A stretch of DNA of 64,000 bases, taken from assembly GCA_039190745.1 (NCBI GenBank), contig JBCCXZ010000012.1, positions 1-64,000 of the forward strand. Direction: 5' to 3'. Source of the DNA: Planctomycetota bacterium (lineage in GTDB: Bacteria; Planctomycetota; Planctomycetia; Pirellulales; Lacipirellulaceae). The position numbers were made by a program, and so were the translations under genes. Every line of letters starts with the position of its first letter. Within the stretch, counting starts at the first letter, position 1. Under the pieces are notes generated by a model. The model searched no databases. It saw nothing but the letters and a program-made list of their open reading frames with translations, and was not told the DNA's origin. Positions 1 through 64,000 of this stretch are shown here, one piece after another.

Positions 1-351
1 CAGCGCACAGAACATGCACTTGGTGTAGTCAATCGTGTAGCCGGTGATCTTGAAGCCCTTGCCGCCCTCGACCTTCTCTTTGCCGATGTAGATGCAGTCA
101 ACCGGGCAGGCCTTCGCACACTGGTCGCAAGAGATGCACGTCGTGAGGTCAAACCGGTGGAACCCACGGTAGCGGGCCGCAACGGGCACCGGCAGCTCAG
201 GGTACTCGAACTGCTCGGTAAACGTCTTGCGCTCTGGCCGGTAGGTCTTCAGCCATGTGCGCAAAGTGACGTACATGCCGGTAGCCACTGTGTAGACCGC
301 TTCAAGGACGTTTCCTAACCACGGAAAGACCTTCTTAACACGGGCGATCAT
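1..351 (-). CDS. nuoI: NADH-quinone oxidoreductase subunit I-like 2x[4Fe-4S] protein (3' end runs off the window)
   Basis: Manual translation from ATG at 351: MIARVKKVFPW...TEQFEYPELPVPVAARYRGFHRFDLTTCISCDQCAKACPVDCI...IDYTKCMFCAL. Has the YPE/RYRG signature, a CxxCxxCxxxCP motif and the start of a second ferredoxin motif. Confidence 0.85.
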   Translation of the reverse strand, partial: MIARVKKVFPWLGNVLEAVYTVATGMYVTLRTWLKTYRPERKTFTEQFEYPELPVPVAARYRGFHRFDLTTCISCDQCAKACPVDCIYIGKEKVEGGKGFKITGYTIDYTKCMFCAL

Positions 352-823
352 CGATTACCCAACTCCTCTAGGCACATCCAAACTGCCGACCAAACTAACA
401 CAGCATCCTTGTCTGCAATGCCGCGTGCTTGCGGCGTGGATTATAGAACGGCCCGAATTGGTCGCAACCGGCTCAAGCACTTTTCTTACAACCAGTTAGG
501 TTGTTTCGCATCCGGACGGGTCGGCTCACGGCCCGAGGCGCATGGTCGCTGGCTCAACTACCGCTCAAACCGCAGGAGCCTTGCGCATTTAAGTGCCCTG
601 CCCCTCCTACTTACTGCTGTCGATTGGCCGTTGCGTTAAACAAGAGACCATCGCCAGAAATCGAGAAAATCTGCAGAAGAGGCAGACTTGGCAGCTTACA
701 GCAAGATTCCGCCTAAAGCCGGATACGGTATTTAGTTAAGGGCAAGTTGGTCTGCAGGATCAAATCTCGTGCCGAATCCACCCGCTAAGGACTGAAAAGG
801 GCCCAGCCTCATCGAATCTTTGC

Positions 824-851
824 TTGACTCCCCCCGAACACCACGTAGAGT
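824..851 (+). promoter_or_regulatory. candidate sigma70-type promoter upstream of csrA
   Basis: TTGACT-N16-TAGAGT, about 170 bp before the csrA start. Confidence 0.4.
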
Positions 852-1018
852 GAACAGAGAGGGGAAGCGCCTCCAGGCGGAAAAAGTCAACCCGGTTGTC
901 GGCTTTTTTGCCGAAATGTGACCGAAAATGGCTGCCGGCGGGGAGTGTTTCAAGACGCCGATCGCTCTCGAATCCTACCTGGGTTGCGTATCGGCGGCAC
1001 ACACGAAGGAATCGTACC

Positions 1019-1237
1019 ATGTTGGTTCTATCTCGGAAGAAGAACGAGAGCATCGTCATCAACGACGACATCACGATCGTCGTTGTTGAGATCCGCGGCG
1101 ACAAAGTACGCCTTGGGGTAGAAGCCCCGAAGGAAGTGCCCGTTCACCGGAACGAGGTCTACGAGGCGATCCGTCGCAACCAGCAACAGGCTGACGACAC
1201 GCCCGCGACAACGCCCGAGCCCGGTGCCGCCGAGTAG
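1019..1237 (+). CDS. csrA: carbon storage regulator CsrA
   Basis: MLVLSRKKNESIVINDDITIVVVEIRGDKVRLGVEAPKEVPVHRNEVYEAI is canonical CsrA. AAGGA SD precedes the ATG at 1019. Confidence 0.95.
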   Translation: MLVLSRKKNESIVINDDITIVVVEIRGDKVRLGVEAPKEVPVHRNEVYEAIRRNQQQADDTPATTPEPGAAE

Positions 1238-1456
1238 CCCGCGGTTCCGTTGTGGCCCTCGATCCCTGCTGCTCTAGATTCCTTGTTATCTCTCGCTTTT
1301 GCGGTGCGGTTCCTGTCGCGTAACGCCTTCGCCCTTGACGGTGCGGCCCGCTGACATAACCCTATACTGCTACTGTGGCTTGCACGTTTTTGTGCTGCCC
1401 AAGCCCACACGGCACCGCCCGATCGGCCCCCAAGGCCGGCACGGCGTTCCCGCCAG

Positions 1457-1529
1457 GGCCCCGTCGTCTAGTGGTCTAGGACTCCGGCCTTTCACGCCGG
1501 CAACACGGGTTCGAGTCCCGTCGGGGTCA
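1457..1529 (+). tRNA. tRNA-Glu(TTC)
   Basis: Acceptor stem GGCCCCG/CGGGGTC, anticodon arm CCGGC-CTTTCAC-GCCGG, T-loop TTCGAGT. CCA not encoded. Confidence 0.95.
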
Positions 1530-1600
1530 CTTTCTTTCTCGCCTCGCGGCTGTCGCATCCTTCGGGACGGCGGTCCGCGCAGGGCGTTCTGGAGGAGCCG

Positions 1601-2668
1601 ATGCCTGCCGACGAACCCGCCCCCTACGACGCCGTGCTGCTGGTTTCCTTCGGCGGCCCCGAGGGGCCCGACGACGTAATGCCGTTCCTAGAGAACGTCC
1701 TCCGCGGCAAGAACGTCCCCCGCGAACGGATGCTCGAAGTCGCTGAGCACTACGACCACTTCGACGGCGTGAGCCCCATCAATGGCCAAAACCGGTCCCT
1801 CATCGCCGCCCTCGAGAAGGAACTCGCCGAGCACGGCCCACACCTGCCCGTCTACTGGGGCAACCGGAACTGGGACCCTATGCTCCCTGACACGCTGCAG
1901 AAAATGGCCGACGACGGCGTGAAGCGCTCCCTCGCGTTCTTCACCAGCGGCTTCAGCTGCTACTCCGGCTGCCGGCAGTACCGAGAGAACATCGCCGAGG
2001 CCCGCGAGCAGGTAGGCGACCAAGCCCCGCTGGTCGAGAAGGTCCGCATGTTCTTCAACCACCCAGGGTGGATCGAGACCATGGCCCATTCGGTGGGCGA
2101 CTGCCTCAGCAAAGTGCCCGGGGAACGTCGGGGCCAAACCACCGTCCTGTTCACCGCCCACAGCATCCCGATGTCGATGGCCGAGAACTGCACCTACGAG
2201 ATGCAGCTCCGCGAGTCGAGCAGACTCGTCGCCGAGGCGCTCGGGCACGAGCGTTGGGAACTCGTTTACCAAAGCCGCAGCGGCCCGCCCCAGCAGCCGT
2301 GGCTCGAGCCAGACGTCTGCGACCGGATCGAACAGCTGCACGCCGAGGGCGGCCTGCAAGACCTGATCATCCTCCCCATCGGCTTCGTCTCCGACCATAT
2401 GGAGGTGATGTTCGACCTCGACACCGAGGCCGCCGAGTTGTGCGACCAGCTGGGCGTCTCGATGCAGCGGGCCGCCACGGCCGGCACGCACCCGCGGTTC
2501 ATCACGATGATCCGCGAGCTGCTCCAGGAGCGGATCGACCAGGCAGAGGCTAGACCAGCGCTCGGCGACCTCGGCGCGTGGCACGATGTCTGCCCAGTCG
2601 ACTGCTGCCTCTACACGCCGCAGCGGCCGGGGGGGCAGCGGCCCGGACGCCCCGCCGCCGCCAGCTAG
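1601..2668 (+). CDS. hemH: ferrochelatase
   Basis: LLVSFGGPEGPDDVMPFL, GVSPIN, LFTAHSIP, YQSRSG..PWLEPD, IGFVSDHMEVMFDLD motifs. Confidence 0.93.
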   Translation: MPADEPAPYDAVLLVSFGGPEGPDDVMPFLENVLRGKNVPRERMLEVAEHYDHFDGVSPINGQNRSLIAALEKELAEHGPHLPVYWGNRNWDPMLPDTLQKMADDGVKRSLAFFTSGFSCYSGCRQYRENIAEAREQVGDQAPLVEKVRMFFNHPGWIETMAHSVGDCLSKVPGERRGQTTVLFTAHSIPMSMAENCTYEMQLRESSRLVAEALGHERWELVYQSRSGPPQQPWLEPDVCDRIEQLHAEGGLQDLIILPIGFVSDHMEVMFDLDTEAAELCDQLGVSMQRAATAGTHPRFITMIRELLQERIDQAEARPALGDLGAWHDVCPVDCCLYTPQRPGGQRPGRPAAAS

Positions 2669-2695
2669 TACCTTTACAGCAGGAGCCACGCCCGC

Positions 2696-3679
2696 GTGCC
2701 GATCGACCACAGCCAACTCCGTCAGCTCGGCAACAGCGACCTCCGCGTCTCGCCGGTCGCGTTCGGCGCCTGGCCCATCGCCGGCGTCACCTCGCTGGAG
2801 GTGAACGACGACGACAGCCTCGACACACTGCGGGCCTGCCTCGACGCGGGCGTCAACTTCATCGACGCCGCCTACTGCTACGGCCCCAACGGCGAGAGCG
2901 AGCGGCTCATTGGCCGAGCTCTGGGCGGAGTGCGCGACCAGCTGGTCATCGCCTCCAAGGGCGGCATCCACTACGAGCCCGACGGCAGCCAGGCCCAGGA
3001 CGGCCGCCCCGAGACGCTCCTCCGCGAGTGCGACAAGAGCCTCGCCCGGATGCGGACCGACCGGATCGACCTGCACTACCTCCACTCGCCCGACCCGAAC
3101 GTGCCGGTCGCCGAGTCGGCCGGGGCGATCGCCGAACTGATCGCCGCCGGCAAGGTCCGCTACGCGGGCGCCTCGAACTGCAACCTCGAGCAGATCCAAG
3201 CGTTCCACGCCGCGTGCCCTCTCACGGCCGTGCAGCTGCCCTACAACATGCTGCAACGAGGCATCGAAGAGCAAACGCTCCCCTGGTGCCGCGAGCACAA
3301 CGTCGGCGTGTGCGTCTACTGGGCCCTCATGAAGGGCCTTTTGGCCGGCAAGCTCGACAAGCAGCGTGGCCTCGACGAGGCCGACAACCGCCTGAAGTAC
3401 CCGCAGTACCAGGGCGACGAGTGGGAGCGGAACCTGGCGTTCGTCGAGCGGCTCCGCGGCGTCGCCGATCGCCTGGGACGCACCGTAGCCCAGCTCGCAG
3501 TGAACTGGACCGTCTCTCAGCCCGGCATCGACGTCGCCCTCTGCGGCGCCAAGCGGCGCTGGCAGATCGAAGAAACCGCCGGCTCCATGGGCTGGAGGCT
3601 CTCGCCCGAAGACGCCGCCGAGATCGAATCCGCCATCCACGACCGCGGCAAAGCCGCCGCGAAGCGGGTTTTCTCCTAG
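2696..3679 (+). CDS. aldo/keto reductase
   Basis: LGNSDLRVSPVAFG, FIDAAYCYG, IASKGG, IDLHYLHSPD, GKVRYAGASN, QLPYNML. GTG start. Confidence 0.9.
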   Translation: MPIDHSQLRQLGNSDLRVSPVAFGAWPIAGVTSLEVNDDDSLDTLRACLDAGVNFIDAAYCYGPNGESERLIGRALGGVRDQLVIASKGGIHYEPDGSQAQDGRPETLLRECDKSLARMRTDRIDLHYLHSPDPNVPVAESAGAIAELIAAGKVRYAGASNCNLEQIQAFHAACPLTAVQLPYNMLQRGIEEQTLPWCREHNVGVCVYWALMKGLLAGKLDKQRGLDEADNRLKYPQYQGDEWERNLAFVERLRGVADRLGRTVAQLAVNWTVSQPGIDVALCGAKRRWQIEETAGSMGWRLSPEDAAEIESAIHDRGKAAAKRVFS

Positions 3680-3687
3680 CCATTGCT

Positions 3688-3767
3688 GGGTGGCACTGGC
3701 ATCTTGCCAGTGCTGTTTCACTTCAAGCCTTCCGCCAGGTCCGGACTGGTGAGACGCCTGTGCACCC
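3688..3767. repeat. REP-like palindrome doublet (GGGTGGCACTGGCATCTTGCCAGTGC plus a degenerate inverted copy)
   Basis: Hairpin GCACTGGCA-TCT-TGCCAGTGC at 3693-3713. Degenerate reverse copy GGACTGGTGAGACGCCTGTGCACCC from about 3742. Confidence 0.7.
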
Positions 3768-3808
3768 CACGCCAGTGCAGTTTCACGATCCACAAAAAGG
3801 GCAAAGTT

Positions 3809-4099
3809 CGGGTGGCGCCGACTGTCGGCCGTCAGTTGCTTTCCTACAGCTAGAGCGCACAACACCAAAGCGAAGCGGCTTCTCCGTCGGAACATTCGGC
3901 GAACACATCGCCGCCGACGCTATACGTATGTGCGACTCGCACTAGACTCTGCCGGCGGAATGTCGGTGTCACTTGCGACAAGAGGTGATCAGGCTCATGA
4001 GCAAACCGTCTCGCCTCCTGTACTACGCACACAGACAATCGGCCAAGTGGTGTCTGCTCGCTCCGTGCGTCAACCGCGGCCGACAGTCCGTGCCACCCG
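3809..4099. repeat. 23-bp inverted repeat pair starting GGGTGGC, enclosing the 96-bp element
   Basis: 3809-3831 CGGGTGGCGCCGACTGTCGGCCG versus the reverse complement of 4077-4099 CGGGTGGCACGGACTGTCGGCCG (2 mismatches). Confidence 0.75.
3850..3945. mobile_element. 96-bp dispersed palindromic element (MITE-like), copy 1
   Basis: 89/96 identical to 35525-35620, bounded by CTAG at both ends, with nested inverted repeats. Confidence 0.65.
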
Positions 4100-4145
4100 G
4101 GATCCACGACTGCAGCGAAGCGAGTGTTTTCGTAGCTCCTCAATC

Positions 4146-4240
4146 GGGTGGCACTGCTGGCCGGGTGGCACTGCTGGCTCGTCCAGCAGTGGAATGCAAG
4201 CCGAGGGGGAACACTGCTGGACAAGCCAGCAGTGCCACCC
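4146..4240. repeat. REP doublet (REPIN-like) GGGTGGCACTGCTGGCTYGTCCAGCAGTG
   Basis: 4163-4191 and the inverted copy at 4212-4240 differ by 1 nt and are 20 nt apart. A partial tandem copy lies at 4146-4162. Confidence 0.85.
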
Positions 4241-4432
4241 CCGCTATGCCCTAGCGGTTCGGTTTAGACCGATTATCGCGATCCAGGCGAGCGCATCTCG
4301 CAATCCCGGCACGCCTGCACACACCCGCCAGCCCGCCGCGACGCCCCCGCACAAGCTAGGTTTTCAAACCGGCGCCACGCAGGCGACCGGGCTACCCAAG
4401 AAACCGCCGCCGGCGTCCCGGAGAGAACCGCT

Positions 4433-5398
4433 ATGCCTTCGTTCGGCCCCCTGCTGGAAAACTGGACCCCCGAGCAATCCGAGCGGATGGAGAAGGCGAT
4501 CTTCGTCGCCAACCACCGCCTGCAAGAGCTCGAAATGTTCAGCGACACGTCGCTCGCCGAGCTGATCGACCGGCACCCGGCGCACGCCCTCGGCATCAAC
4601 ACCATGGGCCGCGACCCCGCCGTCAACGAATGGCAAGAAGGCCTCCGCGGCGACCTCTCCGCCGAAGACCTGCTCGAGTCGGCCCGCCGCGGCCGGGTCT
4701 GGCTCAACTTCCGCCGCGTGATGGACTACCACCGCGAGTATCACGACCTCGTGCACGCCCTCTACGACGAACTGGAGAGCGTGTGCCCGGGGATGTTCAC
4801 CTTCAACCGCTCGGCCAACCTGCTGGTCTCCGCCCCGGGGGCTCAGGTGTACGCCCACGTCGACTCGCCGCTGAACATGCTCTGGCACGTCCGCGGCGTG
4901 AAGCGTGTCTGGGCCTACCCGCTGGAGACCGGCATCGTCTCCGCCGAGTCGATCGAGAAGTCGCTCGCCGGCGACAAGGCCGAAGAGATCGAGTTCAACC
5001 CCGAGTGGGACGACCTGGCCGTGGTGTACGACCTGCAGCCGGGCGAGATGGTCACCTGGCCGCAGCACACGCCGCACCGCGTGCAGAACACCGAAGGCAT
5101 GAACGTCTCGCTGTCCACTGAGCACTTCACCAAGCGTGCCCTGCGGAAGGTGAACGTCTACCTGGCCAACAAGCACTTCCGCACGCTGCTTCCCGGCGAC
5201 TTCCGCTCGACCGAGCTAGACGGGTTCGGGCCGGCCTTCAAAGAGTTCGCTCTGCGGATCGCCCGCCGCGTGCCGGGCATCCGCCCCGCCCCGACGAAGG
5301 GGTTCGAGTACCCGGTCTCGTTCCAGGTAGACCTCGACGCGCCAGACTGCATCCGTCCGCTCGACCCGCAAAAAGCAGAAGCCGCGCCGGTCTCGTAG
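4433..5398 (+). CDS. JmjC/cupin-like domain protein (putative Fe(II)/2-oxoglutarate oxygenase)
   Basis: HVD...NMLWHVRGVKRVWAYP...LQPGEMVTWPQHTPHRVQN gives an HxD...H triad in a JmjC-like context. Confidence 0.7.
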   Translation: MPSFGPLLENWTPEQSERMEKAIFVANHRLQELEMFSDTSLAELIDRHPAHALGINTMGRDPAVNEWQEGLRGDLSAEDLLESARRGRVWLNFRRVMDYHREYHDLVHALYDELESVCPGMFTFNRSANLLVSAPGAQVYAHVDSPLNMLWHVRGVKRVWAYPLETGIVSAESIEKSLAGDKAEEIEFNPEWDDLAVVYDLQPGEMVTWPQHTPHRVQNTEGMNVSLSTEHFTKRALRKVNVYLANKHFRTLLPGDFRSTELDGFGPAFKEFALRIARRVPGIRPAPTKGFEYPVSFQVDLDAPDCIRPLDPQKAEAAPVS

Positions 5399-5408
5399 CG
5401 CAGCCGGG

Positions 5409-5882
5409 TTACCGCTCGGCCGACTGGTAGGCCGCCTGCGCGGCCCGGTGGTTGGCGGTGATCGCCGGCGCCAGCCGGGTGAGAAACTGCCGCGCGTCAA
5501 CGTACCCGGGCGCCACCTCCAGCACGTCGCCCGCTGGCGAGACGACCAGCGAAGTGGGGAACCCCTGCACGCCTAGCTTCTGGGCCAGCTCCGCGTAGTC
5601 CCGCGTGTGGGCCAGCACGGTCACCGCGTTGCCCAGCAGCAGCCGCTCCACCCGCGGGTCGGAGTAGGTCTCCTGGAGCATCTTCGTGCAGTAGCCGCAG
5701 TGGTCGGTCGTGAACATCACGACTAGCGGCCGGCGCTGGGCGACGGCGGTCGCCCAGGCGGCCTGCACCGTCCGGTGGCGGAACAGCGGCCCGCGGTAAG
5801 CGTTCGGCTCGACGGCGCCCACGGGGCGGCACACACTGAGCGCGAGCAGAAAGACGATGGCGGTGCGGCGGGCGGCGGTCAT
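5409..5882 (-). CDS. exported thioredoxin-family protein (CGYC)
   Basis: Signal peptide, RPLVVMFTTDHCGYC, GVQGFPTSLVV. Start set at the ATG at 5882. Confidence 0.8.
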   Translation of the reverse strand: MTAARRTAIVFLLALSVCRPVGAVEPNAYRGPLFRHRTVQAAWATAVAQRRPLVVMFTTDHCGYCTKMLQETYSDPRVERLLLGNAVTVLAHTRDYAELAQKLGVQGFPTSLVVSPAGDVLEVAPGYVDARQFLTRLAPAITANHRAAQAAYQSAER

Positions 5883-6028
5883 GACGGGCTCGCGGGGACT
5901 CGGGCTGCGCGGCGGGGACAAGACACTTGGGGACAAGAACACTTATCGACGCCTGCGACACCCGCTCACTGTGAGGCGAGGCACACTGCCCCGAAATCCT
6001 GGCGGATAAGTTGTGAGCAGCGGCACAC

Positions 6029-6496
6029 TCAGCGGGTCGCCGTCGCCGCGGTCTGCACGGCAAGGTTCGTCTTGATCTTCCGCTTGAACTGCTGCGGCTC
6101 GATGTAGCCTTCGAGCTTCGCGAGCACCTTGTTGTTCGTGCCCACCAGGATCGTCGTCGGGTACCACTTGATGTGCAGTTTGCCGACCAGTTCCGCGTCG
6201 CGGTAACGGTCGACCGACACCGTCTCGAACGAGTCGTCCACCAGTTGCGTCACCTCGCCGCTGCCGTAGGTCTGTTCCAGCATCCGCACGCAGTGGGCGC
6301 ACTGCGGCATCGAGACATAGATCAGCACCGGGCGGTTGGACTTCTGCGAGGCCCGCCAGGCGTCCTGGTAAGTGCGGTGCCGGAACAGCTTGGCGTTCGG
6401 GCATTCCTCGGTCACTGTTTCGGCGGACCGCGCCGAAGAACCGACCAAGACAAAGAGGGCGGCCAAAGCCGCGATTCGACAGTTCACGTTGCGCAT
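6029..6496 (-). CDS. exported thioredoxin-family protein (CAHC)
   Basis: Signal peptide, RPVLIYVSMPQCAHC, IKWYPTTILV. Paralogue of the neighbouring gene. Confidence 0.8.
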   Translation of the reverse strand: MRNVNCRIAALAALFVLVGSSARSAETVTEECPNAKLFRHRTYQDAWRASQKSNRPVLIYVSMPQCAHCVRMLEQTYGSGEVTQLVDDSFETVSVDRYRDAELVGKLHIKWYPTTILVGTNNKVLAKLEGYIEPQQFKRKIKTNLAVQTAATATR

Positions 6497-6702
6497 AGGG
6501 ATGCACCTTGCCGGGGGGAGGGGGCGTGCCGGAGCGTGCTAACCCCTCGTATCGACCCCGCGGCGGGGCGTTCCCGCGAAGAATTCAGCCCGGGCGCTTA
6601 TCCCGCACCAAGCCCATAGCCTTGAAGAGCCGGCGCGCAACCGCAGCCCGCACAACCCGAACGGGACAACCCGCAAGACACGAAACGCTCAGCGTGCGCT
6701 TT

Positions 6703-7251
6703 TTAGACAGCCGCACCGCTCTGACGCGCCATCTGAACGCCGACGAAGCCGGCACGCGCCTTCATACAGGTACTCAAGAAAGACTGCGGGTGAGCCACGC
6801 CGGGCAGCCGGAACGTCTCGACGTCGCCGTTCTTGAAGACCAAGTCGGCCGCCTTGTACCACGCCTGCCCCGGCTGCTGCTCGGGCTCGATCGAGTCGAA
6901 CCGATCGAGCGAGACGCTCCGCTGCTCGCCACCTCCAAACGGCTGCTCCACCAGCACCCGGCGGTTCGTGAGCCGGTAGCGCAGGCACCACGGGTTCGGA
7001 ACCCCGGCCACCACAAACGGCAGCTTCGGCACGAGCATGTGGAAGTACATCGGCAAGATCGCCGGGATCGAAACCAGCGCCATGATCCGACCGAACGTGA
7101 CCGGAATCCCCAGCAGGTTGATCCCGACTTCGCTCTCGTAGATTCGCCCCCAAGTGCAGCCGTAGCCCGTCGCGGCGAGCGACGGCCAAGTGACCATCAC
7201 GGTGGCTTCTTTCTCGGTGGCGGGGACGACCCCGGGAATGGCTTGACCCAT
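6703..7251 (-). CDS. bacterial PH domain-containing membrane protein
   Basis: TM segment followed by RYRLTNRRVLVE, typical of bPH domains. Confidence 0.65.
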   Translation of the reverse strand: MGQAIPGVVPATEKEATVMVTWPSLAATGYGCTWGRIYESEVGINLLGIPVTFGRIMALVSIPAILPMYFHMLVPKLPFVVAGVPNPWCLRYRLTNRRVLVEQPFGGGEQRSVSLDRFDSIEPEQQPGQAWYKAADLVFKNGDVETFRLPGVAHPQSFLSTCMKARAGFVGVQMARQSGAAV

Positions 7252-7354
7252 CGGGTGATTTCTCAAACTGCGAGCTGATAATCTGGCGAGTGCGGACGGC
7301 CCACAATCGGCCGACCGCCATGGCTTGAAAACTAACAGCTACGCCCGGGGCTGG

Positions 7355-8368
7355 CTAGGCCCGCGGGGATCGGCCCGGCCTGCGAGCTCCCCAGAGCCCC
7401 GTCGCCAATGCGATCAGCACCCCGCAGCCGGGCTCGGGAACAGTCGAGATCGCCGCCGCCGGAGGCGGCGAGGACGCACCGACGGTGCCGGCAATATCGG
7501 ACCCGAACTGTCGTTGCAGTTCCAGGAAGTCCTTAACCGAGATCTCGTCGTCCCAGGTGGCGTCACCCGCCTGCTGCAGCGCCGCACCGCCGACGGTGCC
7601 AAAGCCTGTCTCCAAAATCGCCAGATCGGCGGCGTCGACCGTCAGGTCGCCATTGAAATCGGCAGAGAAGTCGACCGTCAGGTCGTCGACCACGGTATCC
7701 GCCCAAGCCTGAGCGTCGGCTAGGAGCGCCGCTGGCGTGCCATTCGTGCTGAACAAGACGAAGAAGGGTTTGCTGTTATCCAAATTGTGCATCCGGTTAC
7801 GGAGGGCGCCGAAATAGATCCCGTCGGCCGGGGCATTGGGCGTGCTTAGGTCTGCCACCGCCCAATCGCGGTGCTCGTGGAGCAAACCATCTCCGTCGGT
7901 TTCATTAATGATGCCCCCCGTCACCAAATCCGGGGTGGCGAAAACCGGGTGGTCCACTTCATCCTTGTCCCTCAAAGCCATGGCGTGGCCCGCCGGCGGC
8001 ATGCCGAACTCGACAGAGTCGAGCCCGTCCCAATAGAAGAGGTTCGAGACGACGCCGTCGATCTTCATCGGCAACCAGTCCCATTCCAGAGCCGTATCGG
8101 CCGGGAGCGGCTCTCCCCCGAACGGTAGATCTTCCGCGCCTTCACCAAACGTATTGAAACCGGGGTTGTCGGTAATGCTCGTGGTGCCGCTCAGCAGAAA
8201 CTCGTCGGAGAAAGTGCGTTGGCCAACCGTGAAATCCCCAACAACGTTGAAGAACCCCGTGGTGAGGCGATCGTTCATGTCAAACGCCACGATATCGGGG
8301 AATGCGCTCGCGCCCCGCGACGCAAGGCAGGCTGCGCAAACCAGACCACACAGAACGAAGCGTTTCAT
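7355..8368 (-). CDS. PEP-CTERM exported protein with HEH motif and dockerin-like repeat (candidate metal-binding protein)
   Basis: GGAGG SD, signal peptide, LLHEHRDW, ADFNGDLTVDAADL repeat, C-terminal VPEP + TM + Arg cluster. Confidence 0.8.
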   Translation of the reverse strand: MKRFVLCGLVCAACLASRGASAFPDIVAFDMNDRLTTGFFNVVGDFTVGQRTFSDEFLLSGTTSITDNPGFNTFGEGAEDLPFGGEPLPADTALEWDWLPMKIDGVVSNLFYWDGLDSVEFGMPPAGHAMALRDKDEVDHPVFATPDLVTGGIINETDGDGLLHEHRDWAVADLSTPNAPADGIYFGALRNRMHNLDNSKPFFVLFSTNGTPAALLADAQAWADTVVDDLTVDFSADFNGDLTVDAADLAILETGFGTVGGAALQQAGDATWDDEISVKDFLELQRQFGSDIAGTVGASSPPPAAAISTVPEPGCGVLIALATGLWGARRPGRSPRA

Positions 8369-8438
8369 CTTTGCCTCCAAGCAACGGGTTTAGCTCTGCT
8401 CTTTATCTTCTCTGCTCTCTCAGCGTGCGAACCGCGGC

Positions 8439-8466
8439 GACCCCGGCACGCGGCCGTGCCGGGGTC
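8439..8466. other. perfect 12-bp intercistronic stem-loop
   Basis: GACCCCGGCACG-CGGC-CGTGCCGGGGTC between the two PEP-CTERM genes, with no U-tract. Confidence 0.6.
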
Positions 8467-8492
8467 AACCGCATGTTACGCGTCTCTACAAC

Positions 8493-9320
8493 CTACTTCT
8501 TCCGGTTCCGGCCCAACACGCCAAAGCCCAGGCCGATGGCCAGGAACATGCTCGAGGGCTCGGGCAACGCTGCCGGGGCCGCCTCAAGGAGCTCGACCGC
8601 TTCCTCGTAGAAGGCAAAGTCCTTCATGGCGCCGCTTTCCAGCGTTGCGACGATGCCATCCTCGATAGCCTCTTCAGCAATCTCGGCGTCGTCTTCACTG
8701 AGGATCAAGGCGTCAGACAGCATCACGAGGGTGAGCGGGTCCGATGACTGAGCGATCCCGTCAACAGACACTATCGCCCGAATTGCGTAGACGCCGTCAG
8801 CCGGGACGCCCGGGTCGGCCTCAAGAACGAAGTCCGGGTGATTGTCCATCCCGCCGTTGGCGTTCGTGGTGCCAAAGGCAACCGAGGGATCAAACTCAAA
8901 AGTCGTGCTGGCGGGGGCCAGGCTGAAATCAACGGACCCAGTGCCGTCCCAGAAATACACATTGCTGACAAGGCTGACGCTTACGTCGGCCAGACCGGGC
9001 AGCGCCGAGGCGCCCAGCGTGGCGAGTTCGGCAGCGTCACTGACGCTGTTCAAGCCGAAGAAGCCCGGCTCCTCGGACTTGCGGTCGGCGGGCGGTTCTG
9101 TCGAGCCGAAGGGCGGCACGGAAGCATCAAAGAGGATCGACTCGAAGACCGTCGTAGTCAAATCGAAACTCGGGGTCAAGTTGAGATCCTCGGCGGCGCC
9201 GATCCCGACCTTTCCGCCGAGGTCGACGAGCAGCACGTCGCTGTGGCCGAAAGCGGCGCACGGCAACGAAGCAGCAACCAAAAGTGCGGCAAACTTCGCC
9301 GCGTTCACTCTAGCAGTCAT
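8493..9320 (-). CDS. PEP-CTERM exported protein, paralogue of 7355-8368
   Basis: Signal peptide ending AAFG followed by HSD. Shares PGF, (F/Y)WDG.xSVxF and PADG(I/V)Y with its neighbour. Ends LPEP + TM + RNRKK. Confidence 0.8.
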   Translation of the reverse strand: MTARVNAAKFAALLVAASLPCAAFGHSDVLLVDLGGKVGIGAAEDLNLTPSFDLTTTVFESILFDASVPPFGSTEPPADRKSEEPGFFGLNSVSDAAELATLGASALPGLADVSVSLVSNVYFWDGTGSVDFSLAPASTTFEFDPSVAFGTTNANGGMDNHPDFVLEADPGVPADGVYAIRAIVSVDGIAQSSDPLTLVMLSDALILSEDDAEIAEEAIEDGIVATLESGAMKDFAFYEEAVELLEAAPAALPEPSSMFLAIGLGFGVLGRNRKK

Positions 9321-9478
9321 TAGAACACTCCAATGCAATCAAAGGAAACTAAAACAGGGGTGAATACTCCGCGTCGTCGATGTCAATGCAAGCACGAATC
9401 AACGGTGGGCGGAACTGCATACACAAAAGCTGACTCTCCTGCGGGACACCCCGCAGGAACTCTCATCTCCGATAGCTC

Positions 9479-10237
9479 TCAATTCTGGGGCGGGATCGCG
9501 AAGTTAAAGCCCGACTCACACCACTCCGCGATCTGGTCCGACGCGATCGATTCCACGTGCCCGTCGGCGTACAGATAGTTGGCCGACGTGCTGTTATGCC
9601 GATTGACCGCTACGCTGAGCTGGACCTCCTCAAACACCTGACCGGGCTCAGGAGTCTCGTCTTCAAACCAGTCCTCCGAGTGCACATGATCGAAGTCCCC
9701 GGCGTCCGCCTGCTGCAGCTTCGTAACTTCGAACAGCATGATCGTGCGGTGGGTGGATACCAGGTCGTACAAATTCTCGACAAACCCTTCCGGGCTTTCC
9801 TGGAATCCGCCCCCGAACAGACTCTTCCCGGGAGGCGCTTTCCGCAGGTACCCGTTCATCATGTAACTCGTTCCGGGGGAATTGGTCGTCTTGGCTTTCT
9901 CCAGGAGCTCTACGTCCTCCGGGCAAAACCGCATCTCGTTGACGTTCTCGAGCCAGGGAGCGAGCGTGAAGATCCACGTCTGATCCCGGTCGACCCGGTC
10001 GCCTCCATCAGCATGCCAAACGAAGGGAAACCGCCCGCCGTGGCTGTTCGCGTGCTGGTGGATCGCGAGCCCGATTTGCCGCAGGTTGTTCGCGCACTGC
10101 ACACGCCGAGCCGATGCGCGAGCTGACTGGATCGCCGGCAGCAGCAAGCCGATCAGCACGCCGATGATGGCGATCACCACCAACAACTCGACGAGCGTGA
10201 AGCCAATCGGCTGTTGCTTACGAGCAAGCCTTGCCAC
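9479..10237 (-). CDS. DUF1559 prepilin-like protein with an HVH motif
   Basis: [46 protein letters not shown]-terminal [13 protein letters not shown], internal [10 protein letters not shown]. Confidence 0.92.
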
Positions 10238-10351
10238 AGGAGGGGCTCTCCGAGCTCGCGCAGTCGCTCGTTCGAACGAGCACCGCCAAAGGCGTGAACG
10301 GGACAGATACAGCGGGCAACCGACGCCGCCGCACGCAGAACGGCCGAGAAC

Positions 10352-10849
10352 TTAGCCGAGTGCAGGCGGGCCGCGTGCGGGGTACTGCAACGCGAGCCGC
10401 AGCGGCTCGGCAACGTCGGACACCGGCGGCTCGTGCGGAGCCGACCAGAAAGCAGCGGGCACTTCGACCCGCTGCTCAAGAACCCTCGCGAGCGAGAGCA
10501 GCGAGCATAGAGAGCAATCGTCGCAACCTTCTAACGAAACCTGGGCCAAGAGAGCCGGGTCCGAAGAAGGCTCTTCACTCGTGCTTCGGGGAGTTGCCGG
10601 TTGGCCGTGGCCAAAAGGACAGTCGCTGCAGCCACACAGCGAAGCAGACGAGCCCGATTCGTTGCCGCCGCCGTGGTGGGTGCTGTGATGGTGGATGCCG
10701 TGGTGGATGCCCGCCAGTCCGTGCAGCCCATAGCCCAAAGACGCAATACATGCATAGATCCCAATTAGGGACCATACAAGAATCGGCGATGAAGGGCGGG
10801 GAGACACGAGGCCGACGGGAGTAGAAGAACGCAGCGGGCGGGGGGACAA
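10352..10849 (-). CDS. DUF2946-like leader protein (TM segment, His-rich, CxxC, C-terminal ARGPP); start uncertain
   Basis: Hydrophobic segment, GIHHGIHHHSTHH, CGCSDC, CDDCSLC, ends YPARGPPALG*. Confidence 0.7.
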   Translation of the reverse strand: MSPRPLRSSTPVGLVSPRPSSPILVWSLIGIYACIASLGYGLHGLAGIHHGIHHHSTHHGGGNESGSSASLCGCSDCPFGHGQPATPRSTSEEPSSDPALLAQVSLEGCDDCSLCSLLSLARVLEQRVEVPAAFWSAPHEPPVSDVAEPLRLALQYPARGPPALG

Positions 10850-10883
10850 AGACTGCCTGCGAACAGAAGTTCACGACACGCCG

Positions 10884-10912
10884 AGTCTATGCGACCGGGG
10901 CCCGAGGGTCAA
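10884..10912 (-). promoter_or_regulatory. sigma70-type promoter for the leader-DUF1559-PEP-CTERM operon
   Basis: Minus strand TTGACC-N17-TAGACT. Confidence 0.65.
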
Positions 10913-10920
10913 ATCGTTTC

Positions 10921-10935
10921 TGCAAATCAATTGCA
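10921..10935. promoter_or_regulatory. candidate Fur-family (Zur-like) operator TGCAAATCAATTGCA
   Basis: TGCAA-N5-TTGCA palindrome, differing by 1 nt from the site at 25039 next to the Fur-family gene. Confidence 0.75.
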
Positions 10936-10965
10936 AATAGAGCGGCCCGCCCCCTGCCTCGCCAG

Positions 10966-11439
10966 TTACGCCAGCGGGGCGTCGTCCAACTCCACCAAAG
11001 CACTGATATACAGCAGCGAATTCCGCTGAGCCGGCGTCGGTGCTTGCCGCACCAAGTCGAGCGCCGCCCGCAACACGTCACGACGACTGATCTGCCCCAG
11101 CAAGCGACCCTCTTCCACAACCGGCAGACGCCGGTAACTCGTCAGCAAAAACAATTGTGCGATAGATAACAATTGCGTGTCGGCCGTGATCGTCTGCGCC
11201 TCGGTGTCCATGAACGCCCGCACACGATTGCTCGGCAACTGCTCGTACGCGGCGTCCAGCAGCACGTGCATCGAGCACTTCTCGCTGAACACGCCCAGGT
11301 ACCGGCCGTCGTCGTCCACGACGGGGGCGCCAGAGATACGCTTCTTCAGCAACAGCTGCACAGCGTTCAGCACGTCCATGTCTGGGTGCAGCGTGACGAG
11401 TTTCTTCACCATGAAGTCGCGGGCGGCGAGCTGCTTCAT
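10966..11439 (-). CDS. CBS-domain pair protein
   Basis: ARDFM...ISGAPVVDDDGRYLGVFSE...RRLPVVEEGRLLGQISRRDVL. Confidence 0.9.
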   Translation of the reverse strand: MKQLAARDFMVKKLVTLHPDMDVLNAVQLLLKKRISGAPVVDDDGRYLGVFSEKCSMHVLLDAAYEQLPSNRVRAFMDTEAQTITADTQLLSIAQLFLLTSYRRLPVVEEGRLLGQISRRDVLRAALDLVRQAPTPAQRNSLLYISALVELDDAPLA

Positions 11440-11597
11440 TGCCTGGGGTCCTCCTCGCCCAACAAGCGCGGGCGTCCATCAAGACAAGCGAGACAATAAG
11501 AAAAGGGCCGCGTTGGCTGGTTCTGTGTCGAACTCATTACGTCCGTAATCGGTGCGTCGCGGTTGCTCTATCGTATCCGAGAATCAGTGCCAAGAGA

Positions 11598-11615
11598 TTG
11601 TGAAAACATTCACAG
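11598..11615. promoter_or_regulatory. Rex-like operator (also fits CRP consensus) TTGTGAAAACATTCACAG
   Basis: One mismatch to TTGTGAA-N4-TTCACAA. Confidence 0.6.
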
Positions 11616-11644
11616 CCGCAAACCCGGGTGCAAAGAGCCGTAGC

Positions 11645-11662
11645 TTGTGAAAGAATTCACAA
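11645..11662. promoter_or_regulatory. Rex-like operator TTGTGAAAGAATTCACAA
   Basis: Perfect TTGTGAA-N4-TTCACAA, extendable by GC/GC flanks. Confidence 0.7.
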
Positions 11663-11716
11663 GCCGCTCACACCCGCCGAAGCCACGGGCTGTTCGGAAA
11701 CAGAGAAACCACCGCC

Positions 11717-13522
11717 ATGGACCTTAGCGACGCGCTCGACGCGATTTCCGCGGCGTTCTTCGCCCTCTTGGGCGTCTGGGCCGCACTCGACCGGCGGCAC
11801 TGGTTTCTGCGCTTCGCGGTAGTCTCGGTCTTTCTTTTTGCCTCGCTGCTGGTCCCCGCGTTCGAGATCGTCCTCGAATTCGGCGTCCTGATTTTATTGA
11901 TCAACGCCGGAGTTTGGCTCGCCATGCTCAGCCGAAACTGGCCGCCAAGGCTCTCCATGGAGTCGGCCCTCCTCGCGATGGTCGTCGTCGCGGTGCTCTC
12001 TGCAGTTGCCGGCGCGGTCCCCTCGCTCGACGCCCGCACGTGGGCGTTCTGCATGTCCGTGGCGTGCGGCGGAGCAGCGATCGCGCTGGGCTGCGTGCAG
12101 CTCGTCTTCGGTTCCCGGAGGCTGCTCGTCCGCATCGCTTTTTTCCCCGCGTTTGTCGCCGCCGCACTAGCGTCGATCGCCGTGATCCGGGGCATCAAGA
12201 ACTCAGCCCTCGGACGTGGGTTTACCTTGCTGCCCAACGGGCAGACCCTGGTCGACTTCGCGAAAGACCACGGCGGAGCGTTCGTCCTGGGGACCGTCCT
12301 AATCCTCGCCGCCCTCTTGCTTGCCCGTGAGACGCAGTGGTTCCACAACGCGCCAGAAGACACAACCCCGTCTCGATGGCGGCTCGTCGGCAGCCGCTGG
12401 ACGCTCGCCACCCTCGTCACGGCGATCTTCGCACCGCTCTTCCTGATCTTTCTGCGTCTGCTCTTCCCAACGCCGCTGCCGCCGATCGAACTGCCCAACC
12501 CCAACGGCTACGACGACATCGTCGCCGCCGGGCGGATAGCCCCGCTCAAGGAACTCCAAGGCATCGCCCGAGACAAAAAGTCGGGCGTGCCGCTGAGTAA
12601 AGCGATTGTCAAGCTGGAGCCGGTTTACGAGCTCATCGATCAGTCCCTGGCCAAACCCATAGTCTCACCTCACTACCACCCGAACGAGAGCGAGCAATCG
12701 CGCCGAGATACCGAAGCGGAGCTTTCGGCCTTGATGGCCCTCTCGTTCCGGGCAGACGCCGCCATCCGCCAATCTAAAATCGATCGCTCCGTCGATGACC
12801 TATTCAATATCTTGCGTGTCGGCAGAAGCCTCAAGAACGATATTGGCCACGCTTGGACGGCATCAAGGTGGTCCGAGTCGATCTTCATCAATCTTGTCAG
12901 CTCAGGCCTTCCGCACTTCGACCCCGGAACATGCAGGCAGATCGCACAACAGTGCATCTCGCACGACTCGACCCGCCAGCCAGTAAAGGACCTCACCCAA
13001 CGCCGACGCATCATCGACGACAACCACGACTGGAAGAACAACCTCTGGAACACACTCGCGGATATCTCGGGGGAGGATCACTACGCATGGATAGAGGATT
13101 GGCAGAAGAGCAAGTCGGTCGATATGCGGCTGCTGATCACCCAGCTCGGCGTGCAGGCTTACTACTCCGAGAGAGGCGCACTCCCCGCATCACTCGATCA
13201 ACTCGTCCCCAACTACCTCGACGCGATTCCACTCGACCCCTTCGGTGATGGCCCGCTCCGCAGCGTCCGCGGCCGCCGCTCGCTGACCGTCTACAGCGTC
13301 GGCCGCGACGGGCTCGACCAAACCAACGTCGTCAGTGATACGCCGATCACCGGCGACGACGTATCGGTACCTGCCCCGCGTTACGGGCTCGCCGAGTGCT
13401 TGTGGTTCATGCTCGCCGACCGCGTCGAACCGCTCGCCCGAACCCTCCAGCAGATTCTTGTAGAAAGTGGCCGCCTCATCCGAGATAATGCGGCCAGGCT
13501 CGAACAAGCCAACGTTCCTTGA
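11717..13522 (+). CDS. hypothetical multi-pass membrane protein with a C-terminal soluble domain
   Basis: About 8 hydrophobic segments, then LPNPNGYD and a pseudopilin-like tail LPASLDQLVPNYLDAIPLDPF...YSVGRDG. Confidence 0.7.
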   Translation: MDLSDALDAISAAFFALLGVWAALDRRHWFLRFAVVSVFLFASLLVPAFEIVLEFGVLILLINAGVWLAMLSRNWPPRLSMESALLAMVVVAVLSAVAGAVPSLDARTWAFCMSVACGGAAIALGCVQLVFGSRRLLVRIAFFPAFVAAALASIAVIRGIKNSALGRGFTLLPNGQTLVDFAKDHGGAFVLGTVLILAALLLARETQWFHNAPEDTTPSRWRLVGSRWTLATLVTAIFAPLFLIFLRLLFPTPLPPIELPNPNGYDDIVAAGRIAPLKELQGIARDKKSGVPLSKAIVKLEPVYELIDQSLAKPIVSPHYHPNESEQSRRDTEAELSALMALSFRADAAIRQSKIDRSVDDLFNILRVGRSLKNDIGHAWTASRWSESIFINLVSSGLPHFDPGTCRQIAQQCISHDSTRQPVKDLTQRRRIIDDNHDWKNNLWNTLADISGEDHYAWIEDWQKSKSVDMRLLITQLGVQAYYSERGALPASLDQLVPNYLDAIPLDPFGDGPLRSVRGRRSLTVYSVGRDGLDQTNVVSDTPITGDDVSVPAPRYGLAECLWFMLADRVEPLARTLQQILVESGRLIRDNAARLEQANVP

Positions 13523-13802
13523 CAACCGAATGGGGGGCGTTATCGCAGCGCTGATAGCCGCCGACCTACGCGTCGGCGGTGGTGCGTGAGAGGTCAATCG
13601 CAAACCCCAGTATCGAGAATCCCAATACTACGCCGCGAAAAACCCTGCACGAGATTACGTAAACCCCGAGTCGTTTTGCCCGCCGCTCGATAGCTGCGAC
13701 TCTACGAGTCGCTGGCGAACCCAAGACCGATGCGGTCAAAAGAAAGCGACTAGTGTCACGCCAGAGCGTGATCGCTGTTTTCACGCCAAAACTAAGCAGC
13801 GG

Positions 13803-14915
13803 CTACAGCCCCTCGTTGAGCCCCTGCAAGTCGGCCGGCACAAACCGCCCGTCCTTCCGCAGCAGCTCGCCGTCGAACCACACCTCGCCGCCGCCGTAGT
13901 CCTCCCGCTGGATCAGCACCATGTCCCAGTGGATCTGGCTGCGGTTGCCGTTGTCGGCGATCTCGTAAGCCTGGCCGGGCGTGAGGTGGAAGCTGCCGCC
14001 GATCTTCTCGTCGAACAGCGTGTCGAGCATCGGGTGACGCACCCGGTTGTTCGTGCCTAGCGACCACTCGCCGCAGTACCGGGCGCCTTCGTCGCACTGG
14101 AAGATCGCGTTCAGGTCGGCCGTCCGGTTCGAGGTCGCCTTCACGATCTCGCCGTTCTTGAACTCCAGTTCCACGTTCTCGAACACCTTGCCCTGATACT
14201 CGCTCGGCGTGTTGAACCGGATCACCCCGTTGATGCTGTCCCGCACCGGCGCGGTGAACACCTCGCCGTCGGGGATGTTCCGCTCCCCGTTGCAAGGGAT
14301 CACGGGGATGCCCTTGATCGAGAACTCCAGCTCGGTCCCCTCGGCCGTGATCCGCACATGGTCGGCCGCCTCCATCCGCTTGACCAGTGGCTTCTGAGCC
14401 TCGGCCATCGCCTTGTAGTCGGCCGTGCAGACGTCGAAGAAGAAGTCCTCGAAGGCCTCGGTGCTCATCCGAGCCGCCTGGGCGAACGAATCGGTCGGGT
14501 AGCGCAGCACGACCCACTTCGTCTCCGGCACCCGCGACTCGCCGTGCACGGGCTTCCACCAGTGCTCTTGGTAGAGGTCCATCCGCTCCTGCGGCACGTC
14601 AGCGAACTGCGTGGCGTTCGAGGAGCCGCGGATGGCGATGAAGGCGTCCATCGCGTCCATCCGCTCCTTCTCGAACCTGCCGGCGAGCTTCATGCTCTCC
14701 TCGGTCGCATGGCGGTAGAGCGACCGGAGGACTTCGTTACTCTGCCACTTTGCCAACGGCACAGCGCCCCGCTTGGCAGCCCCTTCGATGAGCGCACAAA
14801 CCAGCGCCGGCGAGGGCAGGTCTTCCGCTTCGATGAGGATCTTCTCACCACCCTTCAACTGGCAGCTGTGGTCGAGAAGGAGGTCGGCGAGCGTCTGGAT
14901 GCGGGGGTCGCGCAT
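13803..14915 (-). CDS. M29-family (AmpS/PepS-like) aminopeptidase
   Basis: MRDPRIQTLADLL, NIPDGEVFTAP, GEWSLG, LFDEKIGGSFHLTPG, SQIHWDMV. Confidence 0.9.
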   Translation of the reverse strand: MRDPRIQTLADLLLDHSCQLKGGEKILIEAEDLPSPALVCALIEGAAKRGAVPLAKWQSNEVLRSLYRHATEESMKLAGRFEKERMDAMDAFIAIRGSSNATQFADVPQERMDLYQEHWWKPVHGESRVPETKWVVLRYPTDSFAQAARMSTEAFEDFFFDVCTADYKAMAEAQKPLVKRMEAADHVRITAEGTELEFSIKGIPVIPCNGERNIPDGEVFTAPVRDSINGVIRFNTPSEYQGKVFENVELEFKNGEIVKATSNRTADLNAIFQCDEGARYCGEWSLGTNNRVRHPMLDTLFDEKIGGSFHLTPGQAYEIADNGNRSQIHWDMVLIQREDYGGGEVWFDGELLRKDGRFVPADLQGLNEGL

Positions 14916-15077
14916 GCGTGGGTGTCTCAATAGTGGCAAGCTGCAGGAACCGACGGAATCCCTACGATGCTACGGCTTTTGGAGGCCTTCCACAATCGGA
15001 CGAGAGCGCCCCGCGCGTTATAATTCAGGTGAGCCGGCACGAAGTCGGCGCAGCACGCTTTGCAGAACGAGAACCCC

Positions 15078-17000
15078 ATGGCTACCGGCGCCCCTTCCCC
15101 CCCCGGGACCGACCACAACGCCCCGTCGTTCGCTGAGACTGCGCTCACCCTCGGCGGCAAGAGCGCCGACGAGGCCCGCCGCACCGGAGCGATCGACAAG
15201 GCAGACGACCAGGTCGAAGCGCTCTTCGCACCGCAGTACCAGACGGTCAACAGCCCGGCCCACCGCGTGGTGTGGGAGAAGGGCGCCCCGGTGTCGTTGT
15301 TCCAGAGCGAGCCCGCCGCCGCCCCGCCCGAGGCCCAGCGGGTGATGGACGACTCGGTCGAGGTCGTCCGCCGCCACCGCCGCGGCGCCACGCTCCACGA
15401 CGAAGCCGGCAAGATCCGCCCCGAGGTGATGCAAGACCTCGGCGAGGCCGGCTACTGGGGACTGCTGGTCGACCCGCAGTACGGCGGCCAGGGGACCCCG
15501 TTCGCCGCGTTCGCGCCGTTCCTTACCCGAATGGCCACCGTCGACCCCACCATCGCCGGCCTGGCGTCGGTCCACGGCTGCATCGGGGCAGTCGACCCCG
15601 TCAGCAGCTTCGGCAACGACGAGCAGAAAGAACGGTTCCTGCCCGACCTGGCCAGCGGCCAGCGGCTGAGCGCCTTCGCCCTCACCGAGCCCGGCGCCGG
15701 CAGCGACCTCACCGCCCTCCGCACCCGCGCCGTCTTAGACGGCGACCACTACGTCGTCCACGGCGAGAAGCTGTTCATCACCAACGTCGTCCCGGGGCGC
15801 ACCATCGGCTTGGTCTGTCTCATCAACGACAAGCCCGCCGTGCTTGTCGTCGACCTGCCGGCCGAAGAGTCCGAACAGTTCCAGATCCGCAAGTACGGCC
15901 TCTGGGCGCTCAAGCACACGCACAACCAGGGCCTCGTGTTCAACGGCCTCCGCGTGCCGGCGGAGAACCTGCTCAAGCCGCCCCGCGGCAACGGCCTGAC
16001 CATTGCCTACCACGGCCTGAACCTCGGCCGCATCGCGCTCTGCGCCAACGCCGCGGGCACGATGCGGATCATGCTCGCCAGCATGATCCCGTGGTCCAAC
16101 TTCCGCGTCACGTACAGCGAGCCGATCGCCCGCCGCGAGCTGGTTCAGCGTCGCATGGGGCAGCTCGCCGGGCTGATCACCGCCAGCGATGCGCTGGTCG
16201 CCTGGTGCGCTCAGCTCATCGACCACGGCTACCGCGGCGAGATGGAGTGCACGATCGCCAAGGTGTTCGGCAGCGAGGCCCAGAAGCACGCGGCCATCGA
16301 ACTGTTCATGAAGACCCACGGCGGCCGGTCGTTCCTGCACGGCCACCTGCTGGGCGACAACGTCCACGAGTACCTCGCCCCCTGCATTTATGAGGGCGAA
16401 GGCGAGATGCTCAGCATGGCGTTCTTCAAGTCGCTCGTAAAACACCACGGTGTGACGTACTTCGAGCCGGTCGGTAAAGCCCTCGCCGCGGCGGGCATCA
16501 AGAAGCCCAACCCGCTGAACCCCGCCCACGCCTGGGCCCTGCGGAGCGTCGCACTGCCCTTCCTCAAGTGGATGGTCGCCCGTCGGCTTGCCCCCGCGGC
16601 GAAGACCGCCATGCCCGAGATGCCCCCCGCGCTCCGCGGCCACGCCGAGTTCGCCTGCGACGCCCTGCAGCGGATGGCCGTCGAAATCTCCGGCACGATG
16701 CAGAAATTCCAGCTCAAGCTCGCCGACCGGCAGTGCCGCATGGCCGAGCTCTCGCTCCGCTGCCAGGCGCTCATCACGGTGCTGTGCACCAGCCTCTACG
16801 GAGCGCGTCAGGAAGACGAGCTCAGCCGCGAGGCGGCGGACATCTTCTGCCAGGAGCAACGCCAGCAGTACATAGGACGCCGGCCCTCCAACCGCTACTA
16901 CAAGCAGGTCACGCAGCTCGGCGCCGCGATCGCCGAAGGCGGCTACCGGCCCATCGAGGGTCTGCAGCCGGATGAAGTGATGATGCCATACGAGGCGTAG
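15078..17000 (+). CDS. acyl-CoA dehydrogenase family protein
   Basis: AFALTEPGAGSD, GEKLFITN, LNLGRIAL, IYEGEGE. Confidence 0.9.
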   Translation: MATGAPSPPGTDHNAPSFAETALTLGGKSADEARRTGAIDKADDQVEALFAPQYQTVNSPAHRVVWEKGAPVSLFQSEPAAAPPEAQRVMDDSVEVVRRHRRGATLHDEAGKIRPEVMQDLGEAGYWGLLVDPQYGGQGTPFAAFAPFLTRMATVDPTIAGLASVHGCIGAVDPVSSFGNDEQKERFLPDLASGQRLSAFALTEPGAGSDLTALRTRAVLDGDHYVVHGEKLFITNVVPGRTIGLVCLINDKPAVLVVDLPAEESEQFQIRKYGLWALKHTHNQGLVFNGLRVPAENLLKPPRGNGLTIAYHGLNLGRIALCANAAGTMRIMLASMIPWSNFRVTYSEPIARRELVQRRMGQLAGLITASDALVAWCAQLIDHGYRGEMECTIAKVFGSEAQKHAAIELFMKTHGGRSFLHGHLLGDNVHEYLAPCIYEGEGEMLSMAFFKSLVKHHGVTYFEPVGKALAAAGIKKPNPLNPAHAWALRSVALPFLKWMVARRLAPAAKTAMPEMPPALRGHAEFACDALQRMAVEISGTMQKFQLKLADRQCRMAELSLRCQALITVLCTSLYGARQEDELSREAADIFCQEQRQQYIGRRPSNRYYKQVTQLGAAIAEGGYRPIEGLQPDEVMMPYEA

Positions 17001-17096
17001 TGGTCCGCGCCTTGGATTCTGTTCTACACGGTCAGCCCCACGAGAGTTCTAGGCAGTCACTCTGAACGACAACTGCAGCCATCGAGCTAGCTCAGT

Positions 17097-18401
17097 CTAC
17101 TCGTCCACAGGCAACTCTTTGACCTGGAGCTCTCCTACACGCAAATCCCCGTACAGAACCTTCGCCACCGCCGGTTCGTCGGCTTGACCGTCGGGTTTAG
17201 CGTGCCACCAGGCAACGATCTTGTCTGAGTCGCCGAACCGGACGCCTTCACCGCGGTAGCGCCACACCTGATCGGCGGCAATCTGTTCGAGGAACATCGC
17301 ACCCCGAGCGAACGATTGCTGCAGCTGCATGCCGATCTTCAGCCGCTCGAACCCTTCCGCCTCCAGGAGGTCCGGGCGGTTGAGCGCGTCGGCGAGCTTC
17401 TTCATCACGGCCGGTCGCTGCTGCTTGTCCCGAGCAGCCTCGAGCACCTGCTCCTGGATGATCGAGACCAGCGTCATGGTATTGAACCGCGCCGGAAACT
17501 CATCGTCGTTCAGCTTCACGATGAAGCGGATCAGGCCAACGAATTCCTCCTGCCCGCCGCCCTGGAGGTCGACCTCGAAACTCCGTAGCGAGTACCCCTC
17601 GGGGGGTTCTAGGCTGAAGAGCGACTCGTCGACCGGGGCGTTCCAAGCGAAGTCGGTCATGGTCATCCGGCTACCGGATTGAGTCGTATTGCGGGATTCG
17701 CTGAAGAGGATCTTCAGTGGCAGATTATTTTCGGGGTCGATCCAAATGGTGCAGAACTCTCCCTGGCGATCCACCAAGAATTTCAACGCGGACTGTTCTC
17801 CCACCTGCTCCCGGCCGACGTACTCCGCCGACTCATCGGTGAGTTTGCGGAACTCTTCGATCAGGTGCTTGTGCTGCGGTTCGCCGGGGCCGGCCGAGAG
17901 CTCCAAGGCATTGGCCTGCTTCACCGCCGGCATAAGCAACAGGCCTTTTTCTGCCCGGAAGTCGTACAGCTGCACGAAAGACGTGGGGCCGACCTCCATC
18001 TCCATCCTCATCCAGGCCGGTTCTAGCAGCGCGATCTGGCTGGCGACCTCCACTTCGTCATCCGAGTAGATCGTCAGCCGATAAGTCGCGGTCCGGATCT
18101 CCTGGAAGTGATCCAGCATCGCGGCGAAGGCGGCGCCCTGGCCGCCGTTCATCTGCACCAACAACCACCCCGCTGCGATAAGCACAACCAACACAGCGAC
18201 GGAAAGCACACGGCTCATGACTAATCCTCCGACGAGTCCAGGAAGGGGCGGAGGAGAGACCTCCTCCGGAGTTTGCGCCAGCTGCGCGACCAAACGCTTG
18301 TTCAAATCCTCGGGAGGCCCCTCGGGCACAGCCTGTCCAGCGAAGGCCTCGACCCACTGGTCGACGGGGTCAGGCGATGGTTCGGGATGATTTCGGTTCA
18401 T
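17097..18401 (-). CDS. putative anti-sigma factor with an extracytoplasmic LolA-like domain
   Basis: Overlaps the ECF gene end. Single TM, then IWIDPENNLPLKI...DFAWNAPVDESLFSLEPPEGY. Confidence 0.65.
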   Translation of the reverse strand: MNRNHPEPSPDPVDQWVEAFAGQAVPEGPPEDLNKRLVAQLAQTPEEVSPPPLPGLVGGLVMSRVLSVAVLVVLIAAGWLLVQMNGGQGAAFAAMLDHFQEIRTATYRLTIYSDDEVEVASQIALLEPAWMRMEMEVGPTSFVQLYDFRAEKGLLLMPAVKQANALELSAGPGEPQHKHLIEEFRKLTDESAEYVGREQVGEQSALKFLVDRQGEFCTIWIDPENNLPLKILFSESRNTTQSGSRMTMTDFAWNAPVDESLFSLEPPEGYSLRSFEVDLQGGGQEEFVGLIRFIVKLNDDEFPARFNTMTLVSIIQEQVLEAARDKQQRPAVMKKLADALNRPDLLEAEGFERLKIGMQLQQSFARGAMFLEQIAADQVWRYRGEGVRFGDSDKIVAWWHAKPDGQADEPAVAKVLYGDLRVGELQVKELPVDE

Positions 18402-18906
18402 CGTCGCACCTGTTCGTAGAATCCATGGGCCCCATGAGTTCGCGCAGCTTCTTCTTCGCCCGGTGCAGCCACACGGCGGATTGCTTCGCCGTGCAGTGCA
18501 GTACGCGGGCAATTTCTTCGTGACTGAGCTCTTCGATTTCTCGCAGCAAGAAGACCTCGGCCTGTTTTTTCGGGAGTTCCGACAAACAGCACCGAAGCCG
18601 CTGGACCTGTTCCTGGGTATCCATCCGGTGATCGGGCCCCGGCCCGGGCGCCGGCGGCTCGTACGGTTCGGGCAGTTCCTCGGTGCCGCGGTAACGCCTC
18701 CTGAGTCGGTCCATGGCCCTGGCAGTGGCGATCCGACGTAACAGCGTCGACCAGTTCCTCACCTCATTACGCGACGCAAAACGCATCGCCTGCATGAATG
18801 TCTCTTGATAGCAGTCTTCGGTGTCTTCACGATCCGAGAGCAGCCTGTACAGCGTGCGCCAGACCTCTCGGCCGTGCTGCTCCACGATGGCCGACCAATC
18901 GATCAC
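18370..18906 (-). CDS. ECF-type RNA polymerase sigma factor
   Basis: DTEDCYQETF (region 2) and LPKKQAEVFLLREIEELSHEEIARVL..WLHRAKKKLR (region 4). Confidence 0.9.
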   Translation of the reverse strand: MIDWSAIVEQHGREVWRTLYRLLSDREDTEDCYQETFMQAMRFASRNEVRNWSTLLRRIATARAMDRLRRRYRGTEELPEPYEPPAPGPGPDHRMDTQEQVQRLRCCLSELPKKQAEVFLLREIEELSHEEIARVLHCTAKQSAVWLHRAKKKLRELMGPMDSTNRCDDEPKSSRTIA

Positions 18907-19123
18907 GGCCCACTTGCCCGTCGGGTTTTGTTTCTCTATGCCGCACCCGGCTCGGTTTGCCGGGAGATTAGTGCCGCACGCAATACAGTAGTCGCATTGC
19001 CGAGGGAGTTATTGCAGCGACGCTAGAAAAAAACCCTGGCAGTCCACCCGTGGAACTCAACCGAGTGTATGTCCTATAACTGTTCTTGCGTTCCTGAATC
19101 GAGTGCTTTGAGCCCCCAGTACC

Positions 19124-19858
19124 ATGACGATTTCTGTGATCCTCCCCGCCGCCGGATCCAGCCAACGGTTCGGGGACAAGAACTACAAGAAGCCCTTTGC
19201 CCCGCTATCGGGCCGGGCCGTGTGGCTCCACTCCGCCGAGCGGTTCCTCAACCGCAAGGACGTCGTGCAGGTGATCGTCTGCATCGCCGACGACGACCGT
19301 GAGGAATTCCAACGCAAGTTCGGGGCGAACATTGCCATCCTCGGCGTCGACGTCGTTAGCGGCGGAACCGAGCGGGCCGACTCGATTCAGAACGCCCTTG
19401 CCAAGGTGAAGCCGGAAGCGGAGTTCGTCGCCGTGCACGACGCGGCTCGTCCCTGCCTCGCCGACAAGTGGGTCGATCGAGTGTTCGAGGCCGCCGCTAA
19501 GAGCGGCGCCGCGATTCTCGCCACACCGGTCGCCGCCACCGTCAAGCGCGTCGACTCCGGCCGGGTCGCCGAGACCGTCGACCGACGCGGCCTCTGGGCC
19601 GCCCAAACCCCGCAGGTCTTCCGACGCGAGCTGCTGGAGAAGGCCTACGCTTCTCGCAAAGGATCGAGCGCCACGGACGACGCCCAACTCGTCGAGGCCG
19701 TTGGGGCCGAGGTAGCGGTCGTGGAGGGCTCGCCGCTCAACCTGAAGATCACCACCCGCGACGACCTGAAGCTCGCGGAGCAGGTGCTCAAGGTGCTGCC
19801 CCGTCCGAAAGCCGACGGCATGGCGAACCCGTTTGCCGGCGACGACCTCTGGAGATAG
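19124..19858 (+). CDS. ispD: 2-C-methyl-D-erythritol 4-phosphate cytidylyltransferase
   Basis: ILPAAGSSQRFG, GGTERADS, VHDAARP, AQTPQVF, TDD, NLKITT. Confidence 0.95.
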   Translation: MTISVILPAAGSSQRFGDKNYKKPFAPLSGRAVWLHSAERFLNRKDVVQVIVCIADDDREEFQRKFGANIAILGVDVVSGGTERADSIQNALAKVKPEAEFVAVHDAARPCLADKWVDRVFEAAAKSGAAILATPVAATVKRVDSGRVAETVDRRGLWAAQTPQVFRRELLEKAYASRKGSSATDDAQLVEAVGAEVAVVEGSPLNLKITTRDDLKLAEQVLKVLPRPKADGMANPFAGDDLWR

Positions 19859-19962
19859 GGCTCTAGCGGCAGAGTGACATCAAGGCGACTGGCATTTCCT
19901 CTGCTGAGGGATGCTCTACGATAGGGCTCCCCTCACTCGGCTACACAAACCACATACCTGCT

Positions 19963-21252
19963 ATGAACCTGCTCGAAGACCTCCGCTGGCGCGGCGTCGT
20001 CCACCAGACCACCGATGAGGGGCTCGGCGATTGGCTCGAAGCCCAGCCGCGGACGGTGTACGTCGGGTTCGATCCCACCGCCGACAGCCTGCACGTCGGC
20101 AGCCTCCTGGGGCTGATCACGCTGCGGCGGTTGCAGCGGGCCGGCCACCGGCCGATCGCCGTTGTTGGCGGGGCAACCGGCATGATCGGCGACCCCAGCG
20201 GCAAGAGTGCCGAGCGGAACCTCCTCTCCAAAGAGCAGCTCCAAGCCAACCTCGACGGCATGGCCGCCCAGATGCGGCGGTTCCTCGACTTCGACTGCGG
20301 CGACAACTCCGCCCTGCTGCTGAACAACCACGACTGGACCGGCCCCTGGAGCTACCTCGACTTCTTGCGCGACGTAGGCAAGAACTTTCCGGTGAACGTG
20401 ATGCTCGCCAAGGACTCGGTGAAGAGCCGACTGGGTCGCCTCGAAGACGAGAAGCAATCCGGCGGTATGAGCTACACCGAATTCAGCTACATGCTGCTGC
20501 AGGCGTACGACTTCGTGCAGCTAGCGCGAGAGCACGGCTGCGAGCTGCAAGCCGGCGGCAGCGACCAGTGGGGCAACATCACCGCCGGCATCGATCTGGC
20601 CCGCCGCATGGACGGCCGCCAGCTCTACGGGTTCACCTGGCCGCTGCTAACCAAGAGCGACGGCTCGAAGATGGGCAAGACCGAGAGCGGCGCCGTCTGG
20701 CTCGCCGCCGAGCGCACGAGTCCTTACGAGTTCTACCAATACTGGATCAACACCGAAGACGCTGACGCCGGCAAGTGCCTGCGGATGCTCACCGACCTGA
20801 GCCGCGAGGAGATCGAATCGCTCGACGCCGCTCGCGAGTCCGAGCCCGGCAAACGCGCCAGCCAACGCCGGCTCGCGGAATCACTTACCCGGCTGACCCA
20901 CGGCGACGAGGGGCTGGCCGTCGCCGAGCGGGCCACCGCCATCTTCTTCGGCGCCGAGATCAGCGACCTCAACGACAACCAGCTCGGCGAGATCTTCGCC
21001 GACGTGCCCAGCAAGCAGCTCGACAAGCAAACGCTCTCCGCGGGGCTGACGCTGATCGACGCGCTCGTCGAGGCCGGCCTCGCCAAGAGCAAGGGCGACG
21101 CCCGGCGTACCGTCCAGCAAGGAGGCGCCTACGTCAACAACCGACGGGCCGAGGGCATCGAAACCACGCTCACACCGAAGCACCTCGCGGGCGAGACCAC
21201 CATGGTCCTCCGCAGCGGCAAGAAAAAGTACGCGGTGCTCCGGTTCCAGTAA
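19963..21252 (+). CDS. tyrS: tyrosine--tRNA ligase
   Basis: YVGFDPTADSLHVG, QAGGSDQWGNI, KMGKT, C-terminal S4-like domain. Confidence 0.97.
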   Translation: MNLLEDLRWRGVVHQTTDEGLGDWLEAQPRTVYVGFDPTADSLHVGSLLGLITLRRLQRAGHRPIAVVGGATGMIGDPSGKSAERNLLSKEQLQANLDGMAAQMRRFLDFDCGDNSALLLNNHDWTGPWSYLDFLRDVGKNFPVNVMLAKDSVKSRLGRLEDEKQSGGMSYTEFSYMLLQAYDFVQLAREHGCELQAGGSDQWGNITAGIDLARRMDGRQLYGFTWPLLTKSDGSKMGKTESGAVWLAAERTSPYEFYQYWINTEDADAGKCLRMLTDLSREEIESLDAARESEPGKRASQRRLAESLTRLTHGDEGLAVAERATAIFFGAEISDLNDNQLGEIFADVPSKQLDKQTLSAGLTLIDALVEAGLAKSKGDARRTVQQGGAYVNNRRAEGIETTLTPKHLAGETTMVLRSGKKKYAVLRFQ

Positions 21253-21273
21253 GCCGCCCGCAGGCGGAGCGGT

Positions 21274-21669
21274 TCACTCCAGTGTCAGTCCCCAAAGACT
21301 GCCGGGCTTTTCTGTCGTCAGCCGGACCGTGCCGACCAACCGATCGCCCTTGAGTTCTGCAGCGAGCTCCCGCTCCGAGAGCAGCCTCCACTCCAAAGGC
21401 CCTCGAGCTACCCGGCGGACCTCTCCACGCCCCCCGCTGATCGGCCCCTGGTAATCAAGGTAGTGCAAGCGGTGGTCGGGCAGTTGGCGGGCCGGGACCG
21501 TCTCGGGAGCCGACGGGTCGCCGCTCGGCAGGCCTCGCAGCCAGCCCTCCGGGAGGGTCAGCAGCTCCCAGGTCCGCAGCACGCCGTCAGATTCGAGCAT
21601 CAAATCCCAGTGATCCGCTCGCCCCGATCCAGTCGGCATCTTGTGTCGGAGCAGCACAAAACGCTCCAC
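21274..21669 (-). CDS. stand-alone LigD 3'-phosphoesterase-like domain protein
   Basis: RFVLLRH...HWDLMLE...LRTW...LPDHRLHYLDYQG. GTG start with AGGA SD. Confidence 0.7.
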   Translation of the reverse strand: MERFVLLRHKMPTGSGRADHWDLMLESDGVLRTWELLTLPEGWLRGLPSGDPSAPETVPARQLPDHRLHYLDYQGPISGGRGEVRRVARGPLEWRLLSERELAAELKGDRLVGTVRLTTEKPGSLWGLTLE

Positions 21670-21764
21670 GCGGCTATCCTCGCGTACGGGCCGTGTCTCG
21701 GTGAACCTTGACCCCAAACCCGGGGTCACTTACAAGAGCGTACAGAAGCAGCCGACAATCCGCG

Positions 21765-21839
21765 ATGTACTCCGTCATGCACCCCGCGTTAGACCTACTC
21801 CTAGGCCTCCTATTAACCCCCGCAGAGGGCGGGTCCTAG
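21765..21839 (+). CDS. leucine attenuator leader peptide MYSVMHPALDLLLGLLLTPAEGGS (alternative start 21777)
   Basis: Seven Leu codons within nine (TTA, CTA, CTC, CTA, CTC, CTA, TTA), directly upstream of a terminator and leuA. Confidence 0.85.
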   Translation: MYSVMHPALDLLLGLLLTPAEGGS

Positions 21840-21873
21840 GGTTGTTCTGCGGAATCACGACCGTATACACCAG

Positions 21874-21904
21874 ACCCTGGGGCCCGAAGCCCCGGGGTTT
21901 TTTT
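21874..21904 (+). terminator. attenuator intrinsic terminator of the leuA leader
   Basis: ACCCTGGGGC-CCGAA-GCCCCGGGGT followed by a T-run. Confidence 0.88.
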
Positions 21905-21977
21905 GTGGATCGAACTTCTCCAATTCACATGCCGCTTCTCACGCTAAGCACTCTGACGCGGCCCAAAGGAAGAAACG

Positions 21978-23561
21978 ATGGCTGAGCCCAGCCCGCATCC
22001 AACCGGATCCGACGATCAGCGTCGGATTGTGATCTTCGACACCACGCTCCGCGACGGCGAGCAGTCCCCCGGCTGCAGCATGAACCTGGATGAGAAGCTT
22101 GAGGTGGCCCAAGCTTTGGTCGATTTGGGGGTCGACGTCATCGAAGCCGGTTTCCCCATCGCTTCGCCAGGTGATTTTGAGGCGGTCCGCGAGATCGCCC
22201 GCTCGGTCCGCGGCAATACTATCTGCGGACTCGCACGGTGCAACGACAAAGACATCGACCGCGCCGCCGAGGCGCTCGCCGACGCACCCGACGCCCGCAT
22301 CCACGTGTTCCTCGCCACCAGCGCCATCCACCGTGAGTTTAAGCTCCGGATGGACAAGGCAGAAATCATCCAGCGGGCCACAGCAGGCGTCGAACGAGCC
22401 AAGGCCGCTTGCGACAACATCGAGTTCTCGCCCGAAGACGCCGCACGCACGGAGGTGGACTTCCTCTGCGAGGTGGTCGAGGCCGCTATCGCCGCCGGGG
22501 CCACCACCGTCAACATCCCCGACACGGTCGGCTACGCCACGCCCTCGCAGTACGGCGGCACAATCAAGACGCTCATCGACCGCGTGCCCAACATCGGTCA
22601 GGCCGTCATCAGCGTCCACTGCCACAACGACCTGGGGATGGCCGTCGCCAACAGCCTCTCGGCGGTCGAGAACGGCGCCGGGCAGATCGAGTGCACCATC
22701 AACGGCATCGGCGAGCGGGCCGGCAACTGCTCGCTTGAAGAAGTCGTCATGGCCATGCGCACCCGGAGCGACTACTACGGCGTCGATACCGGCATCAACA
22801 CGCAAAGGCTCGTCCCTACTAGCCGGCTCGTGACCGGCATCACCGGCATGCTGGTGCAACGAAACAAGGCGATCGTCGGCCGCAACGCCTTCGCGCACGA
22901 GGCGGGCATCCACCAAGACGGCATGCTCAAGGAACGCACGACCTACGAAATCATGCGGCCCGCCGATGTCGGTTTCGCTGACACCGATCTTGTTCTGGGC
23001 AAGCACAGCGGGCGCGCCGCCCTCGCCGACCGGGCCGCCGCTCTGGGCTACCCGCTTGAGGGTGAGCAGCTTGCCCGGGTCTTCGAGCGTTTCAAGGAAC
23101 TCGCCGACAAGAAAAAGGAAGTCTACGACGGAGACATCGTCGCGCTGGTCGAAGACCGCTCCGAAGAGGACGGCCGCGACGAATGGCGGCTGGAGTCCTA
23201 CGAAGTGCAGGCCGCCCACGGCCAGACGCCCACCGCCACGATCACGCTCCGTCGAGATGAAGACTCACGCACGGCCACGGTCTCCGCGGGCGACGGCCCG
23301 CTCGACGCGCTCTTCCGGGCAATCGAGGATCTGATCGGCAAGAGCGTCGTGGTACGAGACTTCCGCGTCCAGAGCGCCACCCGCGGAAAAGACGCCCAAG
23401 GCGAGTCGGTCGTCGAGGTCGAATACCAAAACCGACTCTACCGCGGCCGCGGCGTCTCGACCGATACGGTCGAGGCCGGGGTGCGGGCCTTCATCCACGC
23501 GCTCAACCGCGTCGAGGCGGGCGCCGGGCAGCCGCTGTCCGACCGACCTGAGAGCGTATGA
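21978..23561 (+). CDS. leuA: 2-isopropylmalate synthase
   Basis: [42 protein letters not shown], and a C-terminal regulatory domain with GDGPLDA. Confidence 0.96.
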
Positions 23562-23587
23562 GTCGGCCGCCGCATCCTACTCGACGG

Positions 23588-24070
23588 CTAAGAGACGAAA
23601 GCAAGCCAGTAGAAACACCAGCCGGTCACGGCAGTCAGCACCATGTCGGCCGCCGCGATGCGGGCCCAACGCAGGTGGAACCGACTGTGCTCCGCCGGCA
23701 TCGGAGGGTTCGGGAATTTCCGCAACGCCCGAATGAGCACCAACGGCCACAACACGACCGTGCTGATCGCGAACACGAGATGCACCTGCAGTGCCCGCCA
23801 CACGGCCTGCGAAGCCGACCCGCCGATCTCCCCGGAGGCGCGGTCCTCCCAGCCGAACACCCGCACGTCGACCTCAAACGCCCCCACGGCCACGGCCAGC
23901 ACCGCCCCCAGCGCTACCTGTACATTGCGGTGCAACACATACCGCCCGCGGCGAGCCTGCAGAACACTCCACCAAAGCACCGGCAGCACCGCGAACATGG
24001 CCAGAAACACCACGTCGGTCATGAACGAGGCGCGGGTGCCGAGGAATCCATCCCACCCTGGGTAACTCAT
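23588..24070 (-). CDS. DUF420-family membrane protein
   Basis: Four TM segments with spaced His residues (LHRNVQ, VHLVFA, HSRFH). Begins GFLGTRAS. Confidence 0.75.
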   Translation of the reverse strand: MSYPGWDGFLGTRASFMTDVVFLAMFAVLPVLWWSVLQARRGRYVLHRNVQVALGAVLAVAVGAFEVDVRVFGWEDRASGEIGGSASQAVWRALQVHLVFAISTVVLWPLVLIRALRKFPNPPMPAEHSRFHLRWARIAAADMVLTAVTGWCFYWLAFVS

Positions 24071-24272
24071 GCTCGGCCTAGCGACTGGAACTCGGGGCAT
24101 CAATCTGCTGGCTCGCGGGAAACTTCCGCATTGCCGCGGTTGGACCGAGGCCGGCCAGCCGCTAGTCTGGCCATCGGCTCCTGGCGCGATACGGAATCAG
24201 CTGGAGATTAATCGCTTCGGGATGCGCCGGTCGCAAGGCCCCAAACAGTACCGGCGCCCCAAGAAAGAACCA

Positions 24273-24358
24273 GGCCGAGTGGCGGAATTGGCAGACGCTC
24301 TGGACTTAAAATCCAGTGGGGGGTAACCCCCGTGAGGGTTCGAGTCCCTCCTCGGCTA
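24273..24358 (+). tRNA. tRNA-Leu(TAA)
   Basis: Acceptor GGCCGAG/CTCGGCT, anticodon arm CTGGA-CTTAAAA-TCCAG, long variable arm GGGGG-TAA-CCCCC, T-loop TTCGAGT. Confidence 0.95.
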
Positions 24359-24476
24359 CTAGACCAAGAAATTGAACGGCTCGAATCGCCATATGGAAAG
24401 CTCCAACGCCTTATGGCAACAGCGGTGTTGGTCGGGGGATAACGCTCAACGCTTCAGCGATTGCGTATCTTCCGCT

Positions 24477-24920
24477 CTAGCCTGACTCGCAGTGACCACA
24501 GTGGCCGCGGATCATAATCTCGGTGACAGTACCTAGCTTCTCCCGCCGACCGCCTCGCGAAGGCTTAATCTGAAACGAATAATCCTCCAGGCAGGTCAGC
24601 CGACCGCAATCGACGCACATAAAGTGTGGGTGGGTAAACTCCGACTTGCTATCCGCACCTCTCAGCTCAAACCGTCTAGTATGATCCCCTAGGTCAAGCC
24701 TCGTCACGAGGCCAGCGTCCGCGAGCTCGTTCAAGCAACGAAAGAGCGTGGACTGATCGAACCCGAAGTCGCTCAGGGATTCGACGACTTCGGCGTGGGT
24801 CATCGGGGATGCCTCCGACGCCAGCAGCCTCAGAACCGCCACCCTTGCGGCAGTGGCGCGCAGGGCCACGTTCCGGAGGGTCTGTTTCGCCCAAGTTGCG
24901 TTTTTCTTGGGGAGCTTCAT
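24477..24920 (-). CDS. Fur-family transcriptional regulator (Zur-like by context)
   Basis: LRATAARVAVL, STLFRCLNEL, HPHFMCVDCG, GHCGHC. Confidence 0.9.
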   Translation of the reverse strand: MKLPKKNATWAKQTLRNVALRATAARVAVLRLLASEASPMTHAEVVESLSDFGFDQSTLFRCLNELADAGLVTRLDLGDHTRRFELRGADSKSEFTHPHFMCVDCGRLTCLEDYSFQIKPSRGGRREKLGTVTEIMIRGHCGHCESG

Positions 24921-24978
24921 GCAATCTTCCTGCGGGACGAGAAGACTTTTTTAGAGCTTAGCCAAGCGCCAGCCCACT

Positions 24979-24993
24979 TGCAATTGCATTGCA
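24979..24993. promoter_or_regulatory. candidate Fur-family operator TGCAATTGCATTGCA
   Basis: TGCAA-N5-TTGCA in the divergent fur/COG0523 intergenic region. Confidence 0.75.
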
Positions 24994-25038
24994 CTTGCTG
25001 ATTTCGCCGTTTTGCCAAGACCATCATACCCGCGCTAT

Positions 25039-25053
25039 TGCAATTCAATTGCA
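25039..25053. promoter_or_regulatory. candidate Fur-family operator TGCAATTCAATTGCA
   Basis: Perfect 7-1-7 palindrome overlapping a possible -35 (TTGCAT) of the COG0523 gene. Confidence 0.8.
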
Positions 25054-25134
25054 TTAAGGTAGCTTGCGTTTAGATATTGTCCCATTAGGGATATAACTTC
25101 CGTCCAGAGCGAGCGATTCATCAGCGCATTGCCC

Positions 25135-26379
25135 ATGCAGAAATCACTCCCAGTCACGGTCCTTTCCGGCTTCCTCGGCGCCGGCAAGACAACGGTCCTC
25201 AACCACGTGCTCGCCAATCGATCGGGGCTCCGTGTCGCGGTGATCGTCAACGACATGAGCGAGGTGAACATCGACGCCTCGTTGGTCCGCGGCGGTCAGT
25301 CGACCCTAAGCCGCACCGAAGAGAAGCTCGTCGAGATGACGAACGGGTGCATCTGCTGCACGCTCCGCGAAGACTTGCTCCAAGAGGTAGCAGAACTAGC
25401 CAGGGACGGCCGCTTCGACTACCTGCTGGTCGAGTCGACCGGCATTAGCGAGCCGCTGCCGGTGGCAGAGACCTTCACGTTCGCTGACGAAGAGGGCGAC
25501 AGCCTGTCCGACGTGGCTACGCTCGACACGATGGTGACCGTCGTGGACGCCGGCTGTTTCCTGAGCGACTTCGGTTCGTCCGACGATCTGGTCGATCGAA
25601 AGATGGGGCTTAGCGACGAGGACGAACGCAATGTCGTAGACCTGTTAACCGATCAGGTTGAGTTCGCGAACGTGATCCTGCTCAATAAGTACGACCTGAT
25701 CGACGAGCCGGACAAGCTGATGCTGCTGGGCGTGCTGCGGAACCTCAACCCGAAGGCGCGGATCATCGAGACCCTGCACGGCAAGATCGACCCCGGAGCC
25801 ATCATGGGGACCGGGCTCTTCTCGATGGACGAAGCCAGCGCCCAGCCCGGCTGGCTGGAGGTGCCACGCGGCGAAGAGCAGCCCGAGACCGACGAGTACG
25901 GCATCACGAGCTTCGTCTACCGCGCCCGCCGGCCGTTCCACGCGGCCCGATTGTGGGATCGACTCAACCAGGAAGGCGGCATCCTGGCGGGCGTCCTGCG
26001 GTCGAAGGGGTTCCTCTGGGTCGCCTCTCGGCACGACTACGCATACGTCTGGGCCCACGCGGGGGTCTCGGTGCAGTTGAACCCAGCCGGCTTGTGGTGG
26101 GCGGCGGCGCCCGACGACGAGTGGCCCGAAGACACTCCCGAAAACGCCGAGCTGCTGGAAGATATCCGCAGCGAGTTTGATGACCCATTTGGCGACCGAC
26201 GCCAAGAGATCGTATTCATCGGCATCGAAATGGACCGCCCGGTCATCGAGTCGATGCTGGAAGACTGCCTCCTGACCGACGAAGAGCTTGCATTCGGACC
26301 GGACCGGTGGGTCGATTTCGAAGACCCGCTGCCCACCATCGAGTGGCAGGACGGGGAGCCGATCGAGGAGAACCTGTGA
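25135..26379 (+). CDS. COG0523/CobW-family G3E GTPase metallochaperone
   Basis: [63 protein letters not shown]. Confidence 0.95.
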
Positions 26380-26978
26380 GTCGTCTGGAGTCGATAGCGC
26401 CGGAATCGATTGAGAATGAAGCCTCCGATCACGGTACGGCCAACCCCTGGGCGGACCGGGCGGGGCTTGTAGCCTCGGTGGCGTGCGCCATCCATTGCGC
26501 GGCGATGCCGCTTGTGATCGGCTACCTGCCGATGCTTGGGTTGAGTTGGCTCGCGGACGAGTCGTTCCACAAGGTCATGGCACTGGTTTGCTTTGGCCTG
26601 GCGGCGTTGGCGTTCTTGCCGGGGTGGCGCAGGCATGGGAGCCTCGCCCCGGTGCTGGTTGGATCGACCGGGGTGGTTCTGCTGGCGGTCGCGGCCTTCG
26701 GGCTCGAATGCGATGGCTGCGCGACCTGCTCGGAAACTAGCCTAGCGGCCGCAGAAGAGCCAGTTTGCAGCGCAACGGATTGTGCCCATTGCGCAGAAGC
26801 AGAGCCGGAAACCGTGGGCGAAGCCGCGGCTGTCGGCTCGATCGCGTGGTTTACGCCGCTGGTAACTCCACTCGGGGGGGTGCTGCTCGTTGCCGGGCAC
26901 TTGACGAATCACCGGAAATCGTGCGCCTGCTGCGGAAAAGGCTGTCCGCATGATTCCGAGGCGTCTGCCGAATCATAG
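26376..26978 (+). CDS. MerC-domain membrane protein with a Cys-rich insertion
   Basis: [37 protein letters not shown] overlap with the GTPase stop. Confidence 0.85.
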
Positions 26979-27065
26979 CCGAAAATAGACGGCCTTTTTG
27001 CACCCAGTTCCTCGCCCAGGCAACCTCCCAGGCGCTGTGAAAAGCCTTATTCTTCCTTGCCTAGA

Positions 27066-27098
27066 AGGCTCTGCTGCAACACAATTGTAGTAGAGCCT
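27066..27098. promoter_or_regulatory. extended palindrome containing operator TGCAACACAATTGTA (27075-27089)
   Basis: AGGCTCTGCTGCAA-CACAA-TTGTAGTAGAGCCT. The core has 1 mismatch to TGCAA-N5-TTGCA. Confidence 0.65.
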
Positions 27099-27107
27099 AA
27101 TCTACTT

Positions 27108-27539
27108 ATGCACCGCATTCTCAACAAAACCGCCGCTTGGTTAGCACTAGCGCACGTTGTGCTAGTAGGTGGTCTCGGTACGGGCCTGCACGCCTTGCTA
27201 GGCTGCGAGCATGGGTTGACCGAAAACTGCTCCGCCGCCTGCTGTGTGTCCGCCAAGTCGACGAGCGCTAGCTGTGAAGACTGCGTCTACTGCAGGCGGG
27301 CGGCTGAAAAGCAAAACAGCAACGACCAGCAAGAAGAAACCCTCGTCGCCGATGCGGGCCAGTGCTGCGGCGGTTGCGCCGTCTGCGATCTGCTGGCCCA
27401 GTATCAGAGCGTGACGCCTTTCGCCGTCGAGCCGCTCGCGATCGAGTTGGCCTCGGGCGAAGCGCCGATACAGCACGAGAACGCGGTGATCGCCGCCGCG
27501 ATCCGTCTGTCCCATTCTCGCGGCCCACCCGTGGCTTGA
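27108..27539 (+). CDS. DUF2946-like leader protein (TM segment, Cys-rich, CxxC, C-terminal SRGPP)
   Basis: N-terminal hydrophobic segment with GLH, CEDCVYC, CCGGCAVC, ends SHSRGPPVA*. Confidence 0.75.
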   Translation: MHRILNKTAAWLALAHVVLVGGLGTGLHALLGCEHGLTENCSAACCVSAKSTSASCEDCVYCRRAAEKQNSNDQQEETLVADAGQCCGGCAVCDLLAQYQSVTPFAVEPLAIELASGEAPIQHENAVIAAAIRLSHSRGPPVA

Positions 27540-27590
27540 CCTTCGTTGCCTTCGCTCCGAAGGCTCGTCCGTTCAGTGCCGCTCTGCCAT

Positions 27591-27605
27591 TGCAACACTC
27601 TCGCA
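27591..27605. promoter_or_regulatory. candidate operator TGCAACACTCTCGCA
   Basis: One mismatch to TGCAA-N5-TTGCA, upstream of the first permease. Confidence 0.5.
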
Positions 27606-27654
27606 AGGAGTTGTGCGCGGGCACGCGGCGTCTCCGCCCGCTTATGGGTCACAG

Positions 27655-28809
27655 ATGCCAATCATCCAAGAGTTTTGCACCGCGTTCTGTGCGGTCCTGC
27701 TTGAGTCCGCGCCGCTGGTGGTGCTCGGGTTTGTGATCGCCGGTCTGCTGCACGAATTCGTGCCCGACAAAATTCTGCGGCGTGGTGTCGCTGGGCGTAG
27801 CCTGGCGCCTGTGGCGCGCGTCGTGGGCGTTGGCGCACTGCTGCCAATTTGCTCGTGCAGCACGATTCCACTGGGAGTTGGATTGACCCGGAGCGGCGCA
27901 TCGATCGGCACCGCCCTGGCGTTCATGACCAGCTCGCCGGCGATCTCGCCGGTTACGGTGGTGCTCGGCTGGGCTGTGCTAGGGCCCATGCTGCTGGGGT
28001 GGTATAGCCTGGTGGCGGTCGTGGCGGCCGTCGTGATTGGGCTCGTGGGCAACCACTGGCTCGGCGAAGTGCCCGAGCCAGCGAAAACCAAGTCCGCCTG
28101 CTCCTGCAGCTGCGGCGCCAATCCCCCAGCTGCCAACAAGCTGTCGAAGGCCCTCCGCTGGTCGTTCGACGAACTCGGGACAGACCTCAGCGGATCGCTG
28201 CTGCTGGGCCTCCTCGCGGCGTCGCTCATCCTCGTGGCCTTGCCCGAAGGCATAGTGAGCGGCTGGCTCGCCGAGCCGAGCTGGACCGCGATGGCCGCCG
28301 CGGTGGCCGTCTCACTGCCCGCCTACACCTGTTCGGTGCCGTCTCTGTTGATCGCCGGCAGCCTCTTGACCCGAGGGGTCGACCCGGGGGTGGCCGTGGC
28401 GTTCCTGATCGCCGGCCCCGCCACCAACCTCGGTGAGCTGAACGCGATCCGCGGGGCAATGGGCTCTCGAGCCGCCGCGTTCTACGGCGGTTCGCTGATC
28501 GCGATCGCGCTGGCGGCGGGCTCCGCGACGGCGTGGTTGCCAGAGGCCGCGGTGACGACGCCGCACGCCCACGCGGGCCACGACCACGGGCACGCCCTGG
28601 AGGCGGTCGTGCTCTCCGGCGAAGGCCAGGTATCGCTTAGCTCGACTCCACGCTGGCGTTGGTTGTTCGCGGGGTGCATTGCGGTTCTTGCTGTCCGCTC
28701 GATGCTGCGTTGCATGACGGCCGCGCACAAACACGGGCAAGACACGAAACACAAACCAGCCGCTGAGCCGGCCGGCGCGCCGCAACTCTACGGAGTCGCC
28801 ACGAAATGA
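27655..28809 (+). CDS. DUF318/ArsP-like permease with His-rich loop
   Basis: LLPICSCSTIP, AFMTSSP, YTCS, AFLIAGPATN, HAHAGHDHGH. Confidence 0.85.
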   Translation: MPIIQEFCTAFCAVLLESAPLVVLGFVIAGLLHEFVPDKILRRGVAGRSLAPVARVVGVGALLPICSCSTIPLGVGLTRSGASIGTALAFMTSSPAISPVTVVLGWAVLGPMLLGWYSLVAVVAAVVIGLVGNHWLGEVPEPAKTKSACSCSCGANPPAANKLSKALRWSFDELGTDLSGSLLLGLLAASLILVALPEGIVSGWLAEPSWTAMAAAVAVSLPAYTCSVPSLLIAGSLLTRGVDPGVAVAFLIAGPATNLGELNAIRGAMGSRAAAFYGGSLIAIALAAGSATAWLPEAAVTTPHAHAGHDHGHALEAVVLSGEGQVSLSSTPRWRWLFAGCIAVLAVRSMLRCMTAAHKHGQDTKHKPAAEPAGAPQLYGVATK

Positions 28810-30080
28810 GCCGACTGTTCACGAGCACGACCCGGGCGCCGCGGCCGCGAACCAAGCGTTCGTTGGCGGATTGGCTGAAGTGGGTCGCCCTCGAAGACCA
28901 TTGTGAATGGGCCAACCGCTACGTGGCGTGGCTGAAGACCCCGCTCGGCGTCCTCCTGGTCGGGGCATTTGTCTCGCTACTCAGCGGCCTGTTCGTTGCG
29001 CCGCAAGGGTTCGCGCTGCTGGCCGGCATCGTGATGGTCATCGCGGTTGGGCTCGCGTGGCCGTGGATCGCAATGCGGGGCATTCACGCGCAGCTTGAGT
29101 TCGCCTCTCGGCGAGGCCGTGAGGGAAAACCAACGGTCGCCAAGTTTGTTGTCAGCAACCGGTGGCCCTGGCCAGTCTGGGGACTCGCTGTTGACGACCC
29201 GTTCACTGCCGACTCCTCGGAAGCGGCGGCACTGGCCCGCATCGACGGCTGGTCGCGGGCAACCTTCGATTGCACGTTCACTCCCTCAATGCGGGGCGCA
29301 TACCCCCGGAAGAGTGTCCTCATCGGCACTGCCTTCCCTTTCGGCCTCTGGCGGGCATCGCGGCCTGTGAAGTCGGAAAAGCGTCTTATCGTTTGGCCGC
29401 AGACGTTTTGGCTCCCGCCGCTGGGCGACAGCAGCAGCCGCGTCGACTGGCGAGGCGTGCTCTCAGAAGACCGCGCAGGCGCGGAAGGCTTCCGGCTCGG
29501 CACGCGAGAGCATCGGCACGGCGATACGCTCCGCGACGTGCACTGGGCCAAGAGCGCACGCTACGACCGACTGATCGTGAGCGAACGCGAGGCTTCGGTT
29601 GTCCCTGAAATTGCCGTGTTCGTAGATACCGACCCAGCGAGGCACTCAGCGGCGGGCGGCGACTCGACCCTCGAGTGGTCGCTGCGCATCGCGGCGAGTA
29701 TCTGTGAGTCGGTGGTTGAGAAACAGGGGGGCGTTCAGCTTTGGCTAGGGAATAAAAGGGTCTGTGCCCACTCGACCGAACTGCACCTGCAGCGGCTTTT
29801 GGATGAAATCGCTCTGTTGCATCAGGACGGCGCGGAATCGTCACAATCCGGCGGCGCACCGCAACTCAGCAACGCGCCCGGCATCCGCGTCTCGATCGGC
29901 ACGCACCTGAGCCCGATCCGAACCAACCGGGCGATTGTCTTGAGCGGCTATGGATTCGGAGGAAAACAAGAGCGGGACGACATCAACGGCTGGATCGTTG
30001 TCGACACGCCCGAGGACGTAGCCGACCAGATTCTCAAAGGCTGGCGGAACGGCACGCGGAGGGTCAGCCGTGCCCGTTAG
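28806..30080 (+). CDS. DUF58 domain protein (MoxR-associated)
   Basis: N-terminal TMs, RGAYP...FPFGL, REHRHGDTLRDVHWAKSAR. ATGA overlap with the permease. Confidence 0.88.
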   Translation: MSRLFTSTTRAPRPRTKRSLADWLKWVALEDHCEWANRYVAWLKTPLGVLLVGAFVSLLSGLFVAPQGFALLAGIVMVIAVGLAWPWIAMRGIHAQLEFASRRGREGKPTVAKFVVSNRWPWPVWGLAVDDPFTADSSEAAALARIDGWSRATFDCTFTPSMRGAYPRKSVLIGTAFPFGLWRASRPVKSEKRLIVWPQTFWLPPLGDSSSRVDWRGVLSEDRAGAEGFRLGTREHRHGDTLRDVHWAKSARYDRLIVSEREASVVPEIAVFVDTDPARHSAAGGDSTLEWSLRIAASICESVVEKQGGVQLWLGNKRVCAHSTELHLQRLLDEIALLHQDGAESSQSGGAPQLSNAPGIRVSIGTHLSPIRTNRAIVLSGYGFGGKQERDDINGWIVVDTPEDVADQILKGWRNGTRRVSRAR

Positions 30081-32349
30081 CCAGCACCTTAGCCGTGTCA
30101 CTGTGGTGCTGGTTCTGATCGCGACCGCGCTCTTGCAATTTGCGCTAGACGGTCGCGGGGTGCACGATGGCCCTGCGTTGCTGGCCGTCTCCGTCGGAGG
30201 CGCGGTCTTCGTGGGGATGCTCGCCCGACGGCGTCGCTGGTCGGATTGGAACCTCGGCGCAGTTCTAAGCGTGCTCGCCCTTGCGTTGCTCCCCATCGTC
30301 TGGGATGGGGCCGCGCGGGTTTCCACACGGTTCGGCAACCCCTACGAAGTGCAGTTAGCGTGCGTTCTCCGGAACGCGATGCTCGGCTTGGCCGCAACGC
30401 CCCGCCTGCCGCGGGCCACGATCCAAGCCGCTTTCGCGAGCTTCTTCTTGGTCGTGTTCGGCTTCCTGTGGGCGACAGACTTCTGGTCTATCGGGCTGTT
30501 GGTCGCCTACTCGGCCGTCGGCGCGTGGTGGCTCTTCGCCGCGTACTGGGAAGGCCTCGGCGGACGGTTTGCCGACTCTTCAGAGCGTGCCGTCCCGGTG
30601 CGGCCAGCCCTCGCGGTCATCGCGTGCCTGGTGTTGTTGGCGTTGGCCGCGGCCCCCTTGGCGAGCCGGTCGAAAGCCACCACGGCCCTCGCCGGTTTCT
30701 TCCCGAGCTCCGGCGGGACGTTCTGGAACGACCCGTACGCGCAGGGAGGCGTCGGGGACGGCGATCAGATGGTTGCGGCGAAAGACCAGGCATCCGGCTT
30801 CGGACCGATCGATACCGATCTGTTCCTCGAATCAGAAATGCCGAGCCTCTACGACAGCTTTAGCGAGTTTTCCGAGGCGGAACCGGTCAAGAAGAAGCGC
30901 GTGCGGCGTGCCATACCGCTGGCGCCGTCCCAGATGCAGAGCAACCACAAGCGGCGCGGGCTCACGCAGCAATCCACCCGCGAGTTTGATACGGTCCGCC
31001 AAAACACGGCGCAGACCCCGGAGACCAAAGACCGGCTATCGGCGGCCTTGTTGCTGGTGAAGGGGCAAACCCCGCTGCACCTGGCGTTGGAGACCTACGA
31101 CCGCTGGGACGGCCGTTCGCTCATTGCCAGCAGCGAGCAGGCACCGCTGGAGACCAAGCTCCGCAACGCGGAAGAGGGCGGCCTCCGCTGGCTCGACCTT
31201 TCGATCACGCTGCCGAGTGACTGCTTTACGTCCTCTAGCCGGAACCAGGTGCGCATCGTCAATCTCAAGACAAAGCGGGTGCCAACACCCGCCGGAACGA
31301 GGAGCGTTACGCTCAGCCGGCTTCACTCGGGCTCGATGTTCACATTTGCCGACGACGGTTCTCTGGCGATGGCGGTCGACCACGTCCCTCAGCTTACAAT
31401 CTTCGAGTTCGAAGCCGGGCTCCGCGACAGGCACTCGACCCTCCAAATGGAGCAGTCGGCCCCAGAGGCAAGCGACGACGCGGCCACCCTCCTAGCCCGT
31501 GAGTGGGTGCGCGGCGTCCCCGCAGGATGGCCGCAAGTTGAGGCAGTGGTCGCTCGCCTGCGGCAAGACTACACACACGACCAGACCGCAATGGTTCCCA
31601 GCGATGCAGAAGACTCCGTAGAGTACTTCCTGAGCAATTCCAAGCGGGGTCCAGACTTTCTGTTCGCCGCCTCCGCCGCGGTGATGCTGCGGTCCCTGGG
31701 GTACGACACCCGAGTGCGGAGCGGGTTCTACGCCAACCCCGACCGATTCGAGCGCAACTCTGACTTGACCCCGGTCGTCGCCGAAGACGCCCACTTCTGG
31801 GTTGAGGTCCGCACCAGTAACGGGCTGCGGGTGACGAAAGGCGGTGAGAAACTAGCCGGCGTTTGGGCGACGGTTGAACCCACCCCGGGATACGAGTTGC
31901 TTTACGCCCCGGAAACGCTGCTGACCCGCTTTCGGCGAACGGTCGTGGCTTGCTTGTTGTTGCTCGCAGCCTACCCGATCGTTTCTTGCTCTGTACTGAT
32001 CGTCGCTGGCGTGGCTTTAGCGACCCGGCGCAGGTTGTTCGACGCGACGCTCGTGGGTTGGTGGTCGGTCCTTTCACGAGGGGCCAAGGCAGACCGGCTG
32101 GCTCGGCTAACGCTCCGCTTGCTGCAGTGGCGTGCGTGGGCTCATCGGCAGAGTCGCCCGATCGGGACCCCCCTTGGAAAATGGGAAACACTTTACGCCC
32201 ACGGCGACTTCGTCGCCCTCGCCTCGTGGGCGCTCTACGGCGAGGGCACACCGGCCCCCTTGCGGCCGCAGTGCGCCCGCCGAGCCTGCTGGGATGCAAT
32301 CCGAACACCTTTGCCACGAGCGGGTAGGCCGCAGGAAGGCCAACGATGA
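30070..32349 (+). CDS. membrane-anchored transglutaminase-like protein (catalytic Cys position is Asp)
   Basis: Multi-TM N-terminus, YDRWDG, RGPDFLFAASAAVMLRSLGYDTRVRSGFY, AHFWVEV, WATVEPT. Confidence 0.85.
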   Translation: MPVSQHLSRVTVVLVLIATALLQFALDGRGVHDGPALLAVSVGGAVFVGMLARRRRWSDWNLGAVLSVLALALLPIVWDGAARVSTRFGNPYEVQLACVLRNAMLGLAATPRLPRATIQAAFASFFLVVFGFLWATDFWSIGLLVAYSAVGAWWLFAAYWEGLGGRFADSSERAVPVRPALAVIACLVLLALAAAPLASRSKATTALAGFFPSSGGTFWNDPYAQGGVGDGDQMVAAKDQASGFGPIDTDLFLESEMPSLYDSFSEFSEAEPVKKKRVRRAIPLAPSQMQSNHKRRGLTQQSTREFDTVRQNTAQTPETKDRLSAALLLVKGQTPLHLALETYDRWDGRSLIASSEQAPLETKLRNAEEGGLRWLDLSITLPSDCFTSSSRNQVRIVNLKTKRVPTPAGTRSVTLSRLHSGSMFTFADDGSLAMAVDHVPQLTIFEFEAGLRDRHSTLQMEQSAPEASDDAATLLAREWVRGVPAGWPQVEAVVARLRQDYTHDQTAMVPSDAEDSVEYFLSNSKRGPDFLFAASAAVMLRSLGYDTRVRSGFYANPDRFERNSDLTPVVAEDAHFWVEVRTSNGLRVTKGGEKLAGVWATVEPTPGYELLYAPETLLTRFRRTVVACLLLLAAYPIVSCSVLIVAGVALATRRRLFDATLVGWWSVLSRGAKADRLARLTLRLLQWRAWAHRQSRPIGTPLGKWETLYAHGDFVALASWALYGEGTPAPLRPQCARRACWDAIRTPLPRAGRPQEGQR

Positions 32350-33305
32350 AGACTCTCGCCGAAACTTCGAGAATCGAGCACAACGCCGATCACGGGATCG
32401 TCGAAGAACTGCGTACCGAGTTGAACCAAGCGTTGCGTGGCAAAGCGGATGTCGTCGAGATGGTCCTTGCCTGCCTGCTGGCAAAAGGGCACCTGCTCTT
32501 GGAGGACCTGCCCGGTCTGGGCAAGACTACACTCGCCAAAGCCCTCGCGCACGCGGTTGGCGGCAGGTACTCCCGCGTCCAGTGCACGCCCGACCTGATG
32601 CCGAGCGACATCACGGGCTTCAACCTGCTGAACCAGAAGACCAGAGAGTTTGAGTTCAGCGAAGGCCCGGTGTTTACCGACGTGCTGCTCGCTGATGAAA
32701 TCAACCGAGCTACGCCGCGCACCCAGAGTGCGCTCTTCGAGGCGATGGCCGAACGTCAAGTCACCATCGACCGCGAACGCCGCCTGCTGCCGAGCACATT
32801 CTTCGTTATCGCGACGCAGAACCCTATCGAGAGCCACGGAGCTTACCCCCTCCCGGAGGCGCAGCTCGACCGCTTTGCGATGAAGCTGTCGATCGGTTAC
32901 CCCGACCCCGAGAGCGAACTGGCGATGCTCCAAGACGATGCGGCTACTGGAGGCGACAACGAAGAACGGTCGGCGGTCGTCGCCCCCGTCGCCCTTGGGG
33001 AACTCCAGGAGCACGCCCAGGCCACTATCGTCAGCGAAAAGGTCCAGCAGTACCTCGTCGCCATCGCGAGCGAGACCCGCGAGAACGAACACGTGACGCT
33101 CGGGCTCAGCCCCAGAGGGGTCCTCACCTGGCAACGAGTCGCGCAAGCGCGGGCTTTCCTCCAAGGCCGCAACTTCGTCACGCCCGACGACATACAAGAC
33201 GTTGCCGGTCCGGTGCTGCGTGTCCGGCTCGCCGGCGACTTCCCGGACGCAGACTCGTTCATCAAAGACCTGCTGGCACGCACGCCGGCGCCGACATTCG
33301 ATTAG
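32346..33305 (+). CDS. MoxR-family AAA+ ATPase
   Basis: HLLLEDLPGLGKT, RVQCTPDLMPSDITG, LLADEINRA, ATQNP, LPEAQLDRF, SPRG. Confidence 0.95.
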   Translation: MKTLAETSRIEHNADHGIVEELRTELNQALRGKADVVEMVLACLLAKGHLLLEDLPGLGKTTLAKALAHAVGGRYSRVQCTPDLMPSDITGFNLLNQKTREFEFSEGPVFTDVLLADEINRATPRTQSALFEAMAERQVTIDRERRLLPSTFFVIATQNPIESHGAYPLPEAQLDRFAMKLSIGYPDPESELAMLQDDAATGGDNEERSAVVAPVALGELQEHAQATIVSEKVQQYLVAIASETRENEHVTLGLSPRGVLTWQRVAQARAFLQGRNFVTPDDIQDVAGPVLRVRLAGDFPDADSFIKDLLARTPAPTFD

Positions 33306-33338
33306 CCCACTTCTTTACCCTTCTCAACAGAGCCTGCC

Positions 33339-33965
33339 GTGTTGCCAATAAGACTAATCCACAGATTCTGCCTGTTTACCGCGACTTCGGTTTGCCTCGC
33401 GTCGCTCGCCGGCTGCGGAACCAGCGGAGAGAGCGATTCCGAGCACTCGCACGGCCACGAGCATGACCACGACCACGGTCACAGCCACCGCCCGGAGTCG
33501 CTCCACGAAGCGGTCGCAGAGCTCGAAAGCCTTAGCGAGGCCATCCGGACGGCCATCGTTGACGGCGATCCGAAGGACGCCCACGACCCGCTGCACGAGA
33601 TCGGATATCTGCTCGAAGCGATCCCGGATGTCGCCGCAGAGACGGACCTGCCAGAAGAAGAATGGAACGCCGTGAAAGCCGCGAGCGAGCAGCTGTTCGA
33701 TGCTTTCGCCGAGATCGACAAGACTTACCACGTCGAGGACGGAGACAAGCAGGCGGTTTACGAAGACGTCTCCGCTGGTGTAGACGAGGCCATCGAGGAA
33801 ATCCGCTCGCGGCTGCCGCTCACTGGCGAGAAGCCTGATGCCAGTGACCACGATCACAGTGACCACGATCACGACGGCCACAGCCACGACGACGGCCACG
33901 ATCACGGTAGCGGGGACGAAGGCGAGGCCTCCGGGTCGGATGAGCGAGCCGAGGACTCGGAATGA
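33339..33965 (+). CDS. His-rich lipoprotein (candidate metal-binding protein)
   Basis: Lipobox SLAG-C, HSHGHEHDHDHGHSH, helical core with AHDPLHE, second His/Asp tract at the C-terminus. Confidence 0.8.
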   Translation: MLPIRLIHRFCLFTATSVCLASLAGCGTSGESDSEHSHGHEHDHDHGHSHRPESLHEAVAELESLSEAIRTAIVDGDPKDAHDPLHEIGYLLEAIPDVAAETDLPEEEWNAVKAASEQLFDAFAEIDKTYHVEDGDKQAVYEDVSAGVDEAIEEIRSRLPLTGEKPDASDHDHSDHDHDGHSHDDGHDHGSGDEGEASGSDERAEDSE

Positions 33966-35518
33966 GCGGCGCCGTCGAGGCGGTATTCTGGGGCGGGCTG
34001 CTCCGCTTTGCTCAAGCGACGCTCGCCGCCGCCCCGACCCTCTTGGTCGGGCTTGTTGTGGCCGGGGTCTTCCGGAAACTGCTCGGCCCCGATGCGACGC
34101 GCAAAGCATTCGGCGGCGACTCTTGGCGTAGCCTCCCACAAGCGTGGCTCTGGGGAATGCTATTGCCGGTCTGCTCTCTCGGGGTGATCCCCGTCGCGTA
34201 CGAACTAAGGCGCTCAGGCCTCTCAGGAGGGACGATCCTTGCCTTCTGCCTCACAGCGCCGCTCTTCAACCCGCTGTCCTTGCTCTACGGGCTGACACTT
34301 TCGTCTCCAACGGTGCTGATGGCCTTCGCGTTCGCATCGCTCTTGGTGGTCACCGTTGTTGGATTCACCTGGGACCGGTTGTTCCCTCACACTGCACAGC
34401 CTCCGTGCGAGGAACCCGCGGTGCCCCCGGGCTTGGGCAGGATCCTCTCGGTAGGTATGGCGTCCGCGAGGCACGCGGCCGGCCCGACACTCCTGTATTG
34501 TCTCATCGGGCTCTCGGGCAGCATGCTGCTGACGGTCATCTTCCCGCACGGGAGCCTGACCGACTCGATGGCCCACACCGACCGAACCGCCCCACTGCAG
34601 ATGCTACGGGTCGCGATCCCGGCCTACGCCACGCCGCTGAACGTCATGATGCAAGTCGGCGGAATGTTCGTTCACGGAAACTCGGTCGGAGCCGCCTACG
34701 TTCTGCTCGCCCTCGGCGCCGGCGCGAATCTCGGGCTCATCGCCTGGGCTTGGCGGACCTACGGCTTCGGCCGCGCTGCTACGTTCCTCTCGCTGCTGAT
34801 TGCGGTCGTCATGGTCATCGCTTACGCGGTCGAGGACCCCCTGTACTCGGCCGGCTCGGTCGAGCACCCGCACACCCATGCGTTCGACGTGTACGCTTGC
34901 CCGTTCCGTGCGGGCTCACGGAACCTTGCTGATCGGGCCCGGCGGCTACTCGCAGACGATATGCCGATGTACGAGCTTATCTCGCTAGCCGCGGTCGCAA
35001 CCTTTGTGGCGTCAGGGCTTGGGCTGCGGCGGTTCGATCCAGAAGGGCAGATCGAAGCCTCGCTGGCCAGCCGGGCACAGCCCGCAGAAGACGCACCGAA
35101 GTCGGTCTTGAACGCGGAGGTGCCGGGCCCGGTGCTCGGCGGCGTCGCGATCGCGGGCCTCGTCGCCCTGAGCATCGTGGGTTGCTTTATCTTCTACCCA
35201 GCTCCCGAAGAGACGCTGGAGGAAATGAGGTACGTCCGGGCCGACTTGTGGTCTTACGCCGCCTCGAAGGACGTGGAGAACACCGGCAGGTGCATCCAAC
35301 GGTACGACGACCTTACCCGCAGGCTGCAGGTCGGCTACTACCTGCGCACCCTCACGCTCACCGAGTTCCAGCAGTCCAAAGCACGCGTCCTGCGGGGGCG
35401 ACTGGAACAGCTGAAAGACGTTGTCGAGGCGGGCGAGTTCGACCGGGTACGAGAACTCAACACACGCGTGAGCGACGCCCACCAGAGAGTCCGCGAGGCG
35501 TTTGAAGGCAACGAGTAA
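33962..35518 (+). CDS. second DUF318-like permease with a C-terminal soluble domain
   Basis: LLPVCSLGVIP, LTAPLFNP, HPHTHAFD. ATGA overlap with the lipoprotein. Confidence 0.8.
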   Translation: MSGAVEAVFWGGLLRFAQATLAAAPTLLVGLVVAGVFRKLLGPDATRKAFGGDSWRSLPQAWLWGMLLPVCSLGVIPVAYELRRSGLSGGTILAFCLTAPLFNPLSLLYGLTLSSPTVLMAFAFASLLVVTVVGFTWDRLFPHTAQPPCEEPAVPPGLGRILSVGMASARHAAGPTLLYCLIGLSGSMLLTVIFPHGSLTDSMAHTDRTAPLQMLRVAIPAYATPLNVMMQVGGMFVHGNSVGAAYVLLALGAGANLGLIAWAWRTYGFGRAATFLSLLIAVVMVIAYAVEDPLYSAGSVEHPHTHAFDVYACPFRAGSRNLADRARRLLADDMPMYELISLAAVATFVASGLGLRRFDPEGQIEASLASRAQPAEDAPKSVLNAEVPGPVLGGVAIAGLVALSIVGCFIFYPAPEETLEEMRYVRADLWSYAASKDVENTGRCIQRYDDLTRRLQVGYYLRTLTLTEFQQSKARVLRGRLEQLKDVVEAGEFDRVRELNTRVSDAHQRVREAFEGNE

Positions 35519-35524
35519 TCGCGG

Positions 35525-35620
35525 CTAGAGCGCACAACACCGAAGCGTAGCGGCTTCTCCGTCGGAACAGTCGGCGAAAACATCGCCGTCGACGCTACAC
35601 GTATGTGCGACTCGCACTAA
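35525..35620. mobile_element. 96-bp dispersed palindromic element (MITE-like), copy 2
   Basis: 89/96 identical to 3850-3945. Confidence 0.65.
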
Positions 35621-36040
35621 TGGTAACTAGCACCTTGTTGCTTCCACGGTTCGGCGTTGTGGGCAGCATGGCGTCGGCGAGCGTCGTGAACGCATTGCTC
35701 GGCGTCTGCACGTTAGGCATGCACCGCGTCGGAAAACTAGCAGGTGCAGCACGACGCGACAGGAGCGGCGCCAGGTGCTCTTGCCGATGCTGCTGCACCC
35801 CAAGCCGGAGCGGGTCCGCTGCATCGGTCTGGCAACGGGGATCTCCGCCGGAGCGGCTATCGATCTCTCGCCAACGTGCGAGTTGACCGCGATTGAGATT
35901 TCGCCGTCGGTCACCGAAACGGCCAAACTCCTTATCGACGAATTCAACGCGGAGCTACCCAAGAGCCTACGAGGCAAGTTAATCGTGCAAGATAGTCGAA
36001 CTTACATCGCTGCTTGCGTCAACCAGTACGACGTTATCCG
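35620..36040 (+). pseudogene. relic of a membrane-fused spermidine synthase-like gene
   Basis: Fragment TLLLPRFGVVGSMASASVVNALLG in one frame, then QERRQVLLPMLLHPKPERVRCIGLATGISAG..TAIEIS..QDSRTYI..YDVI in another. Truncated at both ends. Confidence 0.65.
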
Positions 36041-36379
36041 TACCGCCCATAAGGCGCCGGCGAAGGGCGCCTCTACGGAGTTGAGCACTGCGCCGCCAAG
36101 TTTCTGCAGGGGTATCCTTCCGCGGAGCTCATCCGGGGGAAGGCCAGAACACCTTGCCACAATTAATCATTCACTGATCTCCGCAAGGCGAGATTCGTTG
36201 GACTCTACGAGGCAACACGGACTTAAGCTTGCCTAGGCAAACACAGTTGTGCTGATGCGTTTTCATGCAAAGCAAGATACGGCAACATTGGCGCCACGAA
36301 CAAAACAACAGGGGCAATAACGCCGCGCGGTTTGGGAGGAAAACTAAGCACAGGCCGCTATGGTCACCGTCACTTCCCG

Positions 36380-37975
36380 CTAGTTTGAGGCATCCGCCGA
36401 CAGTTCAAGCACGACGCACGACGAAACAGAATCGCCAACCGCTTGCAGTCGATCGGCCAAGGGCTTTGCGTCGCCACCGACCTTGAGCGTTGCGGGGACT
36501 TCCTCCGGCGTCACCGGCGTGCCTGTGAGCTCCTCGACCGCGGCGGCGTCTTGCACCGTTAAAATCGGCCCCAGCGTGAGCCTCGTCAGCCCGTTCGTTT
36601 TGAGATAGCCCCGGTTCGCTGCCAGCCGATTACCCGAGATGGTTGCGGTGGTCGCCTGCTCGTAAGTGTCGCCCCGGGCGGCCCGTTTGTCATGGTCGTC
36701 CAGCCGTTTCTCGGAGACCTCAAACGCGTAGTCGCCGTTTGAGACGCACGTGTTGTCCTGAACGAACACCCGTCGGCTGTTGCGGATGCGCACGCCGGAC
36801 TTCTTGTTGCCGACAATCATGTTGCCCGCGATCACATTGTCGGAACTCTCGTAAACCGCGACGCCTTGGTTGTTCAAATAGGCCCTGTTGTCGACGACGA
36901 CGTTGCCGGTGCACTCGCGGTCGAGCATGATCCCCGAGCCTGCGTTGCGGTGCGATTCATTCGCAAAGATAAAGCTGTCCGAGACGCCCCGGGAGCCGAT
37001 GATCCCGTGCCGCTCGACCGTCCCGGAAACGTTGTTCTGGGCGATGATCAGCCGGGTCGACCGGTCGTGGGGGTCGATCCCGTACTTGACGCAATCGCGG
37101 TACCGATTCCCAACGATCGCCACGTCGCGGGCCTCGTACGAATAAAAGCCGTAGAAGAGCCGTCGGAATTCATTGCCCACGAGAACCCCCGTCGGCCAGT
37201 CGTCGTTGACGCCCCCCCGCTCACGCTCGGGTTCGCTTGAGAGGCTGATCCCATACGACGTCGGGGCCGCGTAGCCCAAGTCCTGGAAGACGCTGTCGAG
37301 CAGCACGGTGTGCGAACGGATGTGCGACGCGAGATAAGGGCGGAAATGCTTGGGGTCAGACAGAGGGGTTGCCGCTCCCGAGTCTTCGTCCCAGGACGTG
37401 ACCAACGAATCCACAACCCACAGCGTCCCTGCGTTGATCACAAACGCCCCGTCGCCCGTCGACAGCCGCAATTCTCGCGTGTTCGAGCCGTTCACCACGA
37501 GGGTTGCGCCAGGCTGGATCAGTAGCGGCAGCCGCAGGGTCGCAACGCCCGCCTCCGACGAGGCAACCAGCGGGTCGTTGACCTGGGCTATCAACTCGCT
37601 GAGGGTGAGTGTCCCGCTCTGCGCGGCTAGCGCACGCAGGTCTTCGGTTCCCTGCCGCTCGACCAAATCGGCACGCCTGTTCGATTGGAGCGACTCCTCA
37701 AGAAAATCATCTCCGTCTGCCGCTATGAGACCCGCCACACCGTCCGAACCTGAGGGGAGGCCCCGGCGGACTGCAGCAGGCTCGAAAAGAGCGAGGTCCG
37801 GCAACTCGACATCCGGAGCCGCATAGACCTGGTCGCACGGGGCAACCACGTACTTCGATTCTTGGGCGAGCGCCGCCGGCTCGAAACCGCGACACGCCGT
37901 GGCGACCAGCAGCACAACCAACACCCGACCGCACGCACAGCCGCGTCGGGAGGACCCCGCAGGGGTTTCACTCAT
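36380..37975 (-). CDS. algG: AlgG-like poly(beta-D-mannuronate) C5-epimerase, exported beta-helix
   Basis: FRPYL, LGYAAPTSYGIS, YGFYSYEA, YGIDPHDRSTRLIIAQN, HGIIGSR..DSFIFAN, SGIMLDR, VYES and GVRIRNS, collinear with Pseudomonas AlgG as recalled. Confidence 0.85.
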   Translation of the reverse strand: MSETPAGSSRRGCACGRVLVVLLVATACRGFEPAALAQESKYVVAPCDQVYAAPDVELPDLALFEPAAVRRGLPSGSDGVAGLIAADGDDFLEESLQSNRRADLVERQGTEDLRALAAQSGTLTLSELIAQVNDPLVASSEAGVATLRLPLLIQPGATLVVNGSNTRELRLSTGDGAFVINAGTLWVVDSLVTSWDEDSGAATPLSDPKHFRPYLASHIRSHTVLLDSVFQDLGYAAPTSYGISLSSEPERERGGVNDDWPTGVLVGNEFRRLFYGFYSYEARDVAIVGNRYRDCVKYGIDPHDRSTRLIIAQNNVSGTVERHGIIGSRGVSDSFIFANESHRNAGSGIMLDRECTGNVVVDNRAYLNNQGVAVYESSDNVIAGNMIVGNKKSGVRIRNSRRVFVQDNTCVSNGDYAFEVSEKRLDDHDKRAARGDTYEQATTATISGNRLAANRGYLKTNGLTRLTLGPILTVQDAAAVEELTGTPVTPEEVPATLKVGGDAKPLADRLQAVGDSVSSCVVLELSADASN

Positions 37976-39236
37976 GGTTCTCCGCTCCCCGGTAAACCAA
38001 CTCGTTGAAATCGGTCTCCGACCGCCGCTTCGGTATCGCCTTCAAGAGTTCGAGCAGTTCCGGGGCCTGGTACTTCATAGCGCCCAAGTAGAGAATCTGG
38101 GCTTGCCGCGGCGAAATCTTGTAGGGCTTCAGCATCGGGTGCGGCCACTCTTGTTCCCCAGCCAGGTATGGTTCGAGGTACCGCAAGGCTCGGAGGAGCG
38201 CCGGGTCGTCCTCGGGGCAACGCCAGGCGTCCAGTCCCACGGCTTCCCCGACCCGGGCGGCGGTGCTGAGGGCGAGCAGATTGAATACGCTGTAGTGCAA
38301 CGAGATCGACCGCTTCAGCTCGTGCGGCTGGCGCCCTTGGTCGTCGATCTGCCGCTGAAGCCTTTGATCGATGACCTTCGTGACGATCTGCCTTGCTAGA
38401 TCGTCCCTGCCTACGAATACCGCGATCCGCCCGGCCTGGGCGGCGTGCCACGAGCCGTGGTTGTTCTCGGCTTGCTCTTCTTCTTGCCCGAGGTCGCTCT
38501 CGAGGAGCCAATCGAGGTAGCTCCGAAACCACTCCGCCAACGCGGCGCGGTCTTCCGAAGCGAGAAGCCCCGCCGAGTGCAGCAGCTCGACGCTGTCGAG
38601 CACCCTGATGAAGCTGCGCGTGTCGATCACCCCGACGCCCCGACCGACGGCTCTTCCCGGGACGGCTTGGCCGAAACGCAGGTGGGGGTTCATCCGGGTC
38701 TTCGCTTCCAGGAACCAGACGCGGACCAACTCGGCGGCGTGGCGAGAGTACCGGTCGTCGTCAAAGAAGTAACCTGCGAGCGTCAGGGCCTCGACGTCGT
38801 CCATCATCATCCCGATCGGCGTGCGGTCGCCGCGTTCAACCAGCGATCGGTTGACCACCCCGTCTCGCCGGACGTACGGCAGGCCGTCGTCGGTATCAGG
38901 GTTCGGCCACCAGTAACGGCTGAAGCTGATGTAGTCGTGCCGATCGCCGCTCGGAGCGAGCTCGTCTTTGAAAACAACCGAGTACGGACCGCGGTCCAAA
39001 GCAGTGTCAGCGTAAGACTTCAGACGCCGCAGCGCGTGGCGGATGCCGTCTGAATCCGCCGCCCCGGCTCGAACCTTTTCGATGTGCCGGAGGTCCCACA
39101 GGACAACGGTCGGCTCTGCGGCGTGCGACGCGGACGCCGCGACGACCAGTGCGATCCAGAGAAGGCTGCCAACGACCCGGGAGCGACGGGGCAGTCGAGG
39201 CCTGGGGTGGGTGGTAAGGCGACGGGAGCCGGGCAC
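37968..39236 (-). CDS. exported alginate lyase domain protein (PF05426; PL38-like)
   Basis: HDYISFSRYWWPNPDTDDGLPYVRRDG, TRMNPHL, NNHGSW, GRQPHELKR, HYSVFNL. Confidence 0.85.
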   Translation of the reverse strand: MPGSRRLTTHPRPRLPRRSRVVGSLLWIALVVAASASHAAEPTVVLWDLRHIEKVRAGAADSDGIRHALRRLKSYADTALDRGPYSVVFKDELAPSGDRHDYISFSRYWWPNPDTDDGLPYVRRDGVVNRSLVERGDRTPIGMMMDDVEALTLAGYFFDDDRYSRHAAELVRVWFLEAKTRMNPHLRFGQAVPGRAVGRGVGVIDTRSFIRVLDSVELLHSAGLLASEDRAALAEWFRSYLDWLLESDLGQEEEQAENNHGSWHAAQAGRIAVFVGRDDLARQIVTKVIDQRLQRQIDDQGRQPHELKRSISLHYSVFNLLALSTAARVGEAVGLDAWRCPEDDPALLRALRYLEPYLAGEQEWPHPMLKPYKISPRQAQILYLGAMKYQAPELLELLKAIPKRRSETDFNELVYRGAENHE

Positions 39237-39242
39237 GGCCTG

Positions 39243-40694
39243 TTACTCCGCTTCGCTGCGGAAGGACGACGCGGGCAGTTCGCGCTGGATCTCGTCGACG
39301 CGGTAACCGAACCCCGTCCCGCGGATAGTGCTGAGGTCGATCTGGCCGTTGCGACGGGCGTAGATGCCCGGGTGCACCTCGGCCTCGGGCGACGACGCTT
39401 CGGGGTAGAACTGCATGGCGTTGGTCTCCACGCCCATCATCGTGCCAGCGTGTGCCGCGAGCAGGACGTGCGGGATCTGCGCGAGCATCGGGTTTGTCAG
39501 GTCGTGCACCATCAGGTGCATGCCGTGGGCCTTCGCCCAGCAGAGCGAAAGGAGCGTCCCCGTCTGCGTCTTGCACGTCTTGAACGCGACGCCCGTCCAG
39601 CCGAGTGAGTGGCCCAGCTTGACGTGCTGCCAGTCGTCTGCGCTCTCGTCCATGAGCAGCGGCTTGCGCTGCGACACGCTGTTCACCACGATCCGGTTCG
39701 CCTTCATGTCGTACGGGAACGGTTGCTCCAGGAACAGGAGCATGCCGAATACCTCCGGGTTCTCCGCGGCGAGGCGGTCGAGGATATCGTTCACGTAGAG
39801 CGGGTCGGTCACCGTGCAGTTGAAATCGGCGCACAACCACTCCACGCCGGCACGCTGCCCGATGGTTGCGACACGCACCAGTCGTTCGAAATCCCAATGC
39901 GAGTCGTTGCCGCGCAGCTTCACCTTCAGGCAGCCAAGGCCGTCGCGCTCGATCCAGTCCGCAAGCAGCACCGGGTAGCCGTCCGATGGCTCCGAGCCGT
40001 CGAGGTCGGCCTTTTCGAGCGGGTCGAGCCCGCCGACCAGGTGCCACGCCGGCATGCGGTCGGCCCGCTGCGGCACGAAGTAGTCCTGCGGGTACATGCC
40101 CGCGAAATCGACCGACACCCCGTCCGCGGGCTCGAGATAGGAGAACAGATCGTGGCTGAGGAAGTCTGCGTTATACGTCTCGTAGACGGGCCTGCCCTGC
40201 GCATTGCCGTAAGCGTCGTGCAGTGCCAGGTCGAACGCCGAGCAGCAGACCAACGCCGCCAAGTGCGGGAGCTCGCCGCCCGCGGGCCGGTCCGCGTTGA
40301 ACTGAGCCCGAACGCTCTCAAGCGACAAGTGCTGGAAGGCGTGGCCGACCTCAAGGGCGTGCCCCCACGCCTCGAAGCGGGACCAGGCCGTGTTCAGCTC
40401 GTCGACGAACGAAACCGCGGCGTCGAAGCGTTCTTGGTAAGGCAGCGGGCTCGGCCAGATCCACTGGATGCTCAGCGGGGTCTCGCCCCAGCCCTCGAAC
40501 AGCCGCCCCTCCCGGTCGCGGACCGTCAGCCGCACCCGGACGCAGGTCACCGAGGTGAGTGTTTCGCTGCCGAACTTGAGCGGCACGCGTGTCACCACGG
40601 GCAGCAAGTAGACTTCCGACGCCACGACCCGGACATCGGTGGGACGATCGCCCAGCGGCAGCTCTCGCTTTGGTGTGGTTTCGACGGTGCTCAT
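39243..40694 (-). CDS. enolase-superfamily (mandelate racemase/muconate lactonising) protein, candidate sugar-acid dehydratase
   Basis: GWGE, AFDLALHD, KVKLRG (KxK), ADFN, LEQP, MDES metal-ligand pattern. Confidence 0.8.
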   Translation of the reverse strand: MSTVETTPKRELPLGDRPTDVRVVASEVYLLPVVTRVPLKFGSETLTSVTCVRVRLTVRDREGRLFEGWGETPLSIQWIWPSPLPYQERFDAAVSFVDELNTAWSRFEAWGHALEVGHAFQHLSLESVRAQFNADRPAGGELPHLAALVCCSAFDLALHDAYGNAQGRPVYETYNADFLSHDLFSYLEPADGVSVDFAGMYPQDYFVPQRADRMPAWHLVGGLDPLEKADLDGSEPSDGYPVLLADWIERDGLGCLKVKLRGNDSHWDFERLVRVATIGQRAGVEWLCADFNCTVTDPLYVNDILDRLAAENPEVFGMLLFLEQPFPYDMKANRIVVNSVSQRKPLLMDESADDWQHVKLGHSLGWTGVAFKTCKTQTGTLLSLCWAKAHGMHLMVHDLTNPMLAQIPHVLLAAHAGTMMGVETNAMQFYPEASSPEAEVHPGIYARRNGQIDLSTIRGTGFGYRVDEIQRELPASSFRSEAE

Positions 40695-40709
40695 TACGCC
40701 CTTAAAGAC

Positions 40710-42086
40710 TTAGACTTGCCACGGCTTGCGAGACTCGACGCCGAGCATCGCGTTGGCTTGCTCGCTGCCGCTGCCCTCGAAGGTCTCGCTCTCCGGGTCC
40801 CACTTCAGCTTTTTCGCCCCGAGCCGGACGGCGATATTGCCGAGATGGCAGATCGTCGCGCTCCTGTGGCCGACCTCGACCGGAGCGTTCGGCTCGCTCC
40901 GCGACTTGACGCAATCGATGAAGTTGCGCTGGTGGTCGTCGTTGCTGGCGTACACACGCAGGTCTTTCACTTTGCCGAGCGGCGCCTTCAGCTTGCGAGG
41001 AACCGTGACGAAGTTCTGGCCCTTGTTGTCCACGCGGACCATGCCCTCCTCGCCCTCGAAGACGGTTCGCACCGCAGGGTGCCCCGTGAAGCACTCCAGC
41101 ACCACGCCGTTGTCGTAGGTGCAGCGGAAGTTGGTGTGCGTTGCGGCGTTGAAGAGGCTGCCCTCCGGCAGGAATTCGGCGTAGACGCACTCGATCTTGG
41201 TCGGACCGGTGTTGTCCGTCCCCAATCCCCACTGGGCGATGTCGAGCGAGTGGGCCCCGAAGTTGGCCACCTGCCCGCCGGCGTAGTCGTAGTTAAACCG
41301 GAACCGGTACAGGCAACGGTCTTTGTGGTACGGAGCCTTCGGAGCAGGGCCGAGCCACATGTCGTAGTCGAAACCTTCCGGCACCGGCGTCGGCTCCCAC
41401 CCCGGTCCGGGGCCGACCTTGTTGTGCGTCCCGACGTGCGCGAGCACCCGCCGCACCTTGCCGATCGCGCCGCCGCGGACCAGGTCGACCGCCGCCCTAA
41501 TGACGGGGTTCGACCGCTCGTGGCTGCCCGTCTGCAAGACAACGTTGTTCTCCCGAACCGCCTTCACCATCGCCTGCTGCTCTTGAATGGTGAGCCCCAG
41601 CGGCTTCTCGCAGTAAACGTCCTTGCCCGCCTTGCAGGCCATCACCGTCATGCTGGCGTGCCAGTGGTCCGGCGTAGCGATCACCACCGCATCGATGTCG
41701 TCGCGTGTGAGGATCTCGCGGAAGTCGTTGTAGCCGTCGCAGCCCTTGTAAGAACCTGAAGCCGACTGCTTGCCGTAGTAAGACTCCACTTCCTTAACGG
41801 CGGGTTCGCGGCCGTAGATGTCTCTATCTTCTTTGTACCCGTTGCTGCCGCGGTTGACGTCGCACACCGCCAACACATGGCACTCGGCGTTGGTCAGGAA
41901 CCGCTTCATCACCGGGAAGCCTTGGTTCCCGACCCCGATGCAGGCGAGCGTCACACGGTTGCTCGGGGCCTCGGCGCCGAACACCCGCGCCGGGGCGAAG
42001 TAGGGGGCCGCGACCGCCGCAGCGGCCGCTGTCTTCACAAAGCCGCGGCGCGTCGTCGCGTCAGTTTTCTTGGGTGCGTCGGACAT
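40710..42086 (-). CDS. Tat-exported Gfo/Idh/MocA oxidoreductase
   Basis: TRRGFV signal, IGVGNQG, IATPDHWHA, DVYCEKP, GAHSLD. Confidence 0.92.
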   Translation of the reverse strand: MSDAPKKTDATTRRGFVKTAAAAAVAAPYFAPARVFGAEAPSNRVTLACIGVGNQGFPVMKRFLTNAECHVLAVCDVNRGSNGYKEDRDIYGREPAVKEVESYYGKQSASGSYKGCDGYNDFREILTRDDIDAVVIATPDHWHASMTVMACKAGKDVYCEKPLGLTIQEQQAMVKAVRENNVVLQTGSHERSNPVIRAAVDLVRGGAIGKVRRVLAHVGTHNKVGPGPGWEPTPVPEGFDYDMWLGPAPKAPYHKDRCLYRFRFNYDYAGGQVANFGAHSLDIAQWGLGTDNTGPTKIECVYAEFLPEGSLFNAATHTNFRCTYDNGVVLECFTGHPAVRTVFEGEEGMVRVDNKGQNFVTVPRKLKAPLGKVKDLRVYASNDDHQRNFIDCVKSRSEPNAPVEVGHRSATICHLGNIAVRLGAKKLKWDPESETFEGSGSEQANAMLGVESRKPWQV

Positions 42087-42092
42087 ACTAGA

Positions 42093-44399
42093 TCATCCTT
42101 TCCGTTCGGCGTCCGCCTGGCGGCGACGCCCGAAGAATACAAATACCGCGGCCCCGGCCGATGCCAGCAAAGCCGTTCCGGGCTCGGGGGTTTGGGTGAT
42201 TGCCGAGACAACAGCGACGCCGTTGCCGTAGTCGCGTTGCCACACGACGAGGTCGTTGAGGTCGACGTCGCCGTCTTCGTCGGCGTCCCCGTCCATGTGC
42301 GTGGCGCCCGAAGCCAAGCCGAAGCCGGCTTCCCACGCGGTCAGGTCGTCCGCGTCCACGTCGCCGTCTTCGTCGAAGTCGCCCGCGTCGAAGGTGATGT
42401 CGAACAAGGCGTCCAGCTCCGACTCGGACAGCGCCCCGTCGAGGTTCAGCACGAACGCGTCAAACTCGGCGAACCGCTCGCGTTTGCCGATCCGGAACTC
42501 CAGAGGCACGCCGACGTGCGACGCCGAAATCGTGAACTCCTCGCCCGTCTCCCAACGGTAAGTAGAGTCCGAGGAGAGGGTCTCGATGTCGTCGGGGTCC
42601 ACGCCGAAGTCGGTGGGCACGTAGATGCTGTCGGAACTGCCGTCGAATCCGCGTGCCCGGTAGTAAGCTGTGTAGGTGCCCGGTTGGTCAAACTCAAGGT
42701 CGTACACCGCGATCGTGTCGTGCGTGTCGCCGGGCAGGTCGACCCGGTCGGTGAACGGCGCACGCAGCGTCTCGCCGCCCAGAGCCAGCGGGTCAGTAAG
42801 TGTTGTCCACACATTGCTATCGCCGTCGGGATCGAGGATCACCGTATAGTCCTCGGCCTGAATCGCACAGCCAGCTGTGTTGCAGCCGCCCCCGCTCGGC
42901 GGCGGCGGCGAGAAGAGCCAATCGGGGCCGATGTCGCCCGCTTCGAGCGGCTTCCGGACAATCGCCGCGGCAGAGACCTCGTCGGCCCCCACGTCGAACA
43001 GCCCGATCCGCGGCTGGCCGTCCATGTCGTCCGAAAACACTCCGCTGTAGTCGCCCACGCCCGCGTTGATCACCGGGCTGGTCGCGGAAGGCCGCCAGAG
43101 GCCGTCGCTGCCTTGGGTCAACTCGGGGTCGACCACCGTAATACCCGGGTCGCCCGATTTGGGGCCGAGGCTCCCTCCGAAGGCGATGTTCCCCTCCCAG
43201 GTCCACCCACTGCCCCCGGTGCCCTCGGTACCCTCGAAGATGGTCGCGCCAGAGCTGCGGAAGACGTTGTTCGCCACGGTCACGTCCTCCGCAAGCAGCG
43301 TGCGGCCGCTGCTGCCGAAGCCGTCGTCGAAGGTGATCATCTCTTCGAGCGTGTTCACGATCGTGTTGTGGGCGATCACGGCGTCCTTCACCTGCACGTA
43401 ACCGTTCAGCGGCGTATTGGGGACGCCCGCCGAGATAGAAATCGCGCCACCGGCGCGGTCGTCAACGTTCGCGATGTAGTTGTTGACGACCGTCTGCCTC
43501 TCGCCGATGACGCGGATGGCGCCGCTGCGGTTCTTGCCCTCGCCGAGAAAAAAGTTCCCCTCCACCAGGCTGTCGTTGCCGTGCCTCAGGGTCAGCGTCC
43601 CGGCCGACTCGCGGAAGGTGTTGTAGCGGAACGTGTTGTTGCCGCTCTTGTTCGAGATGATCTCGATCTCGCCGTCGGTCCGCTCGAAGAGGTTGTTCTC
43701 GACCACCGTGAACGAATCGCTGAGCGACTGCCCGCTGGTGCCGACGCGGATAGTCTCGAACCCGTTCCCGTTGCCCTCGGGCCGGTCGGCAAAGTGGTTG
43801 CTGTCGATCAGGTGGCGATTCTGGGAAGCGTCGTCCCTGCGGACCACCACGGTCACGCCGGAGTGGTTGTGGTCTTCGAAGTAGTTGTTGTCGACACGGT
43901 TGTCCTGCCCGAACAGCTCCACCCAGTGGTACCGGTCGTTGATGCTGCCGGGGTTGTAGCTGATGATTGCCGAGTTGGTGAGACGGCTGTTGGTGGCGGC
44001 GCCGAAGTCGCCGCGGAACTCGACGATGGCCCGCCCGCCGTCCGCCAGGGCCCCGCCCTCGAAGCGCAGGCCGTCCGCCACAAGCCAGTCGCCCGAGATG
44101 TCGAGCGTCGAGTTGCCGTTGAGGATCACCCCGCCGGGCGTCTGCGCTTTGAGTGTGATCGGGTTGGCCGAGGTCCCGAAGCCGTTCAGCTCGATCTGCT
44201 GATTGGTCCAGACGCCGTCGGTCATAATGAGGTTGTCGCCCGGCTGGAGCGAACCGAGCGCGTTCTGGATGTCGTTGGCCGAAGACACAAGGATGTCCGC
44301 CGCCCCCGCCGTCCCGGCGACCGCGAACGCCCAGCACGCCAGTGCAGCGCCCAGCGGTGCGCGTATCGCGAGACGATGGAGTGTCGGAAGCCTGTTCAC
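42093..44399 (-). CDS. polysaccharide lyase family 6 (alginate lyase/chondroitinase B fold) with accessory domain, dockerin-like repeats and PEP-CTERM
   Basis: NGFETIRVG, GEIEIISNKS, LTLRHG, GDFDEDGDVDADDL repeats, TPEP + TM + RRR. GTG start at 44399 with AAGGA SD. Confidence 0.92.
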   Translation of the reverse strand: MNRLPTLHRLAIRAPLGAALACWAFAVAGTAGAADILVSSANDIQNALGSLQPGDNLIMTDGVWTNQQIELNGFGTSANPITLKAQTPGGVILNGNSTLDISGDWLVADGLRFEGGALADGGRAIVEFRGDFGAATNSRLTNSAIISYNPGSINDRYHWVELFGQDNRVDNNYFEDHNHSGVTVVVRRDDASQNRHLIDSNHFADRPEGNGNGFETIRVGTSGQSLSDSFTVVENNLFERTDGEIEIISNKSGNNTFRYNTFRESAGTLTLRHGNDSLVEGNFFLGEGKNRSGAIRVIGERQTVVNNYIANVDDRAGGAISISAGVPNTPLNGYVQVKDAVIAHNTIVNTLEEMITFDDGFGSSGRTLLAEDVTVANNVFRSSGATIFEGTEGTGGSGWTWEGNIAFGGSLGPKSGDPGITVVDPELTQGSDGLWRPSATSPVINAGVGDYSGVFSDDMDGQPRIGLFDVGADEVSAAAIVRKPLEAGDIGPDWLFSPPPPSGGGCNTAGCAIQAEDYTVILDPDGDSNVWTTLTDPLALGGETLRAPFTDRVDLPGDTHDTIAVYDLEFDQPGTYTAYYRARGFDGSSDSIYVPTDFGVDPDDIETLSSDSTYRWETGEEFTISASHVGVPLEFRIGKRERFAEFDAFVLNLDGALSESELDALFDITFDAGDFDEDGDVDADDLTAWEAGFGLASGATHMDGDADEDGDVDLNDLVVWQRDYGNGVAVVSAITQTPEPGTALLASAGAAVFVFFGRRRQADAERKG

Positions 44400-44419
44400 T
44401 CGGCGGGTCCTTGGCTGGC

Positions 44420-44869
44420 TCACTCGGTGAACGGCTTGCCGCCGTCCCAGGTGAGTTCGATGGTCAGGTCTTCGTTGGGTTCGTTGATCTCGAACGTCAG
44501 GTCCGAAGTCCGGAAGTCGGCGTACTTCTTCGGGGCGTGCCAGCGGACCTTGCTCTCGCCGAGGATCTCGCTGGCAGAAATCTGCACCCGGTGGCGCCCG
44601 GGGATCACGCCGTCGTTGCCGTCGTAGCAGGTCAATACAAACGAGCCGTCCGGCTGGACCTTGCCGGCTGAGGGACGGCCTCCGGAGGGAACAAACTTGA
44701 TGTTCCCCTGCGGCAGGGGCTGCCCGTCGATCAGCACCTTGCCGGCTACCTTGACGCGTGTCGGCAGGCCGTCGCCGCAACCGCTCGCCGCAAGAATGGT
44801 TCCTAAGATCGCAAAGAACAATCCACTCAGCGGGCGCCCCAGGGCGTTCTGTTTGGCTCGCGTGTTCAC
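44420..44869 (-). CDS. DUF1559-associated lipoprotein (carboxypeptidase-regulatory-like fold)
   Basis: Lipobox AASG-C, VAGKVLIDGQPL, GRHRVQI, PKKYADFRTSDL. Confidence 0.8.
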   Translation of the reverse strand: MNTRAKQNALGRPLSGLFFAILGTILAASGCGDGLPTRVKVAGKVLIDGQPLPQGNIKFVPSGGRPSAGKVQPDGSFVLTCYDGNDGVIPGRHRVQISASEILGESKVRWHAPKKYADFRTSDLTFEINEPNEDLTIELTWDGGKPFTE

Positions 44870-45465
44870 TCGGGCAGTCCCTCCACGTCTTCTTCAGCAG
44901 CCGGGTCGACCGGGGCGTTCTCGCCAATCTCTTCGGCAGCAGACCCATCCGAATCCGTCTGTGTTGGAATGTTCTCTTCAGACTCGACCAGCGGCTCCTC
45001 TTGAGACTCGACGTCGTCTCCTTCGGGCTTGTCAGGCTCGCTGCCTTCCCAAGTTAAGTCGATCTTTAGATCTTCCACCGGCCCCGTAATCTCGGTCTCA
45101 AGGCCCGAGGTACGGAAGTCCGCGTACTTAGCCGGCGCCCGCCAGATGACGTCTTCCGCGTCTTCACCGGTGATCTCCGATGCCGAAACGGCGATGCGGT
45201 AGTCACCGGGCGTAATCCCGTCTTGCATCGTCTGCCCAACGGTCACTTCAGCGAGCTGGAATGAGCCGTCTTCAAGGATCGCGCTGCTGACCGGCCGCCC
45301 CGAGGAAGGAAAGAACCGGATCGTGCCGCCTGCAAGTGGCTCACCGTCGACCGACACCCGACCCGCAACCGGCACAAGCCCCGACGGCTTCTCGCAGCCG
45401 TATAGCCCAGCCAACAGGCTCAATACCGGAAGAGACAGCAGCGTCTGTGCTCGCAATGGGTTCAT
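44866..45465 (-). CDS. DUF1559-associated lipoprotein with an acidic tail
   Basis: Lipobox LYG-C, VAGRVSVDGEPL, GDYRIAV, PAKYADFRTSGL. Paralogue of the neighbouring gene. Confidence 0.8.
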   Translation of the reverse strand: MNPLRAQTLLSLPVLSLLAGLYGCEKPSGLVPVAGRVSVDGEPLAGGTIRFFPSSGRPVSSAILEDGSFQLAEVTVGQTMQDGITPGDYRIAVSASEITGEDAEDVIWRAPAKYADFRTSGLETEITGPVEDLKIDLTWEGSEPDKPEGDDVESQEEPLVESEENIPTQTDSDGSAAEEIGENAPVDPAAEEDVEGLPE

Positions 45466-45510
45466 GTTGGGCCTCCAGCCGACAAGCGGCTTACGTTCAA
45501 AAAAACTTGC

Positions 45511-46578
45511 TTAACGCCGGCCGCGTGTTCGGGTCTTCAAGGCGGTGCACTCCGGATCGTCGATCTCGTCCATCGCCAGCGGCGGCCCCTTGATCGTGGA
45601 GAGCTCCTGGTAGAGTTCAAAATCAATGTCTTCGGTCAGGAACTCTATGTGTGCGTCACCGTAAGCAAAGTTTGCGCCACCAGGATGTCGGCTCGCGAAA
45701 GCCCCATTGACCTCCGCAGGCCAGCTGCCAACTTGTTTAGCGTCCACGCCAGGCGGAGTATTCAGAGCCACATCCGTTACGCGGTAAGTATCCAAGTACC
45801 GGTGCCCGTAGCTCCAAATGTTGGAGCCCTCAAACGTGTGATTCTCAATAGTCTCGCCCATCGAGATCGTGTTGCTTGTGCCATCCTCGACGTTCCTGAT
45901 CGCAATCGTGCTCGCGCCTAGCGGGCTGTTGTACAGGTGCAGCCCTGTGTTCTTGTGCTTGACCATGCAGGCGTCCACGACGAACCCGCCGTTGACGCCT
46001 CGGTGACCGGCAACAAACGCGTAGGACCCGGTTGCGGGCGGCGGATCGTACCTGTCCAAGTACTGCTCGACCTCGGTGAAAGGCTCAGAGTCATCCGACG
46101 GACAAACAAAGATCTGTGGGCGCGTGTTCATCGCCTGGAGTCGCTCTGGGGTGGCCCACACGCCGGACGAAAACTCCCCTGCCGGCCAGATACTTTCATT
46201 GTCGTAGATATCGAGCTGATTGAACAACGCATCTTGTTCTAGGAAAGGCAGCAAGAGTACAAACCCGCTCGCGCCCGATCGGAGTTCGGGCGTGTTCCAC
46301 GGCAGCAAGTAAAAGTCACCGGACGAGTCGGGCCCCAGACGGGCGTGCACGTAATGACCCTTCACGCCCTCATGGTTCATGTCCGCCAGGGCGAGGTTCT
46401 TGAGGTTGTTCACACAGCTCATCCGCCGCGCAGCCTCGCGGGCAGACTGTACCGCCGGCAGCAGTAGCGCCACCAACACGCCGATGATGGCGATCACCAC
46501 AAGCAGTTCGACGAGCGTAAATGCCCGCAAACGGGCGGGGAGACATTGACAGCGATTGCCGTGGTGGTGGCGGAACAT
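45511..46578 (-). CDS. DUF1559 prepilin-like protein
   Basis: [63 protein letters not shown]. Confidence 0.93.
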   Translation of the reverse strand: MFRHHHGNRCQCLPARLRAFTLVELLVVIAIIGVLVALLLPAVQSAREAARRMSCVNNLKNLALADMNHEGVKGHYVHARLGPDSSGDFYLLPWNTPELRSGASGFVLLLPFLEQDALFNQLDIYDNESIWPAGEFSSGVWATPERLQAMNTRPQIFVCPSDDSEPFTEVEQYLDRYDPPPATGSYAFVAGHRGVNGGFVVDACMVKHKNTGLHLYNSPLGASTIAIRNVEDGTSNTISMGETIENHTFEGSNIWSYGHRYLDTYRVTDVALNTPPGVDAKQVGSWPAEVNGAFASRHPGGANFAYGDAHIEFLTEDIDFELYQELSTIKGPPLAMDEIDDPECTALKTRTRGRR

Positions 46579-46787
46579 CGATTGGGTCCTAGAAGAGTGT
46601 TGCGGGAGCACGTTGGGTCCCTCCGTTAGTTCCATCGGGCAGATGGTTCACGCTGCCGCCAGCGTGCCGCTAGTGGATTGGGTTTCAGGGCTTAATTGAA
46701 GCCGGCGAGGCCGCTTCCGCGGCCGCCGCCGGCTGTCTCTTGCGTGCAGGCCCTCTAGCTCGCACGAATCAAATCACAGAGCAGCGG

Positions 46788-48329
46788 TTAGCGCTTCCGG
46801 CGCCGCGAAGCCAAAGCGACCAACCCGCCCGCCAGCATGGCCAGCGAGGCCGGCTCGGGCACGGCGCCAACGGCACTGACCGGCGACGAGCCGGTGCCGA
46901 ACCCGCCGTCCCAGTCGCCGCCAGCGGCAAGGTTCTCGCCGTTCCGCTGGCCCAGCAAAGCGTCGGCCACGTCTACGTCGCCGTCGCCGTCGAAGTCGCC
47001 CGGCACGCCGCCCGCGGCAATCACCTCAACCATGAAGTTGTCGATAATCCAGTCGAACTCATCGAGGTTGCCGATGGTTGCCATCGCAAAGTAGTCCCAG
47101 GAGTCGCTCTCGATGCCGCCGTCCGGATCGTTCGTACCGGCCACGCCAACCGGCTCATAGTCCGAGAGGCTAAACGTCTGAGCGGCAGCGATGTCGGTCA
47201 CCTCGAGCGTCGACAGGATCGTGTCGGCCGTGCCGCCCGAATCCGGGTCGGTAAAACGCTCCAGCGTCAGCGAAAGCGTGTAGGCCTTCTGGTAATCGAG
47301 GTTCACAAAGTTCGGAGTCACCTGGTTGGGCACCGCGACGCTGTCTTGCGGGCCGGTCAGGTACGCGAGGTCCGTCCCCGAACCGACCGAGTTGTCTTCC
47401 TCGACGATGCGGGCATCGGCGCCCCCGGCGAGCGGGCGGAAGAGCGGGTCGGGCTCATCGGGGTCTTCAATGGGCACCCGTGCGTACCAGCCCTTGTCGC
47501 CGTTGCCGCCGGCGCCGGGCAGGTCGCCGCGGAAGTTGCCGCCCTCCGAACCCCAGACGGCCGAAGTAAACGCATCGCCGGCAAAGGGGTTCGCTTGACC
47601 AAGCTGGCCGTCGGAGTCTTCGAACAAACCAAACCGGAGTTCCGAAACTGTCGGGATGTGCTGCAGCGTGTTGCCGTTGAAGTTCGGCGCGCTCATCCAG
47701 ACGCGGTAATCGAAGCTCACGCGGACCTTGTCACCCTCGTTGGGCCCCAGGGAAATCGTCCCCTGGTTGCCGTCGCTGTAGTCGTCGTCAAAGAACGCGG
47801 CGACCGAACTGCCCCGCCCCTTCGACTCATTCGCGAGCGCCAAGCCTGAACCCAGAGCAGCGACCGTGTTCTGCCCCGGGGTGTTCGGGCTGGTAAACCC
47901 GATCGCGGGGTTCGTGTCCGGCAGGGCGTTCACCGAGTCGTCGATGATCCGCGAGTTGGTCTTTGGGTCGTTCGGCGGGGTGGGGCCCGAAGTAAATCCA
48001 CGCGTGAAGTACCAGGGGACGCCCACGTCCGACGCGTCTTCGACCGCCGTGACCTCGTTCACCATCACCCCGTCGGCGAAAATCGTGTCCATCATCGAGC
48101 TCTGCACCGGCTCGTAAGAATCGCCCGGCGTGCCCAGGCCCGCGCTGCTGACATCGACGTCGTACGCCTCGAGCGGAACGCCGTTGTTGTCGAGGTCCGC
48201 GTCGCCGAAGCCGTCGGAAATCACGACCACGGCCGAAGCCTGGCCGCAAGCCATGAAGCCGATCGCCAAAGCAACCGCGGCCAGCGCCAGGTTGCGAGTG
48301 CTCCCCACGGAGCGTTGAACTCTGAACAT
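46788..48329 (-). CDS. PEP-CTERM exported protein of unknown function
   Basis: AAAGGA SD, signal peptide, GDFDGDGDVD repeat, VPEP + TM + RRRKR. Confidence 0.85.
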   Translation of the reverse strand: MFRVQRSVGSTRNLALAAVALAIGFMACGQASAVVVISDGFGDADLDNNGVPLEAYDVDVSSAGLGTPGDSYEPVQSSMMDTIFADGVMVNEVTAVEDASDVGVPWYFTRGFTSGPTPPNDPKTNSRIIDDSVNALPDTNPAIGFTSPNTPGQNTVAALGSGLALANESKGRGSSVAAFFDDDYSDGNQGTISLGPNEGDKVRVSFDYRVWMSAPNFNGNTLQHIPTVSELRFGLFEDSDGQLGQANPFAGDAFTSAVWGSEGGNFRGDLPGAGGNGDKGWYARVPIEDPDEPDPLFRPLAGGADARIVEEDNSVGSGTDLAYLTGPQDSVAVPNQVTPNFVNLDYQKAYTLSLTLERFTDPDSGGTADTILSTLEVTDIAAAQTFSLSDYEPVGVAGTNDPDGGIESDSWDYFAMATIGNLDEFDWIIDNFMVEVIAAGGVPGDFDGDGDVDVADALLGQRNGENLAAGGDWDGGFGTGSSPVSAVGAVPEPASLAMLAGGLVALASRRRKR

Positions 48330-48555
48330 CGTTGACAGTCCTTTCTCAGTGCCCTGCATTGTTGATGAGACAGCAGCGCTGATCGCCGCGCGCCCCCGAC
48401 GTCACGCCCGGGCGGGCATTGCCAGCTGAAGATTTGAGATCGTTGGAGAAGAAACTACCGCGTCTTGAAAAGCCGTCCGTGTCGAGCGGCCGCACCAGTG
48501 AAGACCCTGGATCGCCGCAACGCATTTCATCCTGTCTTGCAGATGTGTATTGGGC

Positions 48556-48585
48556 AATCCAACTATTCCGACATCGAATCCGTTT
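48556..48585 (-). promoter_or_regulatory. candidate XylR-type operator (two 9-mers, 21-bp phase)
   Basis: Plus-strand AATCCAACT (48556) and AATCCGTTT (48577). Confidence 0.45.
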
Positions 48586-48715
48586 TTCCGCATTGCGATC
48601 GGCCCTCGTTCAACTGACCGCTTTCACCAAGGTCATTCGCGGTCCCGCCGGGGTCGACAACGCGACTCCAATCGCAGCTAGGAAGCAGGAGAACTCGGCC
48701 ATGCCGCCAAGCGGT

Positions 48716-49885
48716 TCAATCGATATCGCGGAACTGTTTCCTGTATGCAGTGGCGGTCATGCCCATGTTCTTGCGGAAAACCTCGCAGAAGTACTTCGGC
48801 TCTTTGAACCCAGTCCGCAGGGCAATCCTCGAGATCGGCTGCTCGGTCTCGCACAGCAGGAGCTTCGCCCGCGTCAGCCGCACGCGAGTGATTTCCGCCT
48901 TGATTGTCCGGCCCAGCGTGGTCTTGATCCTTCGTTCGAGCGTACTGGGCGACTTGCGTGCCCGGCCGAGCACGTCCTGCACGAGGATGCCGTCGGTGGC
49001 GTTTTCTCGGATGAAACGGATGGCGGACGCCACGTCCTCGTCGTCCACCGACAGCATGTCGGTCGACTGCCGCGGCGCAACCCCGCGCGGGGGCCCCAAC
49101 AACGTCGGCCCCGGGGGGACTTCCTCTCCGGCCATCATCTGCGAGAGGATCCGCGCCGCCTCGTAACCAACCCGGCTCGGGTTGACGTCGATGCTCGTCA
49201 GCGGCGGCGTGCAGAGGTTGCAGAGGTACGAGTCGTTGTCGACTCCGATAACTGCGACCTCGTCGGGAACCGAGATCCCGGCCCGCCGACAGGCGTCCAA
49301 CACGTTGCGCCCGCGGTCGTCGTGGCACGTCATGACCCCAACCGGTTTGGGCAGACCCGACAGCCACTGAGCAATGCGCTGCTGCTCGGTTTCCCAATCG
49401 GTCGTCCTCACGTTCCGCGATTTACCGAGGTAAACCTCGCACTTCAGCCCGGCCTGCTGGACGCGTTCAACGAAGTAATCGCACCTCAGGTCCTGGTTGG
49501 GGTTCTCTCCGCGCGGAGTGCCGCAGAACGCGAAGTGCGGCAGCGCACAGTCCAGCAGATGATCAAACGCAAGCTTCGAAATGGGGCGATTATCGACGCC
49601 CACAAAAGGCATCTCGAGCCCCGACAGTGCGCCCCGGACATCCACGGCAGGTATGCCGGTGCTTTGGATGATCTCGGCCATCTTGTAGTCGTTGACACGG
49701 GCGAGCAAACCATCGCCCTTCCACGTCTTGATCCAAGACGGCAACGGGTCGTCCAGCCCGTGGGGCTCTAGGAAGATGGACCAGGGACCGTGTTGGCGAT
49801 GGTACCGAGAGACCCCGCGCAACAGGCCACGCGCGTACTCGCGGGAGGTCTCAATAATCAACGCAACTTTGAGCAAGTCTGCCAT
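48716..49885 (-). CDS. XylR-type regulator (LacI-like sensor domain + AraC HTH)
   Basis: VALIIETSREYARGLLRG, VPDEVAVIGVDND, PPLTSID, IALRTGF..YFCEVFRK. Confidence 0.92.
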   Translation of the reverse strand: MADLLKVALIIETSREYARGLLRGVSRYHRQHGPWSIFLEPHGLDDPLPSWIKTWKGDGLLARVNDYKMAEIIQSTGIPAVDVRGALSGLEMPFVGVDNRPISKLAFDHLLDCALPHFAFCGTPRGENPNQDLRCDYFVERVQQAGLKCEVYLGKSRNVRTTDWETEQQRIAQWLSGLPKPVGVMTCHDDRGRNVLDACRRAGISVPDEVAVIGVDNDSYLCNLCTPPLTSIDVNPSRVGYEAARILSQMMAGEEVPPGPTLLGPPRGVAPRQSTDMLSVDDEDVASAIRFIRENATDGILVQDVLGRARKSPSTLERRIKTTLGRTIKAEITRVRLTRAKLLLCETEQPISRIALRTGFKEPKYFCEVFRKNMGMTATAYRKQFRDID

Positions 49886-49955
49886 GGCGGAAGAGGTGTG
49901 CTGACTGCCTAACGAGAAGAGCTCGGCCACTGAAATGTGCGACCGCGGGAACAAG

Positions 49956-50117
49956 ATAATCGGAATCGAATTCCCCCTGAAATCCGATTATAGAGAATAA
50001 GAATCCGATTTTACGTCAAATTAATGACGGCCGTCCGCTTGTGCTTTTCGCTAATCAAGTGTGCATCTGCCATCCGCGGCGACGAGAAAGTGGAATCGGA
50101 ATCCAGCTAATTGGATT
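49956..50117. promoter_or_regulatory. divergent control region with candidate XylR-type operators
   Basis: AATCCGATT at 49981 and 50002 (21-bp phase), inverted ATAATCGGA at 49956, and an opposite-orientation pair AAGTGGAAT (50088) / AATTGGATT (50109). Confidence 0.55.
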
Positions 50118-50258
50118 GCCCGTTGCGAAGCTCCGGAAGACGATGGATACGCGGTCGGGGACCTTCGGGAGCGCCTAACACGTCGCCCGAATGGATGTCT
50201 TTTGGTCCGCACAAGGCGTTCGACGCCGCTCTTCTTTTGGACCTCATCGCTTCGCCTT

Positions 50259-53162
50259 ATGGATCGCCCTAATCTCATGGTTGGGTTGTGTAGGAACCCT
50301 GTCTGGTCCGCCCTTGTGTTGGTGAGTTCGCTAACCACGCCGGCGGTGGCCGTGGAGAGTGCGTGGGTGACCACGGGCGCGACGGGGCGTCTGGTCTACA
50401 CGCCCGACGCAGAGGGCGACCGCGTGCTCGACTTCTCCGACGTGGGCTACATGGGCGTCGGCATAGAGGCCATCCCCAGCACGGTCGCCAACGCCGTGAC
50501 CATCAGCCCGGTTTCGGGAGACGATACCGTCAGCATCCAGACGGCAATCAATCAAGTCTCAGCACTCCCGATCGGCCCCGACGGCTACCGCGGAGCGGTC
50601 CTCTTACAGCCGGGCACCTACGACATCAACACGCAGCTGCGCATCGAGGCCAGCGGCGTCGTGCTCCGTGGCTCGGGGCAGGACCTCGGAGGGAGCATCC
50701 TCAAAGGTCGGAACGCCGGCCCCAACGGAACCAACCAGCGCCAGTTGATTGAAGTCCTTGGCTCCGGCAGCCGCAGCAACATCGGGTCGACGCGGAACCT
50801 CATCGACAAAGTCGTGCCGGTCGGGTCGCGGAGCTTTCGCGTGGATGTCCCGGGCGAGTTCTCCGTAGGCGACACCGTCCGCATCGAGCGGCCCAGCACG
50901 CAGGCCTGGATCAACGCCCTCGGCATGGACAACCCGCCCAACGGCGACCCTCCCTGGCAGCCCGGCACCATGAACGTGCGGTACGACCGCGTCGTAACGC
51001 GCGTGGAGGGCGACCGCGTGTTCGTCGACGCCCCGCTCGCAACCGCGTTCGAGCAGCAGTACGGCGGCGGCACAATCCGCCGCTACAACTGGAATGGAGC
51101 GATCGAGAACGTCGGCATCGAGAACCTGCGCGGCGACTCCGACTTCGATTCCCCGACCGACGAAGACCACGCCTGGGAGTTCATCTCTATCGGAGCCGGC
51201 CAGAACAGCGACCGCGCCCAGAACGTCTGGGTGCGGGACGTCACGGCCCTCCACTTCGGCGACTCCGCCGTCGTCGCCAACCCCAGCGCTAAGTGGGTCA
51301 CGGTCGACAACGCCACCAGCCTCGAGCCGGTAAGCCAGATCACCGGCAGCCGCCGGTACACGTACGACTTGAGCGGAGAACTCGGCTTCGTGACAAATTC
51401 CTCGGCGGACGAGGGCCGCCACGACTTCGTCAACAACAGCACGAGACCGCCCGGGCCGAATGTCTTCCACAACTCGATCGCCACCAACGCCAACAGCGAC
51501 ACAGGCCCCCACCAGCGTTGGGCCAGCGGCACGCTCTTCGACAACATCACGGTCGAGGGCAACGCCATCAACGCACGCAACCGCGGCAGCTTCGGCACCA
51601 CCCACGGCTGGTCGGGAGCCAACATGGTCATCTGGAACTCCACCGCAGACAGCTACCGCGTCCAGAACCCGCCGACGGCCCAGAATTGGCTCGTTGGCTC
51701 TACGGGCACAATCGTGGAGGACACCACGTTCGGCCCGCAGCCCTCCGGGAACTACGACGCGCACAGCACGCCCGTCACGACCGGCGGAACCAACAGCCTC
51801 TACGAAGCACAACGCAACGACGCCCGCGACCTCAGGGTCTTCCGCTGGGTCGGCACAAACGATGATTGGACCGATGCGTCCGGCTGGGATCAGGCCGCTA
51901 CGCCGGGCGTCTACGCGGTCTCCATGAGAGACTACCTCATCGGCGACGTCGACGATTACACCTTCGACGGGCCCGGCAGCGACGACGACCTGTTCGTCGA
52001 CCCCGCCTGGGAGGCGTACATCCTCGGCTCGTCGTCGCATCCCATCGTCGGGCACGACACCGTGACCACGAATCAGAACGTCGCCTTCACCATCCAGACG
52101 CAGGTCGACCCCGGCGAACAAGTCGTCCACGCCACCCTCGCGCTGGCGATGAAGCAGTCCGGCGGCGACGTCGCAAGCGACTTCGTACGCGTGATCGACA
52201 ACTCCCTCTCGAACCGGTTCGACTTCGACGACCTCGGCTGGGACGCCCAGATCAACCCGACCAACACCTTCGTCGGCGTGCTCGACCTCGGCGGATCGCT
52301 CCCGGGCCTCCAGTCCGGCTCGGTCAATGTGCAGGTCAACGACGACACAGCCGTCGAGTGGGCCCTGTACACCGCAACTGTTGCGACGCCCAAGGCAGAC
52401 CCCGACGGAGCCGATGTGTTCCTAGACGCCGGGGGCGTCACGGGGCTGAACGCGGCGTTGCCGGCCATCCAGAGCCTCACAATCGGCGGGGCCGGCGCCG
52501 GCGAGCTCGACATGGGCTTTGCCGGCAGCCTCGAAATCAACGGCGACTTCTCTCAAGCAGCCAACGGCACGCTCGGCGTCGAGCTGCTCACCACGATCCC
52601 GACCGGCTTCAGCTCCATCCAGGTCGACGGGCAGGTTACCCTCGCCGGGGTGCTCGAGGTCTCGCTTGGCGACCTCGGCGGCTCGCCGCTCTCACCCGCC
52701 GCGGGCGACGCCTTCGAGTTGATCACTTCCGACAGCCTCACCGGGCAGTTCGATACGCTCGCCCTGCCCTCATTGGCCGACGGCCTGACCTGGGGCATCG
52801 ACTACGCCAACGACGACGTCACCCTCGGGGTCTTCTACCAGGGAGACTTCGACGAAGACGGCGACGTCGACGCGAACGACCTGGCCCTTTGGCAGGCCGG
52901 CTTCGGGCTCGCCGGCGCCGGTGTCGGTCACTCCGACGGCGACGCCGACGGCGACGGCGACGTCGACCTGGCCGACATCGCCGTGTGGCAGCAACAGTTC
53001 GGCAACGCCGCCGTGGTCGCGGCGTCGTACGCGGTCCCCGAGCCCGCGACGGCCTTAGCCCTTGCCGCTTTCTCTCTGACAATCACCGGCCGCGTGACGC
53101 GGCGACGCCCCCTCACCCCCCACTCGGCCAACACTCGCACAGGACCAGGATGCACGCACTAG
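50259..53162 (+). CDS. exported right-handed beta-helix polysaccharide-active protein with dockerin-like repeats and PEP-CTERM (start 50259 or 50277)
   Basis: Signal peptide, DDTVSIQTAIN...AVLLQPGTY..SGVVLRGSG (pectate-lyase-3-like N-terminus), GPHQRWASG, HGWSGAN, VPEP + TM. Confidence 0.8.
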   Translation: MDRPNLMVGLCRNPVWSALVLVSSLTTPAVAVESAWVTTGATGRLVYTPDAEGDRVLDFSDVGYMGVGIEAIPSTVANAVTISPVSGDDTVSIQTAINQVSALPIGPDGYRGAVLLQPGTYDINTQLRIEASGVVLRGSGQDLGGSILKGRNAGPNGTNQRQLIEVLGSGSRSNIGSTRNLIDKVVPVGSRSFRVDVPGEFSVGDTVRIERPSTQAWINALGMDNPPNGDPPWQPGTMNVRYDRVVTRVEGDRVFVDAPLATAFEQQYGGGTIRRYNWNGAIENVGIENLRGDSDFDSPTDEDHAWEFISIGAGQNSDRAQNVWVRDVTALHFGDSAVVANPSAKWVTVDNATSLEPVSQITGSRRYTYDLSGELGFVTNSSADEGRHDFVNNSTRPPGPNVFHNSIATNANSDTGPHQRWASGTLFDNITVEGNAINARNRGSFGTTHGWSGANMVIWNSTADSYRVQNPPTAQNWLVGSTGTIVEDTTFGPQPSGNYDAHSTPVTTGGTNSLYEAQRNDARDLRVFRWVGTNDDWTDASGWDQAATPGVYAVSMRDYLIGDVDDYTFDGPGSDDDLFVDPAWEAYILGSSSHPIVGHDTVTTNQNVAFTIQTQVDPGEQVVHATLALAMKQSGGDVASDFVRVIDNSLSNRFDFDDLGWDAQINPTNTFVGVLDLGGSLPGLQSGSVNVQVNDDTAVEWALYTATVATPKADPDGADVFLDAGGVTGLNAALPAIQSLTIGGAGAGELDMGFAGSLEINGDFSQAANGTLGVELLTTIPTGFSSIQVDGQVTLAGVLEVSLGDLGGSPLSPAAGDAFELITSDSLTGQFDTLALPSLADGLTWGIDYANDDVTLGVFYQGDFDEDGDVDANDLALWQAGFGLAGAGVGHSDGDADGDGDVDLADIAVWQQQFGNAAVVAASYAVPEPATALALAAFSLTITGRVTRRRPLTPHSANTRTGPGCTH

Positions 53163-54061
53163 ACCGACGCAACTTCCTCCAGCACGCCGCCACCGCGGCC
53201 TCGGTCGGCTTGGCGGGAGGGAAGATCGCCCGCGCCGCCGGGGGACACTCCTCCGGGGGGCACGCAGGCTTCGAGATCTGCGCCTTCGAGAAGTTCCTCC
53301 AAGACCTCAGCTTCGACGAGTTGGCCGACACGATCCAGTCGCTCGGCTTCAGCGGCATCGAAGCCACCGTCCGCAACAAGGGGCACATCCAGCCCGAACG
53401 CGTCGAGGAAGAGCTCCCCAAGATGGTCGAGGCGCTCCAGCAGCGCGGCCTCGAGGTCACGATCATGACCTCCGATGTGCTCAGCCCCGACCAACCGCTC
53501 ACCGAGAAGGTGCTCCGCACCGCTGCTTCGCTCGGCATCAAACGCTACCGGATGGGCTTCTACTTCTACGACCTGAAGAAACCTGTCATGGAGCAGCTCG
53601 ACGCCATCCGCCCCGCGGTCAAAGAGCTCGCTGCGATGAACCGCGAGATCGGCGTCAGCGCCCTCTACCAGAACCACTCCGACGCCAAGTTTGTGGGCGC
53701 AACGCTCTGGGACCTGCACCGGCTGCTCGAGGGCGTTTCCCCAGACGAGATCGCCTGCGCGTTCGACATCCGTCACACAACGATCGAAGCCGGCCTCGCT
53801 TGGCCCATCCTCTACGACATCATGAAGCCGCACATCGGTGCATTGTTCGTGAAAGACTTCCAGTGGAAGGGGAAGAAGGCCCAGCACGTGCCGCTCGGCA
53901 CGGGCCGGGTGAACCCCGACTTCTTCAAGACCGTGCAACAGGACGGCTTCAACAAGCCCATCTCTCTGCACGTGGAGTACCTCAAGAAGGAAGGCACGCA
54001 GGCCAACATCGACGCCCTCCGCAGAGACATGGCCGTGCTCCAAGACTGGCTCAAGGCCTAA
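53150..54061 (+). CDS. Tat-exported sugar-phosphate isomerase/epimerase (xylose-isomerase-like TIM barrel)
   Basis: DRRNFL signal, YQNH, FDIRH, VKDF, VPLGTG, SLHVEY. ATG at 53150 overlaps the upstream gene end. Confidence 0.85.
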   Translation: MHALDRRNFLQHAATAASVGLAGGKIARAAGGHSSGGHAGFEICAFEKFLQDLSFDELADTIQSLGFSGIEATVRNKGHIQPERVEEELPKMVEALQQRGLEVTIMTSDVLSPDQPLTEKVLRTAASLGIKRYRMGFYFYDLKKPVMEQLDAIRPAVKELAAMNREIGVSALYQNHSDAKFVGATLWDLHRLLEGVSPDEIACAFDIRHTTIEAGLAWPILYDIMKPHIGALFVKDFQWKGKKAQHVPLGTGRVNPDFFKTVQQDGFNKPISLHVEYLKKEGTQANIDALRRDMAVLQDWLKA

Positions 54062-54080
54062 GCAAGGAAAGCAACCCAAC

Positions 54081-54833
54081 GTGGATCTCCAAGGCAAGCG
54101 GGCTCTCATCACCGGCGGCACCAAAGGCATCGGCGCCGCCGTCGCGCTCGACCTGGCCAGCGGCGGCGCACAGGTCGCCGTCAACGCCAGGAACCAGGAC
54201 GAGTCGTTCAACGCCCTCAAGGGGCAGATCGAGAAGCTCGGGCAGGCGTGCCACTTCATCCCCGGCGACATGGCCGAGCCCGAGCAGGTCGAGCGGTGTG
54301 TTGCGCAGGCTGCCGAAGCGCTCGGCGGCCTCGATATCGTCATCCACTCCGCGGGGGGCCCTTCCGGCGGCAGCATTGAAAACGTTTCCACCGAGCAGTG
54401 GAACCAGACCTTCGCGGTGCACGTCGACGCCGCGTTCCACCTCTGCCGACACGCATTGCCGCACCTGCGAAAGAACAGCGAGGGGGCCATCCTCCTCATC
54501 TCGTCCGCCGCCGGCATCCGCGGCTGCCCCGGCGCGATCACCTACGGGACCGTAAAGGGAGCCGTGCTGCAGTTCACCAGAGCCCTGGCACGCGACGTGG
54601 CCGACGACAACATCCGTGTAAACTGCGTCGCCCCCGGCATCATCCGCACCCGCTTCCACGACGCGATGAGCGCCGAGCAACAAGAACACAACCTCGCCAA
54701 CCGCATTCCGCTCCACCGAGAGGGGACCGTCGAAGACGTGGCCCAGGTCGTGCGCTTGCTCGTGACCAACGAATTCATGACCGGCGAAACGGTCGTCGTC
54801 GACGGCGGCATGACGATGCAGATCGTGCGGTAG
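54081..54833 (+). CDS. short-chain dehydrogenase/reductase (candidate DEH reductase)
   Basis: TGGTKGIG, SS..YGTVK, IRVNCVAPG, VDGG. Confidence 0.88.
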   Translation: MDLQGKRALITGGTKGIGAAVALDLASGGAQVAVNARNQDESFNALKGQIEKLGQACHFIPGDMAEPEQVERCVAQAAEALGGLDIVIHSAGGPSGGSIENVSTEQWNQTFAVHVDAAFHLCRHALPHLRKNSEGAILLISSAAGIRGCPGAITYGTVKGAVLQFTRALARDVADDNIRVNCVAPGIIRTRFHDAMSAEQQEHNLANRIPLHREGTVEDVAQVVRLLVTNEFMTGETVVVDGGMTMQIVR

Positions 54834-54909
54834 AACGGCTCTTCTTGCTCCTCATCCTTGGCGCCCGCTCCGGCGCAGCTAGCCCCTCCGCCCCTCAGGA
54901 GGCAACGCC

Positions 54910-56613
54910 TTGCCCAATACCGACGAACGGACCGCCGCGGACCGCCAACTCCTCATCGACGCCGGCCAGCGGGGCAGAATCGCCACCCTGGGGGCCTACG
55001 CCAAGCTCTCCGGCCCCGGTTGGCTGCAGAGCGCGCTAACCCTCGGCGGTGGCTCGCTCGGCAGCAGCCTCTACCTGGGCATCCTCGGCGGGACCACGCT
55101 CCTGTGGCTGCAGCCGTTCGCGATGATCCTCGGCGTCATCATGATGAGCGCCATCAGCTACGTCGCCCTCTCCACGGGCCGCCGGCCTTTCCGCGCGATC
55201 AACGAGCATTTCAACCCCGTCCTGGGGTGGTCGTGGCTCGCCGCGACGCTGATCGCCAACATGGTCTGGTCGCTCCCGCAGTACTCGCTCTGCTTCGCGG
55301 TCTGCGAGCAGAACTTCTTCCCCGGCCTGTTTACCGGCGACGGGCCGCTGGCCCCGGGCGAGGCCGGCAGCGACCTCGGCAAGTGGGTCGTCTCGCTCGC
55401 CGTGCTCGCCCTCTGCACCCTCGTCACGTGGAGCTACGGCAGCGGCAGCTGGGGCGTCAAGCTCTACGACCTGATGCTTAAGCTCGTCGTCGCGTTAATC
55501 GTCGCCAGCTTCGTCGGCGTGGTCGTGCGGATGTCGTTCATCTCGCCCGGCATCGACTGGGCCGCCGTCCTCCGCGGCTTCCTGCCCGACCCCAAACAGC
55601 TCTCCGAGCCCGCGGCCAGCTTCGGGCCGCTGCTAGAAACCATCGCCGACCCCGCCGCCCGATCCTACTGGAGCGACCTGATCGTCAGCCAGCAGCGAGA
55701 CGTGATGCTCAGCGCCGGCGCCGCGGCCGTGGGGATCAACATGACCTTCCTGCTGCCCTACGCCCTGCTCTCCCGAGGCTGGGACATAACCTTCCGCGGC
55801 CTCACGATCTTCGACCTCTGCACGGGCACCTTTATCCCCTTCGTGCTCGCCACCTGCTGCATCGTGATCGCTTCCGCCGTGCAGTTCCACGCACAGCTGC
55901 CGACCGGTTTTGAGGTCAGCGGACTGGGCGCCCAGCCGCCGGAGCATTTCGCCGCGGAGTTCGACAAGATGGTGGATGCCCGGGGCGAGGCCCTGGGCCC
56001 GGGCGCCGCCGCCGTCTCGGTGGCAGAGCAGAAGCTCGCCGGCGTGCTCGTGCGCCGCGACACCTTCGACCTGGCTCAGTCGCTCGAGTCGCTGTTCGCC
56101 GACGAGAACGGAGAGGGCGGCGGCTTCTTCGCAAACGTCATCTTCGGCGCCGGCGTGGTCGGCATGACGCTCTCGTCGATCTCGTTGATGATGCTGATCT
56201 CCGGCTTCGTCGTCTGCGAGGTGCTCGACCGCCCCCCCACCGGCTGGGTCTTCCGCCTCGGCTGCATGGTCTCCGCCACCGGCGTCCTCTGGCCGCTGGT
56301 CTGGTCTGGCGGCGCCAAAGCCTACCTGACGATCGTCGCCGGCGTCTTCGGCTCGATGCTCATCCCGATCGCCTACGTCACCTTCCTGGTGATCATGAAC
56401 CAGAAGTCGCTCCTGCAAGACGAGCTGCCCGCCGGCTGGAAACGGGTCGCCTGGAACGTGCTGATGACGATCGCCGCGGTAGCCGCCTCCGCGGCCGGCG
56501 TGTCGGCGGTCATGAAGCGGATGGGCAACGCGGGCCTGGTCGTCGTCGGTTGTTACCTGGCACTCGTCATCGCCGTGCAACTCTCGAAGGAGCGGCGCCC
56601 GGAGTCCGCCTAG
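54910..56613 (+). CDS. NRAMP-like (APC fold) transporter
   Basis: SGPGWLQSALTLGGGS and about 11 TM segments. Lacks the DPGN metal motif of true NRAMPs. Confidence 0.75.
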   Translation: MPNTDERTAADRQLLIDAGQRGRIATLGAYAKLSGPGWLQSALTLGGGSLGSSLYLGILGGTTLLWLQPFAMILGVIMMSAISYVALSTGRRPFRAINEHFNPVLGWSWLAATLIANMVWSLPQYSLCFAVCEQNFFPGLFTGDGPLAPGEAGSDLGKWVVSLAVLALCTLVTWSYGSGSWGVKLYDLMLKLVVALIVASFVGVVVRMSFISPGIDWAAVLRGFLPDPKQLSEPAASFGPLLETIADPAARSYWSDLIVSQQRDVMLSAGAAAVGINMTFLLPYALLSRGWDITFRGLTIFDLCTGTFIPFVLATCCIVIASAVQFHAQLPTGFEVSGLGAQPPEHFAAEFDKMVDARGEALGPGAAAVSVAEQKLAGVLVRRDTFDLAQSLESLFADENGEGGGFFANVIFGAGVVGMTLSSISLMMLISGFVVCEVLDRPPTGWVFRLGCMVSATGVLWPLVWSGGAKAYLTIVAGVFGSMLIPIAYVTFLVIMNQKSLLQDELPAGWKRVAWNVLMTIAAVAASAAGVSAVMKRMGNAGLVVVGCYLALVIAVQLSKERRPESA

Positions 56614-56788
56614 AGGGCCGTCCCGTGGAACCGCCGCCCGGGCGTGCCTTTGTTCCTCTATCTCCCACCAACTGCTACTGCCCGCCCGGAAGCCAATGGT
56701 TCGCCAACTAAAAACAGGCTCTTGAGCAGCCAGAGGGCGGCCGCCCAAGAGCCCGTGCAAGGCTCGTAAGCTTCTCAACCAATCGCCG

Positions 56789-57727
56789 CTAGCGGCGTAG
56801 ACGCAGAGGCGCCACGGCCAACCCAACGAGCAGCAGCACCGCAGTCGTCGGCTCCGGAACAAACGTCCGGACGACGACGTTCGTCAGCGTGATGCCATTG
56901 TCAGGGTCGCCGGCCGAGTTCGTCGAACCAAAGGTGTTACTATTCACCCAGACGCCGAACATCCCGAAGTTGTTGCCTTGGCCGTTAGTGTCCGAGGCGC
57001 TGTCGATACGTGCTTCTTCATCCAGCAAGGCGCCGCCCGCTTCGCTCATGCTGCTGAAGACGACCATCTCGTCGACCGAAGTCCGGAGGACAGAGAATAC
57101 GCCCACGTAGTCCGTGTTGGCGGTGAACGAGTAACCGGCGTCCGGAGAGCTGCCGAGGTTGGTCCATTCGCCGGTCGTCCCCAGGAATCGGCCGTTGACG
57201 CCGTCCAGAGGGACAGGCGGGACCGTATTGTGCTCCCGGATCGAGACGTCGGCGGCCGAACCCGTATTCACGTCAAAGTCCGCCATAAATCCCGGCAAGG
57301 CGACGTACACGGGGTTGGCGGTGCTGGAGGACGAAGACAGGTCGTCCGCCAACGCCGCGTTCGTGCCGTCCATCAGGGCAACCTTCAGGGCCGTGCTCCT
57401 GTTGTTGCCGACAGTCGCCGGGGTGGTGAAGGCATACGTGACCTCGATTTTCTCGCCCACCGCTAGGTTCTGCGGTGCGAACGTCGCGTGGATACCGCGG
57501 CCGGACGTGCCGCTTCGCAGCCCGAGTCCCGTGCCGTCGATCTCGACCGAGTTGCCGCTGGTAGAGCTCGAAGACCACCAATCGGCGTCCAGGGCGCCCG
57601 TCTTGGTGCGGTCCACGTCGGAGAAATCGTCATCGACGATCAGGGCGGCCTGAGAAACCGCAGGGCCCAGAGCGAAGAGCCCAACCGCTAAAGCCAGCAA
57701 AAGGCCTAGACTGTGAGTACGTTTCAT
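56789..57727 (-). CDS. PEP-CTERM exported protein, distant paralogue of 46788-48329
   Basis: Signal peptide and VPEP + TM + RLRR. Shares DxFxDxD, GRG and G[DE]K[IV]xV[ST][FY] blocks. Confidence 0.85.
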   Translation of the reverse strand: MKRTHSLGLLLALAVGLFALGPAVSQAALIVDDDFSDVDRTKTGALDADWWSSSSTSGNSVEIDGTGLGLRSGTSGRGIHATFAPQNLAVGEKIEVTYAFTTPATVGNNRSTALKVALMDGTNAALADDLSSSSSTANPVYVALPGFMADFDVNTGSAADVSIREHNTVPPVPLDGVNGRFLGTTGEWTNLGSSPDAGYSFTANTDYVGVFSVLRTSVDEMVVFSSMSEAGGALLDEEARIDSASDTNGQGNNFGMFGVWVNSNTFGSTNSAGDPDNGITLTNVVVRTFVPEPTTAVLLLVGLAVAPLRLRR

Positions 57728-57800
57728 TAGATGCCTTCCATTGAATGAGAAGAGAAGCCAGAGAAGTACTACTATTTGGCTTCAATGCTCCGGCACCCAC

Positions 57801-57830
57801 AACCCTTTTTTCCGTAGTTGAATTCCGTTT
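57801..57830 (-). promoter_or_regulatory. candidate XylR-type operator (21-bp phase)
   Basis: Plus-strand AACCCTTTT (57801) and ATTCCGTTT (57822). The region resembles 48556-48590. Confidence 0.4.
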
Positions 57831-58131
57831 TCTCGTTTGCTGGCAAGCACGCACCTCACGTCACTCAATAGGCAACGAATCGCATTGAACGCTTCCAATT
57901 CGCGCCGGAGGCCTAAACGATTGTGCGGCCACACACCACAACGTCGACCTCCGAGAAAACGCATCTCGTCGGCCACAAATTCGGCAGCTCAGACCTGATA
58001 CGTCTGAGACCGCGGCGGCATGCAAGAGAACGCCCGCTGAGAGAAAGAAAAGTGCCACAGCTCCGGGGGCCGGTGGTACCGGCCCCCGTCGCTGCTGCAC
58101 TGCCTACCCAAGGCATCGTTCCAAAAGGTGG

Positions 58132-59481
58132 TTAAGGAGCCGACTCCGTCAGCGCCAACAGCGTCGTCGCCGTGTCGCTGAGGTTGGCCGTCGTCGCCGA
58201 CTGCTCCTCGATCGCCGCCGCCACGTTGTTGGTGTTGCTGCTCACTTCGGAGATGCTCGAGTTGATCTCCCCGGTCGAGTGCACTACCCGCGTGATCTGC
58301 GACTTAATCTCTGTCACCACCGTGTCGATATTCTTCGTCGCCTCCGCGGTGCCTTGGGCGAGCTGCTTCACCTCGCTCGCCACAACGGCAAAGCTGTGCC
58401 CGGCGTTCCCCGCACGAGCGGCTTCGATCGTGGCGTTGAGCGCCAGCACCTGCGTTTGGTCCGCGAGGTCCTCGATCACCCGAACAACCTCGCCGATGCT
58501 CTGGCTGCACTGGTCGAGCGAATGCACGATGTCGATCGTCGAGCTCGCCAGGTCCTTGGTCGTGCTCGCCAGCGAAGCGGTCCGGTTCACGTTCCGCGAG
58601 ATCTCGTCGATCGTCGCCGCCATCTCCGTCACGCTGTTTGCCACAGACTTGCCGATCTCCTCGGTCTGCTGCTTCGCCTGTTTGGCTGCAGTGATGTCGG
58701 TCGCAAACTTGATCACCTTGGTGACCTTCCCCCGGCCGTCGAACACGGGGTTGTACGAGGCCTGGATCCAGATCTCGCGTCCGCCCTTGGCCAGCCGGCA
58801 ATACTCCGCCGACTGATACTCCCCGCTGTTCAGGCTACGCCAGAAGGCCTTGTACTCCTCACCGGCCGCGTAGTCCGGGTGGACAAACATCCGGTGGTGC
58901 TGGCCGACGATCTCGTTCAGCGAGTATCCTACCGCGGCAAGAAAATTATCATTCGCCGTGATAATTGTGCCGTCGAGGTTGAACTCGATGACCGCCTGCG
59001 ACCGGTGGATCGAAGCAATCTGCGCTTTGTTCTCGGCGTTGTGGAGCTTCTCGGCCGTGATGTCGGTCGCAAACTTGACGACCTTCACCACCCGGCCCTC
59101 ACAGTCGAAGACCGGGTTGTACGTCGCCTGGATCCAGATCGAATGCCCGCCCTTCGCCACACGCATGTACTCCGCCGCCTCGAACTCGCCGCGTCGCAAG
59201 CGGTCCCAAAACTGCCGGTAAGCAACGCTCTCCGCCTCCGCCGGCTCAACGAACATCCGGTGGTGCTGGCCTTGGATCTCCTGCAGCGTGTACCCCACCG
59301 CGCCCAGGAAGTTCTCGTTCGCTGTGAGGATCGTGCCGTCCGGCTCGAACTCGATCACCGCCTGAGAGCGGTTCATCGCGTCGTACTTCGCTTCCAGCTC
59401 GCGGTGGTACGCCTCAACTTCGGGGTCGATCGCCGGAATTTCCTCAACAACTTTTTTGCCTCGACTCAACAGTGCCCGCAT
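58132..59481 (-). CDS. soluble methyl-accepting chemotaxis protein with two PAS domains (BdlA-like)
   Basis: Two repeats of [31 protein letters not shown], plus [19 protein letters not shown]. No TM. Confidence 0.92.
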
Positions 59482-59761
59482 CTTGTCGCCTCATCTTTGG
59501 GTAGAACGCAATACACCTCGGGGCGGCCCTCAAGGACCGCGGCCCGCCACACATCGGCTCGCGGAAGACCGCCCGGCTAACGCAAAGAATCAGGCAAACA
59601 GACCGTTCTTTGCAGAAACCGAAACGCTCAGCCCGGCCGGGCCGATAAGAGTGCTAGGTTTGAGAGGTTTCAAAACCTCCCAAAACTCGCACATCGAAAA
59701 CCTAGGACGGACTTGGGCGGCAGGCCGGCGAATTCTTGAGTTTTTTTTGGAGCCCCAGGGC

Positions 59762-60691
59762 ATGAAGAACCCACTCCTGAGCCCCAAGCAGGTTGCAGAC
59801 GCCTTGGGCGTGAGCCAATCCTCCGTCCGGCGGTGGTGCGACCAGGGAAAACTCGCCAGCACCCGCACCGCGGGGGGCCACCGGAAGTTCGCGGTTGAAG
59901 CGGTTATCCGGTTCGCACGCGAGATCGGTGCCGACATCCAGAACCCCGAGCTCCTAGGCAATCCCGTCCTGCAGCGCGGCGGCCTCTCCGCCTCTAGCGT
60001 GCAGGACTTTGTCCACGCCCTCCGCAACGACAAGCCGGCGTTCTGCGTCCAAGCACTCGTCGCGGCATTCAACGCCCCAACCAAGGTCTCCTCCCTGCTC
60101 GACGAACTCGTCGGACCGGCAATGCAGCAGATCGGCGCCCTTTGGGAATCGGGCGAAATCAGCGTCGATCAGGAACGCCGGTCCTGCCAAATCGTCCTCG
60201 CAGCGCTCGCGGAGCTAGAAGACCTCCTCCCCAAGCCTGCGGGCGGCGCCCCGCTTGCCATCGGCGGCACCCCCGCGGGTGACTTCGCCCAAATCGGCAC
60301 CAGGATGTGCGAGCTCGTACTGAAAGCCAACGGTTGGAATGCACGCCAACTCGGGGCCGGTCTGCCCCCGCAGTACCTGGCCGCGGCCTGCCGCCGAGAG
60401 AACCCCGACTTGCTCTGGATCAGCGCCATCCACCTGCTCGACCCGCAGGCCTTCGCCACCGAGTACCGAGACCGCCTCGGACCGCTCATCAACCAAGGGC
60501 TCCGCGTCGCGCTCGGCGGCAGAGAGATCAGCCCCCACCTGCGAGCCTGCCTGCCCCACGCTTTCTACGGAGAGTCAATGACACAACTCGACGCCTACTG
60601 CCGAGGGGTCCCCAAACGGCAGGTCGAAGCGCCGATCCCGAGCCTGCTCGCCGAACCCCAGAACACGCCATCGGCTCCGCTCAATTCCTGA
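59762..60691 (+). CDS. MerR-like HTH + B12-binding-like domain regulator (CarH/LitR architecture, degenerate ligands)
   Basis: LSPKQVADALGVSQSSVRRW..RTAGGHRKF, IGALWESGEISVDQER, and a Rossmann-like C-domain. Confidence 0.8.
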   Translation: MKNPLLSPKQVADALGVSQSSVRRWCDQGKLASTRTAGGHRKFAVEAVIRFAREIGADIQNPELLGNPVLQRGGLSASSVQDFVHALRNDKPAFCVQALVAAFNAPTKVSSLLDELVGPAMQQIGALWESGEISVDQERRSCQIVLAALAELEDLLPKPAGGAPLAIGGTPAGDFAQIGTRMCELVLKANGWNARQLGAGLPPQYLAAACRRENPDLLWISAIHLLDPQAFATEYRDRLGPLINQGLRVALGGREISPHLRACLPHAFYGESMTQLDAYCRGVPKRQVEAPIPSLLAEPQNTPSAPLNS

Positions 60692-60754
60692 GTCGAGTCT
60701 TCGGCGCGACTACTCTTCTGAAGAACAGCGGGTCTTCTGGAGAACAGCCGAGAG

Positions 60755-61681
60755 CTAGAACAGCCTCAGCGCAGCGTTCGCGTCGACGTACTCGTCGACC
60801 GCGGCCTTGTACGCCGCAGCGACACGCCGCGTGACCGGCCCGCCGCCTCCAGGCAGGTCCAACGACCGCTCACGAGAGAGCATCAAAGAAGCCACGGGCA
60901 TCACCTCCCGCGTCGAACTCGTCACAAAGCACTCCGATACATCGGCCAGGTCGTCGACCGAAAGTTCTCGAGCACCGACGGGAAAACCCTCCCGCTCGCT
61001 CATCTGCTCGATCGCCCACTTGGTGATCCCGCGCAGAATCCCCGAGGCGGGGCTCGGCGTTACCAACTCGCCGTCGAGAACGAAAAACACGTTACTCGTC
61101 GAGGCCTCGGTCACGTGCCCAGCCGCATTGAGCATCACGCAATCGTCGGCGCCCAGTTCGATCGCCTCGGACACCGCCAGGATATTGTTCAGGTAGTTCC
61201 CGCTCTTGATGTCCGGGTTCAGGGCGTCTGCCGCGTTCCTCCGAACGCTGGTCACCGCCACCCGCATGCCGTGGCTGTAGTGCTCCGGATTCCACTTAGG
61301 AACCGGTTTCACAAGCACGACTAACCGCGTCTCCGCGTCCGGCTGAGGGACCAAGTCCACCGGGCCCCCGCCCCGCGTGACGTGCCAGCGGACATAAACG
61401 TCCTCGCCGCTCGGCGGCTCCGCCGCTTCAATCGTCCGCCGGATCTCTCCGAGGATCTCCTCGCGGGTCTGCCCTAGCGTCATGTGGATCAACGCCGCCG
61501 AGTTCTCCATCCGGTCCATGTGCTCGTGGCAGAACAGCGGCACGCCCGAGTAGGTCCGGAACACCTCGTAAATCGAATCCCCATACAGGAACCCTCGGTC
61601 GAGCACCGAGACGCTCGCCTCTTCCAACGGAGAAATGGCCCCGTCCACGTTGGCCATAGGGCGGAGCGACTGCGCAATCAT
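60755..61681 (-). CDS. aminotransferase class IV (IlvE/D-amino acid aminotransferase/PabC-like)
   Basis: DRGFLYGDSIYE, IKSGNYL, EASTSNVF, GILRGIT, ECFVTSS. Confidence 0.9.
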   Translation of the reverse strand: MIAQSLRPMANVDGAISPLEEASVSVLDRGFLYGDSIYEVFRTYSGVPLFCHEHMDRMENSAALIHMTLGQTREEILGEIRRTIEAAEPPSGEDVYVRWHVTRGGGPVDLVPQPDAETRLVVLVKPVPKWNPEHYSHGMRVAVTSVRRNAADALNPDIKSGNYLNNILAVSEAIELGADDCVMLNAAGHVTEASTSNVFFVLDGELVTPSPASGILRGITKWAIEQMSEREGFPVGARELSVDDLADVSECFVTSSTREVMPVASLMLSRERSLDLPGGGGPVTRRVAAAYKAAVDEYVDANAALRLF

Positions 61682-61933
61682 CGGCGGGTCTCGGCGGTGG
61701 AGGGGCAGCGAACGCTAGGCCCTGGGCTGACCCAACCATTTGAACCTTGCCGGAGGACCGAGTCCACACTCCGGCGACACCACGCCCCGCGCAACCGCAT
61801 CTCTCGGGGGCCGGACCGCGGAAAATCCCCAATGATCCGAGAATTCAGACCAGCAACTCCTGCGATACGCGCAGTGGACTCTTCGATTTACTCCAAACAG
61901 CGCCCAACGCAGCAATACGCAAGCCCAGTCAAT

Positions 61934-63229
61934 TCACTCTAGGTGCTCTGGGTCGGCACTAAGCAGCACCGCAAACCAACGCGTCTGCTCAAAGTTTTCC
62001 ATCACGATTTTCACCACCATCGTTAGCGGCACCGAAAACAACAGCCCCACCGGCCCGAGCACCCAACCCCAAAAAACCAAAGACACAAACACCACCAGCG
62101 CCGAAAGCCCCAGGTCTTTGCCCATCACCTTTGGCTCCAGCAGGTTGCTCACTACGAGGTTAATCACCCCATAGCCCGCCGCGGTCAGCAGCCCGCGCGA
62201 CACGTTGAACAAATCCTCGTTCTGCGAAGGTTCGATCTCGATCAATGCGACAATTACCGCCGGGATCGCCGCGATGAACGAACCGATGTTCGGGATGAAG
62301 TTCAAGAGAAACGCCATCAAGGCCCACAGCTCCGCGTACTTCACGCCCAAAGCTCTGAGCAACAGCCACACGCACGCACCCAGCAGCAGGCTGATCCACG
62401 TCTTCAGCGTTGTGTAACGCAGCACCGCCACACGGATCTTCTCCGCCTGCTCCAAAGTCCGCGTCGTGCCGCCGGACAAGACAATCAGCTTCCGAGACAT
62501 CCCCGAAGCTTCCAGAAGCATGAACAGCACCGTCATCAACACGAGGAACGCATTGCTGAACAGAGTGCTCAGCCCCCCCAGAAAGCTCGTCAGGAAACCG
62601 ATCAACTGGCCGGCGAGTTTCCCGACTTCCTCGTTCACCGTCTCCTCAGGCTCTGTTTCTCCACCCCCTGCTTCCTCAGTCTCTGCTTCTTCAGTCGCTG
62701 CTTCCTCATTGGCTTCTCCGACGACGCCCTTCGAGTCCGACGCATCGCCAGGCTCCACGCCAGAAATGGCCTCTCCTTCCTCGCTCAGCCCCGCTACGGC
62801 TTGGTCAGCCTCTACAGACCCCGCCGGATCAACCGGCGAAAATTCAGGCTCACCATCGCCACGAAAGAGCGACGTCGACACGCCGTGAGCATCGAGCCAG
62901 TCCAAAGAGCGGTCGACCCCCACGCGGATCGCGGCCCGGTACTCGCTATCTTTCCCCACAAAGTCCGCAATCGACCGCGTCGCGATCCCCGCCGCCGCGA
63001 GCATCAAGAGCGTCACCCCCAAGATCACAACACCGAGCGCCACCATCTGCGGGAGCCCCCGCTTCTCTAACGCCTGCATCGCCGGGGCGCACAGCACCGC
63101 CAAGAACGCCGCCACCAAGAACGGCACGACCAACGGCTGCGCCGCACGCAGCCCCGCCACCACAATCACCAGGGCCGCCATCCCCAGAAGCCATCGGAAC
63201 GGATCGGCGCGGGTCTCGGGAGTCGACAT
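61934..63229 (-). CDS. AI-2E family transporter with an acidic insertion
   Basis: VPFLVAAFLAVL, AFLLNFIPNIG, LEPKVMG, FWGWVLGPVGLLFSVPLT. Confidence 0.9.
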   Translation of the reverse strand: MSTPETRADPFRWLLGMAALVIVVAGLRAAQPLVVPFLVAAFLAVLCAPAMQALEKRGLPQMVALGVVILGVTLLMLAAAGIATRSIADFVGKDSEYRAAIRVGVDRSLDWLDAHGVSTSLFRGDGEPEFSPVDPAGSVEADQAVAGLSEEGEAISGVEPGDASDSKGVVGEANEEAATEEAETEEAGGGETEPEETVNEEVGKLAGQLIGFLTSFLGGLSTLFSNAFLVLMTVLFMLLEASGMSRKLIVLSGGTTRTLEQAEKIRVAVLRYTTLKTWISLLLGACVWLLLRALGVKYAELWALMAFLLNFIPNIGSFIAAIPAVIVALIEIEPSQNEDLFNVSRGLLTAAGYGVINLVVSNLLEPKVMGKDLGLSALVVFVSLVFWGWVLGPVGLLFSVPLTMVVKIVMENFEQTRWFAVLLSADPEHLE

Positions 63230-63326
63230 CGCTGGGTGGCTCGGGGTTCGTAGATTCGTAAACCAGAGCCCGAAGTCTAGCCGGTCCGCCACCGAGCACC
63301 CACCCGACTCACGCCGTCCCCCCGAC

Positions 63327-64000
63327 TCATGCGATCCGCACGCCCCAGAACAGAGACACGTCCGAACCCTCCGCAACCAACGCCGAGTGGGGCTGCGACG
63401 ACAAGGCCGTCGCGAACTCCGCCCCGTAGAGCGACGCCACGTCCGCCTCGAACCGCACCGACTCCGCGTCCCACACCCCCCACCGCGGGTGCTCCACCGC
63501 GTACTCCAGCGTCCCGCCGTCCCGCTGACGAGAGTAACCCCAGTAGTGCTCCGTGATGAACTCCGCCAGCGAACCGTGCTCCAACGGCTTCAACGGACCA
63601 GCAGTCTCAGCACGCAGCGTCGACCACTCGTTCCCCTGCCGCCACTGGTAGCAGAAGTCCCCGCCCTGCGCCTTGTTGGCCTCGTCCCGCCAATCGATCC
63701 GGTAACGCATCGGCGCCCGCTCGTACTTCTCACGGAACAACGTCCTCGCCACGAAGGTCACGCTCCGGCTCGGCACGAGTTCTTTCACAAACACAACGCC
63801 CCGCCGCTCCTCCCCGTCCACAACCCGCTTCACGTAGAAACGCAGGTTGACCTCGTCGAACCGCCGGTGCAATGGGATCGGCACACGACCGAACAGCTTC
63901 GTGTCGTCGAACAGAAACCCGACCATACTCGCCAGGCACTCCCCGCGCCACAGGTCGAGTTCCGTCCCCCGCGGGACCATCGGTTCAAGCACCGCCGGGT
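63327..64000 (-). CDS. DUF2071/YqjF-family protein (5' end outside the window)
   Basis: FDEVNLRFYV, RGVVFVKE, EFITEHYWGY, EYAVEHPRW. Confidence 0.85.
   Translation of the reverse strand, partial: PAVLEPMVPRGTELDLWRGECLASMVGFLFDDTKLFGRVPIPLHRRFDEVNLRFYVKRVVDGEERRGVVFVKELVPSRSVTFVARTLFREKYERAPMRYRIDWRDEANKAQGGDFCYQWRQGNEWSTLRAETAGPLKPLEHGSLAEFITEHYWGYSRQRDGGTLEYAVEHPRWGVWDAESVRFEADVASLYGAEFATALSSQPHSALVAEGSDVSLFWGVRIA

Follow-up and report, generated by a model that had tools for sequence, protein, structure and literature searches.

A leader-headed DUF1559 and PEP-CTERM gene cassette probably under zinc-starvation control in a planctomycete

The 64,000-nucleotide stretch of planctomycete DNA analysed here (the window) contains a minus-strand unit that raises the question of why a small peptide ending in an arrest motif should be followed by a pilin-like DUF1559 protein and two exported sister proteins, and which metal controls them. 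An earlier note had read this unit as a module for metal capture, an interpretation that is partly supported by our analysis. Its gene structure was confirmed in the ORF listing, with four genes in the order leader, short DUF1559, PEPA and PEPB. Because the unit has an operator in common with zinc-regulator and zinc-chaperone genes, the leader, the DUF1559 protein and the two surface proteins are probably a zinc-starvation response, a reading that supplies a testable function for DUF1559, a very large protein family of unknown role.

The cassette and its leader peptide

The four genes were found co-oriented and in the same order in 15 of 20 related loci, 19 of which retain the leader. Full-length orthologues of the short DUF1559 protein (best E ≤ 1e-50) were detected in 19 of 24 other genomes of the family, and the PEPA family in all 10 of the family genomes and, across the order, in 45 of 151. 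The genes flanking the cassette vary between genera, so that the four genes move together as one block. The module had been called undescribed, and for its zinc-regulator link and its effectors no published description was found, but its leader belongs to the known CruR/CutF class, and the leader-DUF1559 pairing is already present in the source data of a 2025 survey (PMC12992588).

The leader ORF (10352..10849, minus strand) encodes 165 residues from a TTG codon, with an alternative GTG start at 10807. The peptide is basic at its N-terminus, contains a membrane helix, GYGLH, a run of His and CGC/CxxC motifs, and ends in RGPP-ALG-stop. A putative metal-sensing CxxC, CSLC at residues 112-115 (10505..10516, minus strand), is located 43 residues ahead of the RGPP arrest motif (residues 159-162; 10364..10375, minus strand), and the stop comes 3 residues further on. 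The N-terminus is basic and leads into a hydrophobic helix. In 19 leader orthologues G39, H43, C112 and R-G-P-P are invariant, and the distance from CxxC to RGPP is 43-47 residues in the window and 14 other loci. The leader HMM retrieved 1633 cluster representatives at E ≤ 1e-3. RGPP is carried by 163 of 166 leader-family proteins, with a CxxC-RGPP spacing of 41-45 residues in 125 and of exactly 44 in 97 of them, and this motif, according to the abstract of the 2025 survey, evolves with ease into a robust sequence for translation arrest (PMC12992588). Pfam DUF2946 was matched by 51 of 144 members of the leader family (best E 1.7e-6) and any other family by at most two, the window's own leader reaching only 9 bits on DUF2946, under the Pfam threshold. 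Judged by these features, the leader is a divergent RAPP/RGPP arrest peptide of the CruR/CutF type (DUF2946-like), a class characterised so far for copper.

This assignment gives room to an alternative, unlikely in our view, in which the architecture is kept and copper (or, in the case of leaders with His only, nickel/cobalt) takes the place of zinc: the cassette would handle copper like the operons headed by CruR and CutF, the Fur-family regulator sensing a signal other than zinc. CxxC is a classic Cu(I) motif, and a His at or near a free N-terminus, as PEPA has at or near its mature N-terminus, is typical of Cu(II) sites. The leader family appears as a distant branch of DUF2946, whose two characterised members answer copper via CxxC or CxxxC (PMC9426467, PMC9973294), and the 2025 survey places RAPP/RGPP uORFs before YcnI, PCuAC and TonB-dependent receptor genes (PMC12992588). 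By contrast, none of the copper genes looked for (CopA, multicopper oxidase, PCuAC, YcnI, CopC) was present among the 87 flanking ORFs scanned, and the motif given for the zinc site of ZepA, H-X2-9-H-[FY]-H, occurs in 32 of the 166 leaders against a shuffle mean of 3.5.

Two further leaders have neighbours of their own. The second leader of the window lies ahead of a permease that in NCBIfam best matches SaoE and the "SO_0444 family Cu/Zn efflux transporter", which counts for copper, and a leader of the His class (L015) lies directly 3' of a HupE/UreJ gene, a family tied to Ni/Co for His-only CutF-like clusters (PMC9973294).

The 114 nt between leader and DUF1559 (10238..10351, minus strand) contain a hairpin, GCUCGUUCGAACGAGC, and a Shine-Dalgarno-like site, GGAGAG. 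The fold of this region was not better than that of its shuffles (z +0.99), and no conserved structure sequestering the Shine-Dalgarno site was found in the leader-DUF1559 intergenic regions compared. Two stem-loops further downstream are exactly at the positions first proposed for them, one in the DUF1559-PEPA gap (9437..9458, minus strand; 9-bp stem, without U tract) and a GC-rich one in the PEPA-PEPB gap (8439..8466, minus strand; 12-bp stem), the PEPA-PEPB intergenic stretch folding at z = -3.8, with 0 of 200 shuffles as good. Both are retained, with changed sequence, in the same-genus genome G001, and not in G010.

Operator, regulator and the link to zinc

The operator dyad, TGCAAATCAATTGCA (10921..10935; consensus TGCAAT-N3-ATTGCA), is located 8 nt upstream of the -35 hexamer, and not across the promoter. 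The proposal that this was an operator held up well, as only five sites with at most one mismatch exist in the 3.9-Mb genome and the reversed-pattern control gave 0. All five are intergenic or at a gene start, two of them between a Fur-family regulator and a ZigA-like gene, one at the cassette and one at the head of a paralogous cassette; one oxidoreductase gene would also be served by the dyad, and the znuA of the genome is without it. The sigma-70-like promoter, TTGACC-17-TAGACT (10884..10912, minus strand), stands less firmly: both hexamers are identical in G001, where the spacer has diverged, but the consensus match taken alone is at chance level (1 found, 0.7 expected). No RNA run was found that covers this locus.

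At a distance of up to about 200 nt upstream of the leader, a dyad was found in the window and in G001, G010, G006 and G025, and one with two mismatches in G017; these leader dyads make up 7 of the 13 matches in 224 kb, and that of G010 is the sole perfect site in its 6.4-Mb genome. In 14 of the 20 related loci no dyad within two mismatches was present upstream of the leader.

The Fur-family regulator (Zur-like; 24477..24920, minus strand), the probable repressor at the operator, is encoded outside 7355..10935. Two perfect dyads (24979-24993 and 25039-25053, spanning 24979..25053) occupy the intergenic region between its gene and that of a ZigA-like COG0523 zinc-metallochaperone GTPase (25129..26379, plus strand; cobW 181 bits, CobW_C 86 bits), which scored 589.1 bits on the NCBIfam ZigA model (cut-off 600). 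As the best NCBIfam matches of the regulator are Fur and PerR models, all far under cut-off, it is not callable as Zur from its sequence; it is the ZigA-like zinc chaperone that ties the dyad to zinc. Of 16 loci, 7 have the dyad beside the regulator gene, and in two relatives the regulator gene directly adjoins a DUF1559 cassette. In G008 it is divergent from a short DUF1559 and PEPB-like pair with three dyads in between, G009 has the regulator followed by a dyad-like site, an RGPP leader and DUF1559, and G012 has the regulator followed by an RGPP leader and a permease. The three RGPP leaders of the genome all sit in dyad-headed gene strings, and on contig C5 a dyad heads a string with a DUF1826 gene, a family shown in Zur-regulated COG0523 clusters (PMC2770081).

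The dyad is probably where the Fur-family (Zur-like) regulator binds. Zinc-starvation control of the cassette, which we consider probable, is well supported, since the dyad is common to the regulator and ZigA-like genes and the regulator adjoins DUF1559 cassettes in relatives. The zinc chaperone and the DUF1826 gene under the same dyad also speak against copper. The reverse logic, by which the cassette would sequester or detoxify excess metal at the surface and be induced by it as CutO is by CutF, seems to us very improbable. Its precedents are CutF itself, where copper prolongs the stall and so switches on the downstream gene, and the DUF2946-like CzcI, which heads an efflux operon (PMC9973294); but a Fur-family operator common to a zinc chaperone predicts expression in starvation, and the cassette conserved in the related loci is without an efflux component.

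The exported proteins and their proposed metal capture

The short DUF1559, prepilin-type protein (9479..10237, minus strand; 252 aa) was examined with Pfam, NCBIfam and a structure model. It scored 63.4 bits on PF07596 (cut-off 23.3), over profile positions 1-62 only, 21.3 on N_methyl (cut-off 21.2) and 16.8 on the H-X9-DG model, under its cut-off of 19. The 12 best structural matches of the model were pilins, minor pilins or pseudopilins, with Z of only 3.1-4.6. The conserved positions are C105-P-x-D108, E170, D183-H184-x-[H/D/E]186, H214 and D225-G-H227, and in the orthologue alignment C105, D108, E170, H184, H214 and H227 are invariant and residue 186 is always H, D or E.

PEPA (8493..9320, minus strand; ORF 8493-9338, likely ATG start 9320) and PEPB (7355..8368, minus strand; ORF 7355-8380, likely ATG start 8368) are paralogues, with 29% identity across 125 residues (E 4e-8), as had been proposed. 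PEPA consists of a signal peptide, an Ig-like beta-sandwich (model pLDDT 88), two helices and a PEP-CTERM tail, and the fold searches with its model gave generic Ig-like matches only (Z ≤ 6.3), the domains hit being of adhesin and pilin type, among them CfaB, CssA, PapD-like and cadherin. The PEP-CTERM labels were upheld in that the tails are visible (VPEP, hydrophobic stretch and basic tail in PEPB) and 13 of 20 PEPA members and 8 of 18 PEPB members match TIGR02595 at E ≤ 10, but PEPA of the window scored 17.4, under the cut-off of 20.7, and PEPB had no match to the model. PEPB has in addition a dockerin-like Ca-binding repeat at residues about 236-300 (Dockerin_1 22.0, cut-off 22.9), and 6 of its 18 orthologues match the GC-type dockerin model. 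The genome has one exosortase gene.

The His motifs first noticed in the sequence are all present, DHVH in DUF1559, HEH in PEPB and, in PEPA, DNH and a His directly after the predicted signal-peptide site (between AFG and HSD). In PEPA, H26-x-D28 lies at the predicted mature N-terminus and is accompanied by [H/D]159-x-H161, D28 being invariant and H26 and H161 each present in at least 90% of the members. In PEPB (H164-x-H166), H166 is invariant, H164 is found in at least 90% of the members, and the N-terminal His has been lost in the window (FPD). From these conserved His/Asp motifs and by analogy with ZepA, we infer that the three proteins may capture metal.

The cassette could also be metal-regulated without moving metal, serving envelope or surface remodelling, adhesion or a zinc-sparing swap of surface proteins under starvation. 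The adhesin- and pilin-type fold matches of PEPA and the dockerin-like module of PEPB agree with this, as does the abundance in the genome of PEP-CTERM-like ORFs (about 175) and of matches to DUF1559 (41), which mark general surface-protein families, and Zur regulons often include zinc-independent replacement paralogues (see PMC2770081). We find it doubtful, though, because the conserved positions of all three effectors are mostly His, Asp, Glu and Cys, a metal-sensor-type leader of its own would be unusual for a mere replacement paralogue, and the ZepA precedent favours metal handling. The earlier suggestion that the cassette takes the place of a TonB-dependent receptor fits this genome (95.5% complete), in which none was found, but 14 of 41 family genomes carry such receptors, so the cassette is not a simple substitute for them.

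Proposed mechanism and known systems

Zinc capture under double control is the reading that we prefer, and we hold it with evenly balanced confidence: a two-layer metal-controlled operon with Zur-like repression, an arrest leader and zinc-capturing surface effectors. With sufficient zinc in the cytoplasm, a Zur-like repressor would occupy the promoter-proximal dyad, to be released in starvation, one dyad type serving the regulator's own gene, the ZigA-like chaperone operon, the paralogous cassette and the oxidoreductase gene. The second layer, suggested by homology to CruR/CutF, would be attenuation of translation or transcription via the leader, a small N-in/C-out membrane protein whose His/Cys-rich part would be threaded into the periplasm as the ribosome arrives at RGPP. 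By the translocon-vestibule argument made for CutF (PMC9973294), the fixed spacing of about 44 residues would bring the CxxC to the translocon's outer mouth during arrest, where bound metal would prolong the stall or cut it short and thereby determine downstream transcription and translation. The pilin-like DUF1559 protein and the two exported Ig-like paralogues, sorted by PEP-CTERM/exosortase and one of them with a dockerin-like module, would most likely capture zinc at the cell surface or periplasm and pass it toward the inner membrane.

We compared the cassette with its closest known systems. The DUF1559 protein has in common with type IV pilins and with the pseudopilins of type II secretion (examples are T. 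thermophilus PilA4 and V. cholerae EpsG) the prepilin-type N-terminal motif and the long N-terminal helix, whereas its globular part is subfamily-specific, with the low Z values given above, and no assembly genes are nearby. In Zur-COG0523 (ZigA/YciC-type) regulons (Haas et al. 2009, PMC2770081), a Fur-family regulator likewise adjoins a COG0523 GTPase with palindromic boxes in between, and the DUF1826 gene in a dyad-headed string extends the likeness; TGCAAT-N3-ATTGCA, however, could not be matched to a published Zur box, and the regulon here takes in cassettes gated by arrest leaders.

The leader is closest to CruR (Bp2923) of the Bordetella pertussis operon CruR-bfrG-bp2921 (Roy et al. 2022, PMC9426467), also a small exported protein, the product of the operon's first gene, with an export signal, a CXXC some 45 residues ahead of its C-terminal RAPP, the stop 3 residues on and a long intergenic region next, followed by envelope proteins for metal acquisition, a role that may hold here too. 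Unlike CruR, our leader has RGPP, an extra His run and a CxC, and falls under the DUF2946 threshold; it precedes DUF1559 and two PEP-CTERM proteins in place of a TonB-dependent transporter and a PepSY_TM protein, a Fur-family operator is added, and the metal is probably zinc instead of copper. CutF of the CutF-CutO-CutG system in Rhodobacter capsulatus (Ozturk et al. 2023, PMC9973294; 2025 preprint) is likewise a co-translationally exported, metal-sensing nascent chain that has its metal motif some 45 residues away from the proline-rich stall site at the C-terminus and acts in cis on the next gene, but it has CxxxC and a PPP-type motif where ours has CxxC and RGPP, unfolds a defined Shine-Dalgarno-covering hairpin that has no conserved counterpart here, and activates a detoxifying oxidase under copper excess.

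For the effectors, the parallel is ZepA (All3515) of Anabaena sp. PCC 7120, a Zur-regulated exoprotein with a role in zinc uptake, composed of a signal peptide, an Ig-like domain, PEP-CTERM and a His-rich mature N-terminus, with homologues that include one in Lacipirellula limnantheis (Sarasa-Buisan et al. 2024, PMC10957091). No leader or DUF1559 partner is described for zepA, which stands as a single gene, and PEPA/PEPB lack its H-X2-9-H-F/Y-H motif, which no ORF of our genome combines with a PEP-CTERM tail, and carry the N-terminal H-x-D and the [H/D]-x-H. The likeness lies in a candidate Zur-regulon member that belongs to the same family of planctomycetes and has Fur-family and COG0523 genes close by, and the zinc capture proposed here would parallel that of ZepA.

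Gene order and conservation of the cassette

The cassette is composed of four genes that are co-oriented on the minus strand of the window: the leader ORF (10352-10849, 165 codons), the gene for the DUF1559 protein (9479-10237, 252 aa), and those for the two PEP-CTERM-type proteins, PEPA (8493-9320 counted from its ATG, 275 aa) and PEPB (7355-8368, also from ATG, 337 aa). The genome to which it belongs (G000; 3.9 Mb, 125 contigs) contains 41 matches to DUF1559, a family that ranks, to our knowledge, among the largest in Planctomycetota for which no function has been characterised. Full-length orthologues of this short DUF1559 protein (best E<=1e-50) were detected in 19 of the 24 other genomes of the family, and the remaining five, one of them 66% complete, gave weaker DUF1559 matches only.

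For comparison, the 20 best loci were taken with around 5 kb on each side. The order DUF1559-PEPA-PEPB was found in 15 of them, and an ORF ending in RGPP lies upstream of the cassette in 19, in such a way that the gene order proposed in the earlier note was borne out. As to the five loci with other arrangements, in one the contig ends after PEPA, in two the parts are reordered, in one the tail of the PEPB-like ORF is not recognisable, and the last (L032) lacks the leader and any clear PEPA or PEPB. A co-oriented leader lies immediately upstream in the window and in 18 of the 20 loci, and one gene further away in another locus (L031), with leader-DUF1559 intergenic lengths of 85-250 nt in the 18 loci measured. 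No recurrent neighbour was detected among 87 flanking ORFs scanned at 18 loci; as the flanking genes vary from genus to genus, the four cassette genes appear to move as a unit. The PEPA family was present in all 10 sampled genomes of the bacterial family, and order-wide in 45 out of 151.

The two stem-loops described between the genes, at 9437-9458 (DUF1559/PEPA gap) and 8439-8466 (PEPA/PEPB gap), fold as had been stated; since their conservation does not extend beyond the genus, they were rejected as core elements of the cassette. The match to a sigma70 promoter is by itself at chance level, whereas both hexamers, and likewise an AT-rich element upstream of the -35, are conserved in a genome of the same genus (G001) in which the spacer has diverged. 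Among sequencing runs matching the locus there was no RNA run and one DNA run from a marine metagenome, from which the present DNA may derive.

Directly downstream of PEPB (5409-7266, minus strand) there is a membrane protein with a bacterial PH domain followed by two exported thioredoxin-like proteins with CxxC motifs. This trio is also found near the cassette in G001 and around 2 kb downstream of it in another relative (G006), and may be a redox accessory that keeps Cys ligands reduced; a thioredoxin-like gene also heads a paralogous string on contig C5. Elsewhere in the window (33339-33965, plus strand), a lipoprotein-like ORF with a weak match to DUF6746 only carries two long His/Asp-rich tracts, exemplified by HSHGHEHDHDHGHSH towards the N-terminus and DHDHSDHDHDGHSHDDGHDHG towards the C-terminus, and its product resembles a protein that binds or buffers metal in the periplasm.

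The leader and its family

The leader of the window gave no match when scanned against Pfam and NCBIfam. Inspection of the alignment showed in all 19 leader sequences a basic N-terminus followed by a hydrophobic stretch of around 20 residues, and the only positions invariant in the 19 orthologues are G39, H43, C112 and the R-G-P-P motif. The common plan consists of the basic N-terminus, a hydrophobic helix ending in G-x-x-L-H, a variable His/Cys-rich stretch, a CxxC motif, a spacer of around 44 residues, RGPP, and 2-6 final residues; in the window leader, CSLC is placed 43 residues before RGPP, which is followed by ALG and the stop codon. Conservation of these protein-level motifs across 19 diverged loci led us to reject a chance ORF or a gene-calling artefact, and confirms the presence of the His/Cys-rich RGPP leader reported before.

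A search with the leader profile in 1.84 billion cluster representatives yielded 1633 proteins with E<=1e-3, of which 274 had E<=1e-10. The names of the source organisms of the nearest leader homologues indicate Lacipirellulaceae. Among 166 proteins of the family, 163 have RGPP, one RAPP and two neither, and the motif is mostly followed by 2-6 residues. The spacing from CxxC to the motif is 41-45 residues in 125 of the 166, and exactly 44 in 97, while 38 leaders are devoid of CxxC and have a His-x-Cys or His-cluster variant instead. When 144 members were scanned one by one against Pfam, 51 matched DUF2946 (PF11162) at E<=1, with a best E of 1.7e-6, and every other Pfam family was matched by two members at most. 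Since the window leader itself scores below the gathering threshold of DUF2946 (E 3.2 and 9 bits, against 23.7 bits required) and the family matches it in 51 of 144 cases, it is best described as a distant branch, not a formal Pfam member.

The features given for DUF2946 and for CruR of Bordetella pertussis are an export signal, a CXXC motif, a conserved spacing of around 45 residues, and RAPP placed three residues from the end (PMC9426467). The same export signal, CxxC, spacing of around 45 and near-terminal R-x-P-P are found in the family of the window leader, so that this leader is, as judged from these features, a member or a variant of the known class of arrest peptides represented by CruR and by CutF of Rhodobacter capsulatus, the arrest itself being putative. 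The same source refers to "a few" DUF2946 genes in Planctomycetes, and its Table S1 includes a Rhodopirellula protein (PMC9426467). Ozturk et al. argue that, with a distance of 45 residues, the metal motif has reached the periplasmic vestibule of SecY by the time the ribosome stalls (PMC9973294), and RAPP and RGPP are reported to cause a particularly robust arrest (PMC12992588).

The pattern H-X2-9-H-[FY]-H, typical of the Anabaena exoprotein ZepA, was present in 32 of the 166 leaders, compared with a mean of 3.5 and a maximum of 9 in shuffled sequences, and 31 of these 32 lack CxxC. This excess suggests that a His-cluster class of sensors, with H-X2-9-H-[FY]-H and a single Cys (HxCPLL), exists alongside the CxxC class (123 members). 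The two classes may sense different metals or redox states. For CutF-like clusters with other motifs it was considered probable that other metals are sensed (PMC9973294). Just upstream of His-class leaders, and on the same strand, we observed a HupE/UreJ_2 gene in one genome (G008, L015:7685-8962) and a gene for an outer-membrane porin of the Porin_O_P type in another (G021, L023:7667-9055), which may be local add-ons completing an uptake route.

Phylum-wide, the leader was found in at least 9 of 401 sampled genomes, a floor because 9 candidates were scored per genome; DUF1559 adjoins it in five of nine loci from other genomes, and leader-DUF1559 pairs, some with RAPP, also appear in other planctomycete families. 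The pairing itself is catalogued in published source data, where "DUF1559 domain-containing protein" is enriched downstream of RAPP uORFs (112 vs 68 for the AAPP control, 6.5-fold; PMC12992588), and it is not discussed in the text examined, the main text of that article making no mention of DUF1559, pilin or zinc.

Stalling at RGPP, modulated by metal bound to the exported nascent leader, would gate the three downstream genes either through Rho-dependent termination, as for CruR, or through the opening of an mRNA structure, as for CutF. The leader-DUF1559 intergenic regions showed no conserved hairpin sequestering the Shine-Dalgarno and no conserved structure; the mean unpaired probability between Shine-Dalgarno and start ranged from 0.15 to 0.58 across loci, and the fold of this region in the window was not better than that of shuffled sequences. 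No C-rich region for Rho loading was apparent either, with intergenic C/G ratios of 0.68-1.77 and no trend.

The dyad and its probable Fur-family regulator

The putative operator of the cassette, TGCAAATCAATTGCA (10921-10935), is AT-rich and lies just upstream of the -35 hexamer. In its loose form (TGCAA-N5-TTGCA) the dyad appears 6 times in the genome vs around 1.25 expected, and the stricter TGCAAT-N3-ATTGCA, with up to one mismatch, at exactly 5 sites, whereas the reversed pattern used as control was found at none. The operator claimed in the earlier note is one of these five.

Two perfect dyads, 60 bp apart, lie in the 208-bp gap between the gene for a Fur-family regulator (24477-24920, minus strand; PF01475, 43.8 bits) and that for a COG0523 GTPase (25129-26379, plus strand), which is ZigA-like with 589.1 bits against the NCBIfam ZigA model (cut-off 600). 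The gene order along 24477-28809, with the regulator on the minus strand, the two perfect dyads and then, on the plus strand, the ZigA-like GTPase, a MerC-family membrane protein, an RGPP leader and a permease, looks like that of a zinc-homeostasis gene string. This leader (27057-27539, plus strand) has CAVC 44 residues before RGPP and sits between the MerC-like gene and an ArsP_1/SO_0444-like permease.

A further perfect dyad was located on contig C5 at the start of an ORF for a thioredoxin-like protein (CPRC). The string there (43923-49410; L031:424-5914) is a paralogous cassette with a different order, in which the thioredoxin-like ORF is followed by DUF1826, a 73-aa ORF, a His-class RGPP leader, a PEPB-like gene, a short DUF1559 and a PEPA-like gene. 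DUF1826 is found in the figure legend on Zur-regulated COG0523 clusters of an earlier study (PMC2770081). The C5 leader, the second of the genome, has the HACP variant, and an AT-rich stretch just upstream of it (TTATGATTATC) resembles a classical Fur box. From their positions in the window cassette, on C5 and in the ZigA-like string, all three RGPP leaders of the genome, the one at 27057-27539 being the third, belong to dyad-headed strings. On contig C43 (27958-29326), a perfect dyad is placed around 220 nt upstream of a gene for an FAD/NAD-type oxidoreductase (377 aa, with a Cys-rich tail CCGEECVC), which is a candidate further member of the regulon. The pairing of dyad and oxidoreductase is kept in G001, with the dyad 64 nt upstream, and in another relative (G027) the gene is divergent from the regulator. 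The genome encodes two Fur-family proteins only, and a single ZnuA whose gene has no dyad.

Across 21 cassette loci (224 kb) we detected 13 sites with two mismatches at most to the dyad, and seven of them were within around 200 nt upstream of the leader: one each in the window, G001, G010, G025 and G017, and two in G006. The other 14 cassette loci had no such site within that distance. Perfect dyads were rare in five relatives, with 3, 1, 2, 0 and 0 per genome, vs 0, 0, 0, 1 and 0 for the control; in G010, a genome of 6.4 Mb, the only one is upstream of the orthologous leader, and others adjoin orthologues of the regulator or of the oxidoreductase.

Orthologues of the regulator were also surveyed (16 loci from 15 genomes). 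A dyad was found beside the regulator gene within one mismatch in seven loci and within two in three more, and the ZigA-like GTPase adjoins it in four. In G008 the regulator is divergent from a short DUF1559 and a PEPB-like gene, with three dyads in between; in G009 the regulator, a dyad-like site, an RGPP leader and a DUF1559 gene follow each other on the same strand; and in G012 an RGPP leader and a permease come right after the regulator. It is by these neighbourhoods, as read from gene order, that the regulator, the dyad and the cassettes are most strongly linked to one another. They also favour the choice of zinc made in the earlier note, and from the ZigA-like and DUF1826 genes beside the Fur-family regulator we infer that it is a Zur. 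Its own sequence identifies the Fur family, without assignment to zinc, and likewise in the work on ZepA Zur was not assignable from sequence alone in its own cases (PMC10957091). That the same architecture serves copper or another metal we consider unlikely, the dyad evidence speaking for zinc. We are quite confident of a regulatory reading that combines a Fur-family operator and an arrest leader.

The effectors, the proposed mechanism and known systems

The DUF1559 protein matched PF07596 with 63.4 bits (cut-off 23.3) over profile positions 1-62 of 268 only, and N_methyl (PF07963) with 21.3 (cut-off 21.2), and fell short of the H-X9-DG model (TIGR04294) with 16.8 for a cut-off of 19; the protein of the window reads H214-X10-D225-G226, and the X9 spacing is found in three relatives. 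Its conserved positions are C105-P-x-D108, E170, D183-H184, H214 and D225-G-H227. Of the DHVH motif highlighted before, the first part (D183-H184) is thus kept, whereas the second His is replaced by Asp or Glu in six of 18 sequences and retained in the other 12. In the predicted structure (pLDDT 79), the 12 best matches were all pilins, minor pilins or pseudopilins, with Z values of only 3.1-4.6. A second, ordinary full-length DUF1559 gene is present in the window (45616-46449, minus strand); its match extends across the entire Pfam profile and scores 125.9 bits.

PEPA and PEPB are paralogues, with 29% identity over 125 residues (E 4e-8), in agreement with the homologous PEP-CTERM pair described earlier. 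PEPA scores below the cut-offs for PEP-CTERM both in Pfam (PF07589, 17.4 for 20.7) and in TIGR02595 (13.1 for 16), and PEPB gave no match to it, its PEP motif, hydrophobic segment and basic cluster being visible by eye; at E<=10, PEP-CTERM matches were obtained for 13 of 20 PEPA and 8 of 18 PEPB orthologues. PEPB also scores 22.0 against a dockerin model (cut-off 22.9), and a GC-type dockerin model was matched by 6 of its 18 orthologues. The genome has one exosortase gene, of the EpsH family (G000:C2:136931-137686, 192.5 bits).

The model of PEPA (pLDDT 88.1, pTM 0.83) shows a beta-sandwich, two helices and a C-terminal anchor. Comparison with solved structures (Foldseek against the PDB and a further search) returned generic Ig-like, PapD-like, cadherin and class-5 pilin folds, the best with Z 6.3 and an rmsd of 4.1 over 120 residues, as well as weak PmoB/AmoB matches (TM 0.17); YcnI, CopC and ZepA-like folds were not among the matches listed. 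In the ESM Atlas, the nearest entries to PEPA were planctomycete PEP-CTERM clusters without names and one proteobacterial cluster (TM 0.56). For the PEPB domain, the best feature was 'Metallo-mystery pair system four-Cys motif protein' (0.84, under the 0.9 lead level). This identity was dropped, as no PEPA or PEPB orthologue matched such an NCBIfam model at E<=10; the term 'metallo-mystery pair' was not found in the literature.

The conserved residues of PEPA are H26 (at least 90%), D28 (invariant), E84-P85-G86, W124, G126, H161 (at least 90%) and Y178, with His or Asp at 159. By the -3/-1 rule, the mature protein is predicted to begin with H26 in 11 of 20 sequences; in the remaining ones this His comes 1-5 residues later, in many cases behind several consecutive Glu. 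PEPB has an H164-x-H166 motif (H166 invariant) and a dockerin-like repeat, and its N-terminal His is lost in the genome of the window and in its sister genome. The cassette could bring about a metal-regulated change of the cell surface without metal transport, to which, given the conserved His and Asp positions of the predicted surface proteins, we assign a low probability.

Sequence comparison establishes the cassette, the anatomy and family of its leader, and the dyad with its neighbours. In the mechanism that we propose on this basis, the Fur-family protein would repress the cassette promoter when zinc is sufficient, and the arrest leader would add its own gating. The exosortase would direct PEPA and PEPB to the cell surface, where zinc would be bound at their N-terminal His/Asp and [H/D]-x-H positions, and the membrane-anchored, pilin-like DUF1559 protein would receive or relay the metal. 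Zinc capture by the effectors has, in our opinion, slightly less than an even chance of being right, and for the whole reading, of regulation together with zinc capture, the chances are evenly balanced. The cassette could also serve to sequester excess metal; with a repressor predicted to act at sufficient zinc, this is very improbable.

It had been suggested that the cassette takes the place of a TonB-dependent receptor. No barrel of such a receptor was detected in the genome (completeness 95.5%), in line with the suggestion; by contrast, 14 of 41 genomes of the family carry one to six of these receptors, so the cassette is not simply their substitute. A broader and doubtful proposal is that Planctomycetota have a general system of capture and retrieval, independent of TonB, in which DUF1559 pilin-like proteins span the envelope, with dedicated surface binders sorted by exosortase and cassettes switched by sensors of each ligand. 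The present cassette would serve zinc in such a system, under the double control of a Zur-type repressor and of an RGPP arrest peptide that senses the periplasm. If true, this would explain the tens to hundreds of DUF1559 paralogues per genome and the uptake of scarce nutrients by cells without TonB-dependent receptors.

What the analysis brings together is one compact DUF1559 subfamily tied to a metal-sensor leader, to a Fur-family operator shared with a zinc chaperone, and to two surface proteins with conserved His/Asp sites. If the reading of regulation and zinc capture is true, sensing by nascent chains of the CruR/CutF type extends beyond copper and beyond Proteobacteria, and a classical metalloregulator and an arrest-peptide sensor act on one operon, a combination that we did not find described, one layer reporting cytoplasmic and the other periplasmic metal. 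The hypothesis can be tested at the bench through zinc starvation, binding of the regulator to the dyad, stalling at RGPP and metal binding by the effectors. The module had been called undescribed, which does not hold for the class of its leader; the combination of DUF1559 with two PEP-CTERM effectors, the link to a Fur-family regulator and ZigA, and the double control were not found in print, though File S1 of PMC9973294 and the supplements of PMC12992588 may bear on them. DUF1559 is hardly mentioned in the literature searched, and was not found there together with copper. A search combining Planctomycetes, Zur, zinc limitation and PEP-CTERM retrieved only the article on ZepA (PMC10957091), whose main text contains neither DUF1559 nor pilin.

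ZepA, a Zur-regulated exoprotein of Anabaena that mediates zinc uptake, combines a signal peptide and a PEP-CTERM tail with an Ig-like domain and a mature N-terminus of His and acidic residues, its family being defined by at least 35% identity and 75% coverage (PMC10957091). Unlike ZepA, PEPA and PEPB are devoid of the H-X2-9-H-F/Y-H motif, which by a crude count is absent from all 175 PEP-CTERM-like ORFs of the genome; PEPB has H-x-H instead, and some PEPA orthologues H-[FS]-H-P. Profile searches with PEPA returned only planctomycete hypothetical proteins. ZepA is treated here as a functional analogue of PEPA and PEPB, with which it shares the signal peptide, a tail of the PEP-CTERM type, the Ig-like domain and an upstream box of the Zur type, subject to the predicted zinc specificity of the regulator.

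Follow-up and report, generated by a model that had tools for sequence, protein, structure and literature searches.

The closest described systems to the locus reported here are the Zur regulons of E. coli, B. subtilis and Anabaena. The likeness extends to a Fur-family protein with two CxxC pairs and a 7-1-7 operator, to putative autoregulation, to a divergent promoter region common to the regulator and a COG0523 gene, and to the targets, which here, across genomes, comprise COG0523 GTPases, ZIP transporters, ZepA, a HisI paralogue and DUF1826. Fur-family operators are built as 7-1-7 inverted repeats, and known Zur boxes are AT-rich. To our knowledge, transcription-factor operators are almost unknown in the Planctomycetota, and a literature search found no description of a Planctomycete Zur or its box. 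The accessible text of Haas 2009 (PMC2770081) places the HisI paralogue and DUF1826 in Zur regulons or clusters. A second relevant system is formed by the ZepA (All3515) clusters. According to the accessible text of PMC10957091, zepA of the PVC superphylum has in its vicinity a FUR-family gene that "likely" codes for Zur, and the ZepA of Lacipirellula was zinc-specific in an E. coli assay. The sites that the motif search in that text gives are confined to cyanobacteria, proteobacteria and a single verrucomicrobium, and no upstream sequence of Lacipirellula is among those in supplement S1.

The window analysed here is the whole 64-kb stretch of DNA presented above. A first-pass annotation had reported exact copies of TGCAA-N5-TTGCA at 10921, 24979 and 25039 and one-mismatch copies at 27075 and 27591. 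Our motif scan of the window recovered the three exact copies, and added a one-mismatch copy at 27665 that was absent from the earlier list. The window thus holds six matches versus 1.25 expected (sd 1.07), a count that none of 100 shuffles reached. By our own ORF reading, all five of the sites listed earlier are indeed intergenic, and two fall, as claimed, in the interval that separates the minus-strand Fur-family gene (24477-24920) from the plus-strand COG0523 gene (25129-26379). All three exact sites form 7-1-7 palindromes with the consensus TGCAATT-N-AATTGCA (extended, CAyTTGCAAT-N3-ATTGCAArTG), 25039 being perfect and 10921 and 24979 having one mismatch each. They stand 59-82 bp from start codons, and show the arrangement expected of Fur-family operators, an inverted repeat near the regulator and at target promoters. 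This consensus differs from the AT-rich boxes of known Zur regulons. Nor is it among the motifs in the accessible text of PMC10957091.

The operator at 24979..24993 (TGCAATT-G-CATTGCA, score 31.5) lies 59 bp upstream of the regulator ATG and is probably autoregulatory; the relatives of the regulator have sites at the matching relative position. The operator at 25039..25053 (TGCAATT-C-AATTGCA), whose score of 33.3 is the best in the genome, lies upstream of the COG0523 gene, 76 bp from its TTG start and 82 bp from its ATG. A sigma-70-type promoter scan of 24850-25200 found nothing, and therefore no promoter overlap is claimed there. The third operator (TGCAAAT-C-AATTGCA, 10921..10935, score 30.2) lies 72 bp upstream of the ORF at 10352-10849 on the minus strand, just upstream of a promoter-like pair on that strand (TTGACC, 10912-10907; TAGACT, 10889-10884).

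The COG0523 GTPase of the 25 kb locus carries the Pfam domains cobW and CobW_C. This protein and a second operator-linked GTPase on contig C43 match the full length of the ZigA model NF038288 (ZigA/COG0523 subfamily 1), at 589.1 and 593 bits respectively. Both scores fall just below the cut-off of 600, and both proteins are therefore called ZigA-like only, the proposed role being that of zinc metallochaperones. Directly downstream is a MerC-like membrane protein (26307..26978, plus; Pfam MerC, 76 bits), a candidate metal permease; its translation probably begins at about 26376, where it overlaps the COG0523 stop. MerC-like genes also adjoin sites in loci L029, L031, L039, L040 and L079. These genes are followed by a small Cys-rich membrane protein of 143 aa with a C-terminal RGPP (27108..27539, plus) and, downstream of it, by an ArsP_1-type permease (27613..28809, plus; Pfam ArsP_1, 131.5 bits), which resembles the metal transporters SO_0444 and SaoE (NCBIfam scores of 189.5 and 187.5 bits, short of the 325 and 300 set as cut-offs). 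A second ArsP_1 permease of the window (33962-35518) has no site, its best score being below 0. Some of these neighbours hint less at zinc uptake than at efflux or soft metals, namely the MerC-like protein, the Cu/Zn-efflux-like ArsP_1 permease and the Cys-rich proteins.

The weaker matches of this locus fared differently. The site at 27075..27089, TGCAACACAATTGTA, precedes the ATG at 27108 by 19 bp and scores 5.6. In the same-genus genome G001, the aligned position holds an intact, perfect-core site, TTGCAACACAATTGCAA (score 24.0), upstream of a gene orthologous (78% identical) to 27108-27539, and the pair of small-protein and ArsP_1 genes follows this good site. We consequently regard 27075 as a decayed yet homologous operator. 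The match at 27591 (score 10.8) is not conserved in G001 and is therefore treated as a chance match, while that at 27665 scores -3.2. Hence, the earlier set of five sites is reduced to three strong operators and a decayed one.

At the 10.9 kb locus, the first gene after the operator encodes a small His/Cys-rich membrane protein of 165 aa (10352..10849, minus), a paralogue of the 27108-27539 protein (BLASTP E 7e-06). The two share an N-terminal helix, a CxxC...LL motif and the C-terminal RGPP. The best match of these small Cys/His proteins to DUF2946 (PF11162) covers the full profile length but stays below its cut-off (E 0.2; 12.8 versus 23.7 bits). Next is a short, prepilin-like DUF1559 protein with an N-terminal methylation motif (9479..10237, minus), which matches Pfam N_methyl and SBP_bac_10, the latter at profile positions 1-62 only; counting this protein, the genome has 41 DUF1559 matches. 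Short-type DUF1559 genes also follow sites in L023, L031, L039, L041, L119, L126 and L129; a literature search pairing DUF1559 with zinc returned no papers. Two exoproteins of an unnamed family (A4) complete the locus: one with a weak PEP-CTERM match (8493..9338, minus) and one that combines a VPEP tail with a dockerin-like segment (7355..8380, minus), encoded by the last gene of the putative operon downstream of the 10921 operator. The family alignment conserves HxD, PGF, WDG, an H and SDP. A relationship of these exoproteins to ZepA was considered and rejected, as profile-profile comparison of the two families aligns the sorting tail only.

For a genome-wide view, a scoring matrix trained on other genomes only was applied to this 3.9 Mb genome, which is 95% complete and in which genes were called by our own crude ORF picks. 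The core columns of the matrix were picked using the consensus of the window itself, and its independent parts are the flanks and the blind scan described below. Five sites stand out, with scores of 28.5-33.3, all of them intergenic; the next-best site scores 17.7 and the maximum of the reversed genome is 17.5. In addition to the three operators of the window, one site on C43 precedes an operon made up of genes for Pyr_redox_3, a 202-aa protein and the second COG0523, and one on C5 precedes a thioredoxin-like/DUF1826 cluster. Thioredoxin-like genes and a flavoprotein whose tail is rich in Cys are among the targets. The first-pass annotation had anticipated that such a scan would recover a regulon including znuABC, folE2 and Zn-free ribosomal protein paralogues; the regulon indeed extends to two sites beyond the window, but none of these was seen among its targets. 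Neither the ZIP gene (C6) nor the ZnuA-family gene (C28) nor the third COG0523 gene (C50) has a site, their best scores being below 0, and FolE2 was not found in the genome, which sets this regulon apart from known Zur regulons. Furthermore, the ZepA/all3515 model NF040463 had no match in this genome (G000), a model that was also empty in control genomes, and tblastn of the genome with three relatives as queries gave nothing at E up to 1e-3. This distinguishes the genome from the ZepA clusters described previously.

The proposed Zur of the lineage, the divergently transcribed 147-aa product of 24477-24920, belongs to the Fur family by its Pfam FUR (PF01475) match at residues 19-114 (43.8 bits versus a cut-off of 23.1). 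No NCBIfam equivalog cut-off was reached, the best being Fur at 38.6 bits versus 146, and the curated E. coli Zur equivalog NF008646 gave no match at E up to 0.01. A PDB profile search retrieved 26 Fur-family chains, with E values from 2e-15 to 1e-3 for Fur, PerR, Zur and Nur and with Fur structures scoring above Zur structures. Given these ambiguous results, a subfamily placement from sequence alone was dropped. Across 19 relatives, H42, D79, H97, H99, C102, C105, C110, C141 and C144 are invariant. They include the two CxxC pairs that form the structural zinc site of the Fur family (C102/C105 and C141/C144) and the HxH (H97, H99) that precedes the first pair, residues that would serve as metal ligands. 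In a comparison of spacing only, using E. coli Zur residues named in the accessible text of PMC4219657, the protein may differ from E. coli Zur: it lacks a Cys at the position 15 residues ahead of its first CxxC, where E. coli has Cys88, and the invariant Cys110, five residues after that pair, has the spacing of E. coli Glu111.

The zinc connection comes from the neighbours of the operator. ZIP transporters flank sites in nine loci, and six of six tested neighbours match the ZepA family ("Zur-repressed" PEP-CTERM), the operator standing directly upstream of zepA in L026, L029 and L025. A HisI paralogue follows a site in the locus of a relative, and DUF1826 does so on C5. As in the ZepA clusters in the accessible text of PMC10957091, the ZepA PEP-CTERM genes of relatives lie beside the same Fur-family gene, a COG0523 gene and other PEP-CTERM genes. 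Across genomes, the predicted regulon has the zinc-uptake and zinc-sparing content of a Zur regulon (ZIP, ZigA-like COG0523, ZepA, the HisI paralogue and DUF1826). On these comparisons of sequence, it is quite likely that the palindrome is the operator of the 24477-24920 protein, acting as the Zur of Pirellulales and other Planctomycetota.

The same regulator and operator could instead answer to another signal (Cu, Cd, Ni, Co, Fe or redox) and serve detoxification or the economy of another metal. Such a reading would agree with the Cys-rich small proteins, the MerC-like protein and the ArsP_1 permease (SO_0444 Cu/Zn efflux, SaoE-like) in or beside the regulon, with the Cys-rich-tailed flavoprotein and thioredoxin-like genes among its targets, with a CbiM cobalt transporter that flanks a site in one distant locus (L115), and with the ambiguous classification of the regulator. 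However, the nine ZIP loci, the two ZigA-like GTPases, the six ZepA-family proteins, the HisI paralogue and DUF1826 favour zinc, as does the zinc specificity of ZepA homologues in the assay of PMC10957091, as far as its accessible text goes, and we consider a signal other than zinc unlikely.

The pairing of a Zur-like regulator with this operator was examined across genomes. Members of the regulator clade come for the most part from Pirellulales and other Planctomycetota; of 552 candidate stretches in species genomes, 544 code for a relative. The best 80 loci (864 kb) contain 93 sites scoring at least 20, versus none in the reversed sequence; at least one such site occurs in 50 loci, and 30 have none. 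Within 330 bp upstream of the regulator relatives, a site is present in 43 of 79 loci, 60-200 bp from the gene, versus 1 of 140 control windows taken at a distance of 2.5 kb. In a blind scan that took in each possible 5-mer inverted repeat with a spacing of 1-9, TGCAA-N5-TTGCA came first (30/79 upstream windows versus 0/140 controls). The earlier proposal, a Zur-like box of the adjacent Fur-family regulator that links the 10.9 and 25 kb loci, gains its support from these comparisons and from the zinc-related neighbours.

In whole genomes of 41 relatives, the loose pattern TGCAA-N5-TTGCA separated weakly (6.7 copies per genome with the regulator versus 4.15 without); these ten bases were too unspecific and were therefore replaced by the 12-base TGCAAT-N3-ATTGCA. 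The latter occurs 25 times in 21 regulator-bearing genomes, at least once in 14 of them, and four times in the 20 genomes without the regulator, while the backwards control occurs twice. The four exceptions, one strict match each in genomes with no detected regulator relative, would fit a palindrome bound by another factor, either an unrelated one or the Fur paralogue on C20, with the adjacent Fur gene merely a target. Indeed, the C20 paralogue (167 aa) is the more typical Fur protein, with 83.9 bits on Pfam FUR. Against such a binder, the motif lies upstream of genes of this very clade in more than half of the loci, is about six times commoner in clade-bearing genomes and has Fur-family architecture; moreover, two of the four exceptions lie at most 810 bases from a contig end, and the regulator gene may therefore be unassembled there. 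We regard binding by a different factor as very unlikely. Finally, the reading of the matches as chance or as a dispersed repeat, which fits 27591 and present-day 27075 in scoring no better than background, is effectively refuted for the three strong sites by the shuffles, by the lead of more than 10 bits that the five top sites have over the best score of the reversed genome, by intergenic placement and by conservation across genera.

For the Zur-like regulator, we infer which protein binds, which metal it senses and in which direction it controls its targets from the example of characterised Zur proteins. Loaded with zinc, the dimer would bind the 7-1-7 sites and repress; when zinc is scarce, the sites would be vacated and the targets switched on. 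In the window, these targets would be the regulator itself, the COG0523/MerC-like operon and the operon running from 10.8 to 7.4 kb (small His/Cys protein, DUF1559 and two PEP-CTERM exoproteins). Outside it, they would be the Pyr_redox_3/202-aa/second COG0523 operon and the thioredoxin-like/DUF1826 cluster. More tentatively, and rather less probable than not in our estimation, the operator may mark a Planctomycete-specific apparatus for extracellular zinc capture. Its parts would be the DUF2946-like Cys/His membrane protein, the short DUF1559 protein, the A4 PEP-CTERM exoproteins and the MerC-like inner-membrane permease, joined in relatives by ZepA, with the two ZigA-like chaperones and a flavoprotein/thioredoxin pair co-expressed. 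Were this so, a function would be assigned for the first time within the very large DUF1559 family, and zinc import would have a route without ZnuABC.

The well-supported predicted box would make zinc regulons readable across hundreds of Pirellulales genomes, and would provide the ZepA clusters reported in 2024 with the regulatory link they lacked. Testable zinc-related roles are also suggested for families that were blank so far: short DUF1559, DUF2946-like Cys/His proteins, the new PEP-CTERM exoproteins and MerC-like permeases. Cultured relatives with the same sites make experiments feasible, and the loci include Aeoliella, Novipirellula herctigrandis and Bremerella cremea.

In other genomes, the distal targets were sampled through exact-pattern matches only. 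Among 12 strict-pattern sites fetched from relatives, three (L121, L122 and L130) score below 18 and were left unannotated. Pfam assignments cover 59 of 112 flanking ORFs, regulator-overlapping ORFs and duplicate loci having been left out, and 33 of 55 ORFs around the strict-pattern sites in relatives. In this sample, distal targets are syntenic in other genera. The 10.9 kb locus is matched in G008 by a CBS gene, a site (score 30.9), a small protein, DUF1559 and PEP-CTERM; similarly, G001 has a site followed by Pyr_redox_3, a 241-aa protein and COG0523, as in the C43 operon.

Scanning of the window revealed exact copies of TGCAA-N5-TTGCA at 10921, 24979 and 25039, and further copies, each a single mismatch away from it, at 27075, 27591 and 27665; 1.25 matches are expected, and six were reached in 0 of 100 shuffles. 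The site at 25039 is a perfect 7-1-7 palindrome (TGCAATT-C-AATTGCA), and those at 10921 and 24979 are 7-1-7 palindromes that are each off at one position. A 23-column matrix was trained on 16 sites lying within 3.4 kb of relatives of the Fur-family protein of 24477-24920 (the regulator) in eight other genomes. Its core columns are not independent, because they were chosen with the consensus of the window; the flanks were left free, and additional conservation was seen there (C-A-y-T 5' of TGCAA). When the whole genome was scanned (3.89 Mb, 125 contigs, 65% G+C, 95% complete; the window is contig C12), five sites scored 28.5-33.3, the next best 17.7, and the maximum in the reversed genome, used as a control, was 17.5. 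These five, all intergenic, are 10921, 24979 and 25039 together with C43:29312 and C5:43923 on other contigs.

The first-pass annotation had proposed five sites within the window, of which the three strong ones (10921, 24979 and 25039) hold. The remaining two score 5.6 (27075) and 10.8 (27591). In G001, a genome of the same genus, an intact site, TTGCAACACAATTGCAA, scoring 24.0, stands at the equivalent place in front of the orthologue (78% identity) of the gene at 27108-27539, and 27075 is therefore the decayed homologue of a real site. The words TGCAA and TTGCA of 27591 are not kept in G001, and on this comparison we treat 27591 as a chance match.

Of 41 related genomes, 21 carry a relative of the regulator, and relatives are encoded in 544 of 552 candidate stretches of the species-genome collection, the closest being in records titled as Pirellulales (Bythopirellula, Lacipirellulaceae, Pirellulaceae, Aeoliella). 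Across the 80 best loci (864 kb), 93 sites score at least 20, against none in the reversed sequence; at least one such site is present in 50 of the 80, and the sites are concentrated 60-200 bp 5' of the regulator gene. Sites were found in 43 of 79 upstream windows (330 bp) and in one of 140 control windows taken 2.5 kb away. A blind survey of every 5-mer inverted repeat (1,024 in all) with a spacing of 1-9, made without use of the window, recovered exactly the pattern proposed initially: TGCAA-N5-TTGCA ranks first, being present in 30 of the 79 upstream windows and in none of the 140 controls. The strict form TGCAAT-N3-ATTGCA has 25 occurrences among the 21 genomes that carry the regulator, against four among the 20 that lack it, and its backwards control has two across all 41; no p-value is given for these counts, because related genomes do not count as independent samples.

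The 30 loci lacking a strong site mostly carry regulators at 45-50% identity, and some have a direct-repeat-like variant. Variant forms or half-site arrays were seen in the upstream regions of L061, L070, L072 and L097, and at L029:8010 and L023:8850. Some relatives display TTGCAA-N5/6-CTGCAAT, which is direct- rather than inverted-repeat-like, at the autoregulatory position, and three to four overlapping half-sites are arrayed in some loci; these arrangements recall the hexamer-array reading of Fur boxes. According to record titles, relatives also occur beyond Planctomycetota, in Verrucomicrobiota (L085, L092, L106) and Deltaproteobacteria (L115). L085, L092 and L115 have weaker sites (21.9-25.8) at the same upstream position, and L115 has a second site with a CbiM-type transporter beside it.

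Sites 24979 and 25039 both lie inside the 208-bp gap between the minus-strand regulator gene (24477-24920; 147 aa; Pfam FUR, 43.8 bits) and a plus-strand COG0523 GTPase gene (25129-26379), whose product scores 589.1 bits with the ZigA zinc-metallochaperone model, just below the cut-off of 600. No promoter-like -35/-10 pair was found in this gap. A gene for a MerC-like membrane protein directly follows the GTPase. Site 27075 lies 19 bp 5' of the gene for a 143-aa Cys-rich protein, which is followed by an ArsP_1 permease gene. Beyond this permease, 28806-35518 holds DUF58, transglutaminase-like and MoxR AAA genes, together with an ORF resembling DUF6746 and another ArsP_1-type permease, longer than the first (33962-35518); the matrix finds no operator in this interval (best score below 0).

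The regulator reaches no NCBIfam equivalog, and its family profile matches structures of Fur, PerR, Zur and Nur without distinction; the sequence alone does not indicate the metal. The neighbours point to zinc. Nine loci have a ZIP transporter that either diverges from the regulator or adjoins a site, and at least ten have a COG0523 gene next to a site. A HisI paralogue (phosphoribosyl-AMP cyclohydrolase, 126 aa) follows a site in L024 of genome G028 (position 1165, score 32.8, ~150 bp upstream), a locus where three PQQ_2 beta-propeller genes are also divergent from the regulator. Within the window's genome, an operon encoding a Pyr_redox_3 flavoprotein, a 202-aa protein and another ZigA-like COG0523 protein (593 bits) lies downstream of the C43 site, as do a thioredoxin-like gene and DUF1826 downstream of the C5 site. 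HisI paralogues and DUF1826 are listed in Zur regulons or clusters by Haas et al. 2009 (PMC2770081). A 2024 study (PMC10957091) places zepA of the PVC superphylum near a FUR-family gene "likely" encoding Zur, describes a Lacipirellula ZepA as zinc-specific in an E. coli assay, and in its motif search recovers sites from cyanobacteria, proteobacteria and a single Luteolibacter only. A planctomycete Zur operator was found neither in that study nor in the literature searched.

The initial reading of these sites as a Zur-like box bound by the adjacent protein is supported on comparative evidence, with binding and zinc dependence both putative. The data support a regulon of Zur type that joins a lineage-specific clade of regulators and a new operator sequence to unusual members. 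If it works as characterised Zur proteins do, the regulator would sit on the palindromes as a zinc-loaded dimer, repressing the flanking operons along with its own gene, and would leave the DNA as zinc falls, releasing these genes. Residues H42, D79, H97, H99 and C110 and a Cys4 site are invariant and are candidate ligands. Compared with E. coli Zur on spacing only (E. coli residues from PMC4219657), C110 would occupy the place of Glu111, and the Cys88 position appears not to be conserved. A second, more typical Fur-family gene (G000:C20:31198-31557; L037:1435-1938, minus strand; 167 aa), with a generic Fur/PerR-like profile, adjoins purB.

The gene content departs from a textbook Zur regulon. 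The scan of this genome did not recover the targets predicted at first: a ZnuA-family gene is present but lacks a site, and FolE2 was not found; nor was ZepA, at 95% completeness. A ZIP gene and a third COG0523 gene are present, with no site in the matrix scan. Several members, the MerC-like, ArsP_1 and Cys-rich proteins, more closely resemble components for soft metals or efflux. The sole ZnuA-family gene is divergent from a full-length DUF1559 gene, with no operator (C28:218-1354, minus strand, and C28:2047-2952, plus strand).

DUF1559/N-methyl and PEP-CTERM proteins (Pfam) are among the products of the window. Site 10921 is on the downstream side of a CBS-domain gene and precedes, by 72 bp, a run of four minus-strand ORFs; a promoter-like -35/-10 pair directly adjoins the site on that strand. 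The ORFs encode a His/Cys-rich membrane protein of 165 aa (10352-10849), of which the 143-aa protein is a paralogue, a short DUF1559 prepilin-like protein (9479-10237), a PEP-CTERM protein (8493-9338) and a dockerin/VPEP-tailed protein (7355-8380). The small protein resembles DUF2946 below threshold only, and the exoproteins have no kinship to ZepA beyond the sorting tail. This cassette is recurrent, and synteny of the distal targets extends to other genera. The order is CBS gene, site (30.9), small protein, DUF1559 and PEP-CTERM in G008; site, Pyr_redox_3, 241-aa protein and COG0523 in G001; and site, thioredoxin-like gene, COG0523 and Pyr_redox_3 in G012. Only two of the 41 DUF1559 matches in the window's genome are operator-linked (9479-10237 and C5:47800-48495). 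In both, the match is confined to positions 1-62 of a profile of 268, as it is in most DUF1559 proteins of related loci, and the remaining 39 are mostly full length; from these profile matches, the short form looks like a distinct subfamily. The literature search returned no paper linking DUF1559 and zinc.

The minus-strand products of 7355-8380 and 8493-9338 belong to one secreted PEP-CTERM/dockerin-tailed family recurring in the operator-linked cassette, with no Pfam or NCBIfam match besides the sorting tail. Other members are encoded at L035:12524-13414, L025:5766-6704, L025:4997-5701, L031:4269-5291 and L023:9907-10848. Most members have His-x-Asp after the predicted signal peptide, and the family shares PGF, WDG, a conserved His and SDP(F).

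Follow-up and report, generated by a model that had tools for sequence, protein, structure and literature searches.

We analyzed a window of 64,000 nt (positions 1-64,000 of contig JBCCXZ010000012.1, assembly GCA_039190745.1) from a Planctomycetota bacterium of the Lacipirellulaceae, which we read as a marine planctomycete of this family. Between positions 27655 and 35518, the ORF list gives six genes in the order permease 1, DUF58, transglutaminase (TGase)-like, MoxR, His-rich lipoprotein, and permease 2. 5′ of permease 1 lie genes for a COG0523 protein, a MerC-like protein and, in divergent orientation, a Fur-family regulator (Pfam). The features are listed below with their coordinates and supporting scores (Pfam unless stated otherwise).

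24477..24920, minus strand: Fur-family regulator, probably Zur, divergent from the COG0523 gene (FUR, PF01475, 43.8 bits versus 23.1)
24979..24993, no strand assigned: candidate palindromic operator site 1, TGCAAT-N3-ATTGCA, perfect match
25039..25053, no strand assigned: candidate palindromic operator site 2, perfect match
25129..26379, plus strand: COG0523 GTPase, ZigA-like (cobW 181.3 bits, CobW_C 85.6 bits), likely start ATG 25135
26307..26978, plus strand: MerC-like Cys-rich membrane protein (MerC 76 bits, hydropathy), true start uncertain
27057..27539, plus strand: Cys-rich single-TM protein, probable start ATG 27108
27075..27089, no strand assigned: operator-like site with 2 mismatches, 19 bp 5′ of ATG 27108
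27613..28809, plus strand: permease 1, ArsP_1 family with a CSC motif (PF03773, 131.5 bits versus a gathering score of 32.3), probable start ATG 27655
28806..30080, plus strand: DUF58 protein (PF01882, 30.6 bits versus a gathering score of 23.4; conservation, hydropathy)
30070..32349, plus strand: TgpA-like membrane protein with a TGase-like domain (Transglut_core 45.7 bits versus 23; alignment to 6g49)
32346..33305, plus strand: MoxR-type AAA+ ATPase (AAA_3 core 205.4 bits, cut-off 27; AAA_lid_2 67.6 bits)
33339..33965, plus strand: His-rich lipoprotein with a GTG start, a lipobox, and 20 His
33962..35518, plus strand: permease 2 (ArsP_1, PF03773, 51.6 bits versus a gathering score of 32.3)

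Junction sequences within 27655-35518 show overlaps of 4-11 bp and a single 33-bp gap. The TGA of permease 1 overlaps the ATG of DUF58, a GTG start at 30070 gives the TGase-like gene an 11-bp overlap with the end of DUF58, and its own end at 32349 overlaps the MoxR ATG. The gap separates MoxR from the lipoprotein gene, whose stop codon overlaps the ATG of permease 2. Both the overlapping start and stop codons and the 33-bp gap described in the initial annotation are borne out by these ORFs and junctions, and MoxR is indeed last in the triad, here and in every related locus. Further upstream, the listed ORF of the MerC-like gene overlaps the COG0523 gene, and the gene starting at ATG 27108 is probably the first of the operon. 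The arrangement is beyond chance, because it is found again in different families of the phylum.

The MoxR translation carries intact GLGKT and LLADEINR, which we take to be its Walker A and Walker B motifs, and its gene shares one operon with DUF58. Of four AAA_3 genes in the genome, the one in the cassette splits from the three other paralogues with an SH-aLRT of 100 in a quick tree; by sequence, MoxR here is apparently a cassette-specific paralogue. It also gives weak matches to BchD and cobaltochelatase models (NCBIfam). The DUF58 protein combines an N-terminal TM hairpin with a VWA-like domain, as judged by hydropathy and conservation, and its alignments show a conserved GD..R..HWA..AR block. 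The metal-ion-dependent adhesion site of VWA domains is marked by the motif DxSxS. In alignments of 38 and 22 sequences, DUF58 was without this motif, with only D274 conserved there.

The protein described as TGase-like in the initial annotation lacks the catalytic cysteine of a transglutaminase. Residues 487-580 align to the TgpA structure 6g49, with D529 in the column of the Cys of GFCAHYA, and no Cys occupies this nucleophile column in any of 47 orthologue rows (one gapped, one badly aligned). Canonical planctomycete paralogues, in contrast, keep the catalytic Cys within GHCEYFA. His575 is kept in all well-aligned orthologue rows, and the third site (E603 here) holds Glu in most rows and Asp or Gln in some. 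Because no orthologue has the catalytic Cys, the protein is, by sequence, a predicted pseudo-enzyme, and transglutaminase chemistry is not expected of it. A 427-residue loop separates two of its TM helices.

The two permeases differ in their features. Permease 1 carries PICSCS, a Cys-Ser-Cys motif that is described as a family signature (10.1101/2022.07.06.499078). Among NCBIfam models it scores 189.6 bits with SaoE and 187.7 bits with the SO_0444 Cu/Zn efflux model NF033936, each below the model's own cut-off (300, equivalog, for NF033936). The Cys-rich single-TM protein upstream has no Pfam or NCBIfam match and is found in the same loci as permease 1, numbering only seven of the 55 related loci; both are absent from the other 48. 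Since so few loci hold it, permease 1 is a local add-on outside the conserved unit.

Permease 2 belongs to the same Pfam family, which we take to be the one formerly named DUF318. It has PVCSLG, retaining as CSL only the first Cys of the CSC motif, and scores 71.8 bits with NF033936, again below the equivalog cut-off of 300. Among 46 sequences, HTHAFD (H304-D309) and R462 are invariant and C71 is kept in at least 90%. The AlphaFold model of permease 2 is confident (pLDDT 85.2, pTM 0.84) and places C71 at a predicted break between helices. The overall architecture comprises an ArsP_1-type core, the HTHAFD loop, two added TM helices, and a C-terminal four-helix bundle.

To follow inheritance, we scored permease 2 (E ≤ 1e-25) and the TGase-like clade (E ≤ 4e-63) in 440 Planctomycetota genomes, comprising 40 relatives and 400 sampled across the phylum. 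Both occur in the identical 18 genomes: the same five relatives and the same 13 phylum-wide genomes. In all 13 of the latter, the two genes lie 1.1-2.3 kb apart on one strand. The carriers are akin, with 12 of these 13 matches from one family, which weakens this evidence for our preferred reading. Among 55 loci retrieved through permease 2 motifs, MoxR lies directly upstream of permease 2 in 50 of the 52 that leave 1300 bp or more of room for it, the TGase is present in 41 of 43 loci with room, and DUF58 is present in 37 of 43 (tblastn). An L052-type group gives a weak Pfam DUF58 match of 22 bits. There are exceptions to this linkage: locus L039 retains MoxR, the lipoprotein, and permease 2 only; two Verrucomicrobia homologues lack the trio; genome G135 has an additional lipoprotein-permease pair apart from any trio; and in G196 MoxR is 4 kb away. 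The conserved core is thus four genes, DUF58, pseudo-TGase, MoxR, and permease 2. The proposed co-conservation of the trio with both permeases holds for permease 2 and breaks down for permease 1.

A lipoprotein usually lies between MoxR and permease 2, though it is not part of the core. This gap takes three interchangeable forms: 20 loci encode a helical His-rich lipoprotein as here, at least seven encode a His-rich lipoprotein unrelated to it, and 20 have nothing in this place. The lipobox of the protein encoded here, LAGC, spans residues 23-26, and G25, C26, H46, H48, H86, and H131 are invariant among 17 sequences. Its four-helix core (approximately residues 55-156, AlphaFold pLDDT > 92) is predicted to sit between disordered His/Asp tails. 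Lipoproteins of the thioredoxin fold that carry a CxRC motif occur within the cassette in at least seven loci, and two related loci encode PEP-CTERM proteins.

The palindrome TGCAAT-N3-ATTGCA has four perfect sites and one site with a single mismatch in the genome, compared to none for a reversed control. Two lie between the fur and COG0523 genes; others precede a thioredoxin-like/DUF1826 gene pair and adjoin a flavoprotein gene, whose homologues in two relatives have cobW or fur as a neighbor. Across 914,898 bp of related loci, we found 32 sites with at most one mismatch and none for the reversed control, many of them immediately 5′ of cobW or of the gene that opens the cassette. Several observations count against our preferred reading: the site before the operon in this window has two mismatches, the relative L017 has no site within two mismatches, and several loci of family f20 have none within one. 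A same-genus relative carries a one-mismatch site at the position matching 27075..27089. The palindrome presumably resembles the Mur/Fur boxes of alpha-proteobacteria and differs from the familiar Zur boxes, a likeness to Mur/Fur boxes that leaves room for manganese or iron control.

The gene content around these sites points to zinc. The COG0523 protein, which carries a GCICC motif, matches the ZigA model NF038288 over its full length with 589.1 bits (E 3.6e-177), 11 bits short of the cut-off of 600, compared to 154.3 bits for CobW (NCBIfam). Together with the one palindrome that precedes both its gene and the cassette, this score supports the suspected link to metal. The COG0523 chaperone itself, proposed as a partner of the trio, stands as a regulon neighbor and not as a fixed cassette member, being present in 19 of 55 related loci; a Fur-family homologue is present in 12. 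The regulator is one of two Fur-family proteins in the genome, the other being more canonical (83.9 bits). The regulator of the locus matches models and structures of Fur and PerR best, and its sequence does not set it apart from either, which counts against the zinc reading. We regard it as probably Zur on the content of its putative regulon. DUF1826 appears in a legend on Zur-regulated COG0523 clusters (PMC2770081). The genome has a single ZnuA-family gene, which comes after a DtxR/MntR-type regulator; no palindrome lies within 6 kb of this gene. Of 41 relatives, 33 have ZnuA-family genes, with or without the cassette, and the genome studied here also has a ZIP gene; the cassette is therefore not the sole route for the metal.

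Together, these findings suggest that the cassette very probably functions as a single unit within a metal regulon. Our preferred reading of its working, which we hold tentatively, is a zinc-starvation module, probably under Zur, in which permease 2 imports metal and the MoxR trio serves as its dedicated chaperone. That the metal is zinc, that it moves inward, and that the trio is physically coupled to permease 2 are what we infer from sequence, and the ATP-driven machine for metal uptake or loading proposed in the initial annotation has the same standing. When zinc is scarce, the Fur-family repressor would leave the TGCAAT-N3-ATTGCA sites. The lipoprotein would then gather Zn(II) on its His tails and an H86/H131 core site, and permease 2 would pass the ion through the inner membrane at a site made up of its broken helices (C71, N103, and N256) and the HTHAFD loop, after which the ZigA-like GTPase would distribute it within the cytoplasm. 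MoxR on the cytoplasmic side, DUF58 anchored in the membrane, and the pseudo-TGase spanning it would form a dedicated AAA+ chaperone acting on permease 2 by gating, by stripping tightly bound metal, or in assembly. A stronger version, in which a MoxR ring acting via the DUF58 adaptor and pseudo-TGase mechanically drives or gates the permease and pulls inward the zinc that a periplasmic His-rich protein binds very tightly, seems to us rather improbable. If true, it would describe an importer energized by an AAA+ protein, unlike ABC, TonB-dependent, or ion-coupled transport, and would give the widespread MoxR-DUF58-TgpA trio its first defined client.

The direction of transport is a point on which the same regulon and unit could be read otherwise. 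Under scarcity, zinc might flow outward to the periplasm through permease 2 and also permease 1, with the lipoprotein as a periplasmic chaperone and the trio helping to insert the metal into exported zinc enzymes. The only relatives of the permeases with a tested or proposed role are exporters: SO_0444 is reported to be required under Zn/Cu excess, and an efflux role is described for SaoE and ArsP. These reports count against import; permease 2 matches the efflux-family models only weakly (NCBIfam). The pseudo-TGase loop corresponds to a periplasmic one in TgpA, CxRC thioredoxin-fold lipoproteins occur within some cassettes, and MoxR/VWA systems serve metal-centre insertion. We nevertheless consider outward flow unlikely: no client enzyme is conserved beside the cassette in related loci, export of a scarce metal needs a special rationale, and a ZigA-type chaperone points to cytoplasmic allocation. 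Efflux as resistance to excess Zn, Cu, or Cd, with a periplasmic buffer and a stress chaperone, would account for the CSC motif of permease 1, its 187.7 bits on the SO_0444 model, and the adjoining MerC-like and Cys-rich proteins. This is highly improbable, however, as the cassette has its operator in common with the ZigA-like COG0523 and DUF1826 genes, marks of starvation regulons, no MerR/ArsR-type excess sensor is nearby, and permease 1 and its Cys-rich neighbor are missing from most loci.

The identity of the metal and the role of the trio can each be questioned as well. Under a Fur, Mur, or Nur regulator, the cassette would handle Mn, Fe, Co, or Ni, consistent with the regulator's closeness to Fur and PerR, the Mur/Fur-like palindrome, and the ability of His-rich tails to bind Ni and Co too. 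The large excess of the ZigA over the CobW score, DUF1826 within the regulon, the second and more canonical Fur gene, and the DtxR/MntR regulator already placed with the ZnuA-family gene make this quite unlikely. Alternatively, the trio may be a general membrane-protein quality-control or regulatory module outside the transport cycle, placed beside permease 2 to help it fold or to degrade it when metal is replete, a reading that overlaps the assembly branch of the preferred one. A pseudo-TGase without its nucleophile and a DUF58 without DxSxS are both scaffold-like, and L039, G135, and G196 show that the genes are separable. Co-occurrence in 18 of 18 genomes and a dedicated MoxR paralogue argue instead for a specific, obligate partnership, and we consider a general module very unlikely.

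Our literature search found no description of this cassette. Trios of MoxR, DUF58, and transglutaminase are widespread, and a 2025 review describes their role, including that of DUF58, as still unknown (PMC12067865). One trio clade here is strictly co-inherited with a single partner, a permease whose metal-ligand motifs are conserved, and its regulatory context is clear, in an operator common to a ZigA-like chaperone gene, giving the trio a testable job in metal handling. This points to an unrecognized way of handling zinc in the Planctomycetota, which abound in marine and fresh waters and whose metal homeostasis has received little study, and would widen the roles of ArsP-family permeases beyond efflux.

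Among known systems, the Bifidobacterium PFNA operon and mycobacterial moxR operons likewise encode MoxR, DUF58, and TgpA families together, and the Pseudomonas TgpA gene presumably adjoins DUF58 and MoxR genes. Unlike in these trios, the genes here run DUF58-TGase-MoxR, and the catalytic Cys present in TgpA (6g49) and in canonical planctomycete paralogues is missing from the TGase, which is always joined to an ArsP_1-type permease under a candidate metal-regulon operator. MoxR/VWA pairs act in metal-centre insertion in MxaR/MxaS (calcium, periplasmic methanol dehydrogenase), NorQ/NorD, CoxD/CoxE, and BchI/BchD. The cassette resembles them in that a MoxR-class AAA+ ATPase is paired with a VWA-like protein in a setting concerned with metal, but its conserved partner is a transporter, no enzyme client is conserved nearby, and its DUF58 lacks DxSxS. 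Both permeases share the ArsP_1 fold family with SO_0444, SaoE, and ArsP, and permease 1 also shares CSC; permease 2 differs in its CSL, HTHAFD, two extra TM helices, and four-helix bundle, scores far below the equivalog cut-offs, and sits in a context of starvation rather than excess. With ZnuABC/ZinT, AztABCD/AztD, and ZepA, the locus shares a Fur-family regulator, a COG0523 neighbor, and a periplasmic metal binder rich in His; in Planctomycetota, PEP-CTERM proteins of the ZepA type are reported to be encoded close to FUR and COG0523 genes (PMC10957091). In place of the ABC transporter of Zur-regulated ZnuABC and AztABCD, this locus has an ArsP_1-type permease and an AAA+ MoxR.

The open reading frames, Pfam matches and junction sequences around the block at 27655-35518 give the following gene map:

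24477-24920, divergent from the plus-strand gene run, Fur-family gene (fur), probably a Zur
25129-26379, plus strand, COG0523 GTPase (cobW; from ORF and Pfam)
26307-26978, plus strand, MerC-like protein
27057-27539, plus strand, Cys-rich single-TM protein
27613/27655-28809, plus strand, permease 1 (ArsP_1)
28806-30080, plus strand, DUF58 protein
30070-32349, plus strand, Transglut_core protein (TGase-like)
32346-33305, plus strand, MoxR AAA_3 ATPase
33339-33965, plus strand, His-rich lipoprotein
33962-35518, plus strand, permease 2, the second ArsP_1 permease (518 aa)

Three junctions in the block are 4-bp overlaps (AAATGAGC, CGATGAAG and GAATGAGC), DUF58 and the TGase-like gene overlap by 11 bp, and a 33-bp gap lies ahead of the lipoprotein gene. 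The initial annotation had described this gene order and these overlapping junctions, and the map and junction reads therefore bear it out in every detail. Consensus scans of 24000-37000 returned no promoter-like sites and 16 terminator-like sites versus 10.9 expected; both scans are uninformative. A polysaccharide-use block unrelated to these genes lies downstream at 36380-42086 (minus strand), encoding a NosD/beta-helix protein, an alginate lyase, an enolase-superfamily protein and a GFO/IDH/MocA oxidoreductase. One public DNA run, a marine metagenome, is listed for this sequence, and a look for RNA runs returned none.

Close relatives of the TGase-like protein are confined to 5 of the 40 related genomes, and all five keep the order DUF58-TGase-MoxR-permease 2, with fur and/or COG0523 genes near. 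We refer to these four genes, usually with a His-rich lipoprotein between the last two, as the cassette, and to the first three as the trio. A search with two permease-2 motifs, taking one genome per species, yielded 55 loci, nearly all from Planctomycetota MAGs (Lacipirellulaceae, Pirellulaceae, Planctomycetaceae, Gemmatales, Thermoguttaceae), together with two Verrucomicrobia and a few bins under other labels. Of the 52 loci whose upstream DNA extends for 1300 bp or more, 50 have MoxR immediately before permease 2; the other two are the Verrucomicrobia, whose permease-2 homologues occur without the trio. Where 4 kb or more of upstream DNA is available (43 loci), the TGase was found at 41 (it is absent from L039 and L073) and DUF58 at 37 by tblastn. 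Four of the six DUF58 misses (L052, L053, L056 and L060) form one close group, and in L052, where this was checked, the ORF at the DUF58 place gives a weak DUF58 match (22 bits).

Because the motif search sees only loci that have permease 2, we also searched in reverse from the TGase clade. Among 400 genomes drawn evenly across the phylum, with the best two to three candidates scored per genome, the clade (E<=2e-24) occurred in 13, 12 of them from a single family. These 13 genomes are also the ones with full-length permease 2, in every case on the same strand and 1.1-2.3 kb from the TGase. Likewise, permease 2 (E<=1e-25) is present in the same 5 of the 40 close relatives as the TGase, bringing the combined count to 18/18 concordant genomes among 440, none with one partner alone at these thresholds. 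About 75 other genomes carry generic ArsP_1 permeases that match residues ~16-308 only.

The other genes of the region are neighbours and not core parts: permease 1 and the Cys-rich protein are found at only 7 of the 55 loci, COG0523 at 19 and fur at 12. The proposal in the initial annotation that the trio cooperates with two permeases and the COG0523 protein is thus narrowed, with the tie to permease 2 upheld by the concordant genomes and those to permease 1 and COG0523 found at a minority of loci. Several complete family-f20 genomes carry the cassette, as does a relative in Gemmatales, and a Gemmatales locus (L037) has a MoxR-permease 2 pair with a Cys-less TGase. Arrangements vary among individual loci. 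L039 keeps MoxR, lipoprotein and permease 2, with a sulfatase in the place of DUF58 and TGase; in one sampled genome (G135, locus L078) an additional pair of lipoprotein and permease 2 lies far from every trio; and in another (G196) MoxR lies 4 kb away. At L048 and L059 (labelled Chitinophagaceae) and at L049, L056 and L058 (labelled Kuenenia), the cassette MoxRs barely differ from those of Planctomycetaceae or Pirellulales bins, as for L059 and L064 on the tree, and the labels probably reflect mis-binning or mislabelling.

Within the trio, D529 of the TGase-like protein aligns with the catalytic Cys of GFCAHYA in the solved TgpA domain 6g49. None of 47 orthologue rows (1 gapped, 1 badly aligned) has Cys at this nucleophile column, which is Asp in most rows and Pro, Ala or Gly in some clades. 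The His of HFWVEV is kept in every well-aligned row, and the third site is mostly Glu. Because the catalytic Cys is absent while canonical TgpA-like paralogues of two related genomes retain GHCEYFA, HAHSWVE and LDPTP, the cassette clade is, by its sequence, a pseudo-enzyme (pseudo-TGase). A metal site formed by D529/H575/E603 was considered and dropped, since residue 529 is replaced by Pro, Ala or Gly in certain clades. The hydropathy profile points to about six TM helices at the N-terminus, then a loop of 427 residues, one further TM helix and a basic tail. DUF58 combines a TM hairpin with conserved blocks (RGxYP, FPFGxW and GD..R..HWA..AR); a DxSxS motif was not found in alignments of relatives. 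MoxR has intact Walker motifs. The genome encodes four AAA_3 paralogues, this one included, and a quick tree splits 50 cassette MoxRs from the three other paralogues at SH-aLRT 100, with only these three rows as outgroup.

Across 46 permease-2 sequences, H304-T-H-A-F-D309 and R462 never vary, and at least 90% have C71. Four broken helices, whose breaks hold C71, N103-P104 and G254-N256, are seen in a confident AlphaFold model (pLDDT 85.2, pTM 0.84). The HTHAFD segment sits in a loop after the core, ahead of another two TM helices and a bundle of four helices (415-515). Foldseek against the PDB returned no solved structure at E<=0.001 for this model or for that of the lipoprotein. VIA-align gave generic bundle matches and a weak likeness of the core to Pho90 (Z 11.5, rmsd 5.0 over 272 residues), which we treat as a possible lead from the model only. 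The positive-inside rule gave no settled topology. Two permease-2 subtypes exist, at ~30% and 45-89% identity to that of the window, and one genome has both in tandem behind a single trio (L071:7776-9305 and 10001-11515).

The slot between MoxR and permease 2 takes three forms: the helical His-rich lipoprotein of the window (20 loci), an unrelated His-rich lipoprotein with an HGGR.V.IGH.HH motif (at least 7 loci), or no gene (20 loci). The helical form has invariant lipobox residues G25-C26 together with H46, H48, H86 and H131, and its AlphaFold core is a four-helix bundle (pLDDT above 92) flanked on both sides by disordered His/Asp tails. The occurrence of two different His-rich lipoproteins in one slot argues for a periplasmic metal binder that works with permease 2. 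A sequence search of solved structures with the lipoprotein returned low-complexity His matches only. The core of the lipoprotein (33339-33965) and the permease 2 C-terminal domain (35192-35515) are both four-helix bundles of ~105 residues and both match PsbQ/CyanoQ-like structures first, within the usual range for any helical bundle (Z 13.9; E 0.04). Homology between the two was rejected, as hhalign gave a probability of 2.7% and no sequence relationship.

Several His-rich ORFs without a Pfam/NCBIfam name lie near loci that have no lipoprotein. At four loci checked, with 14 and 8 surrounding ORFs compared with Pfam and NCBIfam, no His-rich propeller turned up. A lipoprotein of thioredoxin fold, with a CxRC motif and another conserved Cys (CPS/TY), is encoded elsewhere in the genome of the window, with a palindrome (described below) upstream (contig C5, L001:1511-2191). 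It also occurs at L033, L044, L063, L067, L068, L069, L072 and L036; in relatives it lies inside the cassette, either immediately ahead of DUF58 or in the stretch from MoxR to the lipoprotein.

A candidate operator, the palindrome TGCAAT-N3-ATTGCA, is present in two perfect copies between fur and the COG0523 gene. The whole genome holds four perfect sites and one one-mismatch site versus none in the reversed control. One further perfect site precedes a thioredoxin-like/DUF1826 pair, and another lies ~220 bp from a gene for a weakly YpdA-like Pyr_redox_3 flavoprotein (contig C43, L004:147-1280, minus strand). Because of this site, and because its homologues adjoin cobW or stand divergent from fur in two relatives (L018:16448-17575; L020:1968-3107), the flavoprotein is a probable regulon member. 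The probable start of the first operon gene has a two-mismatch site 19 bp ahead of it, and a same-genus relative has a one-mismatch site at the same place. Across the 55 loci (914,898 bp) we found 32 sites with no more than one mismatch versus none in the reversed control, many of them directly preceding DUF58 (or the first cassette gene) or cobW. A one-mismatch palindrome at 10921-10935 adjoins a CBS-domain gene (10966-11439, minus strand) and unnamed ORFs. Zur and Fur could not be told apart for the window's regulator by sequence searches of solved structures; the genome's second Fur gene is more canonical. In relatives, PEP-CTERM proteins, one with HAF repeats, are encoded among cobW, fur and cassette genes (L016:16176-17234, minus strand; L020:14060-15013, minus strand; L019:14102-15622) and could correspond to the zinc exoprotein ZepA.

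On the NCBI ZigA zinc-chaperone model (cut-off 600) the COG0523 protein reaches 589.1 bits, versus 154.3 on CobW. Haas et al. 2009 (PMC2770081) name DUF1826 in the legend on COG0523 clusters regulated by Zur, and a 2024 study (PMC10957091) reports that FUR and COG0523 genes adjoin zepA, which encodes a zinc exoprotein, in Planctomycetota. The genome has one ZIP gene, and its only ZnuA-family gene, at a contig end (C28, L095:227-2079), has no palindrome near it. Because a DtxR/MntR-type regulator lies directly upstream, this gene likely encodes not ZnuA but an importer of manganese or iron type. A complementary distribution of cassette and ZnuA was rejected, since 33 of 41 relatives have ZnuA-family genes, every carrier among them. 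Taken together, the ZigA-like score, DUF1826, the regulon context and the other metal genes point to zinc as the most likely metal and starvation as the most likely signal; a metal other than zinc, or a role in detoxification, appears less likely.

We rank highest a role for the cassette in zinc starvation. The lipoprotein would gather metal, permease 2 would move it across the inner membrane and a ZigA-like COG0523 protein would handle it inside the cell, with the MoxR/DUF58/pseudo-TGase complex serving, through a putative contact, as a dedicated AAA+ chaperone of permease 2. A pure quality-control role for the trio is a less likely account. The main rival keeps the same unit and reverses the flow, so that metal would move outward: the members of the permease family whose role has been tested or proposed are exporters, and MoxR systems load metals into periplasmic or membrane enzymes. 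Among the exporters, SO_0444 is needed under Zn/Cu stress (PMC3219624), and a preprint describes SaoE and ArsP as efflux proteins (bioRxiv 10.1101/2022.07.06.499078).

The trio is known from bifidobacteria and mycobacteria, and PMC12067865 calls the role of DUF58 unknown. A full-text search of a limited literature collection found no description of the trio joined to Zur, COG0523 or an ArsP-type permease. The cassette gives this long-unexplained trio a defined partner and a testable phenotype, and is for that reason of high interest to the AAA+ and metal-homeostasis fields. Among known systems, we assign it to the MoxR/VWA metal-handling kind.
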